This document shows, piece after piece, positions 1-64,000 of a stretch of DNA of 64,000 nucleotides. Both the position numbers and the translations under genes were made by a program. The stretch's first letter is position 1, and every line of letters begins with the position of its first letter. Below the pieces are notes generated by a model. The model saw only the letters and a list, made by a program, of their open reading frames with translations, was not told the DNA's origin and did no database searches. This DNA is from Acanthaster planci (taxonomy: Eukaryota), in the NCBI RefSeq assembly GCF_001949145.1, contig NW_019091361.1, forward strand, positions 3,830,148 to 3,894,147. The letters are read 5' to 3'.

Positions 1-706
1 ATTAAGCAAAGGCTTCAAACGGTAGCAATGGAAGAGTCCTGTTAACTTAAAGACAGTTGCATGCATGTGTCAAGTCCCACAAAAGTCCCTGCTAGACCAT
101 CGCTAGTCATCTAGTCTCAAGCCAAGTTACAATATTCAAATGATTTGTGACAGAAGCATTCCTTTGTCATTGTTCACCTTGTTTACATACATGTATGACT
201 GGTCTCCTAGAAGGACTTGTTACTGCACTCATGGAAGGATTTGTAATGGGCTCATATCACCTGTGCTACTGGTTGCATTGCCATTTATACATGTATCTGT
301 CTTCAAATATAGTTTGTGATTTTGTTGTGAAATCGTAACTGCTTTGACTGAATAGGTTTGATATGTTATGTTATGTTATAATAGGTTTTTTATGTGACTC
401 TGAAAAAACTGTGATTTATCTTTCATCGTCTCTGAAGCAATGGATCCTTCAGCATAGAAAGAGAAATATGTTAATGTAGAGAGAAAGATTTTTGTTATCT
501 GCAGGTCCCGCTTGATTGGTGCCATTTGGTGATATCCTGTCCAATAGAGTCAGTAGTTCTGCTGACTTGTCACATTTTAACGACGCAATTTGTTTGCCAA
601 GTGGGGTCCTTTATTTATTAATTAAAGTTTTATCTGCTCATCCAACATCACATTTAACGCCAATTATATGATGATAACGAGTGAGAAAGACAGTGAAGAA
701 AGGTTC

Positions 707-860
707 AGTTTTAGAGGTGGGAGGAAAACCCCGGATAAATGTTTTGGAGAAAACCCACGGACTCATGCAGGGACTGAACACCAAATCCACATGTGGACCA
801 AGCTGGATTTGAACTGCGGCCCCCAGAGGTGGAAGGCGAGGGAAAAACACTACACAAACT
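707..860 (-). mobile_element. tRNA-derived SINE, decayed, in DMGDH intron
   Basis: Minus strand shows a B-box-like GTTCAAATCC followed by GTGGGTTTTCTCC...CCGGGGTTTTCCTCCCACCTC, the same core motif as the SINEs at 8651 and 16246. Confidence 0.55.
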
Positions 861-920
861 TTATTTCTAACTGTTGAAGTTACATGTACATCACCCGCTG
901 TTCCATGTTTTGTTTCACAG

Positions 921-1530
921 ATGTCAATGGACAATAACCCATTTGAAGCTGGGTTGGATATATTCATCAAACTCAAAAAGGTCAGTCTGAGAAATAGGTC
1001 CTGCAAATGAGGATTCGAGCCAACTCCCACATCATTGAAGTAAGCTAGGCTTAAAATAAGAGAAAGCTTCAGAGTATTGTCACCAGAAAAAAAATGTCTC
1101 CACTTTTTCAGGAGGCCGACTTTGTTGGTAAGGCGGCCGTTCAGAAGATGAAAGACGAGGGACTTCAGCGTAAACTGGTTCTGCTGACGGTGCCCAACAC
1201 TGACAATGTTGACCCTGAAGGCAACGAGACACTCTGGCTTAATGGCAAGGTGAAAGGAAATGTGATTCATGCTTCTGGTAGATTGGGGCAGTTTCTGAAC
1301 ATTACTTACTGGTTTCTGAACATTACTGGTAGGTTGTCGGCAACACCACGTCAGGCTGTTACAGCTACCACCTCGGCCAGAGCATCTGCTATGCTTACCT
1401 GCCCATGGAGCTGACGGCAGTTGGGACAGAGGTTGAAGTAGAGCTCTTGGGAAAGAGGTACCCCTCAACAGTGACCAAGGAGCCGCTGCTGCTCAAGGAG
1501 CAAGCCAGAAGGAGGCAGAAATCCGAATAA
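921..1530 (+). CDS. DMGDH: Dimethylglycine dehydrogenase, 3' end (last three coding exons; upstream exons outside window)
   Basis: Exons 921-980, 1112-1249 and 1333-1530, each with an AG acceptor, GT donors on the first two, all phase 0. They splice to MSMDNNPFEAGLDIFIKLKK/EADFVGKAAVQKMKDEGLQRKLVLLTVPNTDNVDPEGNETLWLNGK/VVGNTTSGCYSYHLGQSICYAYLPMELTAVGTEVEVELLGKRYPSTVTKEPLLLKEQARRRQKSE*. This matches the GcvT-type C-terminal barrel of DMGDH (NPxEAGL, DFxGK, DVDPEGNE, GKVVGNTTSG, VEVELLGK motifs), recognised from memory. Confidence 0.9.
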
Positions 1531-1582
1531 GAGGTGAGAGTGTTCAGCCATCGGATCAATGCTTGCGTAATACGTATTTTAA

Positions 1583-2136
1583 AAGAACGGTGCAGTTAAC
1601 TTTTCTAAGAATCATTTTTGTGCACGTTTAAACTCTTCTTCGGTGTATGAACGCTGCAATCTCTTGGGGGTTCAGTGAACTATAAACACTCAAAATTGAC
1701 CAAGCTTTTCCAGACAAGTGAGGGCGCTGTGATGTAAATCCAGGAAGACACTGTTGAGTTTGTACATGTGTGATTTCATGTTCACATTTTGAATCCCAAA
1801 TTAGCTCTATGAAACAATTCTCAGAAAAAGTTGATCACTGGCCTTTTGCAATTATGCATTGTACAACAATACTTGCCAAAGGAAATTGAAATGTTCTGTA
1901 GGGAAGTATAAAAAAATCTATCAATGTTCTGTGCACAAATCAATGCAACATTACGTTTCAGCGTCTTGGATTACATCACAGTTTTGCTCATGAATATCCA
2001 AATTTATATTAGCACAAACATCAAAAGAGAACCGAAAATGAAGATAAAAATAGCAATATAAAATTAAAAATAAAATTAATTAAAACACAGGGCAATTTTA
2101 AGGATTTTTGTAAAATATTTCTACTATATGGTCCCT
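1583..2136. mobile_element. TTAA-flanked non-autonomous DNA transposon (Kolobok-like MITE), diverged copy
   Basis: Aligns in reverse orientation to the element at 20001-20582; flanked by TTAA at 1579-1582 and 2137-2140. Confidence 0.65.
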
Positions 2137-2559
2137 TTAACAAGATTAAAAAATCAGTGCAAGGGGTTTCGGACAGTTGCAGACATTTTTGAAATTTAAA
2201 GGGGTCATGTGATCATCGTGGCAATCCGATCTAACACCCCAAGGCTACAAATTGTGTAATTTGCGTTAAAGAAGTGAATGTGTGTTCATACCGTACAGGC
2301 CAGGGTGTCTATCTGCCCAAGAATTTAAACTGCAAGCTGGTTTCCTATCTCCCTTCACATTCTAGACTTTGTGAAGAGGGAGTGGGGACCATTCCGGAAG
2401 TGATGGGAAGTCTTACCTTACTTGTTATCACATGCAGTCAATGAATGACAACTGAGATTCCTTTATCTTTGAACAAAGAAAATGCTTCCCTTTTTTAAAT
2501 AAAGCAAGGTAACTAGCCTGCGTAACTTCTAAAGAGAACCTCTCTAAATACGAAAGAGC

Positions 2560-2709
2560 GAAACTAGGGACAAGACAATTTAGAGTGAAATCACTCTCAA
2601 TTGAGATTGAAATACTCTGACAAAAATAATCACTTCAGTCGGAGTTCGAGTGAAACTGGATCTTTTCGACTGAAGAAATTTCACTCTAAAACGTCTGGTC
2701 CCTAGTTTC
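2560..2709. repeat. Inverted repeat / MITE-like element
   Basis: GAAACTAGGGACAAGACAATTTAGAGTGAAAT pairs with the reverse complement of ATTTCACTCTAAAACGTCTGGTCCCTAGTTTC. Confidence 0.6.
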
Positions 2710-5700
2710 CGACTAATGCAGGAGTGAATTTTCACTCTTTGGAATTTAGAGCGCATTCATCTCTTATTTTGACTTTTCTACAATAAAAAGGTTTATAAAT
2801 GAAGTAAAGTGTTTGGACATAAGATTTGAAGATGTATTCACACTCCAGGCTCCGAGTGTAAAATATCATGTGAGTAATTAAAGATAGTATTAGAACCCGT
2901 GGAGTTCTAGCATAGGTACGTGTCACATCCAAGTGGGGGCCTTCATTTTTCTGTACATCGTATTAAAACTTCAGAGACAGCTCACGACAATGAGTTAGTT
3001 TTACCCAAAAAACTGAAATATTTGTGCAAAAAAAGAGGTAATACTATTACCATTTATGCTCTAGGCAGGGCATATTGGGCACAGACATAGATATAAGGAA
3101 CGCTGTGGTTGTTGATTCTCCTACAAGAATCAATTAAAATAAGGTTCCTAACACTGCCGCATGTGGACCTAGACCACGGCGTTTGATTTTATAATTGTCT
3201 CTCCTGAGAAGAATTACAAAGGAACTGTATTAGGAATTTCCGATGTTGTCAAGCCCATCACATGTCCTTGGAAGTCGGCAAACCCTTCCAAGCCATCGGA
3301 TGGCAAGTCAAGTCACTCATTAGTCAACAGTGGCATTCCTTTGTCATTGTTCACCTTGTCACCTATGGCAGGACGAGTGATAAACTCATTGGCAATACTG
3401 TACTGTTAGTTTTGTCTCATTTTTTCAGTGGGTTCTTCAAAGCTCAAAATTTTGGACGGCCAAGCAACCCTGTTTATGCAAAGTAATTTGAGACCAGTTT
3501 TTCGTGCGAGAAGGGAAGGGGACTTGATTTTCATGAATGCATTGATAAATGCATGATGGGTTTTGTAAGTGTCAGTGCAGAACCGTCGCTCAAGATTGTG
3601 ATCATTGTGCCCTTTGAAAATGTTTTCTTGCGCCAGTGTTCAAAAAGAGAGTTGTATGTCTGCATTTGACAGAACAGATATCAGTGTTGGGCAATTAATT
3701 AATGAGGACACTTGAAATCATTGTATCTGATACATGCAAGTATTGTATTCAGCAAAACAGCGTAATGTGACATAAAACTGCCCAGTGTCTTCACGATATC
3801 CTGCCCGTTTTGTGATGTATGGCAAATCAGGATTCAGATGATAATGCCAGGTATTGAAAAATGTATGGGAGGATCTGGAACCAATTTGTTTTCTTCAAAA
3901 TTCGTTACATTTTCGAATCATCATTTCTTATTGTTTCCAATCAAGGCTAAGGCGACACGTCACAGCAACGTTTCTATCATTTTGTTTCTGAAATTGTCGT
4001 CATCAAACAGTAATCTTTTAACATATTATTCATGTAATGTATCCTTTTTTCGGACTGAATATTTTTAATCCAATTTAGCTTACTTCAAAAGTGTATTTCA
4101 TACAAATAAATATTTTAATTAGATCAGAGGATCATAAAAATAAAGATATGAAATTTCAAGTCAATAAGAATTTTTGTCGACTCCATCACTACAAGTTAAT
4201 TTGTAGTTGCAGTGTATAAGACCGACTCAAGACAAAATTTGAAACTGAGGCAGCAGAAATCGGGCAGTATTTACACATGCATTTCTGGAATAATGACATC
4301 ACAGAATTTTGATGTTATTGGAAACCTTCGTGGTCTAATTATTAGTTTAATGCGATAACATCTCTGAATGACGTGACGAAGTCAAATAACGTGAAGAAAG
4401 AGGAAAACAAGGCATCTGGAAATTCCCTTCAGTCACTTCACGATAATGGTGTTGTTATTGTGAAACTTCACAAAACAAACAGTTTGTGTTGAAATCAAGG
4501 CCATGTGACTTTTGGTCGTAATGAGCAGTTCGGTGTGGCCCTGCGCGGATTTGGGCACATGCTTGACCGTGAATGACCATGCTTTAAAATACCAAACTGG
4601 GTCATAGGTAATGTTGCCCAAAATGCAGTCTACCAGGTCTCAAAATAATGTAAAATGTGCTACCTCATTTAATTCAGTGTTTAAATTTTGACCTTAAAGA
4701 ACTTGAAATTTGATACTTGTTAGCTTATGATCATAGAGCTCTAGGCCTATGTTATGATTATCGGCATTCAATACGAGATTTCGATATAAAAAGGAAGGAA
4801 ACAAACAATAATGAAGTGAAGAAAGGGGTTAAAAATTACCAGTATGCTTGAAATACTTCGGAATTTCACACCTCCCCTTCCACCGTTGATACTTCGTCAG
4901 TTTGCTGCAGCAGATTTCGAACGAATAGGTCAGTACCCCCAAGCTTCTTGATACGCCACTGGCACGGTACGAACTGGACGCGTGCGCAAATGATGCCAAA
5001 AAATCCCTGCAAATCAGTGAAAAACTTACGGAAGCGTATAAAGGCCAATTGCAAAAAAAAAATTGGAGATACTATCTCGCCACGGCGACTTAATTACTAT
5101 CTCGCCGCGGCGAGTAAGCTAAAACTACTAGCTCAACTCGCTGCATATTAAATTTCAGGCTAGGTACCAGACCCATTTATTCTGACTACTCTCCCCCAGA
5201 TTTCCGGAAATAGTCGAATTATTCCGAACTTATCCTGTCCGTATTGAATTCAGTTTTACGTCAACACGTTTTCATTAATGCTCCTCGATCGAAATTGTAA
5301 AAATTGTTACAAAGATTAAAATGAATAAAATTGGGTAGCCAAATGAGTAAAGGGAGAAGAAAAAGAACATTCGGATTGTATCGGTAATATTCCGGTATTT
5401 CTGGCTGCGTCTGTACCAGGAATTTTGTGAACTGCCCGGGTTATATCGGTTGGAGTACTCCCCAATTATGAAGCAGAACTAGGGTCAAAAAGAGTGGAAC
5501 ATGTTTTGATAAACGGAAAGCATTTTTTTAATGGAACGTGTTTTGAAGCGAATGTAATTTTTGAAAACTTCGTAATTTAGAAATGTGGAATTTATTTTTC
5601 AAAAGCGAACGAAATTTTAAGGATTTAAAACATGTTTCTATATTCGAATAAAGTTTTAAAGAGTAGATGAATTTTCATTGACGCTGCTTATTTTCTAGAT

Positions 5701-6399
5701 TCCAAGGAATTTCAAAGAACGGAATTTTTTTCAAAGTCCAAAAAAGACTGCATGGAACAAAGTTTTAAAGTTCAATTTTTTTTCAGATAGAAATAAAATA
5801 TTTTGTACATAACGGACTGAACATATTTTGATATAAGCCGCCGCGGCGAGAGAGTATCTCGAAAAAAAGTTTTTGCAAGTGGCCCTTATACGCTTCCGTA
5901 AAAACTAGACGCAGCGTTTCTGCTGTGCATGCGGCAAACATCTTGGACAGAGTTTCATATACGGACAGCACTTGATGTCTCTATGCCCAAGCCTATGAAA
6001 CTTGTCTGAAAAAAAGGTGTTTTCCAAGTAAATGCTAAGGAATTTTCTCGGCTAATGTTCACTTTTTAGGACATGTTATTACTTTCTGTTGGCCGTTACA
6101 ACATTTTAAGGGGAAAATTAGTGTCTGTAAATGTGGAATTTGTCAACTTCCTAGATTTTGTTTCGCTCACAGCTAGCATAACCTATTTTGATTTATACCA
6201 GGCTCCACAAAGAGAAATACTGTCCTGCACATCCTTGATAACAGCCAGCTGATTCCCGGGTTTGCTGCTGGCTCTGTTCATAGTGATAGCCCGTAACATG
6301 TGGGCTAGCACTAACCTTGGGGAATAAGTGATGTCCTGTGGTGCACCAGACAGTTCCGGCATTCAAGTTACGGTTCGTGTCCAAACGCATATCTGCCCG

Positions 6400-6760
6400 C
6401 GAGCTCGCTCAATGCTTTACACAAGCGTCGATTATCAATTCAATATTTTTTTCTATTTCTTCTTCATTGCTGAAAGTATTCTCACTGCACTTTATTCGTT
6501 CATCGAAAATTGATCAGGATAACCAATAATTTGAAATATATCACCAAAAAACACGTGGTCAATGATACTTATTGAGAAGATAAATTACCACACTGTGATT
6601 GTACCGAGGCCATGTTTTTATCACACAGCCGACACTTTGCCCGTGCCAAGGCATTGCCATTGGAGAACCACAAATTAAATAACGGTTCACAAACAGGAAG
6701 TCACAGGTCGTGCACAATGTGCCATAGTGCAAGCCCTCAGCACTTCTCAGCTCCTTTTTG
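6400..6760. repeat. Interspersed repeat, inverted copy at about 49290-49645
   Basis: About 350 bp of clear reverse-complement similarity; the ORF track gives FSLHFIRSSKI in both places. Confidence 0.65.
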
Positions 6761-8650
6761 GGGCCTGGGTGACGACCAACTATGAGCCTCGAGCTGGACC
6801 AAGCGAGGGCGCAATTTTAGCAACGGAGCTCCTTTGGTCGGACTGCACTTTGCTGGTTCACAAACAACGAACGTGGCAACATTGAACCCGGGAAGAGGTT
6901 TTCAAGATGCATTTCGATGTTGTCCTATTATGATTTTTTTTATTAATAAAATGATTGTTTACCAAATACTATACGTCGTACCAATGTGTGAAATATTAGT
7001 TTATTTATTGGCCAACAGTGCCAACTTGACAAGGAAAAAATTTCCATTTTTTGCTTGATGGTTTGGCCATGTGTGAGTAAATATCACGATGTGAGCAAAA
7101 TTTGGCCGAGTGTGAGAAGAACCAACTGATTGCGTTAAAACAACTAAGTATTGAGCTTTTTGTACTTAAAGATATAAACAGACCAAACAGAATCAGCAGC
7201 ATAGCTGCAACAATAAACATAACAAGATGGAAAGTTCTAGAAAACGGGTGGTTTTTCATTTTTGTATTCATTTCATGGCGTTGAAACGAGGGTGAAGCCT
7301 CGCGTCCAGTGTCAAGCAAATACAAGTGCCTTCTTTGCCTTGTAACGTGGAGGTTGCTGTCTGATGAAATGCGACCAATTCCTTTGGCAAAGAATTGACA
7401 GCGTCACTCAGTAAATTGCCCGGGATGAAATGAGTCCCAGATTTGGCAATCCTGTATATGTGTGTGTACATGTAGTGATGTTAGTTCGATTCATTCGCGT
7501 GGTTCCTGTGAAAATGGAAGCCCTCAGTACCAATCTTCGTAGCTCAGAACTGATGTAAATCTTTGCCACAGGCTTCTCGCTCATGGTCTGCTGAAACACC
7601 TGAGGGTGGATGACATGATTTTAAAACTTACAGGGCTACCAACGATAAATTTGCGACCAATCAAAACGGAAAAGTGGATTGACATATCCTGTGGCGAAGC
7701 CGTTTGATCTCTGTTTTGTCCTAACCATGCAGAGGCAAAATAAGACCTGTGCATGATTTATGTTTTTAGGTGGTCTTCCAACCTTCAAACGGAGGCCCTT
7801 AAATATATAAAAAAAAAATAAAAAGGACAGTGAGCGAGGGAGGTGAGGGTCCAAGATCCGCACTAAAGGTTACTGGATTCGTCATGCAGTGCGTGGAGGC
7901 ATGACGTCATAGCGCTTCCCACTGCACTGTGGCAATGTGTAGGTGTTATCGTTGGTTGATCATGCATTGTTCTTACGGTTGATTTATTTTTTATTTTTTT
8001 TTTTTTAGTTTTCCACACACTGCCCTCAGAAATTAGCAATTGTATTTCTCTCATCACAAATGACGAAAATTGAAAAATGTTTCAACACAACCTGTTTTGT
8101 GCAAAAGTAATTACATGTACTCCAAATGCGTCGTTTTCGATTTGATTTCTTCGAGCTTAACACTCCATTTCGTTTCAATTGTCATCATTATTTTTTCGGC
8201 GAATTGAGTCAGCATTTTACGTACCAGCAAACTTCGCTTCCAGGAGTGTTCGATGTTTCCGCAGAGTAATGCAAGCCATTTTGTTGCTTCCACTGGAATA
8301 ATAGATCGTTTGTGTTTTTCAATCCAATTAGTTTGACATTTATTGTACTTTGACATGCACGGGAGGTTGGTATTTCCCGCTTGAAGTAACCTAATACCAG
8401 CATAATTGTTTAGATTTTGATGGTTTTTTTCTCACTATTATAACTCAAAGCCTAAAACTGTAGCAGGCGAGTTAAGTAATGTCAGTTCACTCGGGGACTT
8501 TAAATTCTAATACCTTAAAATGTGACCTATCTTATATCAATCTGGCTCGCTTCTAAAGCTTTGCTGGCTTCAGTTTCATAAGTTGTATAGTGCTGGATGT
8601 CCCAGTTCACTGCAAACTTTCCGCAGGGTCTGTTTCGCACAGATTGGAAG

Positions 8651-8915
8651 GGGGATCGGGATAGCGTAGAGGTTCTTTGCTCGCTTTGCACCGATGAGGC
8701 CTGGGTTCGAGTCCCGGCTTGGCCCAGGCTTTGCATTTGGTTTCCAGTCCATACTCGCTCTCGCAGGTTTTCTTTGGGTATATACTCCGGTTTCCTCCTG
8801 CCGCTAAGGCGGGACCCTCTTCGTAACTCAGTAGGGACCCCATTGGAAATAAGTTGAAAAACTTTCATGGGCTATCCTTGGTATTATTAATTGTGATGGA
8901 AACACTGAATAAATC
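8651..8915 (+). mobile_element. tRNA-derived SINE with V/Meta-SINE-like core motif
   Basis: A box TAGCGTAGAGG (8662), B box GGTTCGAGTCC (8704), core GGTTTTCT..GGGTA.ACTCCGGTTTCCTCC (8766-8798). Absent from the paralogous site near 32940; second copy at 16246. Confidence 0.75.
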
Positions 8916-11900
8916 CCTCGCAATCAGTGACCCGACATTGGTTTACCGACACCAACGCCACCGTTGTGGATAGAGTGAACAAGCGTGGGTATCATTGGTA
9001 GTCCTTGTGAAGCAAACTTGCCCTGTGACATTTACAATTTCAAACCACAAAGGCGACAATGCATAGCCTTGTTTTCTGGGCACTTTATGTCTGCCAAACT
9101 TGTCCAATACAGGGATTAGAGAAGGTCAATGCAATCCAACAGCGACAGACAGAAATCCGAATCAATCTGAATTTGACAAACTTGGCTCATTCCGATACGA
9201 TCTGATGATAGAATTCGTGACTCAATCCGAAACCAACAAAGGGTACTGAATCCTAATCTGACAAAATCCGAACTTATATAAATAAAAACCTGATATCTGT
9301 GTTGCGAGTCACCAACATGAATGTAAAATTTATGTACATGTATGTCTGACACCGTTGAAGACCTAACCAAAAATTGTTCACGAAGTCTAGGAACAGTGAC
9401 GACATCAAATAAGTATTTTGGTGCAATCCCAGACTTTCTTTGGGCAAAAATACTGATGAATCCTTTCGTCTATAAGAAAAGTTTCACACTCTCAGAGCAA
9501 CTAAGGCAATAAAATTATGCGGTTGCAAATAGTCACTTTGTTCCAACATGGAGGTGGTTGTATTAGGCAGTGTCCGCTCACTACACATAAATAATTGTGT
9601 TTGGCCGACACAAACCTTTGTCTCATTGTCTGAACAGATAAATGGAGGTATCCGAAACACAACCAGGAAATATTGTAGCATTCTGGCAATTTGCACGTTG
9701 TTTTACCACAAAAATGCTAATAATTATGCATGTCGAAATCCACCCCCCCCGCCACATCCACCCCACCTCAATTTCCCCAGCCCCCAACCAACAACCACCA
9801 CTAAAGCGCACAGCAGAGGTCCACTGTGTGTAAGTCTCTTAATCACAGTCGTGCAATTATTGTTGACATTCGGCAACAACGAGGCTAGCAGTGGAAGACG
9901 GGGGTGGACTTGTACCCACCCCACCCCCACTTTTCAGAGTGAGGGGAGTATCATATCTTCCCCTCATTTGTCTTCCAGTTACAGTTGGGAAGTAGGGCTA
10001 TATAATGATTAATATCTGCCTAATCTCTCCTCATATTTTCGGAAAAATGGGACTTACAAACAAAAAAGGCTCCAAATGTACATAATATTTTCAAAGATAG
10101 AAATCATTTCAAAAATGAAAGAAATGTTGCCAAAGTATTTACCTTAAAAAGTTTAGCGGTCAGAAATTACCTCAGACCGCACTGCAAGAGCAAAGAATCA
10201 ATCTTTCCAGGTGCCCTCAAGTGACCTCCAGACCCCGTGCCATAATTAGGGGTTTGCTTTTCGCTCTCATGTTTAGTTCTGATCAAGGTTATGCCCCCTA
10301 ATTTTTGAAAAGCGATTGAAACCTCTGCTGATTGATGAAGTGTTATGAGAGAGGCAGTAGAGGGCCACACACAGAGGGCAGGGGCGGATCCAGGATTTCC
10401 CAAAGGGAGGAGGGGTGGCGTGATCCAGAGATTTCCGTGGGGCATGAACTAAAGTAGCAATAGTATCATGCCCTTGAACGTGGAGCTCGAAGCCCTTACG
10501 GCGTGGGGTTCGATGCCCGCTTAATTAAGGGATTTTAGGCGCTCTGTGGTGCAATTTCAGGCAGTATGGCCCCTCTATTTCCTCCCCCTCCCTTTTTCTT
10601 CTTTATTATTTATTTATATATTTTTGGTTAAAAACACGCCCCCCCCCCGATCGGTTCCTGGAGGGATCAAAAGTGTTTGCACATGAATGGGTTGGTAGCA
10701 GGCCCGGAATTTTCTGGTTGGCCTGGCCGCTAATGAATTAACTCTACATTATAGGTGACTGCAGTCTGAAAATATTATGGTCCTCGACTGAGGAAAACGC
10801 AGAATTTCCTGCTTATTGTCTTAACAAATTTAACAAAAACACGCCAACAACTGCTTATTTTTAGAGTCTTGGTTGCTCCGAGAGTTCCTGCTATGTTCTT
10901 GTGTACTCGTAAAATATATGGAAAGTAAATGCCAAGACAGCCACTAACAATGACAGAACTATTTCGATAAAAACGTTTTTACCAGAAAAAAGGACTAGAT
11001 AGAATGTTGGATTTATGCGGGTTGGTCCACAACGTTAAAATTGGGAACAGGCGTGAACGCCAAATCTAGGCGGGAACAGGCAATCTCAGAACGGTTTTTC
11101 ATGCAACAACCGGGTTATACTAAATATTCATAAACTGTAGGCATGTTTCACATTTTCTTAAAGGGGCATATCTTGTACAGGAACAAGAGACCGACAAGAT
11201 AATACAAACTTAGAAAACTCAGCTTTGATCCATTGTCCAGGTATAAAAGTACCAAATAAAAAATAAAGGAGTCATTTTACATAATTAACACATTAATTTA
11301 TGTATTTTCTGTCTAAAATATAATTGTTGTCTGTACTACAAGGATTAATTGACGAAGTCAAAGTAAAGTAAAATTCTATCACACCAAAGGTGCCAATTTA
11401 CATCGTGTGCGTTTCTGAAATTATTTAATATTTTTATGCACTGCCTAAACTACTTCAGCCACATCAAAACAGGAATCCACAAGGGTTTGAATTGTCTGCA
11501 GTTTGATTTTTTCCACCCCGTCACCAACGTCATTTTCGAAAAAGTTATCCCTAATTGTGTTAAGACGAACAATTTTCAATTCTAATTTTGTATCCTCTCA
11601 ATAAAAAACAACAGAACGAAACAATAGAAAATTAACCTAGAAATAAAACAAAGAAAAAACAACAACAACGGAACAGTATGTTACCTGTTCACCAAACTGC
11701 TACCAAGACGACTGCAGATGTCACTGTTAAACTCGGAAGGCTTAGCGCATTAACAGCGCGCTTGAACGATATGGGAGAAAATCTTGTGGTAGGCGGGGCT
11801 CTTTTACGATTCAAAATTGCACGAGGCGGTTTTGCGTGTCTGAATGTACTTGAGATTCCCTCGACCTCAAATGTCTGTGTTGTTAGCGTTAATACAGGAG

Positions 11901-12425
11901 AAATTACCGGGCAGGTACAATTTTTTTCTGTGGAAAAGTCATTTAAAAACAAATTGATTTGAAACTAATAATTCTAAATAAGGAAGCAACTCGGTACTCG
12001 ATGTCGATCTGATACAGCATTTCAAAAGTTAGCGGAACCGGGAAGTTATACTCTGTAGACTATCGTGCAGATTGACTGATTTGATGGCTTTGCTGAATGA
12101 TCAAACTATGCATGCCTTGGAATATTTTTAATACGTACCAGCAGTTATTTCGGGACAAAATAGAAAGCTTCATTTTGAGAGCACGCAACATATGACAATG
12201 CCCAGAAAATAAATTTGTTTCTTGATCCACCACTAACTGGGAAGGCGCTAAGTATTTCGTCTGTCAGTTTCAATTGTTATCTGAAAGCCATTCCAAATTT
12301 CAGAAATTTTCCTCTCTGCGAACTGCGCCATAACAGCCATTATTTTCTTACTGTTTTTAAGCAGAGCTGCTTCCGATAAAAAATTAAAACAAGGCCAATT
12401 TTCGAGGGTACCGTGTGTAAAAAAC

Positions 12426-12456
<31 letters not shown>

Positions 12457-13737
12457 AAACCCAAAAAACAATAAGTGTTGTCACTCGATAGCAGTCTTAC
12501 AGTCTATCGACAATAATATTGTAGTCCTCATAATCACACCTCGTGTTACTTTTAAAGGTGGCTCGTCCTTTTGTAAGAGTTTGTCCATCATAACATACCC
12601 TGTATCGTTATGCTGCAGGGTCTAGTCTCATTTGGCTTTGGCCACACTGGAAACAAGAATAATGTTGAAATTTTGTCCATACCTGCAGTAGTCCGCTGGA
12701 TTTCATATACCCAGCAAGATATGGGGCGGAGGGATACCCCCCTTATATGTCCAATCCCTATACACACTCATGTTACCTAACACATCCCCATATGTCTGTA
12801 TTAAAAGAATTCCTGAGAATCTGATCGAACAATGACCAAAACAAAGGTGGTGGTGGCACTCTCCGTCCCATATCTTGCTTTATGAGTTTTATATATATAT
12901 GTACGGATTTCAGGTTGCCTAAGCTTTGAAACTCAACCAAATTGTGCGGTCCTCTCTTTTATAAATTAAGTTTATTCGACCCTTGTGGGCTATTTGGAAG
13001 CACGAATCTTCTCCTGTTAGAAATCAGCCTAATCTAAATTATGTTAGCTGATTGAGGAAGAGGGCAAAAACTTATGTGAAAAATATTAAAAACTGGCAAT
13101 AAAAAGAAACGCAGGGTGTTCTCCCTGTTGAATTGCATCGGACAGAGCTGTTGTTCGGTTCATGGAACTGGTATTACATTCAACGAAATAAGGCCGGTTC
13201 GTGACTGGCGCGAAAGCAAACGCGCGGAGAATATGTGATGTCATATCAAATGCTCGTGCTGTGAATTCGCGAAAGTTCAACACATTTAATACAACTCGAG
13301 AAATTGTCCTGCAAATATTTCATTACGTCAAGTTGCTTCACTTTCACAGTTGCCTGTGGTATGAACCGGCCCGTTGCCTGATTGATCATTTTCGAGTGTG
13401 AAATTGCGAGTGAGGCTCGTATCTGCATTGGTGGTGCACTCGTATTTTAAATATGACCGCTAATATAATATAATATATAATACCACCGCTTGTCTATACG
13501 GGGCAATTTGATAGGTCCAAAGTAGGCCTATCAAAAACCCGCCCACATTGAGGAACATGCAGTTGTGTGCTCCAATTGATAAATATATGATTCAAACTTT
13601 ATGGGCGAATTTCTAAATGGCTGAAAACGCTCAATACGGCCTTGCTACCTGTAGGAAGGGTTGAACATTTCTAAGTAATAGTTTGATTGACAACATATGT
13701 GGAAGCTCGGAAGTCAATTAACCCATTTTTTAGTAAA

Positions 13738-13764
13738 CCACGCCCCATCCTCAATCCTATAATA
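13738..13764 (+). promoter_or_regulatory. Putative core promoter of paralog A (CCACGCCC GC/KLF box plus TATAATA)
   Basis: CCACGCCC at 13738 and TATAATA at 13758-13764, about 90 bp upstream of the ATG; both conserved in paralog B (41098, 41118). Confidence 0.5.
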
Positions 13765-13849
13765 GCACGCGACTGTCTGGAAATCAAGCACATCGACTCA
13801 CAGTTTCCAGCAGTCGTTCAGTTTTCTCTCACTGATCCATTGCTGAATA

Positions 13850-16800
13850 ATGAAGCTGCTCGCTCTCTTCGTGTGTGTGGCCTTCCTGTACGGTGTCTCC
13901 TCGGAGACATCGGACTTGGGCGACAGTGCAACTGCGGTGGCTGCAGACGATGCAACCGAAGACCGCGCAGTGGCCGTAGAATTCGATGACTTCACCGAGG
14001 ATGACGACACAGCAGAAATGGACGACGAAGCCGACTTGGATTGGGATGACGATCAGACAGACGAAGATTGGGACGAGGAGCACGCGTTTCCCTTGATGTA
14101 TGAAGACCAGTACCAATACACTGATGGTAAGTAAGCGTATTTCCCATAAAATAGTTTTCTTGGCATCAGCAATCAATTTTGAACTATCACCAAGTACATA
14201 TGCCCCCAGATAAATTGAGCCGTTAGTTTTGGGGACAACGCAAAGTAGAAAAAAATGAAATTTGTTACAGCGTTTAGGAAATGTTTTTTCATTCACAAAA
14301 TATCACATAAATTCCATAATCATTGTTTATAACATCAAGCAAATCTGCCTGTTTTATTTTTTTTTCAAATTTGTGCCTGTCCATTTGATTGGTACTTTTT
14401 CTTTCGCGGGAAGCGGCTACACAGGATCATGTTCACAAACTGTCAATTCTAAAAAAGAGGACTAATTCCCAGGCATGTTGGCCGTGCAGTGTTTCTCGCG
14501 TGCGAGGTTATATTGGGGGTATATCACCCCACACCTTTTGAGGTTGGGGATGGGCTATTGCATCACCCCCCCCCACTTTTTGTGATGAGCAAAAATTAAA
14601 GCGGACTGTGAAGAAGTTTCAGGATTTCCCAACGACTTTAATGTTTGCAATATCACTATTAAAAAGGGAACATCAATTAAAAAAGCCATGAATATGACGT
14701 AAGATTGTGCATAAATTTCATACACGTCACAGATGTACATCTTTACGATGAACATCGCCCCCTATATGGTGTATATGGTGCCACCCCTCCCCCCACGTTT
14801 TTCAAATTTATAGCTGGGCAAGTCATCCCCCCACTTTCCCCACCCCACCTCCAATATCTAACACAAATTTACGTCACTGGGGACTGACAATAATTACGGA
14901 GCATTTTATCTTCTCTTGTCCAAGGTGCAAAGGCATCGGTACTAATCGATTTGAAAAAAACTTTTCTCTATAATCTTAAGCACCTTTTTTTTGTAATTCC
15001 ATGCATTCTATTTTTGATTATTTCCCTCAGCGTTGGAGCCGGCCACTAGTCCCGAAGTTGAGTGGATTCGCTTCAGGTGTCGAGGACTCAGGTGTTGTTT
15101 GTCGACCAGAATCTTCAGAAGGGGATTCAGCGGTAAGCAACTCCCCGATTATTAGACTAAGGGAATAAAATACGTGTTTGACAAGTCTTAAACGTGCGTT
15201 TAAGACCCGCTCCGGAGGACTAGGCATAATCACTTGTCAGCAGGCATCATCAAATGTAAGTACACGGTCAAGTTACACGTTGTTGAGTAGGGAGACTTTG
15301 ATATTTATGAAAAAGGGATAAAGTTTTCTCTGGTTTCTCGGTGGCTTTTGAATCCCATTTTCTCGAACCTTTATTTGCCTATCGTTGCAAAGTCCTGTTC
15401 CGTTGCTTTGGATAATTTTTCTCTCGCTTTAGTCTTTCAAAACACTTTTCGAAGTCTAAAAGTTAAGAAAACATTCTTCATGTAAACGATAACCTAGTTT
15501 GGCCAACTTATGATAAGTCAGAAAGAATATTTTCATTTTGCCGAACTCCCCCGTCCATTTTATTTTAGAGTTGTCCAAAAGAACCTAGTCTATGGACTTG
15601 GCGCAGGCGTGCTGACCTATCACACGGAGACTCTTGACCTATCAGAATCGATTAAACTGTCTCGTATCCAAGCGCCACTGTGTGATTTACGCTGGCAGTG
15701 GGCATTACTTCTCAGCTGGCGTTAGACTGGTTCCCGTCCCGTACGTAGTCTCCAGACATCCTCCGAACGCGGGATCGGTAACGGATAATGAATCCGGAAG
15801 AATCCTGCCGGACGGTAAATGAGGAAATAATGGCCGCTCAATACACTGATCAATCAAAAGCTGATAGCATTATTTTTTTCTTTCTCGTTACCGAAAATAA
15901 CTTCACCATAAATTGTTCCTTTATATACAATGTAACACACTTACCACTGATTTGAAATAAATTGCAGAAATGATTTATGAATGATAATCATTGAAAGATA
16001 AATTACTTTACTTTACTTCAAATATTCTTTTGATTTTACGTGTCGAGTCATCCTGACAGACTCTTCCAAAAAAATCCGCAGCCTGAAAAGTCTGAATTTA
16101 GCATACCTTTATGTATTTTGTGTCTTAACTCCTTACTTTTAATCATCTGATCGTATTTAGAATTGAAGCTGACACATAAAGCCTCGTTTTCCAACGCGGA
16201 AGTGCGCAGATCGATGCTAATAGCGTCGTATTGGGATCCCTCTATTGCACCGATGGGGCCTGGGCTCGAGTCCCGGCTTGGCCCAGGCTTTAAGTGCATT
16301 TGGTTTCCAGTTCATACTCGCTCTCGCAGGTTTTCTCGGGGTACCCCGGTTTCCCCGCCTCTAAAACTGGACCTTGTTCCTAACGTCCTTAAGGTGATTC
16401 GATTAATACATGTTATGAACATAATTCGCAAATAGCCCGAGTATACCTGAAAGCTGAAAGCGCCATTAAAACAAAACAACAACTCCTGCCCGCGGAAACG
16501 TTTTTCGTGTTAAAGCATTGCTTCTGGCCTGACAAAAACTGAAATATTCGGCGTCCAAACTAACAGGGCTTATCCAACACATTAAACCGCAGCTGCTAGC
16601 TACTAGTCTAAACAAACATTATCAAATGTTTAGTACACGGTCAGGTTACCCGTTGTTGAATAGGGACACTGTCTGAGGTATGAGAAAGTTCTCTTTGATT
16701 GTCGATGGCTTTTGAATCCCGTTTGCTCTGACCTTCATTTTGTCATCATCGCAAAGTCCTGTTCCGTTGCTTTAGATAATTTTCTCTTGCTTTCGTCTTT

Positions 16801-18122
16801 CAAAACATATCCGAAGTCCAAAAATTAAATAACAATTAAAAATCATCAATAGTATAAATGCTGACCTAATTTGGCCAACTTGGGATAAGTCAGAGAGAAA
16901 ATGTAATCTTCTTTCTTAAATTAGGTCTTTTTCAATCCAAATTCCTTGTGTTTCTAAACTTTACGAACCATTTCTTTTCAGCCTGCTTGAGGGGCTTTTA
17001 CAGAAATAACAGAATAGGCTACAAAGTGACCGTCAATGGGAGGACTTTTATCCAGAGGTCCGTCAGAGGTAAGATTCCGAGACTCGTACATGAATTTCAA
17101 AGTTTGGATAACTTTTCTCCTCCAGTGAAGTTTGCATGCGAACAGCTGCACGGAAACGGCNGGGCGGGGGTGTGACAAAACTACAAGAAATATTCGAAAG
17201 CATTCGTAAGTGGCAAAAGCCGGGCAGCCCCTTTTTTAAATTAAAGAACGATTACCAACAACTAAATGAATGGATAAAATGAACAAATAACTATATACCA
17301 TCAGCTGATGTTAAAAAAAATTCGATATCGGTTAGTTTTGCATGTGTTAAAAAAATTACAGGAAGTTGTATTCAGGTTACATTTTCATAACAACGTAAAG
17401 TACGCCTACATGCATTCATGAAGAAATATCCCCAGGGAATTATATTCATAAATTTGGGAGGTGATTGATCAGAGATAGAGAGAGAGAGGGGGGGGAGTGG
17501 AGAGAGAGAGATGTTAATTTTTATATTAGAAGTTTGTTTTGCCCTGCAACGGAGTATATTTTTCTAATGCAACGGCGTATATTTTTCTGATGCAACGGCG
17601 TATATTTTTTCTGATGCAACGGCGTATATTTTTTTCTAATGCAAGTATCTTAGAAAATACATATATAGCGGTATGAGCTGCTGATCTGCTCCGAATTTAG
17701 CAGCCGACCCTGGCAAGCTTGGTTAGAGTGATTAGAGTTCTGCCCCAGTAATTAGGAGATGGTTGTCCGGCGCGTCCCAGTGCCATTTTTCTTGAGTCAT
17801 AATGTCTATATAAATTACGCCTGTTAAAGGTGAAACGCCAAGTACCAAAATATTCTTTCGGATTGATTTCCAGGCTGTTCAAAGTTAATATGCACATTTT
17901 CCGTTACTTCACACAGTGGGCGCCAACGAAATCATGTACTGCAAGAAATTCAGAATAGCTTGGTTCCTTAAGAAGACAGTCTGCGCGGGGCTGACCGACA
18001 TCAACATTCGAAGGAACGGATACCGCATTCAACACATCTCGGCTCGAGCCAAGATCCAGGTTAGGGGGCGCCTGGGTTTCACCAAGAAGACCAAACCATT
18101 CACACTTTACCGCCGCCGCTAG
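13850..18122 (+). CDS. Secreted prepro-protein A, 223 aa: signal peptide + acidic propiece + 120-aa highly cationic six-Cys domain (candidate host-defence protein; possibly DUF4773-like)
   Basis: Exons 13850-14126, 15031-15132, 16982-17068, 17917-18122 (672 nt; all introns GT-AG and phase 1; no stops). Basic domain: WIRFRCRGLRCCLSTRIFRRGFSACLRGFYRNNRIGYKVTVNGRTFIQRSVRVGANEIMYCKKFRIAWFLKKTVCAGLTDINIRRNGYRIQHISARAKIQVRGRLGFTKKTKPFTLYRRR*. The same exon structure is conserved in paralog B. Confidence 0.85.
16028..16245 (-). mobile_element. One end of a non-autonomous DNA element (same family as the insert in the Gypsy 3' LTR)
   Basis: Reverse complement of 30379-30600; ends GGGATCCCTCTAT. Confidence 0.75.
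16246..16480 (+). mobile_element. 5'-truncated tRNA-derived SINE
   Basis: Closely similar to 8687-8800 (TGCACCGATG.GGCCTGGG.TCGAGTCCCGGCTTGGCCCAGGCTTT...CATACTCGCTCTCGCAGGTTTTCT); the 3' boundary is approximate. Confidence 0.7.
17545..17645. repeat. Minisatellite, about 4 x 22-26 bp (TGCAACGGCGTATATTTTTCTRA)
   Basis: Direct tandem copies in intron 3 of paralog A; not expanded in paralog B. Confidence 0.8.
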
Positions 18123-19116
18123 ATCCACCACATCGCTCTTCCGATGCTTTAGAATTATAATCGGTTCCGTCGTAATGTTACAGAGTCTCTGTAATGATAG
18201 CGCCATGAAATTGTTGAGTTTTAAGGGATCTTACGTTTCTCTTTTAATTTCTTTTGATTTTTCTCCTCCATTCCCAACCCCAATTTGATTTAAAATTCGG
18301 GCTTTTTTAGTTTGAGAAAAAAAGAGATCTGATATTGACTTCTTTATAGACAAACGTCAAATTCGTATACGCAGATGTCAAAATAATTTATGACTGTGGT
18401 CTCACAACAATAACAACATTATATTCACGCATCCTGTTGCATGAGTTGGGTAAAATATAATGAATTTGGTACATTTGGATTTATGCAATGTTGCTGTCCA
18501 GCTTTTTGTGGGTAAATGGATGCTTTGGAAAGCAGGGAAATTATGTTACCCGGGAATAAATTTTAAGCAAATATTATTGAGATTATCATCAGCAGCTTAA
18601 CAGTCAATAATACTTGCAACTGCGGTTGTTTATGAGAGCATTACATACTGTCTGATGTTTATTTCATTTCGTCAGTCTTGAGGCCTTCTTTTTCGATAAT
18701 AAAGATCCTTTTAGGCCATTTCACCATGGCTGCAGCACACCAGTTTCTACTGAGATCACAAGCACTGCCGTAAAAGTAACTCGCGTGGGTACCAGCGATT
18801 TGTCTCGGCGGCTACACATAGAGTTATATTAAAACAAATTCGTGCAGATAAACCATTTGGAACGGAATACATTTGGTGATAAAACACTTCAAACTAACAT
18901 TTATCAAGTGAACTGGGCATCAGGATTTTTCTTATCAAAAATTTTAACTGTTCCTGTTCTGCAGAAAACAATTGAGAAAAGTGGTACGTTGATGCGGAAG
19001 AATGATTGTTGACAGGAACGAAGTCAATGCATATCACCCCATGAAAATCTTATTCTGGTTCTCTTAGAGATCAAACCCACCTCCAAACTTACCGAATAAA
19101 GTCCAGGAGGCAACAA

Positions 19117-19340
19117 TTACATTCTCCGAAGTTTATTTCACAGCAAAACCCGTAATCATATAGTTATCCGTTCTTCACATTCTGAAGTTTCATTCGGTGA
19201 AAGTACGTGGGATTATACCTACATTCTCTGAAGTTAATTTCACCGCAAAACCCGCAGTCATATGGTTCTCCGTTCTTTACATTCTGAAGTTTCATTCGGT
19301 GAAAGTACGTGACTGGGATTATACCTACAACTCTCTGAAA
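19117..19340. repeat. Tandem duplication of an about 102-bp unit
   Basis: Two adjacent copies of ...ACATTCTGAAGTTTCATTCGGTGAAAGTACGT...; a single copy at the paralogous site about 47655-47760. Confidence 0.8.
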
Positions 19341-19498
19341 ATAATTATTCAAGTAACATTGTCAGGTGTATCCTTGTCGGGCTTTTTTGACGGTGACTCG
19401 CCAGACTTCTGAACCAGTGCAGAATGCTCATCCTGTCTTCTTCCGGCCCTTCCATGCAGCCAAACCCTGCTGGCCAGAGCTCGTCTCCGAGAAGAGAG

Positions 19499-19746
19499 CA
19501 CGGACGTGTATAACAAAATCTGGACTCGCAATGCCTTTAATCAGCTTATAGAGTCATTAAATCCACTCGCGGCAACTTTACCGAGCCGCATACAAAGCTT
19601 TCCTGGCAATGCCCGCCTTTGTTCTTCCTGACGTCAATAGAAGGGAGCCAGCCCACGATTTTGTCTTCGGCTGGGTAAAATGGCCGCTGGTTGGTTTCTT
19701 TTTCATACAAAGGCGTTGCAAGTCCAGGTTTTTATATACGTCCGTG
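19499..19746. mobile_element. MITE with CACGGACG termini and 8-bp TSD (hAT/P-like)
   Basis: About 38-bp imperfect TIRs; TSD GAAGAGAG/GAGGAGAG; clean empty site CCGAGAAGAGAGCAGAC at about 47917-47934 in unit B. Confidence 0.85.
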
Positions 19747-20000
19747 GAGGAGAGCAGACTTCTCCAACAATACCTGGAGGTACTCGTCCGCCTTTGACAG
19801 CCCATCACCGAACCCATGAGGCTAAACATCCTAAATAACATGTTCTCAACTTTGAAACTAGCGCCCCCTGTGTTCCATTTACGTTTATTTTGAATAGTGC
19901 ACTTGGAATCACGAGGGCTGCGTGTTGTGGCATCATAAGTTGCCAGAACGGTTAATTTAGCGACAATGAGTCAATGAAAAGACTTCACGAAGAAATTTAA

Positions 20001-20582
20001 AGGAACCAGGAAATAGAAATATTTTGATAAATTTTACTAAAACCCTTGTAATTGCATCTTTGGGTTTCAATTAACCTGATTTAAAATTTTGTTTTACTAT
20101 TTTTACCCATACTTCGATGCTTTTTAGGTTTTATGTTAATGCTATTGGCATACTTATGAGCAGAACTATTATGTAATCCAAGGCACTGAATCTCAATGTT
20201 GCACTGATCTGTGCACAGAAATTTTCCAGATTTTTTTAACCACTGCTATGGCAGATTTCATTTTCTTTGGCAATTTACTGTTGTCTAAGTATATGGCAAT
20301 AACCCAGCGAAAATCCTTTTCACAGAAATGTTCCCAGATAGCAAATTTGGGATTCACGATTTGAACATGAAAACACGCAACCTGAACCATGCCTTCCTGG
20401 ATTTACGTCAAAGCAAAAGCCCCCTCATTTGTCCAGAAATGCTTGGTCAATTCTTAAAGTTTGAAAAATGCACCGTTCAGTTCATGTGACTCAAAAAAGA
20501 TGTCAAACAGTCTTCATACACGGAAGAAGAGTACAGAGATACACAAAAAGTGATTCTAAGAAAAATTCATTTCCTGGATCCT
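20001..20582. mobile_element. Kolobok-like MITE (AGG...CCT termini, TTAA TSD)
   Basis: TIR AGGAACCAGGAAAT / AGGATCCAGGAAAT; TTAA at 19997-20000 and 20583-20586; single TTAA empty site near 48172; relatives at 1583-2136 and about 61030-61360. Confidence 0.85.
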
Positions 20583-21495
20583 TTAAAGATAAGCTATACT
20601 CTGGGTTTGCAATGGTACAGGAAACCTAAATTGTAATGAGTGGATAAGCCATAAGCATAGATTTTGATTCAGAGGGTTCCATTCAAGGGCTACGTTAATC
20701 TGAGTACAAAAAATACGGTCATGACCATTATTGGATCCGGGAGTCACCGAGGATCATGCACCCCTTACAATAATTTGCTTTTCAAAAAGAGAAAGAAAGG
20801 CGATCTTGGGTGCTTCATTCCCCTGAAGTCTCATCATATCTCAGGAATGCCACAAAAATGTTTGCACACTAAATTTCCCCCACTAGGAAGCGACTTTTGC
20901 TCCAAACGGTTGTGGTTTCCTGTCTTGTGATTGGTCTGTTCATACATAGGCCTATCTAATGCATCGTTCTGGACCTCACAAACGAGACTCATGGTGAGAA
21001 GTTTACTCTCTCGCTTGTTGTTTACAAGTAAAAAAAAAGTTGTGAAACAACAGAGAGGATTTCAAGTCGGGAGTACTTCCAACCAATCCACACATCTGCT
21101 GCCAAGCTCCGGGAATTTAATATACTTTATTATCTAACCACTCTTAAAACCTTGGACAGAATTATGAATAATGCATAAGCATAGAGGGCGCCCTCTTCCA
21201 AAGCTGTTGAATCCACAGACATAAAATTTTATATGGGAATAAACATGTGTTTGACTGGTCTTAAACGCACGTTTAAGACCGGCTCAGGAGAATGGACACG
21301 ACTAATGTTTACCATCGATTTGTAGCTGACTGTTAATCTCTTAGAATTCACGCAATAATTTGGACATAATAAAAGTCAATGGACAGTCTAATTCTGTGCA
21401 GAAACTAACAATCTATTTATTGCTTTAATGACACTTCAATCAGTTTTATGTTCACGGACAATTGGTTTTTGGATAATTATAGTAAATTCTCTATG

Positions 21496-21566
21496 ACAAC
21501 CACAAGTAAACCACAAGGCAAACCACAAGGTAAACCACAAGGCAACCCACAAGGTAACCCACAAGT
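21496..21566. repeat. 12-bp minisatellite (AAACCACAAGGY)
   Basis: About six tandem units; gives the spurious KPQG repeat in the ORF track. Confidence 0.8.
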
Positions 21567-21879
21567 GTCATCCGCAGGTATCACCCACAACTTAAGTTTC
21601 TCACTTATTGTACACTTTCTAGAAATCGGACCCGAGTTAATAGTTTAGCTTTATACTTACGTTTGAATGTTTGTTGGTTCCCAAGATTCTTTATAGAGGC
21701 GTCTATGGAATTCCATAGCCTGGGGCCCTCATGCTTGACTGTATTTTGTGTAAGAGTAGTACGTGCAAAAGAGTGATGAAGTTTCTTGTGCTGTCTGTAA
21801 AAAAATCATTAAAATGAATAGTAATCAAGTGTAGCTATAGATTGCTGGTAGCAATACCTTCTACATCAATAGTACTTAT

Positions 21880-22490
21880 TTTCGGTTTAGAGTTAGTGCG
21901 GAGTATATGATTAATTATCTTCCAAGTATTTTAATTAATTATCTTCCAAGTATACTTGTAGTATCCTGAGAACAATATATCATATCCTTTGGGGAACGCT
22001 TTTCATTAGATCACCGACAAGTGCATCTTGGGAAGGCTACCAACTGCATGAAAAAACACGACCGGAGAAACAGAGTTAGTTTATGTAGATACGGTCTGTC
22101 CTTGCTGTTATTCGTGTTTCTCTGTTAAGAAACATTACAATACTTTTCAACATGAGTGTTAAATACATCCATGAACTTAGTGAATGCTAGATTAGTATCC
22201 TGTGTATTAAAGAGTGAGGACCAGAAATATTTGTGAAGTGCTTGTTTAAGGTTGGCTAGATTTTCGTGAGAATAATCACGTATGGAAGTGACGCGTGGAC
22301 TTGGACGCGTGGACTTGGACTTGACTTGACAGTCAAGCTAAAGGAAGTAAATATAGGACAATAATTGGATACATCTGCAACCAAGATCCCAGATTTAGGA
22401 GGTGGTAATATATTAGTGATCCTAGTTGGATTGGTAAGAAGTGGCAAACATGAGGAGTAAATTAAATCTAAGAATTTCAGATCAGGTATA
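21880..22490 (-). mobile_element. Decayed LINE (CR1/L2-like) fragment
   Basis: Minus-strand translation LDLIYSSCLPLLTNPTRIT...SGILVADVSNYCPIF resembles the AP-endonuclease C-terminal SGIxxxDxSDHxPIF motif; TWKIIN lies downstream. Confidence 0.55.
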
Positions 22491-23366
22491 GATTAAAATC
22501 TCCTGAAATTAAGCAAGGCTCATTTTCATTTGTAATTAATTGGAAAAGGGTTTTAAAGTTGGTAATAAAACAAGCAAAGTTTGCATCGGGGGTTTATATA
22601 CAATCCCAGTTATAAGGTTGGCGGTCCCGTGGAAGTTTTAAAAAACGCAGCTCTGGTGTTTGTTGAGTGCTTGATAAACACAATGGAACACAGCAGTGCA
22701 CATGGACCATTTCGGATGATAATCAGGAATTTTTTTTGTGTCAGGTTGATACACACGCCATATAGTATACGTTACAAACGCGTCACGTCGACGCGTTCCT
22801 GCAACATCCCCACCTTTCACCCACAATGCACCGCGGTAAACACTGCATTACGTCATTATGTTGTAGGTCTATTCCAAGTGACTAGCCTCTCCAGACCAAG
22901 GCCCAGCCCTCTCAACCACAAGGGCTTATCCAGGTCTGCAGGTCAACACAATATCTGTTTTACAGTGCTAGCACCAACCACAAGCTTCCAGACACATTGG
23001 CAAGTACCCAGACAATGGCCTGGTAAATTTTCCAAAGGGGAAAGGAGTATTTTAAAGGGGAGTAGGTATTCCGTGCATTAACGTAATGTAGTAGTGTTTT
23101 GTGTACAAATATAGGAGGATGATATAACCCCCCCGTTCCAGTCACTGCCAGGGCGATCCCATGATTGACACCCCTCTCAAAAGGTAGGTGGGGAAAGTAA
23201 GGAAAGTGACGGGAGTTCGATCAGGCAATGCGTGGCAGTGTGTAGAACAATCAGATCACGTGATTTCTGGGAGTATTTGAGAGCAAGCTCCCACCTCAGA
23301 GGGACTATTTATATAAGAATTTTCATTCAGCCAGGTCTCACACAATCTATGTCCAGTCGTAAATAA

Positions 23367-23784
23367 TGCAGTGGACTATTTGTTTTCCCGTGGTTCCAAG
23401 TCAACGGCGCCACCGCCGACGGCGGAGTGGCTTCGGCGGCGCGCACCTGGCCTGGTTTTGGAATTTGGCTGGCGTGCGCTCCGGAAATAGGTAGCTATAA
23501 ATAGATCGCTTTAATTAGCTTCAAATTTGTTGGGTACGCGGAAAAGGCTTGGCTGGATTCCAGGGATGAGTCAATTGCTACAATGTTATACTTATCCACA
23601 CGGTGTGCTTTTGTACATGGAGAACGATCAGTTGTGTTTTTGGAAGCTTTGTGGCAGGTAGCCGATCTTAATTTATTAAAACAAGTAACTGAGTTTGGAG
23701 TTTAAAGCCTTGAGTGAACTGTGTCCCCCTTTCCAAGCGTTTGGCTGGATTGAGGGACAAGAGCCCAATTAGGTTTACGCTACA
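23367..23784 (+). repeat. 5' LTR
   Basis: 418-bp direct repeat of 30180-31023 once the MITE in the latter is removed; contains TATAAA. Confidence 0.9.
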
Positions 23785-23786
23785 AT

Positions 23787-23804
23787 TGGTGGCAGCGGTG
23801 GGAT
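23787..23804 (+). promoter_or_regulatory. Primer-binding site complementary to tRNA-Leu
   Basis: TGGTGGCAGCGGTGGGAT, 2 nt after the LTR end; reverse complement of the tRNA-Leu(AAG/TAG) 3' end ...ATCCCACCGCTGCCA-CCA, recalled from memory. Confidence 0.85.
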
Positions 23805-23834
23805 AATTCTTGACTGTTCAACGGAGAAGTTTTT

Positions 23835-25064
23835 ATGGCGAGCTTTACGATGGAGCTCGCAAGAAATGTTGCGGAAGCCATCAGCAACATTTCCACTGAG
23901 ATCGACCGGTTGGAGCGTTCAATTTTGGAAAGTTATGGAGCTACTCGTGGTTCCTCATTAGGAGCCAGGAGACGGCAACGCTGCGTACCGGAGACACCGG
24001 ACCCCCTTTCCAAGGACCATAGCAGCAGGCGACGAAAACCACAAAGCTTGTGGAAGCGCAAAAAGAAACTCGCGTCAGATCTTCGCGAACAGTGGCGGGC
24101 AGTGTGCAGTGAGTCTGACAGTGATGACCACCATTCTGACTGTCCTCAATCTCCAGCTCCGCCCCACCCGACTGAGGCATGCTGCGGTTGCAAACCTCGT
24201 AATGTGGGCGGGCACACGGCATTGCATACTGATACCACTGCTGGTGGATACAGTGCTGCAAATGCGGTTGACCAGCATGCAAACTTGGAACACACCGCAG
24301 CAGCACCGCGAGTAAAGGTTCGAAAGTATGACGGGTCGTCATGCATTGAGGATTACCTGGTGCACCTGGTCAGCAGGATCAACTGTTGGAATCAGGAGCA
24401 GAGGGCGGACTATCTGATGGTCGCCCTGAAAGGCCCAGGGCTGGAAGTTGCATGTTCCTTGCCAAGAGAGTCCCAGTCGTCCTTGGACGAGTTAGTCAAG
24501 GCCCTTGAGCGACGATTTGGGACTGCAAAACATGGCATTCGTCACCGCGCTGAACTGACTTCACGGAAAAGGCGTACAGGGGAGACTATGGCCGAGTTGG
24601 GCCGAGCCATCAGAAAGTTGGTCCGCCGAACCTACCCTTACAGAAGCTCCAAGTTTACGGAGGATTTTGCACTTAAACAGTTTAAGAACGCGCTGGACGA
24701 CACTGACCTCAAACGAGCACTATTCCAAGGGAAGCCGCCGCTTGACGAAGCTGTAGAGATTTTTGCAGAGGCTAAAGCATGGTTCAAGACGGAGAAGGCT
24801 GGACGATCAAGGACAGTTATGTCCAACGCCAACGCGGTGAAATCTGCGGAGCCTGCGCAAACTGATGAGGTGGCAACAATGGTGCGTGAACTTTTGGAAA
24901 TACAGCGCCGTGGCAAAGGAATAAAGAAGGCCGATGACTGGATGCCAGGATGCTGGAGGTGCGGTAGCCCGGACCATTTTTGGGCCCAATGTCCCCACCT
25001 AAAGGACGACCAGCAACCGTTAAACAAGGTAAGGCAGGTCTCAGGGCCGGAAGTCCAGCCATAG
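23835..25064 (+). CDS. gag: Gypsy Gag (409 aa, open)
   Basis: KYDG...YL, retrotransposon-gag helical region, and a C-terminal CCHC knuckle CWRCGSPDHFWAQC. Confidence 0.85.
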   Translation: MASFTMELARNVAEAISNISTEIDRLERSILESYGATRGSSLGARRRQRCVPETPDPLSKDHSSRRRKPQSLWKRKKKLASDLREQWRAVCSESDSDDHHSDCPQSPAPPHPTEACCGCKPRNVGGHTALHTDTTAGGYSAANAVDQHANLEHTAAAPRVKVRKYDGSSCIEDYLVHLVSRINCWNQEQRADYLMVALKGPGLEVACSLPRESQSSLDELVKALERRFGTAKHGIRHRAELTSRKRRTGETMAELGRAIRKLVRRTYPYRSSKFTEDFALKQFKNALDDTDLKRALFQGKPPLDEAVEIFAEAKAWFKTEKAGRSRTVMSNANAVKSAEPAQTDEVATMVRELLEIQRRGKGIKKADDWMPGCWRCGSPDHFWAQCPHLKDDQQPLNKVRQVSGPEVQP

Positions 25065-25090
25065 ATATCCAGAGGCCCAGTGAACCTTAA

Positions 25091-28000
25091 GTGAAGGCAG
25101 TTCCGCCGCCGATGATGGTAACCTCGCCGCCGGTGTATGCAGTTCCGCCGCCGGCATGGGTAGCCTCGCCGCCGGTGCAGGCAGATCCTCTACCGGCATG
25201 GGTAGCCTCGCCTCTGGCGCAGGCAGTCCCACCGCCGAGACGGACAGCCTCTCCGCTGGCGCAGGCAGTTCCGCAGCCGAGTTGGACAGCCCCGCCGCCG
25301 GCACGGGTGACCCCGCCGCCGGAGCGGGCGGTCCCACCTCCGGTGTTGACTGTCCCATCACCGCCTGGTGTTGCCATAAGACCGACATCTTCTCATGAAT
25401 CGGGACTGTATGTCAGAGGAGAGATTATGGACATGGCTGTGAGCTTCTTGATTGACACTGGCGCAACGGAAAGCTTCATCTCCTCCTAGTTGTTTCACAG
25501 GACGAACTCAGACTCGAGGCCTACACTCATGCAAGCAGATCGCAAATTTCGCCGGGCTGATGGAAGCGAACTGCAAATCACTGGGCGAGTAAAACTGCCC
25601 ATAAAGATAGGGGCAGTCAGATCCTACATGGCGTTTGGGTAGCTGACGTGAGTGATACTGCCATCCTGGGACTGCATTTCTTGCGGGAAAACAAATGCCA
25701 GCTAATCTGGGAGGAGGAGTGTCTCACCGTCGGTAACTTCAAGGTCCCTCTGCGGAAGTATCCAGAGGTGCCTGCAGCCTGTCGGGTGCGGATTACTTTG
25801 TCGACATTGATTTATGTCGTTGTGCCCCCTTCTTTTGAAATGCTACTGGAGTGCCAAGTTGCCAGCGATGGAGGTGAGCTGCCGACATGGAGTGTGCTGC
25901 AGAATAGAGAGACGGTCGTCGAGAATCGGGTCGTCGAGTGGTTGTTGTGGCCAATGCTCTTGTGCATACCCGGGACAAACGTGTTCCAGTGAGACTCTTA
26001 AACGTATCGCATGAAGCACTCATGCTCAGAGAGGGGACTGCTGCCGCCATCCTGGAACCGGTGGATAGCGTTGCAATACTGGAACACACAGAACAAGAAA
26101 AACAAGAGGCAAGCGAGAGTGAAGAGCTGGGAGTACCTGAACACCTGTCTTCACTGTTTGAGTCCAGCTTCGTAGGGTTAACGGTTGATGAGCGAGCTGG
26201 ACTTGCAGCTTTACTGAGATAGTTCAGTGACGTGTTCTCTACTGGGCAGACAAAGAAATAGCAAAAATGCTTTTGCAGGGTGTCATTGAGCAATCGGAGA
26301 GCCCATGGAGTTCACCGCTTGTCCTGGTGAGGAAGAAGGACGGGTCTGTCCGAGTGTGCATTGACTATCAAAGGCTGAACGAGGTTACAGTGAAGGACGC
26401 ACACCCACTCCCGCGAATAGAGGACAGCCTTGACTCACTGGCAGGGTCCAAATTCTTCTCTACCCTGGACCTTGCTTCAAGGTACTGGCAGGTAGAGGTA
26501 GCTGAGGAGGCCGAAGACTGCCTTTAGTACCAGACGAGGTGGGCTGTACCAGTTTATTACCATGCCTTTCGGGTCGTGCAACGCGCCCTCCACTTTTGAG
26601 CGCTTGATGGAGCGTATCCTTGCGGGGTTGCAATGGCGAGTGGCTGTTTTGTACCTCGATAACGCCGTCGTTTTTGGACGGTCGTTTGATGAACACATGC
26701 AAAGGCTATGCCTAGTTTTCTAGAGGCTTCGTGAGGCCAGCCTGAAGTTGAAACCCAAAAAGTATTGGCTTCTCCAGCGAGAGGTAGAGTTCCTCGGTCA
26801 TGTCGTCTCTCCAGCGGGGGTTGCTACCGACCTTGGAAAGGTTCGTGCTGTACAAGACTGGCCCCAGCCGGCCGCTGTTGCTGATGTTCAAAGCTTTCTT
26901 GGATTGGTGTCATACTACTGGCGGTTTATTGAGGGCTTCGCTCAAATTGCTCGACCCTTGCACCAGATCACCGAGAAGGGTAGGCCATTCTGGTGGACCA
27001 TGGAATGCCAGGAAGCGTTTGAGGCGTTAAAGCATCCCATATCCTGGCCCATCCAATCCCAGGAAAGGAGTTCATCCTCGACACTGATGCCAGCGGGTCT
27101 GCAGTTGGTGATGTGCTGTCAAAAGCAGAGCCTTGACCAAGCAGGAGAGGAATTATTGCGTGACGAGAAAGGAACTGCTGGTCATTGTGCCCTTTGTAAA
27201 GAAGTACCATCATTATCTTTATGAGACTCGCTTCAGGGTTTGTACAGATCACCGGACCCTGGAGTGGATGTTTGGTGCTCGAGATCCCAAGGACAGCATG
27301 CAAGATGGCTACAGAAGCTCAGCATCTATGACTTTGTCATTGAGCATCGTTCCGGTAGACGTCCAGGAAATGCTGATGCATTGTCCAGGAAATGACTCCC
27401 TAACTATGACCACGTATCGATGGAGGAAATCAGCCCCGGCACTAAGGTGAGCATTAAAGATTTGCGACAGCCCCAGATGAATCACGTAGGGCGCAGCGTG
27501 GTGCAGGCAACTTCCCGGCCGGCACAGGACACCCCACCATTGGAGAAGGCAACTGGGTCCCCGGGTCCGGTAGCCTCTCCACAGGTGACAACAGCCCAGC
27601 CCCCGGAGATAGTAGCCTCACTGCCGAAACAAACACTGAAGGCAGTGCATCGACCAGGGGGAGATGCAGAGCTAGGAGGTTCCAGGTAGCGTCCAGATGC
27701 CAATGCCACAGAGGTTAGTTATGAGCAGCTGGCCAGGTCACAGCGATGTAATGAGGACTTGAAGGAAGTGCTGCAGTGAGTGGTGCATGGTCGACGGCCG
27801 TCCTGGGAGAGTGTGGCACCCTTGAGCAAAGGGATCAAATTCTGGCCGGCTCGCTTTAAGCAGCTGGTGGTAGAGCAAAAAGCCCTGTGTATCCAGTGGG
27901 AGCCCAGTCGACCAGCTGAAAAGCCCCGACTGAGAATTTTGGAACCCCGGGAACTGCAACCTGCCATACTGAGGCATTATCATGACGAGAAAACCGGAGG

Positions 28001-28950
28001 ACATCTCGGTGTTGCAAAAAACTTTGCTAAACTGTGCAGAAGCAACTTCAATTGGTCTTCTATGCGTCAGTCGGCTCGCCGCTGGGTCCAACGGTGCCTA
28101 CAGTGTCAGAGACGGAAACCGCCAGGTGGGGCCCCTCCCTCCCACTGGCCAGGGTAACCGGTACATCATCGTGGTGGGAGACTATTTCACCAAGTGGACT
28201 GAGTGTTATGCAGTTCCATCACACTGCCAAGACCGTTGCAACCAAACTCGTGGATGAGTTCGTCGCCAGGTTCGGTGTTCCCTAGAAGTCCACTCCGACC
28301 AAGGGAGGGAATTCGAATCTGAGATTTACACAGAACTGTGCTAAATCCTCGGCCTCATAAAGACCCGCACCACTCCATACTACCCCAGGTCCGCCGGAAT
28401 GATTGAGCGTTTCAACTGGACGATCGAAGCCATGCTGAGTCTGTGGGTGAAAAAAATCACAGCCTGACTGGGACGAGCATATTGTATATTGTGTACTGGA
28501 AGTTGGCAGATCATGACACTACAAAGGAGACACCCAATGCGATGATGTTGGCCGCGAGGTGAGGATGCCGGTAGACCTACTGTTAGGTGCCACCCCAGAA
28601 GAGACCCATATTAATCCATGTGAGTACGCCCAAAATCTTCAAGAGAAGTTGAAGTTGGCCCACGAGGTTGCCAGGAAGCCAGCAGTACACAAATGAGGGG
28701 CCCAGAAGAAGCATTACGAATTGAATGCACTGCAGGGGGTCTATAACAAGGGAGATGTGGTGTGGCTCCATTGCAAGGCAAAGAAGAAGGGAATTTGCCC
28801 AAAGATGACCCTAAGCTGGACTGGTCCCTTCGTCGTACTGGAGAGACTGTCTGATGTGGTGTACAGGATTCGGAAAACCCCTCTTTCCAGTCCGCAGGTG
28901 GTTCACGCAGACAGGCTGAAGTATGCGAAGGAGTTAGTGCAGGGGACTGT
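25091..28950 (+). pseudogene. pol: Gypsy pol (protease, RT, RNase H, integrase) disrupted by many stops, frameshifts and deletions
   Basis: FLIDTGA; SPWSSPLVLVRKKDGSVRVCIDYQRLN, HPLPRIEDSLD, FSTLDL, YLDN (decayed YLDD); DTDAS, NYCVTRKELL; H..GGHLG..CxxC, GDYFTKW, HSDQGREFES, WTGPF. Confidence 0.92.
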
Positions 28951-30179
28951 GGATTCAAAGAGTTTGAACTGGCATCACCATCAAGACAGCCAGGAAGCCC
29001 CAGCGCGGGCGGCCCCTCCGCCGAAGCGGACAATCAACGGCATGCGACTTGCTCAGATCCGAAGAGAAGCGACCACGAACGCGCCGAGGCAGAGCAGTTC
29101 GTAAGCCCCAGCGATACTTGCAGCAAGTGTACCCTTGCCCTAACCGTAATAAGCCTGCAGAGGGCGCTATCGACCATCATCATTAACACATTGAGCTGGG
29201 ACGGGAACAGAAAGTGATGGAACAACAGTAGTAGTGCGGACAACAGTATGCGTCGTCTTACAATAGATACAGACATGAGAAAGCAGCGCATGAAGGGCGG
29301 TCCTTTCGTTATGGACAATGCCCCCAGAGCTACAGGCAGGCTGACTACCTGGCTTGACACGCCAGATCCCACGAGGCGGCAGCCGGTGGAGGGGCCTAAT
29401 TCGACATTAACCAACATTCTCGTGGACAGCCAAGTTGCGATAAAATTAATGGACACTTATTCAGACATCTTTCTAACGGTGATTTGTATAGTTAACTATA
29501 ACTCTCTTTCGTGTCTTCTGATAATGTTAACTGTTAGTGCCAAAATAAATCCCGTGAAAGTATTATAGCGCCCTCTGTTGTTCACAGACATTTAGGCTGT
29601 AATGATGGGATGTCAACGCGGGGCATTGCTCGTTTTTTCATGAGCTGAGTGGAATTGACGGTGGAGGAAAAAAGTTTTTTCAACTTCTGCATCTTTCTCC
29701 TAGGTTAATCTCTTGAAGGAATTGAAGGAAAGAATTTGGAAGCCTCTGTAAGACTAAGAGCTTTGTAACCCTTTGTACAAGTACCTTTTATAAACGTTTA
29801 ACTAGCGTTTATCACATGTATGGAGTTTTGACAAGTTACGCAGAATTACAATTTGGAAGAGACAGTTGAAACGTACACCAGCGTGAACTATTGCCTTTAT
29901 TTTAGTGCACAGTATAGACTGATATAGCTTCAAAGAACTGCTAGAGCATTGGAAACTTCTGGGTATGCTTGCAGGCCCAGTCCATTCACTCAATTACTAG
30001 ATGTACGTGAAACAGAGAGAAGGTGGGCAATAGAGTACGTTAAGAAGGGCCCATGAACCGATAAAAGGGCACGTACACTAACTAAACGTTATTTAAATAG
30101 CTTTTCAAAAAAATTTAATAAGAAGGAAAAGTGTTTGTTACCCCTATTTAGGAGAATAGGCCATTTTTGGGAGGGGCAG

Positions 30180-31023
30180 TGTAGTGGACTATTTGTTTTC
30201 CATAGTTCCAAGTCAACGGCGCCACCGGAGTGGCTCCGGCGACGCGCACCTGGCTGGCCTGGTTTTGGAATTTGGCCGGCGCGCGCTCCGAAAATAGGTA
30301 GCTATAAATAGATCGCTTCAATTGGCTTGTTTTGTTGGGTACGCGGGAAGGGCTTGGCTGGATTCCAGGACTGGGTCAATAGAGGGATCCCAATACGAAG
30401 CTTTTAGCGTCGATCTGCGCACTTGCGCGTTTGAAAACGAGGCTGTATGTGTCAGTTTTCAATTCTTAATCCGATCAGACGATTGAAAGTAAGGAGTCGA
30501 GACACAGAATACATAAAGGTATGATAAATTTAGACTTTTCAGGCTGCAAATTTTTGTGGAAGAGTCTTTTAGGATGACTCGACACGTATTATCAAAAGAA
30601 AAAATAACGACAATTTACCGCGAACTAACGTACCTGCGATGGTCGTGTATCTTGTCCAGTGGGCGTGGTTTAAACTGAAGTGGTGTCACTTACGAACGGG
30701 ATACTGTATGTACTGTGTCGACTCCGCGGGCGGGCGATAAAGTTCAACACAGAGAGCCTCGGTTTCGATGCATGTATGCGCAGACGGCGCTAATGTGAAA
30801 TCCCTATATACTATTGCTTCAATGTTATACTTTTCCTGACAGTGTGCTTTTGTATGTGGAGAACGATCAGTTGTCTTTTTGGAAGCTTTGTGGCAGGTAG
30901 CCGATCTTAATTTATTGAAATAAGTAACTGAGTTTGGAGTTTAAAGCCTTGATAGAGCTGTGTCCCCTTTTTCAAGCGTTTGGCTGGATTGGAGGATAAG
31001 AGCCCAATTAGGTTTACGCTATA
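30180..31023 (+). repeat. 3' LTR (interrupted by a MITE)
   Basis: TGTAGTGGAC...GGTTTACGCTATA, matching the 5' LTR on both sides of 30381-30812. Confidence 0.9.
30381..30812. mobile_element. Non-autonomous DNA element nested in the 3' LTR
   Basis: Absent from the 5' LTR (GTCAATTGCT); AT duplicated on both sides; imperfect TIRs (AGGGAT...TTAGCG.CG..CTGCGCA); partial second copy at 16028-16245. Confidence 0.85.
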
Positions 31024-32331
31024 ATAATAATAATTAAGGTATCTTAGGGTTGTTTATTTCTGAAGTCACGCATGTTTTTGTTACGTCAAGAGACACTGGG
31101 CCAATCACGTCAAACCGTCCGATTCCTAACACCCCAGTCAACGTAGACTTGAATTAGCCATCGCTTCACATAAACAGTACACAGTACACTGCTCACAGAG
31201 CGCCCTCTCTTGATAGCCTTTCAACAATATTCAGCGTCAATGTCAAAGAGGGTACAACGTGTGTCACCAATTTCAGTGGCTGGGTTCAGGTTGCTTGTTC
31301 TCACATGTTCACGAACAGCTTGATTTGTTGTTTGGCGTTGGTCGGCCGCTCGAACACTGGGAATGTACAATCGTCCATTATCGCTGGTAGTTAGTGGCAA
31401 GCAACATGGTGGCGTCCATGTACCTTCGTTGAGGTTTAGTGTTTCGATAATCAGGCTGAATTCTTTTATATTAAAAAAAGGAACATCTCTTTCTGTGTTA
31501 TGGAAAATTATTACTGTTAATTTTGCAAAACTTCCCATTGTCTCCGGTTTTGTAAGCCACAGCGCTATTTTTGCGGCTGCTTTCAAAAATCCAAATCCCA
31601 CAAGTTTTTCCGTGTGTACATGCTCCTGTAAAATACTGACGAGGGGGTGGTGTGTGATCCTGTTCCAAGAAGAATGTTCATGGGTAGTGTTCCCGCCGTT
31701 TGAGCGCAAGAAGAAGAAAGCCGTATTAAGAACAAGCCGCCCGGACCCGATTACTAGTCAGGGATTTCTGAACTCAGAATTGTAAGTGGACACAAGAGGG
31801 CGCGAAGCATAACGCAGACGTCACGGGAAAATCCCGACTTGAGTCAAGTCTACAGTCAACGGAGTTTTCAGACAGGGACGGTATTTTTCCACCCCAACGG
31901 ACGCGTGTCTAGCCGCTCGGAGACCTTCCGGTTCGTGCTGCCCGACTCATCACAGACATATAAACCTGTTTGTATGTCTGTGGACGCCACGCTCTAAGTT
32001 AGAGGGCGTCCTCGTCGAGGGGCGTGAAGTCACAGTATCAGNNNNNNNTGCAAACCTGTTAAATTGCTTTCCTTTTGGATGTTTTCCCTCTCACCATGAA
32101 TGTCAGAGCAGCGGGTAAATACATGATTTTTAAAAACCACGATACATGTTTTGCTGGGAAAGTACAGTCCGGACAATTTGTTTATTCGTGCAGATTAGGG
32201 GTGGGTTACTAATGGTAGTTGTTCTCGTTGGTGAAACTGTTTATTCTCTGTTTTGTCCTTAACCATACAGGCAAAATAAGACCTCTCTATGGTTATAATG
32301 CTTCTCAGGTGGTCTTCCAACCTTTAGACAT

Positions 32332-32478
32332 AGACATCACATCAAAAACGATTCAGTTGGAGCAAAGTGCGCATAAAATGGCAGTAATTGAAAAAATGGT
32401 CCAACTAAGTAATTTTTGAAAAAGTAGTTACTACATGCGCACTTTGCTCCAGCTGAATAGATTTCTATATGATGTCTT
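32332..32478. mobile_element. Short MITE-like inverted repeat
   Basis: AGACATCA...ATTCAGYTGGAGCAAAGTGCGCAT arms in inverted orientation. Confidence 0.65.
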
Positions 32479-34551
32479 TGAGGTTAGAACTCTTTTCATT
32501 TTTTTTGGGTGGTCATCATTATTGTTATCGGCAAATCAGCATTTTAATGTACCTGGAAACCTCGCTTCTAGAATGGTATAATCATTTTTTTTAATTTTCA
32601 GTCTATTACAATATCTGTTTAATTTCACTTTTAGTATCCCTTGACATTTACAGGAGTTCCCTTTTTCCCACTTGAAGCAACATAATTGCCAGCATATTTG
32701 TTTAGATTTTGATGACGTTTTTATTACAATTCAGAGGTTAAAGTGAGTTTGGACTGCAATCTTTTTACACGGGGGCTTAAATTCTAATATCTTATGTCAC
32801 TTACATGTATCTTATATCAACCTGGCTCACTTCCAAACAGCTTTGCCTTAAGGTTTCAGCATTATAAGTTGTATATTCCCGGATATCCCAGTTCAATGTA
32901 CACGAGCTGCAGGGCCTGATTATTTCGCGTGGATCTGGATCACGATCAGTGACCTGACCTCGGTTCACCGACACCAACGCCAGCGTAGTGGATAGAGCGA
33001 ACCGGATTTGGGATCGTTGTCAAGATCCAGATCCTTGTGAAGCAAACTTGCCCTGTGACATTTACAATTTCAAACCACAAAGGCGACAATGCATAGTCTT
33101 GTTTTCTGGGCACTTTATGTCTGCCAAACTTGTCCAATACTGGGATTAGAGAAGGTCAATGCAATCTCACAGCGACAGAGAGAAATTCGAATCCAATCTG
33201 AATTTGACTTACTTGGCTCAATCTGATATGATCTGATGATAGAATTCGTGTCTCAATCCGAAACCGACAAAGAGTACTGAATCCTTATCCGACAGAATAC
33301 GAATATATATCAACAAAAACCTGATATGTATGTTGCCAGTCACAAGCTTGATTGTAGAATTTATGTACACGTATGTCTGATAACGTTGAAGTCCTAAACA
33401 TAAATTGTTCACGAAGGGTGCAATCCTTGACAAAATTGTTAGGACACTTAGCAATAGCCGTACGCTTTCCAGCCCCCTCCCCAACTCTCCTGGTCGATGT
33501 TGTCATGTCCAGCCGGAGCGTAGACCGCGCATAGACCCAACATTGATAGGGGGTCTGGGGATTGAAGGCCCAAGGAGATTAAATTGTCCGGGATTGTCTA
33601 ACTTGGTTCATAATTGTGTATGTGTATACCACGCCGTTCAGGGGGTGTGTCGTGAAGCGTCGTTTTTAGAAAATACAGGTTTAAAATATATCGCTATTTT
33701 ATGGCCGCACTGTACAATTAAAAGAAGGGAAAACCAGTATCTATTTTTGTATTGTGTAACCATAGCCAAGTGTGTTATTGGGGTAGGCAAATCCTATGGG
33801 GAAAAGAATCGAAATGCATTTTTAGGGGAGTGATTTCAAGGCACAATGGGCGCTTTACAGGGTGTTATGTTTGTGGGAGTACATTGTATTAGATGCTCCA
33901 AAGCATTTCGCCGGACATATATCTATTTTTTAAACATGAAATGTCCATTTAGGACTGGACACACCATAAAACTGTGCGAGATTTCTGTTTTTGAGTTATT
34001 CAGTCATTTTGTCGAGAAAGGAGAGACTCAAGTTCTTTAATGATGTGATGCAGCTCACCGCTGGCAGTGTGCCTTCAACATCGACTCCATGGGCTGCGTG
34101 CGCGTTCCTTCTCTAGCCCTGGTCGTGTAGAATACGAAAATGACGCTGACTGACTATCCAGGATGATTACATCAATCGCGCGTGGGAAGCTGCATGCTCG
34201 CGCCCACACTCTCTTACACGTCACGCACGTGTAAATGCGTCGCACGTTAACACACTCACTAAAGTCCTAATTTAAATTATGCAGTTACCGGGTTACATCG
34301 CGCAAGGCATGGTGGGAACCAACATGGCGCGACAAGATCGTATCCATTGATCTCCAATATGATCGTATCGTACCCATGGGTTGATGCAACCTCGTTCACA
34401 TGGGTGCAATCTTGTCGCCAAGTGAAGGAACGCGAACGCACACGCAGCCCATGAAATCGAGGATGGGTTGGTGTTTTTTATGTATCGCGCGCGCCCTGTT
34501 ATTTTAGAGAGTGCTCCGCGCTGTTGAGTGCACGCATTGATATCCATTCTG

Positions 34552-34792
34552 GGGGCCAATTTCATAGAGCTGCTTAAGCACAAAATTTGCTAAAGCAGAA
34601 TAAAACTTTACTAAATAAACAAAGATTGCCAGCTCAAACTCTATCTGATTGTTATGCTAACCAAAAACAGCTAAATACAATCCCAATACAATATTCATCA
34701 CATGGAGTTTTGGCTGGTTACCTCATTTATCAAGTAAGGTTTTTTTGCGCTTAAGCAAATTTTGTGTTAAGCAGCTCTATGAAATTGGCCCT
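34552..34792. mobile_element. MITE (PIF/Harbinger-like termini)
   Basis: 25-bp perfect TIR GGGCCAATTTCATAGAGCTGCTTAA; the superfamily is only a guess. Confidence 0.75.
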
Positions 34793-37700
34793 CTAGATGG
34801 GACATCGCGTCCAAAACGCGCCCCGCATAGGCGTTTTTGCCGAAGGGTAAATAATAAGCGTTGCGAATTTTGTTGAGGACACTTTCAAACGGAGTTTTCA
34901 AAAATTGGTTGAGGTTATTCTACTTCAGTCGTCAGATGTCGAAGAAAAACTGAATTCTGCATCTGGAATGGTAAATTTGGAAAGAACAATGGTTGAGCTG
35001 TGTGCAGTGAATTGCCAGAGATCGATGCTAAATCAAGTTTGGAAAAAGGAACAGCTTTGGACATGTGATCCATGGCTGCACGTACGTTTCGCTCCCATTC
35101 AACGTGTGGAAATTAATGAATTCGACCGCGCGGCGGTTACATGACCAGGCCCTCGTGAATCATACGGAATTGCCCTTAGCAACTTGCCAATCCTTTTGTG
35201 GAGCCTTCTTGGTTTGAAGACCTCCTTTGCTCAATATTAACAAACAATCACATTGAAACTCTGTGTACGTGGTCTAGAAGGCTTAAAGCGAATAAAACAC
35301 CACAGAATCATGAAAGGAAATGCTACATAAATATGAAATTTAGCCTCAAAGTGGTTGCTAAGATGATAAACTATTTCCATTTCACACTCCTGCGCAGCGT
35401 GATATACCTGTTTTACATGCACAAAACCGATCCAGCCACGTACCGTGCACAGTACGTGTACACTGCTGCTTGTTACACGCACACATACGCCGCGGTACGC
35501 GGGTGTGTACGTGTACATGGAAATTCTCGTTGGAGCTGGTGTTCATGTTAATGTGGTTCATGCATGTATAGTACATGTACAACTGGGGATATATACCGTA
35601 AATTTCAACATTTCCTGGCAATGTTATAATAACAGATAGACCTCGTTTTCAATAATAGTGATGAAAATGTTTCGGCAAGAATTATTACTTTTGAAAAAGT
35701 GAAAATAGCACGCAAATTTCATGAAATGAAGCAGCTGCTTGTCTGGTACGAATTCTCATGGTCCTCAATACATATGCAAATGACCCTAAAATGGGATATG
35801 TGCTGTTAATAATTTTCCTCTTAAACATACGTGGGTGAGGGTGGAGATAATTATACAAGCATCACAATGCTTGTGATGTTTGGAGGGTAAATGCGGTGCA
35901 TTTGATGTTCATTTCAAGTTAGTGTCAATTCGAATTGGCCGATGCCGGAAATTTTTTGCACACTCTAAGTAACCAGACCCTCCCCACACACACCCAAACA
36001 GGTATGCGCGAACTCAGACAATCCTGGACAAAATTGTTGGGACACTTGGCAATAGCCGTACGATCTCCAACCCCTCCACACTCCCATCCCCCCGGTCAAT
36101 GTTATCATGTCCAGCCGGAGCGCACACCGCACGCATAGACCCAACATTGATGGGGGATCCGGGGGTTTGAGGCTAGGCCCGACGAGATTTGTCCAGGATT
36201 GTAGGTCGTAAATAGAGACGTCATCAATAAGTATTTTGGTGTAATCTCAGAGTTTCTTTTGGGCGCAAATACTGATGAACCCTCCCATGTATAAGAAAAA
36301 GTTTCACACAAGTTTCACTTAGGCAATAAAATTATGCGGTTGGAAATATTCACTTTGTTTTAACCTAAGGTGGTCACGCAGTGTCTGCTCACTACTCGTA
36401 AATAATTGTGTTTGGTCGACACAAACCTTTGTCTCATTGTCTGAACAGATAAATGGAGGTCTCCAGAACACACACAGGAAATATTGAGCATTCTGGCAAT
36501 TTATGCTAAGAATTATGCACGTTGAAATCCACCCCACCCCAATTTCCCCAGCCCCAAACCAGCCACCATCACTAAAGCGCACAGCAGAGGTCCACTGGGT
36601 GCTTGCATACTCAAAATCCTGCAGGTGTTGACATTCAAGTAATAGTAGGCTAGCAGTCAGTAATTGCCAGGGCGTCAATCGGTGGAAGACAGGGTGGACA
36701 TGTTCCAACCCCCACTTTCAAAGTGGAGAAATATCCTATCGTTTGCCCCCCCCCGACTTTTCTTCCAGATCCTAAATAAAATGTAGGGGCCTACATTTCC
36801 AGATTTGCTGTTTATATTTCCCAAATCTTTCCTCTTATGGGGGAAAAGTCGGAATGATAAACAAAAAAGGTTCTAAACTTGCATAAGATTTCAAAAGATT
36901 TTCAAAGATAGAAATTATTTCAAAAATGAAAAAAATCCCCCCAAAAGATTTTGCTTTAAAAACAGAGTTAGTGTGGTCAGAACTGCTACAGATCACATTA
37001 CATCAGAGCATGTATACTTCAAATTTCCTGGTGCTCTAAAGTGGACACCAGACCTCATGCCGTTAGGGCTTTGGGCTTCATGCTCCCATCAGTTCTGATC
37101 GGGGTTATGCCCCCCCCCCACACACACACACTTTTGAAAAGCGATTGACACCCATGTTGATTGTTAAACTGGTGTAAGAGAGGCGGTAGACGGCCACACA
37201 GAAAGAGGGATCAGGGAGAGGGAAGTATAAACAAACGAATAAAGTGCTCAGCAACAGGCCAGGGTTTCCCCAGTTGGCCTGGTCGGCACATGAATTAACT
37301 CAACATTATAGGAGACTGTACAGTCTAAAAATTTTACGGTCCTCTACGAAACAAAGAATTTCATGTAAATCGGCTTAAGCAATATGCAAAAATTTAAACA
37401 AAAACACGGAAACAACTGCTAATTTTTAGTGTCTCGGTTGCTCCGAGGGTTCCTGCAATACTCTCGAAAGATATAGAAAATAAATGTCAAGACAGCCACT
37501 CACAATAACAGAACTATTTCAATAAAACCCTTTTACCAGAAAAACAAATCGACGCAATGTTGAATTTATGCGGGTTGGTCCACACTGTTAAAATTGGGAA
37601 CGGTTTTTCATGTAACAACCGGGTTATACTGAATATTCACATGATAAATTCAAATTTCAGGCTTTTGTGACATTTTCCTTAAAAGGGGCGCATCTCGGAG

Positions 37701-39739
37701 GGGAACAAGAGACCAAAAATGGAATACAAACTTAGAAAACTTATTAATTTTCACAGAAAATCTAAACTGTGATCCATCCTCAATATGTACATTCTGTCTG
37801 AAATTCGCGCTTAAAGTCTGTACCACAAGAATTAACTGAGGAAGTCAAATTAAAGTAACATTTAATTAATCCAAAGGTGCCAATTTACATTTTATACTTT
37901 AATATTTCTAACATTCAACCAAACTCATTATCCAAATTATATGCTTTATTTGCTCCGGACGCTCATTTCTGCATTCAGTGAAGTATATAAAACTACACGC
38001 TTTTTCGTGAAGGCCTATGTGAAAACGATGGCAAAAATACATTTAAAAATACACGATTTTCTAATGCATCGTTTTCAACCACATCAAGAAAGGACAACAC
38101 TTTTTAATTTTTCTCCACCCAATCACCAACATCACTTCCTGAAAAGTGATATTGCCCAGCAGAGGACGTTTATCGCCAATCATGTTTTGACTTACCATTT
38201 CAAATTTCAGTTTTGTATCCAATAAAACAAACAAAAACAACATAAAAAATGAAATTAAACTTAAAGGCAAACAAACAAATTAAAAAAAAACAAAAAAGAT
38301 AAAGCAATACGGTATGTCCACATTGTGGAAATGACTGCAAGATGGTAATTAGAAAACTGAAGTCTCGACGCGTAAAAGACGCACTAAGACAAACGATGTC
38401 GAAGGAAATCATGTGGTCGGCGGGCACTTTTGAGTTCAAAATAGCAGGGGTAGGTTTTGCTTGTCTGAGTATACTAGAGATTCACTTGATATAAATGTCC
38501 GGGGTTTTTAGCACTAATAGAAAAATTCCTCGCAGGTGGAATTTGAAAAAAGTCATCTATGAACAAATTGATTTGAATCTACTCATGATTCCAAATTAGG
38601 AAGCGACTCAGTACTTGATGTAAACCAAAATAGCCTTTTCAAGTTAGCGGAACCGGGAAGTGCATGGTGCTCTGTAGACTACCATGCAGATTGACTGATT
38701 TGATGGCTTTGCTGAATGATCAAACTATGCATGGAATATTTAATAAGTACCAGCAGATATTCGGGACAAAATAGAGGGCTTCATTTTAAGGGCACGCAAC
38801 ATTGCAAATGTGACAATACCCAGAAAATGAAGGGAAAAATAACAAAAACAACAGCGACAACAACCAAATAATGCAGGCCAATTCCAGGTTGGTTAGTGCA
38901 CAGGTATTCATTGGGACCACATAAGCAATTCTTTCAGATTCCTAAATTTTTCAAGGCTATTTCGTCACGACGTGTAATAAATCTGGGGTTTTTATTTTGA
39001 AAAACTTTTCTAACGATAATGGTCAGTTTGTCAGTGTTTGATACACTGCACTCGGATCTCCGAGCTACACGGCATGCAAAAGTCTCATTAAATTAAGGAA
39101 GTAAAAATCCTGACTTATCTTAACAAATAATCAGTTAACCAGGGCCATTACACAAAATAGGTGATCGTAGGCAAGGGCTGATCAGGGGGACGGCGACGGG
39201 GGCTATTCCCCCAAGAGGAAGCCCCCCCCCCCATTTTTTTTATGAATAAAGAAAGGCAATTCTTTTGTCTTTTTTCCTTTCCCTTTCTTCCAAAGCGTGT
39301 AAAAAGCCCCCCAATGTAGCCTCAGCCCTTAAAAAGGCCGTTAAAGCTAATATGAAAAAACGTCTGCCCCCCCCCTTGACAAAACTAGTATCCCATCAAA
39401 AATGTGTTTCTGGATCTACCACTGACTGGAGAGGCGCCAAGTATTCCGTCTTTCCATTTCAATTGCCATCTGATAACCATTCCAAATATTCAGAAATTCT
39501 CCGATCTGTAAGCTATACCCCGAAAGAGGCATTTTGTTTGTACTACTTTTGAGCTTCCTATAACAAGGCATGATTAGAGGGTACCATGTGTAAAAACCAA
39601 TCTCAACATTTTCACTCGGCTGCAGACTTATAGTCTGTCAACATTCACAGTTCTCAAAATTCCACCTCGTATTTCTTAGCCTAATCAAAGGCGGCTCGTT
39701 CTTTTGTAAGAATGTGTCTATCATAATCACACCCTGTCT

Positions 39740-40200
39740 TATGGCGTGCAAAGTTAACATTTAATCTGCGTATACAGATATCATCTCTATTAGGAATTGA
39801 GATATCTCTATTCCTAATAGAGATATCTCGATTGTACGTCCTGTTTTAATAGAGACATCTCCATTATGTTTCCGGTTCCGCACACAACAGGAAGGACATT
39901 GAAAACGTATAAAGCACAAAGTTTCACTGAACCAGGGGGTTGTGTAAAGTTTCCTAATGTAATCAATCACGGCAGTACAAGTACTGGGACACAGATTCAA
40001 AACCCCTCAAGATAACAGATTTTTCAACACAAAACGGAGAGGGCGGCCAGCTGACCTCGGAAGCGGTAACTTAATTAATTAATATAGATATCTCTATTAG
40101 GAATAGAAATATCTCTATTCCGTGAATAAATGTTAACTTGGCACGTCCAGGAATAGAGATATCTCTATTCTGGGATTAAATGTAAACTTTGTACGCCATA
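39740..40200. mobile_element. IS3EU-like non-autonomous DNA transposon
   Basis: TIR TATGGCGTRCAAAGTTWACATTTAATC; 6-bp TSD CTGTCT/CTGCCT; subterminal AGATATCTCT repeats; empty site near 12600 in unit A. Confidence 0.75.
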
Positions 40201-41097
40201 CTGCCTCGTTATGCTGCAGCGCCACGATGTCAGGATCTATAGTCTCATTTGGCGAAGGCCACACTGGAAACGAGACTAAACTGGAACTTTTGTTATTATA
40301 CCTGTAGTCAGCTGGATTTCGGGTTGCCGAAGCTTGGAAACTCAAGAAAATTGTGCGGCCCCCTCTTTTATTCATTAAGTTTATTCGACCCCTTTTTGGC
40401 TCTCTGACATCACGAATCTTCTCTTGTTTTAATTTAAAAATCAACCCCCCAAAATTACGTTAGCTGTGTGATAAATAGGGCAACAAAATATCTGAAAAAT
40501 ATAAAGAAGCATCGGTGTTAAAACACACACAGGGTGTTCTCCCCATTGAGTTGCATCGGACATAGCTGTTGTTCGCTTCATGGCACTGGTAGTACATTCA
40601 ACGTAATAAGGCCGGATCATAATAAGCTCGAAAGCGAACGCAGATATGTGACGTCATATCAAAGGCTCTGAATTCGCAAAAGCTTGACACATTTCGAATC
40701 CAGAAATTGTGCTGCAAATTATTTGTAACGTCAAAGTTGCTTCACTTTCATATTCGCCTGTAGTATCAACCGGCCTGTAGGCTTGACTGATTATTTTCAA
40801 GTGTGAAATTGCGAGTGAGGCTCGTATCTGCATTGTTGGTACACTCATATTTACCACCGCTTGTCTATACGGGGCAATTTGGTAGGTCCAAAGTATCGAA
40901 AACCCGCCCACATGGAGGAACTTGCAGTTGTGTGGTTCAATTGATAAATATATGATTCAAACTTTATGACCGAATTTCTAAATGGCTGAAAACGCTTATC
41001 ACGGCCTTGCTACCAGTAGGAAGGGTTGAACATTTCTAATAGTTTGATTGACAACATATATGGAAGCTTGGAAGTCAATTAACCAATTTTCAGTAAA

Positions 41098-41124
41098 CCA
41101 CGCCCTTTCCTCAATCCTATAATA
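41098..41124 (+). promoter_or_regulatory. Putative core promoter of paralog B
   Basis: CCACGCCC and TATAATA (41118-41124) at the same spacing from the ATG as in paralog A. Confidence 0.5.
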
Positions 41125-41209
41125 GCAGGCGACTTTGCGGAAATTGAGCACATCGACTCACAGTTTCCAGCAGTCGTTCAGTTTTCTCTTGCTGATCCAC
41201 TGCTGAATA

Positions 41210-44200
41210 ATGAAGCTGCTCGCTCTCTTCGTATGTGTGGCCTTCCTGTACGGTGTCTCCTCGGAGACATCAGACTTGGGCGACGGTGCGACAGTGGTGG
41301 CTGCTGACGATGCAACCGACGACCGCGCAGTGGCCGTAGAATCCGATGACTTTACCGAGGATGACGACACAGCAGAAATGGACGACGAAGCCGACTTGGA
41401 GTGGGATGACGATCAGGATGACGATCAGACAGACGACGATTTGGACGAGGAGCCTGCGTTTCCCTTGATGTATGAAGACCAAGACACTGACGGTAAGTAG
41501 GCCTGAGCGTATTTACCATCAAATAAATAGTGTATTGGAATCAGCAATCAATCGAATTGTCACCATGTCCATACGCCTCCGGGAAAAAAATGAAAAAAGA
41601 AAAAAGAGCCTCTAGTTTTTGGCGACAACTCTAAGTAGCAAAAATAACATTTGCCAGAGCTAAAATGATTTATCAGCCAAAAAATCTTCAACGACCCCAC
41701 GAAGTGACAAAAACTTGGAAAATCGATATTTCCCGATCTTTCACCAAGACTAGTAAAATGCAACAAAATTTGACAATTTTTTCGCCCGCGTATAGGCTCA
41801 AAAAGTGACAACGACAGACGACGCGCGACGGACGACGGCAAATATAGAATTCCCTACCGTTATAATGGAGATCATTAATGCAATAGACTTTATTCACGGG
41901 GCCGGTCATATTGAATTTGAAAGCGAGGTTAACTCTTCTCTTTTGAATGTTGAGAGTACAAATAAAGAAATAAAATGACAATTCTTGACAAATTTGCATC
42001 TCTCTACACTGATGAATAATTTCAAATTCATGACTGAGCACATAGAATTGCACCTCGTCTGCCAGATTCCTAAAAGTTTTGAAAGGGAGGCTTGAAACGC
42101 ACGGAATTATAAAAAGTCTGGTGCCATCCTTAATGACAGTTTGCAATATATAAAACAGGTTTGTGGAATCAGATCAAAGATCAAAAACGTGAATAGAGTA
42201 TACAGGGGAAGAAAGTAAGACCTCCAGGTTTTGCAACCTTACAAACTGTAAAAAAATGTTAAACGAATTGCTGTTTAATTAAAACAAAAAAATCTACAAA
42301 GTAGTGTGGATCAGCATTTTCTAAACCTTATACTCAATAAAACAAAAGTGGTCGAAAATGCGGAATAAAATAGGTCGCATTTTAAACGCGTTTTTCTTGG
42401 ATATCTGTTTTGCACGATTCTCATCACTTCGTGAGAGCGTCGACGAAATATCACATAAATTCCATAAGCACCGTTTGTGAAAATCAAGCAAATCTGCCCT
42501 TTTGACCTGTACTTTTCGATCGCGGGAAGTGCTACACGGGATCATTATGCACAAAATGTCGGTTACCAAAAAACGAGAGCTACTCCCCAGGCATATTGGC
42601 CATGCATTGTTTCTCAAGTGCGATGTTAAAACAGAGAATCGCGACATCCACAACCGGGGCGCTGACGCGATGTGATTTCTACCCAGGGTTCTGAATGTCA
42701 AAGTTAAGAAATTCAGCGAAGCATGGGTAAACAGCATTCAGTGCAAATGCGAAAAGCATCTGAATTGGTAATGAATTCGTCACTCTCATCTTCACCAGTT
42801 CAGCTAAATGGCTTTGAAAAGGCGAACAAAGTGACGCAAAGCATTGGCATTTTGATATTCAACTTGTTGGGATACTATAGGCCAAAAAAGACTCCGGTCC
42901 AAAAGTGGTTTTTTTTCCCTCTCATTTTTTTTTTGCTTTAGTAGAAGTGATGTTAGAGCGCATGGCCTTGTTACTTTGAGAAGTGTGAATTAACAATTTT
43001 GAATAAATAAAAAGACCATAAAATATTACAACAGGCAATGGATTCAGTCATCTCACTCATACAAGTGCCTCTTTTCTTGGTAAGATTGAGCTTGTTAAAA
43101 TACTGTAGTGGAACCACATAGGAGAAATTAAATGTGAAAAAGACACGTTCAGCTCCAGTTTCCGGTCTTAAATGAAATTTTCGTGGAAGAGGTAGCAGTA
43201 TATGACATATTTTGCGCAGCGTTTTCTGCTTTAGCTTAGACGAAACAAGTTGCACCTCAAATATGAAAAAATAAATGAAAACAGTTCAGCTCCAGAGTCA
43301 AAATAAAAATAAAACTCTCATGATTTAGAAGATATACTGTGCACATTATTTCCGTTTTAGCTGATAAGAAACAAGTTGCATATAAAATAAGCTAAAACGG
43401 AAAACAATGTGCACAGTATATCATCTAAATCATGAGAGTTTTATTTTTATTTTGGGGGGAAAAGTTCAGCTCCAAAAACAAAATCTGCTCTCACTGTAAT
43501 CTACCTTTGTTGTTGGCAAGTTGACGATGCATGCATTGTTACATGTATGGTTATTATAGCACGATGTCCATCGCCACTGCATGCGTATGTTACCGCTACT
43601 GCTTACCCGACACTGAAATAGACTGGCCCCTTACGGTTGGTTGCTTAAAAACGTTTTCAATTTGTATATATAAGCAGAACGTAAGACCACTTCGTTTGTC
43701 TGGTTCACAGACGTGGGCCCAAGTCCGAATCAATTGGCCACTCAGCCCCAACCATCAAAAACACGTTAAAATTACCCAGTAGTAGAATTCCTGCCGATCA
43801 AGTAGGTTTGGCTGCTTCTGGAAATCGTTTTAAGCAAAATAAAAGACCTCTTTATTTTGCCGCCGCGCAGGTCTATGGCGACGCGTGCGGCGACCAGAAA
43901 CTGGAGACTTTTTTTGGCCTAATGGTGTTGGGAGATTTAGGACGCTTACCATCACCGATTTGGCGTCATACAGTTGTAAGCATGATGTTCACTTTCGCTC
44001 AAGTGGTACAAAAATCGGACTGGCAATTACTACGACGCGGTTTATCTTCTCTTGTCCATGCTAACCCCAAAGGCATCGGTATAAATCATCAGATATCATC
44101 TCTCTATGATCTCAAGCATCATTTTGTTATTCCATTCTGTTTTTGATTATTTCCCTCAGCTTTGGAAACGGCCACTAGTCCCGATCCCGAAGTTGAGGGA

Positions 44201-45618
44201 CACGGTCGTTTCAAATGTCGCGGACGCCGGTGTTGTTTGTCTAGGAGGAGATTCCACGGTAAGTACTCCCTGACATATTAATGCTAAAGCTCTTTGTTTT
44301 TTGTACCATCTTTCAATGGCTTTGAAACCCGTTTGCTCCGACTTTCATTTTCATGTCGTTGCAAAATCCTGATCCGGTACTTAGATAATTTTCCCCTCGC
44401 TTTAGTCTTTCAAAAGTATATTTGAAGTCCACAGATTAAATACCAGTGAAAAATCCCCGAGTTTGGCCAACTTATGATAAGTCAGAAAGAAACTGTAATT
44501 TTCCCCCAATGAGTTAAATCGTTTTCAATCCATTTTGTATGTGTTTCTGTATTTTTACGAACCGTTTACTTTCAGTCTGCGTAAGGGCATCTTACCGACA
44601 AGGCAAAATAAGATATAAAGCTACCATCAATAAGAAGCATGTTGTCAGGAAGTCCTTCAAAGGTAAGATTCCTAGGCTTGTATGCGAATTTCAAAGTTTG
44701 GATAACTTTTCTCCTGCATTGGCGTTTGAATGAATAACAGCTACGCGGAAAACGGCGGGGTAAGGGCTAGACAAAACTATATACAAAAAATGTTCGAAAG
44801 TGTTCGTACGTCTTACGGGTCGGGTAGCGCCCTTTTTAAAAACGGATATCAACGAATAAAACAAATCAATTTATATATCTTAAACTTATGTTGCGAAGAA
44901 AATCAGTTTGTTTTTGCATATGTTTAATCAAAAAGTTAGTCAGAATAAAGCGTATTCAGATTACACGAAAACTCCATGTTCAAACTGGACGATTGTTTTC
45001 ATAATGTGGAAACGTGCATTTCTGAAGAAATATCCCAAGGAATTATAATCATGAATTGGGGATAGGTTTTATCATGGAGAGAAAAGATCTTGATTTTTAT
45101 ATTGGATTTTATTCCCCTTCACCGACATAATATTTTTCCGATGCAAACACAAAATCTTTACAAACATATTTGACAGCGGTATCAGCATCTAATCCGCCTT
45201 GAATTTTGCAGCCAATGCAAGCAAGCATGCTGAGGAGATGGTTACCCTGCGTCCCAGGGCCATTTTTCTTGAGTCATTTAGTGTCTACATGTGTATACGT
45301 CTGTTAAAAGCGAAACATCCGGTATCCAAATATTGTTTCAGATTGATAGCAGGCTGTCCAAAGCAAGACAGTAATGTGTACCTCTCCCGTTATCTCTCCA
45401 CAGTGGGCGCCAACCAATCGATGCGCTGCATTAAAATCAGACGAGGTTGGTCAATATTCAGGAGGCGCAGGAGAGTCTGCGTGGGCCTAACCAGTATCAG
45501 AGTCCTTGGCAAAGGAAGTTGCATTCGGCACATCTCGGCTCGCGTCAAGGTCCAAGTCAAGGGGCCGCGGGGTTTCACCAGGAAGTCCAAACGAATCAGA
45601 CTTTACCGCCGCCGCTAG
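41210..45618 (+). CDS. Secreted prepro-protein B, 227 aa: signal peptide + acidic propiece + 120-aa highly cationic Cys-containing domain (paralog of 13850-18122)
   Basis: Exons 41210-41492, 44160-44258, 44576-44662, 45404-45618 (684 nt; GT-AG, all phase 1; no stops). Basic domain: GHGRFKCRGRRCCLSRRRFHVCVRASYRQGKIRYKATINKKHVVRKSFKVGANQSMRCIKIRRGWSIFRRRRRVCVGLTSIRVLGKGSCIRHISARVKVQVKGPRGFTRKSKRIRLYRRR*. Confidence 0.85.
42878..43921. mobile_element. Probable non-autonomous DNA transposon with TAGGCCAAAAAA termini in intron 1 of paralog B
   Basis: TAGGCCAAAAAAGACTCC / reverse complement TAGGCCAAAAAAAGTCTCC; no clear TSD; contains an about 150-bp internal palindrome at 43301-43453. Confidence 0.5.
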
Positions 45619-48600
45619 ATTCACCACATCGCTCTTCTGATGCTTTAGAATTATAATCGGTTCCGTCGTGGGGGTAAAACGTCTACGTTACAATTACTTG
45701 AATGGAATTTTAAGGTAAATCTACGCGAATCTTGGTACAAAATAGTCGAGGCTTGTCACACAAAACTAAATATTTACAGGCAACTTTGAGATATTCTGTT
45801 ATCTTCTGGTCTTAAAAACGAAACCAAATCACTGAAAACTTCGAAACATTAGTTAGCAATTTTTTTTCTGATAATGTAGTCTTATTCGTCGCTAGTCCCA
45901 TTATGCTTTGTGTTTTTGCATGTAGAAGACCAAATTAAATTTTCAATGCAAAACTTTGTAGTCCCTGGTGCCTAAGCCCAAATAGTCCATAAAATAATAT
46001 AGAATCCAAAAATTATCCCTCTAAAGTCCCCCTTAGGCCAAAAGAAAGTCTCAGGTTTGTGGTCAGCGCGCGCGTCGCCTTAGACCTTCTTATCGCCAAA
46101 AGAAAAAAGGTTTTTGGTATATACGATGTCCAAAAGCTGCCAAACTTGCCTGGTCGACTAGAATTCTGCTACAACGTAATTTTAAGGTGTTTTTGATGGG
46201 TACGGTGGAGTAATACGTACAGTAAAGGAGTCCCTCCTGGCCCCCATTTCTGTATTATACTTGGACATCTGAGAACCAGACAAACAAGGTGGTCTTATAT
46301 CCTGTGTACATCTTCAAACTAGAAACGCCTTCAAACAGTAAATAGTGAGTGGCCAGTCTATTTCAGTGTTGGTAGTGGTGGTACGTACGTACTAGCTTAT
46401 TTGCGAGTATCATTTTCTAGTGAAAAAATTCAGACCGCAAAAAAGAAAAAAGCGGCGTCGTCGCATCAGCCCCTGACCAGAAAGCGGAGACCCTTCCATA
46501 AACCGTCAATTCAAAATTTCTATGAAAATAAAGATTTCGGTATACGTGACGTCTAAATGCACTAAAAACTCCAGATTTTCTGAGATTGGCATTGGTCACT
46601 TCGTGACGCCCGCGACAAATTGATGACATACATTTATCAGCTACCTTGTCAAGTCTTCTGCAGTGTTACATAGTCTCTGTTATGGTAGAGGTTAATGAAT
46701 TTTAAAGGATATTACGTTTCTCTTTCGGTTTCTTTAAATCTCTACCCCTCCATACCCGACCCTAATTTAATCTAAAATTCGGACATAATTACTTTGAAAA
46801 AAGAGAGCTAATGTTGACTTCTTTATAGACAAACGTCAAATTTGGATATGCACAAGTCAAAATTATTGATGACTGTAGTCTCGCCACACTGACGATATTA
46901 TTTTCACGCACCCTATTGCATGAGTTGGGTGAAATGTGATGAATTGGGTAGATTTCGATGTAGTGGTATTTTCCAGCTTTTGTGGGTAAAGTGAAGCTTT
47001 GGAAAACAGGGAAATGATGTTATCCGTGAATAGATTTAAGCCAATATTATTGAGATTATCATCCCCAGCTTAACAGTCAATAATACTTGCAACTGCATTT
47101 GTTTATGAGAGCATTACATATTGTCTGATGTTTATTTCATGTCGTCAGTCTTGATGCCTTCTTTTTTCGATAAAGATCCTATTTCAGGTCATTTCACCAT
47201 GGCTCTCCGCAACATGTCGTAAACGGTAATTCGCCTGGGTACCATTGACTTGGTCTCGCTCCATATAGCATTATATTTTAAAAACATCTATGCGAATACC
47301 TAGCCATTTAGAACGGAATGCATTTCGTGATAAACACTTGAAAGTGAGATGTATCAATTATTGAACTACGCACAGCGCAAAGCTGCTTCGCTTTATTATG
47401 ACTTCGGCACAAATAAACCAAATTATATGATCTCGTAGAAATTAAAATGCTTTCTCGATATATCTTATCAAAATTTAACCTGTCCCTGTTCTGCAGAAAA
47501 GAATTCAGACAAGTGGTACGGTGATGCGCACGGAAGACTGATTGTTGAGAGAAACTAGGTCAATGCATTTCACCCCATGAAAATCTTATTCTGGTTCTCC
47601 CAGAGATCCAACCCACCACTAAACTTATCGAACTAAGTTCAGGAGGAAGCAATTACATTCTCCGAAGTTCATTGCACCGCAAAACCCGTAGTCATACAGT
47701 TCTCTGTTCTTTATATTCTGAAGTTTTTCTTGCTTAAAATACGCGGGAATATATCGAGAAAACTATCTTAAAATTATTTGAATATTAAACATTGTGTCAG
47801 ATGTATCCTTATCGGTTTTTTTGACGGTGACTCCACGGACTTCTGAACCAGTGCAGAATGCTCACCCTGTCTTCTAGCCCTTCCATGCAGCCAAACCCTG
47901 GTGGCCAGAGCTGGTCTCCGAGAAGAGAGCAGACTTCTCCGACGTTACTTGGGGGTCATCGTCCGCCTTTGGCGGTCCACCATCGAACCCAGGAAGATAA
48001 ACTTTCTACAAAACATGTTCTCAACCTTGAAACTGGCGCCCTCCGTGTTCCATTACATTCACTTTGAATAACGCACTTGGAATCATGAGGGATGCGTGTT
48101 GTCGGCATCATAAGTTTAATTTAGAGGTAAATTTAGCTGCAATGAGTCGATGAAAAGACTTCATGAAGAAAATTAAAATTCTAAGTGAACTTTATTCTGG
48201 GTTTGCAGTAGTACAGGAAACTCAAAATGTAATGAGTGGATAAGTCAAAGGCGGTATAGTTTGAATTGCTTACGGACACTCAGGTAAAAAGGGTTGTAGC
48301 CAATTTTATGTCATCCACCGACTGAGACCTACAGCCATTTACCAACACAGCCTTCATTGTACCGTAGAGTGGAACCTTTTTTTAAAGTTTCTGGGTAAGG
48401 GTCGGGAGGGGGCGTGAGGGATATATTGCAGCCTCAACAGATTTCCCTGCCCTAGCCTTTTGAAACCTTGAAATTAATCTACAAAAATCAATGATAGGCG
48501 CCGCATTTTATTTGCTTTCAGCATTTGTTTTAAAAATTGTGCATCCCTTAAAAAGTGTGGCTTAGTGATAAGACCATCAGTGTACATAAAGTGTACAGTG

Positions 48601-49959
48601 TACATAGATTGTGGCCTCGGTCTAGCCGCCTCGCCAACTCTGAGTTGCCTCTTTCAGTACCCTAGGAGCACAAATCGGTGTCAGCATTAACTTGCCGGGT
48701 TACGGCCTGCGATGGACCGCATGTCATCCCGTAAGAGGACCTAATTGTCACAGCGGAGATCGAGGCCCGACGATCGAGCCACCTTGGCTGCAGACAAACT
48801 TTGCTTGTTTAATTGTTTCGTCAATTAAAATCATGACCTTTTTCCAGAAGGCTCCATCCAAGGTAAACGTAAATCGATACAATAAAGAACATACGGTCAT
48901 GGTCATTATTGGATCCGGGAGTCGATCCAACCGGAGTTGAAATTTACCTTCACCTGCGAAAGAAATACAGACTGGTACGAAGTTTTCCAAACCGCCTTCT
49001 TGTACGCATTCGGCGTGCACGTGAAGACCGTATATTTCACCATAAATTCGTTAATACGGCCGTTGAACAATAGTGCGTCACCAAGAGTTTGCCACGCATT
49101 GGCCAATCACAACGCGGAAATTTGTCGACCCAATGTGCGTTGGAAAGGGTCGACAAATTTCGCGCGTTATGATTGGCCAACGTGTTGCAAACTCTTGGTG
49201 GCGCACTATTATGAATCACCCGCACTCGCTGTGCCCCGCGCCAAACGCGCAAAAACTTGAGTTCGTCCCACATTCAGTCGTTGCCCATCGTCCAAATAGG
49301 GCGCTGGGAAGGGCTGACGGCTTTGCACTGTGATTGGCTACATTGGGCACGACCTGTGACCGCGAGGTTACCACTTCCTGATAGCGAACCGTTATTTACA
49401 TTTTTTTTGGTTCGCCAATGGCAATGCTTTGACACAGGCAAAGTTTCGGCCAGATAATAAAAACATGGCCTTGGTACAAGTCACAGTGTGGTAACTTATC
49501 TTCTCACCAAGTATCACTGACCATGTGTCTTTTGGTGATATATTTCAATTTTGGATGAACGAATAAAGTGTAGTGAGAATGTTTTCATCAATGAGGAAGA
49601 AACAGAAATATATCGAATTGATAACCACCGCTTGTATAACGCACAAAGCTCACGCGTCGTTGGCTGTGACCCCATGTGACGTATTTCCTTCACTAAAATC
49701 TGTGCGAGGCCATCAACCCTTCCCAGCGCCCACTGGGCTACGAGTGAAACCAAACGACTGTCAATTTCATTTAAAAACACGCCCTCTTTGGTTCCCGCTC
49801 GAAGCGGATGGGAGCTACACCCCTTCCCTATCTGCTTTTTTCGAAAAACAGAAAGAAAGGCAATATTGAGTGCCTATTTTTTTTCTCCAAAGCCCCGATG
49901 TCTCATTATATCTCAGAAACGCCGCAAACGGTTGCACACCAAATTCCACCCACCGGGAT

Positions 49960-51460
49960 AGGTATGTGAAATGCTTACCTGCAATATAATGGGGGCTTAA
50001 TATAAGACAATGGAGGAGAGACTCACCCTGTATACTTCAAAGTTTCAAGGCACCGACGCCAGAACTGCTTAACCAAACTCTGACCAAACTCTGGATGCAA
50101 TGGGCTTCTGTGTTAGAGGTTGGCAAAAGTAGTCACAGACGACCAGTCTCCCGTTTCCATGATGTATTGAGTTTTTACCCAGCCCTGGTTGATGGGCTTT
50201 GAACATGAAGTATCAATGTCTGCCACTTTGAGAACAGATTTCAACTATCTGAAATGGTCACTGTGGACGGGACTACCGGATGGTAAGGTTTGGAGTATGA
50301 CAGCAAGAGCTGAGTCATGCCAACGTTATACTCTGTCTATTATGAGAAGTACGCTAAGGTATTCCCTCAAGAGTGCGCAAGGGCAGAGGTTTCTATTGGC
50401 TTCGAAACGAACATTCTTAATGTCATGGAAGGATTCGTTGACTGAAACACGTTTAAAGGGTTTTACCAGCCGGAATACATAATTCCCATCCAAAGACCTT
50501 GACATTTGATTTATCTCAATTGCTGTGAGTGACGAACAGCGATAGGCCTAAGCATGACCAACTTGTGAGTTCACTGTCTGATCGATAACCGACGATTGTC
50601 AGGTAAAGACTTGAAATAATTCAACACAGTTGCCACATTCCATGGGAAATTATACCGTGGCTGTGGAGGACGCAAATTTAAGACCTCCTTGAAGAAACGT
50701 CTAACTAAATGATGTTGCCCAAATGGTGTGCCGTCTACAAAGACGTGTACTGAGGAAATCGCCGATCTAGATCATGCATTGAGAGTTCTGTATAGCAACC
50801 CTGAATCTAACAAATGTTGACGAAAAGATAATCATACCGCTACAGTGACTCCAACAGGATCAGCTTGCCTCTGAAGACGCCAGCAGGCCCATCGATTCCA
50901 AGCTGAATCATACTGCCTTTTGGACTGCTCCCTCCAAGATGACATGACTGTGACCGCAAAATGCCCTCTGGAGAGAGATATCCCTGATAGCTTCCACGCG
51001 GCGAAGAACATTAAGTGGATGGATTAGTGGTTTGTTGTCAGGTAACTGGAAAAGATGAGGGGGGGGGAGAATGACAGGATTTTAGACAGCCATCTCGAGA
51101 AGCCTGGGTACCCGGTGTGCTCAAAACAGGGGCGATGAGCACAATGTTTTGGCCTGCTCCCTGCTGATCTTGTTCAAACACTTGGGCAGAAGAGCAAAGG
51201 GTAGAAAAGCGTAAGCCTTTATCTCCTTCCAGTTCAGTAGTAGAGCATCTGCTCCTCATGCCATGGGGTCTAGCTGCCATGACACGAAGGTCTGGAGTTG
51301 GGTACTGATGAGCCGAGTTGAAAACAGGTCGACGTCTTGCGAAAAATTTCTTTTCACGATTCCTGGCCTTATTGAGAAACAGTGTCCTTCACGCCGATTC
51401 TTAGGCTTTATTGCATTCTTTGCTCTTCCATACGTGTCCTTACCATAGTAGTTCACCCTG
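49960..51460 (-). mobile_element. Decayed DIRS1-type tyrosine-recombinase retrotransposon (3' part: methyltransferase-like domain + YR)
   Basis: Minus strand, MT-like domain (about 51340-51130): DVDLFSTRL..QLQTFVSWQLDPMA*GADALLLNWKEIKAYAFLPFALLPKCLNKISREQ. Tyrosine recombinase (about 50940-50105): SWREQSKRQYDSAWNRW..RSAISSVH..GQHHLVRRFFKEVLNLRPPQPRYNFPWNV, LCPCALLREYL, QLLLSYSKPYHPV, LKVADIDTS..KAH, GDWSSVTTFA. Confidence 0.88.
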
Positions 51461-52239
51461 TTTTCACTTTATGATCGGTAACTCTGGTTATGTCAGTGCA
51501 ATCATTTTCATTCATTCATTTTTTTGTAAAAAGTAAAGTAAGTGGTATTAGTGCGCCCTCTGTTGATAGCAACTTGCCACGTCAAGCTTTTTTCACTTCC
51601 CTGACTTCGGCAAGGCGAAATAAGCATTCGGTGTGTGGGTATCTGACTTTTAGGTACGGGTACCGGGTTAGATAGACTTGATGTAATGTACATTGCATTG
51701 TAGATCATGTATACATAAACTGTTAATAATAAAATTTCAAAGCATTCAGAATGGCATTTGGACTGTACTCTTTAATTGAAGCTGCTCTCCTTTGTGTAAA
51801 TGCAGTGGCAGTGCTAAATGAGGAAAGATTTTTGAGCAAAGGTGAGGCTTTAGGTCATGAGATAGAGAAATAACGACATGACATTCTTTGCCGTTGCCAT
51901 TGGGTTTTGTAGTACTATTTAGTAGTATGGGCATGATCATGATGCAGACACGGCACTAAATTTTATAGACAGAACAACCATAACGTGATGACAACGGAGG
52001 CCTAACTTTAGCTTATTTTTTTCAAATAGGCTAGGCCTAATTTTTTTCTGTTTTGTTTTTGAAGTGATCAAGATAGAGTGGAAGCCATAAAAAACATTTG
52101 GATACTATACCATGAACATGCATACTGCTTCTTTCTGGCAGACTGCCTGTGCATCAAACTTCACCCTGGGATATTCACTAGTTCAAGTTTGGCTTAGGAT
52201 TAAGCATGGTAAATGGAATCAGAAATTCAAATAAAGTTG

Positions 52240-52636
52240 GTAAGGTTTACTCATATTTGGGAAGAAATGAGAAATTTACCCTTCAAATCGGAAACACTAT
52301 TGTCATCGAGCTTGAAGTGGCCATCTTGTTCAAATAGTGATTTTTACTCCCACTTGTATGTTAATGTCCTGGAGATGACATCATGGCATACTGGCCCAGT
52401 GGACCTTTCACCAAAAGAGTGCTGTGTTGTTACACTCCTGCTAACTGCTGATTCCCGTATGCTGCAATGTCCGGAGTACAGTTTCGGTGCGATGACACTT
52501 ACCGGACATGTGGCGCTCAGGAATCATACAGTTCAAATTGCTATTTGAATAAGATGGCGAATTCCAGCTCCTCGATGAACATTTTTGAATTGAAGGGGAA
52601 ATTTCTATTTTCTTTCCAAATGTGAGTAAACTTTAT
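52240..52636. mobile_element. MITE with about 100-bp imperfect inverted arms
   Basis: GTTTACTCAYATTTGG.AAGAAA...CCATCTTRTTCAAATAG appears in inverted orientation at 52240-52340 and 52540-52636. Confidence 0.65.
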
Positions 52637-55586
52637 CATCATTATTGGAATCTACATGTATGATTCTCAATTAATCCTAAGTGGGATGCATTAGACAGTT
52701 TAAGCATCATTTTGGAGGTAAATTCAGAGGTTGTGGAATTGAGGTACAAACAAGCTATTTTGAGTGAAACGAATGAATGGGATGGAAAGCCTATGGAAGG
52801 CACTTGGACTCTACTACATGTATCACCAACCATGTCCAAATGTTAAAAAAGGAGACTTGTAGAGTCCAAGTTAGTCGGACTACATGTACATAGGCTTAAC
52901 AGAAATGAGTGGATTTTTACTAAAAACTTTAATATTGATATTTTTGTAAAATCTTTGGTCTTATTTGCCTGTAGAGGTGCACGTCGCAACTCTGGCTGTC
53001 CCTGTATTTTGAGAAGCCCTTTCATTTAGGGACAAAGCCAGTCCCCTGAAAGAGAGTGTCTCCTTAAATAAGGACATTTTTTCCAAGTGGGCTTGGGTCA
53101 AAAATATCCACATGCTATTATCGATTTTTTCCTCCTATATTTTCTTTTCATATTTAATTAATTAAGTTGTTTTATAAAGTTTGTGCCATGTCACTGGGTT
53201 AACTATATCATAAAGAATCGATTTTCAGAAAAATTGTTTGATGTGGTCATTTTCTTATCCTTTATGTGCCATGATTGCAGACTCCTACTTGTAATCCTGA
53301 AAGTAAACGGTAGAATTTTTGTTAATGGCAGTGTTGGGTGTTTTCTCTGTTCTACAAATTGCCTGTTTTATCATTTTGACATAGACGTATGCAGCTCCAT
53401 AAACGGGGCCAGGTACAGGACTGCCTCTCTATCCTGATCCCAACAGATGTGGTGCACAAGCCTTGAAAGTGTGGCAAAATCTGGCCCAAGGTTTGGAGAG
53501 CTAGGTCTCTCCTATTGCATGGTTGTTGCCGAGTCGTCACTTTTTTTCCTTTTCGTTGCCATGCAGTGGGATGGGGAGGTGACCAGAGCGTCGGTGGGTT
53601 TGGTGAAGAGCCAGGGATGAAGGCACAACTCATCAATCTGATCCGGTCCATAAGAATCGTCATGAGAGGTGAGTTGCTTGGGATACATTAGGCAATGCTT
53701 CCAGTGAAGCTTGCCACTCATTGAAATCATCACCTGTTGGCATAGAGTACCAAAGTGATCAACGTCACGTGCACCATTAGGTATGCAAAAGGCTTTAGTG
53801 CGAGAACCAGTGCAGAGACGGACACATCATTTGTTTGCACTGCACTTTTTGGTTCAAAAGGATGTCACATTGCAGTATTCTATACTACAATGCCACGCTG
53901 CAGTCTGGTACAGCGGCCATGCCTCGGCCACTCTCTGGATCTGGATTCATCTCTGCACAGATTACACAAGGTGTGGTTGTTGACGTGCAGTACCACACCA
54001 CGCATCGCTTACCTTTTCTGTCTGTCACTTGTAGAACTGTCCGTGTACAGGTGGATCAAGGGAGGTCAACAGGGTCCATGGCGTGATCCCCCCATTTATG
54101 TTTGTGTTACATTAACAGTGTATGTTATTACGAGAGGACAAGTTGTTGACCGTTTCATTTACCTCAAAGCGTGTTAAACAAACAGTATGTAGCCTCATCT
54201 CTCAGAAAGACCACAAAACCTACCCAAAACCTGATTACTGCAAAAGAATTCACTGCTTTAAAGTCTTGGCAAAGTGAAAAAAATCACAGAGCTCTGAAGC
54301 AGAGAAGTTGCCTGGCCAATGTACATGTAGATAAAAATGGTCCAGCGGGGGACTATTTTTAAGTGCTGCATGGCATTTTTTTGGGCAGGCCACCTGGTAC
54401 TTATCTGCAGTCGACTGATCCAGTTAGCCCCATGCACTCACTGCACACGTGGGCAGTTACCACATGCTTCTCTCCCATGCCACACAGCGTGATGCGGCTG
54501 TGCCGTCATGACTGTCGAGAGGGCGCGCCTTTCAGACTTTTGTGCATGCATGCTGGACATGAAAATGATAGCTATGATCTGTTGAAAAACCTTTGGTGGA
54601 TGTGGGCGAGTAGGGCATAATGGGTCAGTCAGAAGGGCTGATAAGTGGGCTTCAAGTTGACATTCTAGCATTTGTTGCCACAGAAACCATGATTTTGATT
54701 GATGTTGATTGACATGATTATGATTTTGCCACCAGTACTCTGTCATTTTTCCCACATCAAGACATTAGACATGTACTGCTACCTGACATTTTGACATGTG
54801 TCATGCATTTTATTAACCACACAATTCTATATCTCTGTTTGATTCTTATTTTGCAGTGCCGTTGATATTTTTAAACTCGGGCGTCATCGTGCTGAAACTT
54901 TTATTTGGATAACGATGAAGGCCGACATGGAGGCAAAACTGTCCTTGAAGAACTTTATTGGGAGGAAAAAACATCCAAGGGAGGTTCAAGAACTAATAAC
55001 TGAACGTGGCACTGTAGCAAAAGGAGGAAGCCGATTCCAAGAAATGACTTTGATTGCTCAGCAGCAAGGCATAGGGAGGGAATGTTGTGCATGCCTGTAT
55101 GGTAGCATGGACTTGCCAAACTTTGATGAGGTTTGCCTGATTGCAGCTTTGAACATATTGGAAAATGCATTCGGACCATACGGAATGGATTGGGCAGTGC
55201 CAAGAGTAGATCTAAACCAATTTTTTTTGGGGGGGGGGGATATTGGTACTTCAGTACATGTATATTACCTTTTATTTAGAAAAATCGCTTGTCATTGTTT
55301 TGAACATAAAAAATACCAAACTTTGGCCATTGTTATCCTCATCCCTGTCTGTCCTTTGAGAAAACGGCATGCTTCATTGCTTAGTATTAAAAAACCAGGT
55401 CTTTAGACTGCATGCAGTGGGATGTCTCTGTAATAAAAAAAGAGAAGTTGACTTTCTTAGCCTTGTCAATTACAAACAAAATCTAGTGGTTGATTCATTT
55501 CCGTTCATCACAGTTGTGAAGAGTTTTAATTACTACTTAGTACAGGTACTCAAAACATGCACAAAAGGTCTGTATGTTGAAGGTAC

Positions 55587-55762
55587 CAGGGGTGAGAGTT
55601 CTCAGCTTTTTAGCTGATTTCAGCTTTTTTTTTCTTTTGGATTTCAGCTTTTTTTCCGCACTGGCTGTGTACAAAAGTATAGGAGATTTTCATGGTTAAG
55701 CTTCTCTATGCCTTTTTTCAGCTGTTTTCAGCTATTTTGATCATTGGTCAATCTCACCCCTG
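55587..55762. mobile_element. Short MITE with CAGGGGTGAGA TIRs
   Basis: 11-bp perfect TIR, internal TTTCAGCT repeats, flanks AGGTAC/GGGTAC. Confidence 0.6.
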
Positions 55763-58700
55763 GGGTACTTAAACACTGCGAAGTGGTGCATTTTGACAAA
55801 TCAGAAATTCCATTAAAAATTTGCTTATTTAAATTAAAGGATGGGTCTTTCTGCCTGCTTCCAGCTGATCTCTTCTTGATTGTAGGCGTAAAATGGTGTT
55901 TGCAAGATGAGTTGGATTAAAGAGGATTTTTATCATGGACCAGACAGGAAATGCACCTGTACCCAAACTCTTCAGGCACTATACTTTCCTTGGCATTTCT
56001 AGAAAGACAAAACATATTTTCACTTCAAAGAGGAAATGTTGTGCAAGTGCTTTCTTTCTTTAAGCAGAATTGTAACATTAAGCCACTGATTTTAGTAACA
56101 TGAGTCATTTGGCAAAAAGATGGAGTTGAGTCAAGTACATGCATGCAGCTGAAGTTAATTTGAGTTACAAATATTGGCACACAATACGATAAATAAGTCA
56201 TTTTCTTGCATTTTTTAAACTAATCACCTGTTACATTGTGGTCACACCACATCTTTATGATAGTAAATAGTAATATGATAGTAGCATAGTAATATGTGAC
56301 ATGAACATTATGAACCATCACTAACAATTTTTTTCCAAATGAGTTCTTTATTTTGGGAACTCAAGTCTTAACTTTCACTTAAATCTTCTTCAGAGGGACT
56401 GGAGTTGAGTTATTGGCTCATACTGACTCATGTCATTATTTACCCATCAGGACTCGAGTCAATGACTAGTCAAGTCATAGACTCGAGTCATTACAACCCT
56501 GTTGCCAAGTCACAGTGGTTAGAAAACTCGCTGGCTCTCCCTACAAAGCAAAAGATTAATTCCTAAAGTGATAAAAAGAAGAATTCTTAAGGATGAACTT
56601 ATCCACAATTTTTTTGTCTTGTCACCTCACAGTCGTGTTATCCCAATACAGACCTTCCTCTCTTGCCGCCCCTGCCCTTGAAAATATCAATATTCTCCCT
56701 TCATGCGCTTTTTTTCTTTGCCTTGTGCAATCTTTGACGCCAAATTTGCAAATCTGGGACAAAGCATTTTCATGTTACAATTAAGGGTCAAGGTTTATCT
56801 AAAAACTGAAATGTTCAAGGCTTTTGTGCATCAAAGGATGTCATGCAGACCTGTTTAAATGCTTTCCTTTTGGATGTTTTCCCTCTCACCATGAATGTCG
56901 TATCTATATCGGAGCAAACAATGTGAAAACAATTTCAACAATAAAATGTGTTTATTTCAAGTCACCTGGGTATTACGTCCTTGCAATTTTGGCAAATATT
57001 AAAAATATGCCCAAAATATGTATACTTCACTAATTGATATGCAAATAATTAAGATGACAGCACTTTATTATCTACATAAACAAGTTGTTAATAAGTTATC
57101 CTACATGTATCGGCTCACAAATTTCGTGTCAATCAGGCATTTTATCTCGGATCTTGGGGACCCCCCTGAAAACATACTTCTGAAAAGCCTAGTCTGAAGA
57201 GGGTTAAATTGAAAGGTAGGAAATGGGGAATGACAAGAATACAAAATTCACAGGAGAAAGAATATTAGAACTCTACGCAACGATGTAGGAGAAACAATGG
57301 TAAGTGCATTTTGTAACTTCCAAAAACACCTGCTCTCGTGACCCTATTGAGTCATGCTCCTACATAACTGCAAAACAATTTTCCAAGTACAAAACGGAGT
57401 ATAACCGCAAAAAGCTTAAATTGTAAACTTACTACTGATTAATTGAAAAAGGATAAATTTACTAAATTTTATGAATATACTCGCCCAATGCATACATAAG
57501 TTGCAATAATTTAATATTGACCAACACAGCTTCACAAAAGATGTGGTTTTGAAGGTTTTAAAGAGTATTCCAACAATTTCTTGATTTCTGAAATCTACAG
57601 ACATAATACAAGTACATGTACACCACAGTGTGCAGTCTGATGGTGTGGCTTTCTATTTGAGAAACAGAAGCAAAAAAATGACTTCAAACATTCGTGGATT
57701 TCCATCAAAGAACACCCGCCGAAGTGGTTTTCAGCAGCAGTGTAGTATGGGACTCCATCTCAACTGGAGTTCAGACACACGTCCCTTCACAAGACAAGTC
57801 ATTAAGTGACAAGGTGACAATGACAAAGAAATGCTCACTGCCGCAGTTCATTAGAATAGCTTGTGACTTAGCTTAAGACTTGTGACTTGTGTTGGACTTG
57901 AAGGGACTTGTACTTCGCCCCGAGTTGAAGTGCACCCTCTCTGGCGAAAGACAGACAGACTGGTATGAAGTTTCCCAACTGGGTTCTTGCTCGTGTTTGG
58001 TGGACACAAAGACTATGCATTCCAGCATAAATTTGTTGCACAATACTCGACGTGTCCTGTGTCAAACGCACATAACTTTGCGTGCCTGTGGCGGTGAATT
58101 CGCAAAGGACTGTCTCTTTCATTTAAAAATACACTCTTTTTGTTCCAGCTCATGAGTGAATAGGCTGAACTACAATACTTCAGCCATCTCCTTCATTTTT
58201 CAGTTTTGTTAATGTTAAACTAATGTTTAAAACAAACAATCTTCAGTTCTGAATACACTCAGCCACAAAATCAATGTCAATGCCTTAGTTCAAATAGCTG
58301 CTGTACACGTACCTATGAAATAATCATAACTATGGAGTAATTTTTTAAACTGAAGATAGTCAAGATACTGAAAATCTAAGAATACTAAGATCTGCAAGAC
58401 GCTGCTTCTCTTGCAATAATTACTCTAGGGTCTATTGGATTAGGATGAAGGCTCAGTGCTCATATCAGGGAAGTACATGTGAGCTCCTGGATTAATACAT
58501 GTATGTCTGATAAATACTCTTTCAATTCATTTCTACGTATTGGCTCTATGACTGCATATTAATTTCTATACATGCATAAATTTGTTTCTTCATAACCTCT
58601 GGGTGGTTCAATTCAGGCTGTCTTCATTCCAAGATCTAGTCAGACATTTATTTTCTCATGGCGATATTATACAGCATGTTAAAGTTATAAAGCAACTTCA

Positions 58701-59322
58701 AAAGTATTATTTTATAAGATCTTGAACATCTGAGAGAGATTGGTGAGACATTCCATTGCCTAGGCCCAGAATGTTTGAAGTTATATTGAAAGGTAACACT
58801 TGGGGGGCATTCCGTTCAAATTTATATAGACTTATAAAACTAATAATGAGGAAAAGGTTGTTTGAATTATTCAAAATTCTCTTATAGAACTCATAGTCAA
58901 CCAATTTAGGTGAACATGTGCAGAAGCATGACAAACCTCAATAAACCACAGCAAGCATTATCTTTGTCATTAGTAACGGACCATGCAACACCTGCTACAG
59001 AGAAAACAAAACAATTTAATTAATTAAAAATACAAAAATAAACAAAAAATAACAAAACAATGACAGCAGCATTTGCAGGAGTGAAGGACTTTTACAAGTA
59101 ATGGGTCCGTGACAAACAAGGCACTGTTAAAAGATTAAACAAGTGAAGTGACAAAACTTCAAACATGGAACAAAATAATGCAGGCCTCTGAGTACATGTA
59201 CTTGATATACTAAAAAAAAAACAAATACAGCTTTGGAAGCTGTGAAGAAGCTGTAAATATATTTGACCCACTCTGTAGCGATGAGATATAACATATTTTT
59301 AGTAATTTTGTTTCATTTCACC

Positions 59323-60172
59323 NNNNNNNNNNNNNNNNNNNNNNNNNNNNNNNNNNNNNNNNNNNNNNNNNNNNNNNNNNNNNNNNNNNNNNNNNNNNNN
59401 NNNNNNNNNNNNNNNNNNNNNNNNNNNNNNNNNNNNNNNNNNNNNNNNNNNNNNNNNNNNNNNNNNNNNNNNNNNNNNNNNNNNNNNNNNNNNNNNNNNN
59501 NNNNNNNNNNNNNNNNNNNNNNNNNNNNNNNNNNNNNNNNNNNNNNNNNNNNNNNNNNNNNNNNNNNNNNNNNNNNNNNNNNNNNNNNNNNNNNNNNNNN
59601 NNNNNNNNNNNNNNNNNNNNNNNNNNNNNNNNNNNNNNNNNNNNNNNNNNNNNNNNNNNNNNNNNNNNNNNNNNNNNNNNNNNNNNNNNNNNNNNNNNNN
59701 NNNNNNNNNNNNNNNNNNNNNNNNNNNNNNNNNNNNNNNNNNNNNNNNNNNNNNNNNNNNNNNNNNNNNNNNNNNNNNNNNNNNNNNNNNNNNNNNNNNN
59801 NNNNNNNNNNNNNNNNNNNNNNNNNNNNNNNNNNNNNNNNNNNNNNNNNNNNNNNNNNNNNNNNNNNNNNNNNNNNNNNNNNNNNNNNNNNNNNNNNNNN
59901 NNNNNNNNNNNNNNNNNNNNNNNNNNNNNNNNNNNNNNNNNNNNNNNNNNNNNNNNNNNNNNNNNNNNNNNNNNNNNNNNNNNNNNNNNNNNNNNNNNNN
60001 NNNNNNNNNNNNNNNNNNNNNNNNNNNNNNNNNNNNNNNNNNNNNNNNNNNNNNNNNNNNNNNNNNNNNNNNNNNNNNNNNNNNNNNNNNNNNNNNNNNN
60101 NNNNNNNNNNNNNNNNNNNNNNNNNNNNNNNNNNNNNNNNNNNNNNNNNNNNNNNNNNNNNNNNNNNNNNNN
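59323..60172. other. Assembly gap (850 N)
   Basis: Run of N. Confidence 1.
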
Positions 60173-61029
60173 TTTACTGATATTGGCACCCAGATGACAA
60201 GTGATCATTGTGTGGGTGAAAAGTGTCCAGGGGTCTTATTTATTTCCAGACCGCCAGATTCTCTGAAAGGCCTGTAACTCAAAAGCATGGCAACTTAGAT
60301 CCCATTTTTTATAGAGTGGGTCGCATATATGCATATCTAATTAGGCAAGTGGTGTTATTCCAGATTAATACAATTTAATTATTCTCTGCAGGCAAACCAC
60401 ACTCCCAGCAACTGTGCCACAAGGTGTCTCCGATGCCACTGAATGGTCAAGATTTCACTGGAAAATCATTTGTTCTCCGTGAGCCAGCCCTGGGGGTAAA
60501 CACAGGCAAATCACAGAGGGTCAATTCTAATGAACAGGTGGGTATCAACAGCTACATGTGCATGTGAACAGGTGTACCGCAGAGAACTAGGACAAGAAGT
60601 TTTGGTGATAACATTCACATCTGTGGGACTGGTCACAGCTTTCCAGTTGTCTAGGTTTTTGCCCACACATCTGAGGTACATATCCCACAGACCATCAACT
60701 GCACGGCTGAACACTGGAATAGCAACGGAATACACTCAAGGAGGAGAGTTCTGTTTGTTTGCTTAACTTGCAGCTCACACTGCAGCTGCTTTTCCTTTCT
60801 CTGTGCAGGCAGCTTCAAGGGAGCATACCTGTAAGGCCAGGGAAGTTCTTGGAGACAGTGTGAACAGAGGAGGTGCTAATTACAATAGGGCTCTCTACAT
60901 GCAGGTTGCACAATACATGTTGTACGCAGTGTGATAATTGATACACGTAGTTGGAGCACACATGACTTCAGAAGTACAACAGCCATTGGTGCCGGTGTTG
61001 TTGCAATGGATTCGTCTTGGGCACAATTT

Positions 61030-61360
61030 TTCTTCAACTTTTTCTTGTTCTTCAGTGTATGAAGACTGTTTTACTTTCCATGTTTGCATTGAAAAGTGCA
61101 TGCTTTTTTAAACAATGAAAATCATCTATGCTTTCCTGGACAAGTGAGGGCGCTGTTGCTGTGAAGTCCCCCAGGGAAGATATGGTTCAGTGCATGTGTG
61201 TTTCTCTTCAAATTGTGAGCCCAGAATTTACCAACTGAAAACATTTCTCAAAGGAATTGATTCTTTCTTATTGCTCTCTGAGATGACACCATGGCTTTGC
61301 TCATGAATATGGAAATATCATTAGCATAAAAACCAAAAAGGCAGTAAAATACCCTTAGAA
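61030..61360. mobile_element. Internal fragment of the Kolobok-like MITE family (cf. 1583-2136, 20001-20582)
   Basis: Shares GTGTATGAAGACTG, GACAAGTGAGGGCGCTG and TTTGCTCATGAATAT...ATTAGCA blocks. Confidence 0.6.
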
Positions 61361-64000
61361 ATAGTGAAACAAAAGTTGAAAAAAAGGTTAACTGAGACAT
61401 AAAGGTGTATTTTGGAGGTTTGAATTCAAAAAATTGATTGCCGCTACCCGTGAAGGCCAGGATTCTTGTCTGTCAAAGTAACATCAATCACAAGTTCGGG
61501 CACAAACTAAAGTTGGACCAGTATTCAAATTGCTTTTTAACAATGCGCATGCGCATTTCAGTTACACTGGAACAACCCAATGCAAGTTGGTTAATTTTCT
61601 GAAATCTCCCCATGACTCACATTTCGCAGTTGGCTGTGATTCTCGCAGCATATATGGCCAATAAAATCTCGTAATATTATTTTCACGTGAACGGTTCCCT
61701 CTGTAATGATACATGAAATTGGCCGTCGACAACCAGCAGTGCCGCGGCAGCCATACCCCTGGGCCTGGTCCCAAATGGTCGACAAGAGAGTGCAAACCAT
61801 CCATCGTTCAGGCAGTGTTGGACAAACTGTAGTCAACGGTAGACGTTGCTTGACCTTGCCCGTTGTATAACAGACCTTCTTCATACGGAAGCCATGTTCC
61901 TAGAATTTGTCTTACTCGGAGTCATCTGTTACATGGTGCGAGACTAGTTGAGTTTTGTGCATCACTTTTGGTTTTTTTCTTTATGTGGTTTAAACCTATT
62001 TCCCCCAGGGTTTATGTAAAATCTTATTGAAATCGGAGGATTGAGGACTAGGGCTGTAACATTTAGATATAATTAATCACAAATTTCAAAGTAATCCTCA
62101 GAATAAATGGCATTAATTTCTAATGTAAATTTTTCATTGCTTTTATTTTCATTCTCATCAGGTTTACTGAGTTTTCCAGAGTCACGATACTCTAGGAAAA
62201 GGGGTCCTCCACTGATTACCACTCAGTCGGATTCTGAACCTTAACTAGCTCTCCCTGATGACACAATTTATTTGGGATTACATTATTTTATGACTCATCA
62301 ACAGGCACTTTTTTAAAGCATGGCCGACAACACAGGAGGGCGCTATTCGGAGTGGGTACGTTGGAGTCACCACAAAAGATGCTACCCTACCAAACAGCGC
62401 CCTCCAACTGCATCCACCATACTTCTTAATAGCATCACTGATAATATTTCAGTTGGTTGATTCTCACAAGTCATTTCGATTGCACAAAGCTAAGCTTACC
62501 TCTCCTTTACTGGCAACCATCTTGACAGTAGCCCAGGCTGTTAGTCTCTGCCAAACAGTTGGATTGCTCAATCTGTTGAGAGCCAAATACACAGACAGAT
62601 GCATGCACCAGTCGGGTCACACATATTAGCATCTCTAAATGCTGGGCAGGCATGAGATGGAAGATGGCAGAATGTCTGCCCGGCATGAACCAAGTGAGTG
62701 CACTCATAGAGTACATGCACATGCTTACGCTTTAGGTGCTGCCGACATAACCGGGGAAAAAATGGACACACCATGGGGGCATTTGCACCAAAAAACCCCT
62801 CCAGGCAAACGGATGACCTTTGAAGGACTGAGTAGAAAGGAAACGGAACATAATCGAGACTCGGACACCAATTCTGGAGAACCCAACTAGAACAGTGAAG
62901 CTGTCATGGCTAGCCGCTACATTTCTATACATGTCTGTTTCTCTCTTTTGAAACAGTCACCTATTTTGTAATCGATTTGTGATCATTCCTGCAACTTTGC
63001 ACAACTTGTGACTGTAACATTTAAATATTTGATCCAATTTGAGGTAAATATGCAATATGCAGCGCAGCTGACAATTCGATTTTTGTCGACCATTTTCCAA
63101 CGAGGCACTGCGTAAAAGGCCTCTCTGTGGCAACCTCTTGGTGGTGTAATGAATCATGAATGGCCTGTATTGCCCATCCAACTAGAGGTGATGCATTAAT
63201 GCGTCCGCAGAGGGCAAGAGCTTTAACCAGGATAGGCCAAAAAAAGAAACCCTATTGGCCGTCCATTGTAACTAAATTAAATAACATAAACAGCCCCTGA
63301 GACACGGTGGAGATGCAGGCAACTCATAACCTCTAATCAATAGATGTCCACAAACAGACTTACCATGCGGTTTTTCCACTGCTCCAGCTGAAACCTGTAT
63401 AAACTCACTCTGTTGTCAAAATCCTGCACCTCCTCCATGCACACATCTGTTCACAAAAAAAAATGATTTTTAGCAAATATCTTTGTAGTTGTCCCGACAT
63501 AAGGGCCTTTGCTCATGTATCCAAGTCAATAATCTAAAGCAGTTTGTAGTGGCGTATCTGTGCATATGCCCTGGGTCGTTAGGCCTTTACTGCGTTAGAA
63601 AGACCATTCCTTTGGATGGGTGAATTAGGACCGAAATGTAGGGACATTTCTCTGTCCGAAAATCAGTCCCTTCAAAACAGGTGAAATAACATGCATATGT
63701 CCTCACAACTATGGCACATGTGCATGAGTTTTCATTTCCATAGTGCTCCATGAGAGAAACATTCCACTAGAGAGAGAGGGCCGAGTTCCGCCGCCTTTTC
63801 GCTGTTTACATGTCAACCCTTTCCCCAGCTTCTTATCTGTTAAATCCTTTGACCAAACTATTACATGTGATCCTTGAATTCACTGGTACATGCACTACTT
63901 TTGTGTACTGAAACGTGAAGTGTCACACAGGATAGTACAATTTACATGCTACATACAGCACTAACACTTTGAAGGATTAAAGCCAAAGTAGGTTAATCCT

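Follow-up and report, generated by a model that had tools for sequence, protein, structure and literature searches.

Alpha-defensins and the strongylocins and centrocins of sea urchins are coelomocyte or leukocyte products, and are made as charge-balanced precursors that consist of a signal peptide, an anionic propiece and a cationic, Cys-containing mature part. This ‘charge balance’ pattern is described for alpha-defensins and cathelicidins in PMC4571063. The proMBP-1 protein (PRG2) of human eosinophils has the same order of parts, with an acidic propiece of about 90 aa and a disulphide-bonded basic domain of about 117 aa. As given in PMC11483036, proMBP-1 has 222 residues, with the propiece at 17-106 and a 117-residue cytotoxic domain (pI 11.4, +15); MBP-1 is a two-helix C-type lectin fold and disrupts membranes of both pathogens and vertebrates.

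Here we analyze a 64,000-nucleotide stretch of the starfish Acanthaster planci (assembly GCF_001949145.1, contig NW_019091361.1, positions 3,830,148 to 3,894,147; ‘the window’) in which two tandem genes, A and B, encode precursors with this layout. At a probability of roughly 0.45, we read them as body-surface antimicrobial defence proteins with a cationic domain that is likely masked and then likely freed.

A tandem pair of four-exon genes

The pair extends from the ATG of gene A at 13850 to the last stop base of gene B at 45618, each gene within one of two collinear duplicated segments. Features in window coordinates are:

8328-20883, forward strand: duplicated segment, copy 1, with gene A; collinear blastn blocks against 32619-49953
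13756-13762, forward strand: TATA-like motif of gene A, 94 nt 5' of the ATG; putative core promoter
13850-14126, forward strand: gene A exon 1, signal peptide (about 1-18) and bulk of the acidic segment; identical to RefSeq XP_022108848.1
15031-15132, forward strand: gene A exon 2, where the acidic segment ends and the domain begins (C-x4-CC)
16982-17068, forward strand: gene A exon 3, domain strands and fourth Cys
17917-18122, forward strand: gene A exon 4, remaining C-terminal half of the cationic, DUF4773-like domain, with the stop codon; 100% identical to the RefSeq protein
32619-49953, forward strand: duplicated segment, copy 2, with gene B; collinear blastn blocks
41116-41122, forward strand: TATA-like motif of gene B, at the same spacing to the ATG as in A; putative core promoter
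41210-41492, forward strand: gene B exon 1, same signal peptide as A and a longer acidic segment; 90% aa identity to A exon 1
44160-44258, forward strand: gene B exon 2, GT-AG, phase 1; homologue of A exon 2
44576-44662, forward strand: gene B exon 3; 34% aa identity to A exon 3
45404-45618, forward strand: gene B exon 4, carrying one additional (seventh) Cys and ending in LYRRR-stop

A preliminary description had proposed this four-exon tandem pair, with its coordinates, splice sites and frame-preserving indels, and our results bear it out. The spliced product of A (223 aa) equals RefSeq XP_022108848.1 of A. planci letter for letter, and the product of B (227 aa) is 68% identical to it. All six introns of the two genes are GT-AG and phase 1, and B retains all six splice sites. 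The exons of B differ in length from those of A by +6, -3, 0 and +9 nt, keeping the reading frame in every case, and both ORFs are open with the same LYRRR-stop end. The TATA-like motif of A lies within a 300-nt block that is 92% identical between the copies. A chance origin of the gene models is excluded because an independent RefSeq model exists and the region around 8.3-20.9 kb is collinearly similar to 32.6-50.0 kb. The gene models are real, with the splicing of B predicted from paralog conservation alone.

Precursor architecture

The same description had called the products secreted precursors with an acidic propiece and a cationic Cys domain, and both points stand. Secretion is called by Phobius and SignalP for a 223-aa model matching LOC110989054 in a published table (PMC11093393 supplement), and the charge of the acidic segment (about 86-91 aa) nearly offsets that of the domain (-34/+30 in A and -39/+42 in B), as in proMBP-1, alpha-defensins, centrocins and strongylocins. 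The Cys spacing given earlier is also correct for both genes (4,0,12,35,13 in A; 4,0,8,35,16 in B), except that the seventh Cys of B, 13 residues beyond the sixth, had been overlooked, and the domain measures 118-119 aa (119 aa in A) rather than 120. Lysine and arginine make up 27-36% of its residues, and hydrophobic and basic residues alternate along its strands. The uncut proteins, at 205-209 aa, have net charges of -4 (A) and +3 (B).

In the AlphaFold2 model of gene A, residues 1-94 have pLDDT below 50 and residues 102-221 are all-beta with pLDDT mostly 70-87; the domain modelled alone has a mean pLDDT of 76, and a helix of at least four residues is absent from both models. The acidic segment is predicted to be disordered, and the C-terminal domain is predicted to be an all-beta sandwich. 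Among 48,161 chains, the closest solved structure is the N-terminal beta-sandwich of FAIM (PDB 3mx7; Z 7.8, rmsd 3.1, 88 residues aligned, 9% identity), with the next unrelated row at Z 5.6. Unmatched models typically reach a best Z of 7-8; a value under 8 may reflect merely a common arrangement, and we infer no function from the match. FAIM is an intracellular protein.

In size, gene A (223 aa) matches proMBP-1 (222 aa), and the domain pI of 11.8-12.0 in A and B (11.8 in A) compares with 11.4. We counted these matching dimensions in favor of the surface-defence reading. The starfish domain carries two to three times the charge of MBP-1, its predicted all-beta fold differs from the two-helix lectin fold, and a Pfam scan of full-length A found no lectin match. 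The resemblance is convergent, on an unrelated fold. Cleavage and cytotoxicity have been demonstrated for MBP, whereas the starfish precursor is known from sequence. Strongylocins, centrocins and alpha-defensins are more distant in form, with propieces of 16-30 aa and short mature peptides compared with about 86-91 and 118-119 aa in the starfish, and they match A and B in neither sequence nor Cys pattern.

A divergent branch of DUF4773

When a profile of A and B was searched against 1.84 billion proteins, the sole relative besides A was the A. planci paralog XP_022084548.1 (LOC110975967; E 3.5e-6). This paralog scores 28.6 bits against DUF4773 (PF15998), a small margin above the Pfam gathering cut-off of 27. 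Its relationship to A and B is supported by hhalign against the A/B profile (probability 98% over 88 columns), BLASTP (35% over 207 columns; pairwise E 5e-33) and a domain alignment score of 175, where the maximum of 2000 shuffles was 54. In a structure search with residues 105-223 of A, a DUF4773 cluster ranked first (TM 0.73 by query, 110 residues, predicted models on both sides), and the paralog matches DUF4773 clusters at up to TM 0.81. Neither full-length A nor any of the eight single-exon translations of A and B matched the Pfam model of DUF4773 directly, with E values up to 10 considered. A scan of NCBIfam gave a sub-cut-off match only. Five Cys are aligned between A/B and the paralog (the CC pair and three after), and N-terminal to these A and B have one further Cys while the paralog has three; we therefore describe the domain as DUF4773-derived and divergent rather than as a canonical member.

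Based on sequence comparison through this one bridging paralog, the Cys domain of A and B is a divergent DUF4773 (PF15998) domain, and therefore a new, cationic branch within a family that is already known but has no function assigned to it. The earlier view that it was unassignable and founded a new family was not upheld, given the paralog above the Pfam cut-off and the top-ranked cluster. The accompanying observation that it matches no named antimicrobial family was confirmed: Pfam scans of full-length A and of the single exons of A and B found no defensin-type match, and a sequence search of PDB chains returned none at E <= 10.

Other searches were also empty. Foldseek against PDB and viral libraries had no match at E <= 0.001, and a metagenome scan with exon 4 confirmed none of 353 pattern matches. 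Word-indexed searches recovered the query’s own record only (1 of 20, 1 of 11 and 1 of 14 candidates). With no more than three five-residue words common to A and B, and one to A and XP_022084548.1, such searches have little sensitivity here, and their null results are therefore no proof that annotation of B is lacking or that relatives are absent from other starfish. ESM feature matches, including one to a giant-virus cluster, all scored under 0.9 and were dismissed as noise. In the main texts of the literature searched, neither accession nor motif of A or B was found.

In the paralog, the signal peptide, the N-terminal segment and the domain are each homologous to those of A and B, and the predicted fold matches. 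It differs in having 8 Cys (6-7 in A and B), a hydrophobic C-terminal tail, GPI-like by eye, that A and B lack, and a far less acidic N-terminal segment, with charges of -6 for segment and +1 for domain. The high domain charge (+30/+42) and disordered acidic segment (-34/-39) of A and B are new features relative to it. The two charges co-vary in all three sequences, as in the charge-balance pattern, which we counted for surface defence; that only three sequences, related to one another, show this trend was counted against it. At the segment/domain junction, the paralog has a Lys-Arg, whereas no dibasic or R-x-x-R site was found there in A and B, where the first such sites lie within the domain; this was counted against cleavage.

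DUF4773 is mentioned in the literature searched only in passing, within lists and without a tested function. The proteins are listed in oyster macrophage-like haemocytes, in octopus skin mucus and, alongside lysozymes, in locust pleuropodia, and the expression of the A. planci DUF4773 model gbr.227.10 tracks coelomocytes. This presence in defence-like secretions was counted for surface defence.

Oral-side expression of the likely gene A model

Published tables include a 223-aa model, gbr.659.4, with LOC110989054 as its top match (E 3e-162; PMC11093393 supplement), which is likely the gene A model. In this supplement, gbr.659.4 is higher in oral than aboral tissues, correlates negatively with summer coelomocytes (-0.45, -0.56) and weakly with tube feet (0.15-0.21), is absent from the tube-foot-specific list, and is up-regulated in winter radial nerve. 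Its expression there is somatic and occurs in both sexes, including winter animals without visible gonads. The related 134-aa model gbr.434.1 is up-regulated in tube foot and tabulated as non-secreted. It may or may not be gene B: gene B read through intron 2 yields exactly 134 aa, but the similarity of this product to A would be about 80% versus the 97.67% listed for gbr.434.1. The likely gene A model is thus on the oral side and low in summer coelomocytes, unlike the strongylocins, which are coelomocyte peptides.

This oral-side external bias fits surface defence or mucus/adhesive roles equally; we counted the secreted, oral-side, non-coelomocyte profile for surface defence and the weak tube-foot correlations against it. 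Immune functions are enriched in aboral, not oral, tissues according to PMC11093393, and we counted this against surface defence. The main rival to that reading, which we find doubtful, is that the freed polycationic domain cross-links sulphated or acidic mucus and tube-foot adhesive, the acidic segment only stopping premature coacervation in the granule. It would account for the oral bias and for the tube-foot increase of gbr.434.1, and the flatworm K/R-rich cohesion protein Mlig-ap1 is described as working in this way, blocked by polyanions (PMC6410801). However, known adhesive proteins of such kind are, in the same source, repetitive and thousands of residues long, gbr.659.4 is missing from the tube-foot-specific list, and rapid replacement in a small folded domain (below) is more typical of effectors. 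In the main text of a sea star footprint catalogue (PMC9382459), no passage on arginine-rich or positively charged proteins was found either, a point of little weight.

Because A. planci is a venomous corallivore with its oral side touching prey, and MBP-1, the nearest architectural analogue, acts on vertebrate as well as pathogen membranes, we also considered a cytolytic or deterrent protein against eukaryotes (coral tissue, parasites, predators). We judge this improbable: expression is oral and not spine-biased, solved structures gave no sequence match, and neither accession nor motif was found in the supplements of two spine studies (three and two files), which use other gene identifiers and weigh little. 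The attractins of the Acanthaster oki.327 cluster are likewise tandem, secreted, lineage-restricted starfish proteins, but form a seven-gene, spine-enriched cluster with other conserved residues (PMC11957666). As noted above for the spine studies, its two supplements had no match to the A/B motif or accession, a weak negative given their other gene identifiers.

Rapid divergence of the domain

Divergence is much more rapid in the domain, where 37 of 114 second codon positions differ between A and B, than in exon 1, where 4 of 90 do (p 3e-7). The domain differences also exceed those in alignable intron columns (178/896; one-sided p 0.002), a comparison that is biased because the intron blocks were selected for alignability. 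We counted this fast divergence for surface defence. No dN/dS above 1, as expected under positive selection, was found between the two domains; at a dN/dS of 0.86 (dN 0.34, dS 0.40) and a bootstrap P(dN<=dS) of 0.73, relaxed constraint may account for the divergence.

This contrast bears on two further alternatives. A near-neutral uncut polyampholyte, serving in granule packing or, in the oral epidermis and nerve cord, as an extracellular matrix or cuticle protein, would suit the net charges of -4 and +3, the junction without a conserved cleavage motif and the rise in winter radial nerve, yet gives no reason for a domain whose divergence at second codon positions is roughly eightfold that of exon 1; we regard it as unlikely. 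Fast divergence and high positive charge are also found in gamete-recognition or sperm proteins, as in other basic fast-evolving proteins of spawners, but expression in the soma of both sexes, and in winter when the animals had no visible gonads, makes such a role very improbable.

A proposed route to surface defence

For surface defence, we propose that a near-neutral, probably GPI-tailed DUF4773 paralog lost its tail and gained lysines and arginines to become the cationic domain of A and B. The acidic segment would likely keep this domain harmless within the secretory pathway, and cleavage, a candidate step, would free it at the body surface, where it may form an antimicrobial or antifouling coat by binding polyanions, bacterial envelopes among them. 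A bolder proposal is that A and B are an independently evolved major-basic-protein-like weapon: a membrane-tethered, neutral DUF4773 protein would have lost its anchor and gained 30-40 positive charges with a matched acidic segment, making an abundant, fast-evolving, salt-tolerant, coral-facing killer. This is possible and we hold it only tentatively. If true, it would give the DUF4773 fold its first function and add a new scaffold to those known for cationic host defence.

DUF4773 is a widespread invertebrate secreted domain, and through the A/B pair a function for it can be tested directly, with the neutral paralog as a built-in control. Confirmation of surface defence would make this a clean case of convergence, in which an unrelated fold has arrived at the charge-balance design of proMBP and defensins in a very highly charged folded protein that has to work at seawater salt, and would provide a candidate factor for surface defence in a major pest of coral reefs.

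Gene models and genomic context

Genes A and B, a tandem pair of four-exon paralogs for secreted proteins, lie in the window where the preliminary description had placed them:

13850-14126, 15031-15132, 16982-17068 and 17917-18122, plus strand: exons 1 to 4 of gene A, 223 aa
41210-41492, 44160-44258, 44576-44662 and 45404-45618, plus strand: exons 1 to 4 of gene B, 227 aa

All six introns are GT-AG and in phase 1, and exon lengths differ between A and B by multiples of three only. The described genes and positions are confirmed; B carries a seventh Cys that had been missed. The last exon of A, used as a query, retrieved one protein among 20 candidates, the Acanthaster planci RefSeq entry XP_022108848.1 (LOC110989054), which is letter-for-letter equal to the spliced A model. 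An alignment of the two proteins over 217 residues has 148 identities, and their genes lie inside a tandem duplication with collinear blocks at about 8.3-20.9 kb and 32.6-50.0 kb. An LTR retrotransposon remnant separates the copies, and no third copy was seen within the window.

The element between the copies (23367-31025) is a degenerate Ty3/gypsy-type LTR retrotransposon whose LTR-like direct repeats, one at 23367-23786 and the other, with an insertion, at 30180-31025, are 85-91% identical. It has a gag-like ORF at 23814-25064 and, at 27780-29104, the zinc-binding and C-terminal domains of an integrase, and its coding region is split into several frames. Within it, both strands of a GC-rich 21-nt tandem repeat array (25083-25343) carry open frames rich in Pro and Ala. 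Several elements of palindromic or inverted-repeat structure, similar to small non-autonomous DNA transposons, occur at 32329-32480, 34539-34806, 43299-43454, 49069-49210, and 43607-43925 with 46030-46372; the one at 43299-43454 sits in intron 1 of B, which exceeds that of A in length by about 1.8 kb. The 51 nt 3' of the stop codons (18123-18173 and 45619-45669) have two differences between the paralogs (4%), compared with about 25% in the adjoining exon and about 20% in introns, and are possibly a constrained 3' UTR element. The window also contains an assembly gap of about 850 N (about 59320-60170) and shorter runs of N at 32042-32048 and 17161.

Charge-segregated proteins related to DUF4773

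Each protein has an 18-residue signal peptide (cleavage point judged by eye), followed by a D/E-rich acidic segment and a C-terminal cationic Cys domain; Phobius and SignalP calls are given for the model matching gene A in the tables of PMC11093393. The acidic segment of A has 35 D/E and one K/R in 86 residues (net -34) and its domain 32 K/R and two D/E in 119 (net +30, pI 11.8), while B has 40 D/E and one K/R in 91 (net -39) and 42 K/R with no D/E in 118 (net +42, pI 12.0). The uncut proteins are near neutral (-4 for A, +3 for B), and the segment/domain junction has no dibasic or R-x-x-R site in either. AlphaFold2, run with a five-row alignment, gave pLDDT under 50 for residues 1-94 and an all-beta domain at 102-221; modelled alone, the domain had a mean pLDDT of 76, with five models spanning 49 to 76.

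Neither A nor its single exons were recognised by Pfam. A profile of the A domain and B's exons, scored against 1,835,955,588 representatives (E <= 0.001), returned two matches, A itself and A. planci XP_022084548.1 (LOC110975967; E 3.5e-6), and is silent on whether B is annotated because A and B would fall into one cluster at 50% identity. The short list of matches does suggest that close cationic relatives in other species are scarce in the representative library. The paralog XP_022084548.1 scores 28.6 bits against the DUF4773 gathering score of 27 and aligns with A from signal peptide through domain end at 35% identity. In shuffle controls (2000 each), its scores were 175 with the A domain (shuffled maximum 54), 70 with the B domain (56) and 110 with the N-terminal part of A (56). 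Independently, DUF4773 clusters came top in an ESM Atlas structure search with A (TM 0.73), and likewise with the paralog (TM 0.81). The nearest solved fold among 48,161 chains was the FAIM N-terminal beta-sandwich, at a middling score (Z 7.8, rmsd 3.1, 88 aligned), and Foldseek found no significant match. Rather than the candidate new family first proposed, A and B are thus a real hyper-cationic offshoot of DUF4773, given the profile link to a Pfam-passing paralog and the top-ranking structural clusters.

The paralog has eight Cys; its domain carries a net +1 and its N-terminal segment -6, Lys-Arg stands immediately ahead of the domain, and the hydrophobic tail at its C-terminus resembles a GPI signal. 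We infer that A and B derived from a paralog-like gene that lost the tail and became more strongly charged in both halves, a direction based on the widespread occurrence of DUF4773, not on a rooted tree. The acidic segment of A shares with the neutral paralog a short aromatic-spaced motif, W...DQT.E.WD..H.....Y..Q (residues 66-87 of the gene A protein; window about 14045-14110). Although modelled as disordered, it may be a signal for binding or processing that predates the charge gain.

In the full texts accessible to search, DUF4773 is named solely in list entries: as a marker of oyster macrophage-like haemocytes (PMC12064177), in octopus skin mucus (PMC11431876) and, beside lysozymes, as third in abundance among the transcripts up-regulated in locust pleuropodia (PMC6966819). 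Full-text search by its Pfam, InterPro or PANTHER accessions gave 0 papers, and accessions and motifs of gene A had no main-text mention in the searched literature, whose coverage excludes subscription journals.

Divergence between the paralogs

Exon 1 has a dN of 0.044 and a dS of 0.155 between A and B, compared with 0.34 (0.26-0.44) and 0.40 (0.25-0.60) in the domain, where the ratio of 0.86 is not above 1. Second codon positions differ in 37 of 114 domain codons versus 4 of 90 in exon 1 (p 3e-7). At these positions the domain also diverges more than the alignable columns of introns do (178 of 896; one-sided p 0.002), a comparison biased toward the favoured reading by picking intron blocks for alignability. 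Four-fold sites show no significant difference (7/25 versus 5/35). The second-position excess points to either diversifying selection at some domain sites or weak constraint. The Cys residues, the hydrophobic positions of the strands and the terminal LYRRR are retained, and among 55 domain replacements, 14 have K/R in B and an uncharged residue in A, with five the reverse.

Expression and possible function

Model gbr.659.4.t1 in the tables of PMC11093393 (223 aa, secreted; top match LOC110989054, E 3e-162) is likely gene A in another assembly. There its expression is higher in oral tissues (radial nerve, sensory tentacle, tube foot) than in aboral ones and is also raised in winter radial nerve. 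Among its trait correlations, those with coelomocytes are -0.45 and -0.56 in summer and -0.06 in winter, and those with tube feet run from +0.15 to +0.21. A second model matching LOC110989054, gbr.434.1 (134 aa), shows almost the same profile, with enrichment in tube feet. One table of 9,159 genes, with myosin heavy chain, apolipophorin and HSP83 among its opening entries, has these two models in rows 27 and 28; as the rule by which it is sorted is not stated, high abundance is only a guess. In contrast, gbr.227.10, a Pfam-positive DUF4773 model of A. planci, correlates at +0.32 to +0.46 with coelomocytes. The accessible portions of two spine studies, PMC10448888 (with three supplements) and PMC11957666 (with two), yielded no match, but they use different identifiers. 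Cross-linking of acidic mucus or tube-foot glue, comparable to Mlig-ap1 as presented in PMC6410801, is a conceivable though doubtful role, and a gamete protein is very improbable.

In all three paralogs, the more acidic the N-terminal segment, the more basic the domain (-6/+1, -34/+30 and -39/+42), a charge balance also reported for alpha-defensins and cathelicidins (PMC4571063) and for the propieces of centrocin and strongylocin (PMC10608444; sizes in PMC4805251). The closest architectural analogue is human eosinophil pro-major basic protein (proMBP-1), described in PMC11483036 as having 222 residues, an acidic propiece at 17-106 and a 117-residue cytotoxic domain (MBP-1; pI 11.4, +15) built on a C-type lectin; a cytolysin acting against eukaryotic cells seems unlikely for A and B. 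Charge tracking and the proMBP-1 likeness lead us to favour, tentatively and with a probability of about 0.45, a precursor that would be stored with its domain neutralised by the acidic segment and cut upon secretion, releasing a polycationic beta-sandwich that would coat the oral surface and bind bacterial envelopes. Against this surface-defence reading stand the missing junction cleavage motif, the reliance on three sequences and the immune enrichment that PMC11093393 places in aboral tissues; that the proteins instead act uncut, as matrix or granule polyampholytes, is unlikely. A and B form a hyper-cationic offshoot of DUF4773, apparently so far undescribed, with a charge-matched acidic segment; they lie outside the proMBP and defensin families, though in design they would be like the precursors of those proteins if the stored-precursor reading holds.

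What the first reader, a model, noticed from the sequence alone, without database searches (positions are those of the whole stretch)
16982..17121. Exon more diverged than its neighbouring intron: signature of positive selection on the cationic domain
Hand alignment of exon 3 (87 nt, no gaps; 16982-17068 vs 44576-44662) gives 30 nucleotide differences (about 66% identity) and 19 of 29 amino acids replaced. Among the 10 codons with a conserved residue, only 2 differ silently. The first 53 nt of the following intron differ at only 6 positions (about 89%), and the 18 signal-peptide codons differ at one silent site. The whole mature domain is about 50% identical while all six cysteines are fixed. 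A conserved signal peptide with a hypervariable mature region is typical of immune effectors, toxins and gamete-recognition proteins.
Basis: partly seen in the sequence, partly recalled or inferred. Interest (0 to 1): 0.8.

Follow-up and report, generated by a model that had tools for sequence, protein, structure and literature searches.

The report
Fast-changing starfish cationic defence-like protein pair
Two neighbouring, expressed crown-of-thorns starfish genes encode uncharacterised proteins with an acidic front half and a very positively charged back half that changes about as fast as, and in one exon faster than, the introns around it; they likely act as secreted antimicrobial-type defence proteins under diversifying selection, though the statistical support is modest and the function untested.

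Summary
The 53 intron bases it used are the most conserved of 12 such windows; flanking introns differ by about 21-24%, not 11%. The two copies are Acanthaster planci LOC110989054 (A) and LOC110988898 (B). Each has a signal peptide, an acidic pro-region and a +30/+42 all-beta domain derived from DUF4773. Measured on its own silent sites, dN/dS is not significantly above 1 (domain 0.8-1.0; exon 3 1.2-2.3). Calibrated on the introns, exon 3 gives about 1.9-2.4 (p 0.002-0.015, exon chosen after the fact). Positive selection is therefore plausible but not shown. Two new results came up. (1) Across six sea-star family members, the pro-region's negative charge tracks the domain's positive charge (r = -0.98, only about three independent pairs), as in defensin precursors. 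(2) Public reads hold three versions of B exon 4, up to about 10% apart and mostly amino-acid changing, while no exon 3 difference was seen. These may be old alleles or an unassembled recent copy. Best reading: likely secreted cationic host-defence proteins under diversifying selection. The evolutionary pattern is known; this family and fold have not been tied to it in the papers searched.

The parts
13850..14126 (+). Gene A (LOC110989054, P0005) exon 1: hydrophobic N-terminus read as a signal peptide, plus most of the acidic pro-region
   Evidence: signal peptide judged by eye, no predictor run
15031..15132 (+). Gene A exon 2: end of pro-region, start of cationic domain
16982..17068 (+). Gene A exon 3 (the finding): three predicted beta-strands of the cationic domain; 30 of 87 nt and 19 of 29 residues differ from B
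17069..17916 (+). Gene A intron 3; 21.5% different from B overall, first 53 nt atypically similar (30-nt identical run at 17092-17121)
17917..18122 (+). Gene A exon 4 to the stop codon
41210..41492 (+). Gene B (LOC110988898, P0004) exon 1: signal peptide and acidic pro-region
44160..44258 (+). Gene B exon 2
   Evidence: splice joints in 4 of 4 runs
44576..44662 (+). Gene B exon 3; no difference from the window seen in contigs of X2, X8, X17 or X18 (X15 not resolved)
45404..45618 (+). Gene B exon 4; the 5' part occurs in three versions (0-1, 8 and 15-16 differences from the window) and codons 211-212 in three forms
13401..13849 (+). Promoter/5' leader of A; only 30 of 404 columns differ from B 40791-41209, against about 18% in adjacent non-coding DNA
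   Evidence: p 5e-7
18101..18172 (+). End of exon 4 and start of the 3' UTR; 3 of 72 nt differ from B 45597-45668 (constraint or a short conversion tract)
7692..20883 (+). Duplicated block carrying A; its pieces match 32229-49953, which carries B, mostly at about 67-87% BLAST identity

Best explanation
These are two expressed tandem starfish genes whose products are likely secreted as charge-neutralised precursors, with an acidic front part that would mask a predicted beta-sheet domain of net charge +30 and +42, which likely attacks or binds negatively charged microbial surfaces and likely evolves under diversifying selection at part of its sites. Shown: gene structure, splicing of B, charge layout, DUF4773 ancestry of the subfamily, fast replacement in the domain (omega about 1 against 0.3-0.4 in exon 1), exon 3 above intron level, divergent versions of B exon 4, and charge tracking across six relatives. 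Inferred: secretion, masking by the pro-region, its removal (no dibasic site lies between pro-region and domain in A or B), the microbial target, and selection rather than relaxed constraint.
For: Identity and expression. Charge of pro-region/domain in P0004-P0009: -39/+42, -34/+30, -22/+22, -21/+20, -7/+2, -7/-6; r = -0.98. The same relation is described for alpha-defensins, cathelicidins and frog peptides (PMC4571063, PMC7073735, passages). Fold: nine strands with pLDDT about 90 in the domain and a low-confidence pro-region. Rates: intron-calibrated omega for exon 3 is 1.9-2.4 (p 0.002-0.015); a two-class fit gives about 26% invariant sites and the rest at omega 1.9-2.4 (p 0.008-0.09). Exon 3 differences by codon position are 12, 12 and 6, and only 1 of 30 is a CpG transition. 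B exon 4: the two versions in DNA run X2 differ at about 14 of 144 exon bases, while upstream intron and exon 3 run as single contigs apart from small bubbles (Fisher p 5e-7 to 0.01 for an assumed 8-30 intron differences). Of the 14 of 15 sites shown, 11 change the amino acid (classed by hand). DUF4773 proteins elsewhere appear in lists from oyster macrophage-like haemocytes, octopus skin mucus and locust secretory pleuropodia beside lysozymes.
Against: dN/dS on the coding sequence alone is not significantly above 1 in any region, and the site-model test is negative. The significant result depends on treating introns as neutral, on my own code with equal codon frequencies, and on an exon picked after the fact (multiply p by 3-4). 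Omega is the same at sites where Patiria has a hydrophobic or a polar residue (0.97 against 1.00), so there is no sign that change concentrates on the surface. In the divergent exon-4 version, replacement and silent rates are similar (0.103 against 0.086), and a partial McDonald-Kreitman table is flat (p 0.79). The charge correlation rests on about three independent pairs. A contigs have about half the depth of B in both DNA runs (19 against about 34-52; 32 against about 61), so the exon-4 versions may be copies, not alleles. Tissue of expression is unknown, and no activity was measured.
Confidence: 0.48

Rival explanations
1. Relaxed constraint rather than positive selection: after duplication the domain only has to stay folded and cationic, so it drifts at about the neutral rate. 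Exon 3 is the upper tail of local variation, or the copies arose from already divergent haplotypes.
For: Omega 0.77-0.97 for the domain; site test negative; no core/surface contrast and a flat MK table; silent divergence in the domain (0.36) exceeds that in exon 1 (0.13), p 0.016; 9 of 55 replacements are K/R swaps and 14 are between hydrophobic residues.
Against: An average omega near 1 with six fixed cysteines and other invariant sites implies the remainder exceeds 1 (two-class fit). Exon 3 exceeds all 62 non-coding windows, and simulated bias does not close the gap. Both frames are intact and both copies are transcribed.
Confidence: 0.27
2. A recognition or binding protein that is not antimicrobial: a gamete-interaction protein, or a polycation that binds acidic mucus, egg jelly or matrix polysaccharide, with the acidic part preventing premature binding.
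For: Cationic folded domain with rapid change. Sea-star bindin shows positive selection (PMC4063459, PMC3605852, search listing only). Contig depth differs by orders of magnitude between RNA-type runs, which would fit tissue-restricted expression.
Against: No similarity to any solved chain by sequence. The charge-balanced pro-region is the layout described for defence peptides. DUF4773 mentions elsewhere are somatic, secretory or immune.
Confidence: 0.18
3. (Concerns only the exon-4 versions; compatible with the other readings.) The divergent versions belong to an extra, recently duplicated B copy or copy-number variant missing from this assembly, not to balanced alleles.
For: A contigs have about half of B's depth in X2 and X8; X8 versions are at 25 and 56, not 1:1; X15 holds three versions.
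Against: No pair of versions is common to both DNA runs (X2 has the 1- and 15-difference forms, X8 the 8- and 16-difference forms). The contigs listed for X17 and X18 run through the exon-4 5' part with only the window's form. A's second haplotype may simply fall below the 85% laying threshold.
Confidence: 0.4
4. A spine venom or toxin component.
For: Secreted-type, cysteine-bearing and fast-changing, in a venomous animal.
Against: Neither the accessions nor the shared N-terminus were found in the held supplements of two spine studies and one tissue-expression study (these files may use other gene identifiers). It is not the spine 'attractin' family. No known toxin family was matched by Pfam.
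Confidence: 0.07

Closest known systems
DUF4773 (PF15998) proteins of invertebrates
   Same: Three of four nearest relatives pass the Pfam cut-off (27.5, 28.6 and 30.4 bits against 27) and the fourth scores 16.8. The six-member profile aligns to a mussel DUF4773 repeat (94% probability, E 9e-8). Six cysteines are invariant across the six.
   Different: A and B themselves do not hit PF15998. They have lost some of the N-terminal cysteines (6-7 against 8-11), carry a long acidic pro-region and are extremely cationic. Two other A. planci members are near neutral and end in a hydrophobic tail.
Charge-balanced antimicrobial precursors (alpha-defensins, cathelicidins, frog skin peptides, Hydra periculin-1, coral damicornin/AmAMP1)
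   Same: Conserved signal, anionic pro-part, variable cationic cysteine-bearing mature part, and a negative correlation of the two charges. Highly divergent alleles are described at a frog peptide locus (PMC2582982, abstract).
   Different: No sequence or fold relationship was found. The mature part is a folded nine-strand domain of about 118 residues, far larger than those peptides. No dibasic processing site in A or B. Activity untested.
FAIM N-terminal domain fold (PDB 3mx7)
   Same: Best structural match: Z 7.8, rmsd 3.1, 85 residues aligned.
   Different: 6% identity. Z below 8 is common for unrelated beta-sandwiches by the tool's own note, and FAIM is intracellular (recalled). No functional inference drawn.
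Acanthaster attractins and PpCrAMP
   Same: Secreted sea-star proteins; attractins are a tandem family with conserved signal peptides. PpCrAMP is named as the only known sea-star antimicrobial peptide (PMC11767717, passages).
   Different: The attractin peptides listed bear no resemblance by eye to A or B. PpCrAMP is described as a small beta-hairpin; its sequence was not compared.

Membership tests
DUF4773 (PF15998) | Pfam score at or above the gathering cut-off for A or B | tested here: not met
   no PF15998 hit at E up to 10 for P0004 or P0005
DUF4773 (PF15998) | Homology to cut-off-passing members over the domain | tested here: met
   P0007-P0009 found at E 2e-41 to 3e-16 and pass the cut-off; profile match to P0010
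DUF4773 (PF15998) | Full N-terminal cysteine cluster as in the relatives | tested here: not met
   the four relatives have Cys where B has R117 and A has Leu, plus a CxC; A and B keep six of the cysteines
Charge-balanced antimicrobial precursor (works-like claim) | Signal peptide, anionic pro-part, cationic C-terminal part | tested here: met
   signal peptide judged by eye
Charge-balanced antimicrobial precursor (works-like claim) | Pro-part charge tracks mature charge across the family | tested here: met
   r = -0.98, n = 6, about three independent pairs
Charge-balanced antimicrobial precursor (works-like claim) | Proteolytic release of the cationic part | tested here: inconclusive
   a dibasic site precedes the domain in P0006 and P0008 only, not in A or B
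Charge-balanced antimicrobial precursor (works-like claim) | Antimicrobial activity | not testable with these tools
   needs an assay
Gene under positive selection | dN/dS significantly above 1 from coding sites alone | tested here: not met
   only two sequences, low power
Gene under positive selection | Replacement rate above the neutral rate of flanking introns | tested here: inconclusive
   met for exon 3 (p 0.002-0.015 before correction), borderline for the domain, not for exon 4
Locus under balancing selection | Deeply divergent alleles segregating at one locus | tested here: inconclusive
   three versions up to about 10% apart; allele or copy not resolved
FAIM-like beta-sandwich | Structural match clearly above background | tested here: inconclusive
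   Z 7.8, rmsd 3.1, 85 aligned; next unrelated row Z 6.1

The most novel reading that the evidence does not exclude
Sea stars have turned the function-unknown DUF4773 beta-sheet domain into a new class of large, folded, polycationic antimicrobial effector whose acidic pro-region is tuned charge-for-charge to the domain. In crown-of-thorns starfish one copy carries ancient balanced alleles about 10% apart in exon 4, while exon 3 was driven apart between the duplicates by selection.
Probability: 0.25. Interest if true: 0.7.

Novelty: new variant of a known kind. Interest (0 to 1): 0.42.

Why it matters
What is worth having is a testable lead. A widespread domain of unknown function would get a first functional hypothesis. 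Sea stars, with one described antimicrobial peptide by a 2025 review, would gain a family. A reef pest would have a highly variable candidate defence locus. No paper naming these genes was found: accession and gene-number searches returned 0 papers, DUF4773 appears in 3 papers only as a list entry, and three supplement searches were blank. The library lacks most subscription papers, and Acanthaster studies often use other gene identifiers, so supplements or papers I could not match may bear on this.

Tried and rejected
1. Conversion from A as the source of the divergent B exon-4 version: rejected. Only 5 of the 44 A/B differences in 45404-45547 take A's base, and they are interleaved with sites that do not (matched by hand).
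2. CpG hypermutation for exon 3: 1 of 30 differences.
3. Alignment bias as the whole explanation: simulated introns at true p about 0.34 read 0.29-0.31, whereas the real intron reads 0.215. The real intron has more gaps (33) than most simulations, so the bias may be somewhat larger.
4. Asymmetric acceleration of B: 21 against 14 polarised changes, p 0.31, not supported. The tree in the same call is mostly unresolved, so no order of events is claimed.
5. A third copy or extra exon in the window: none by tblastn or local alignment.
6. Fold searches: Foldseek gave no match at E up to 0.001; no PDB sequence match; Atlas hits were all under 0.9, DUF4773 at 0.76, a lead only. A second VIA search was not obtained.
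7. Related loci: none in viral or prokaryote collections; the single metagenome hit L001 rests on one 8-residue word and was discarded as chance.
8. No whole genome was held, so orthologous DNA and genome-wide depth were unavailable. No RNA holder was on record among indexed runs; X15, X17 and X18 are guessed RNA.
10. Earlier-finding look-ups gave nothing that bears on this.
11. One search hid 35 of 75 difference rows and 33 contig pieces, and hid 79 rows, so variant counts are partial.

Full report
**What is there.** A self-comparison shows a tandem duplicated block, about 7.7-20.9 kb against 32.2-50.0 kb, with a decayed retrotransposon between the copies. Each copy holds a four-exon gene with GT-AG introns and an intact frame: A (13850-18122, 223 aa) and B (41210-45618, 227 aa). 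B equals RefSeq XP_022108542 (LOC110988898) and A equals XP_022108848 (LOC110989054) of Acanthaster planci, both uncharacterised. All three B introns are skipped at the modelled sites in 4 of 4 runs laid, one of them raw RNA reads. Exon contigs reach depths of thousands against about 5 in intron 3 in two runs. A-type contigs are present too: an exon-1 contig in X17, where 7 of the 9 differences shown match A by hand, and an exon-4 contig in X15. Tissue is unknown.

**The observation.** The intron stretch it chose is the most conserved of 12 consecutive 53-column windows. The pooled flanking introns differ at 224 of 1083 columns (20.7%), or about 22-24% after simulated aligner bias. Exon 3 remains above this (Fisher p 0.004) and above all 62 non-overlapping non-coding windows of its size. 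Those windows come from alignable blocks and read slightly low.

**Selection tests.** All are my own code on two sequences.
- Coding sites alone: exon 1 omega 0.27-0.42; exon 2 0.27-0.33; exon 3 1.18 (counting) or 2.0-2.3 (likelihood, p 0.26); exon 4 0.72-1.05; cationic domain 0.77-0.97. M1a against M2a is not significant.
- With introns as the neutral clock at p 0.207, 0.225 and 0.24: exon 3 omega 2.36, 2.12, 1.94 (p 0.002, 0.007, 0.015); exon 4 1.45-1.21 (p 0.055-0.31); domain 1.49-1.25 (p 0.011-0.14); two-class model p 0.008-0.088.
- Against targeted selection: equal omega at hydrophobic and polar positions, and a flat partial MK table.

The domain therefore clearly evolves faster than the leader, at or somewhat above neutral. 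Positive selection is likely for exon 3 but not demonstrated.

**Gene conversion.** Exon 1's similarity is explained by purifying selection: silent differences are 7 in 50.7 sites, not different from the introns (p 0.14). The 450 bases upstream are also conserved (7.4%), evenly and without long identical runs, which fits promoter constraint or an old conversion. The 72 bases around the stop codon are nearly identical (3 differences, p 7e-5 before correcting for the search) and may be a short conversion tract.

In B's exon-4 5' part, contigs show versions with 0-1, 8 and 15-16 differences from the window. X2 holds 1 (depth 21.9) and 15 (23.8); X8 holds 8 (25.1) and 16 (56); X15 holds all three. 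Of the 14 of 15 sites shown, 11 are replacements and 3 silent, 0.103 and 0.086 per site (classed by hand). Codons 211-212 occur in three forms. Exon 3 shows no difference in X2, X8, X17 or X18, but contigs drop variants, so this is not proof. Intron 3 also has one divergent patch in X2 (2 against 10 differences in 119 bases). The 15-difference version is not a conversion from A. A's contigs have about half of B's depth in both DNA runs, so an unassembled extra B copy is as yet as plausible as old alleles. Either way, exon 4 has diverged far more than the DNA next to it.

**What the protein is.** The searches found four more members: two in Patiria miniata on one scaffold and two more in A. planci on another. 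Three of them pass the DUF4773 cut-off, and the profile matches a mussel DUF4773 repeat. A and B are too derived to hit the model themselves. AlphaFold gives a nine-strand all-beta domain at residues 111-224 (pLDDT about 90, one weak loop) and a low-confidence pro-region, with alignments of 3 and 6 sequences. The best solved match is FAIM-NTD at Z 7.8, which is not decisive. The telling feature is charge. Pro-region and domain carry -39/+42, -34/+30, -22/+22, -21/+20, -7/+2 and -7/-6 (r = -0.98; about three independent pairs). The two near-neutral members end in hydrophobic tails (mean hydropathy 1.9 and 2.2 over the last 15 residues) that resemble GPI signals (recalled, not predicted). Such charge balance is the described anti-autotoxicity layout of alpha-defensins and cathelicidins (PMC4571063, passages) and is weakly present in frog peptides (PMC7073735, passages).

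**Mechanism.** Most likely the precursor is secreted with its polyanionic segment shielding the polycationic domain. After release or dissociation, the domain would bind anionic microbial envelopes, and variation in targets would drive replacement in the domain while leader and promoter stay fixed. Layout, fold prediction and rates are shown; secretion, masking, cleavage and target are inferred (confidence 0.48). Relaxed constraint (0.27), a non-immune binding or gamete role (0.18) and a venom role (0.07) are the rivals.

**Literature seen.** PMC11957666: abstract, parts 1-2 of 6 and a supplement search. PMC10448888 and PMC9759900: supplement searches. PMC12064177, PMC11431876, PMC6966819, PMC4571063, PMC7073735 and PMC11767717: passages. 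PMC2582982: abstract. Bindin papers: listing only. Searches for the gene numbers and accessions found no paper; two topic searches found nothing on this family.

**Verdict.** A real but overstated observation pointing to a real, undescribed subfamily. The evolutionary pattern is of a known kind; its combination with a DUF4773 fold, the charge tracking and the deep exon-4 variation make it a moderately interesting, directly testable lead.

Noticed in passing
window 23367-31025: Decayed LTR retrotransposon between the two gene copies: direct repeats 23367-23786 and 30180-31025 (84-91% alike), a weak PNMA/gag-like hit (E 0.003) and an integrase C-terminal hit (E 4e-13), in several broken frames.
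   Followed up: partly
window 15245-15530 and 16617-16902: A's intron 2 holds the same segment twice. The two copies are 82% alike and each about 80% alike to B's intron 2, so the internal repeat is about as old as the A/B duplication; A may join parts of two ancestral copies.
   Followed up: partly
window 18101-18172 and 45597-45668: Near-identical stretch across the stop codon and the start of the 3' UTR; possible short conversion tract or regulatory element.
   Followed up: partly
window 16025-16247 and 30377-30600; 8686-8827 and 16245-16384: Dispersed repeat pieces inserted in A's intron 2, one 89% alike and inverted relative to a piece inside the right LTR region.
   Followed up: no
P0008, P0009: Two further A. 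planci family members, neighbours on another scaffold, near neutral in charge and with hydrophobic C-terminal tails: possible membrane-anchored counterparts.
   Followed up: partly
window 17964-18010 and 41232-41241 (A-type contigs): A-type contigs in X15 and X17 differ from the window's A at a few sites that change amino acids (two in exon 4, two in the signal peptide, read by hand), so A may be variable too; no reads were laid on A.
   Followed up: no
window 59323-60172, 32042-32048, 17161: Assembly gaps or unknown bases; the single N lies in A's intron 3.
   Followed up: no
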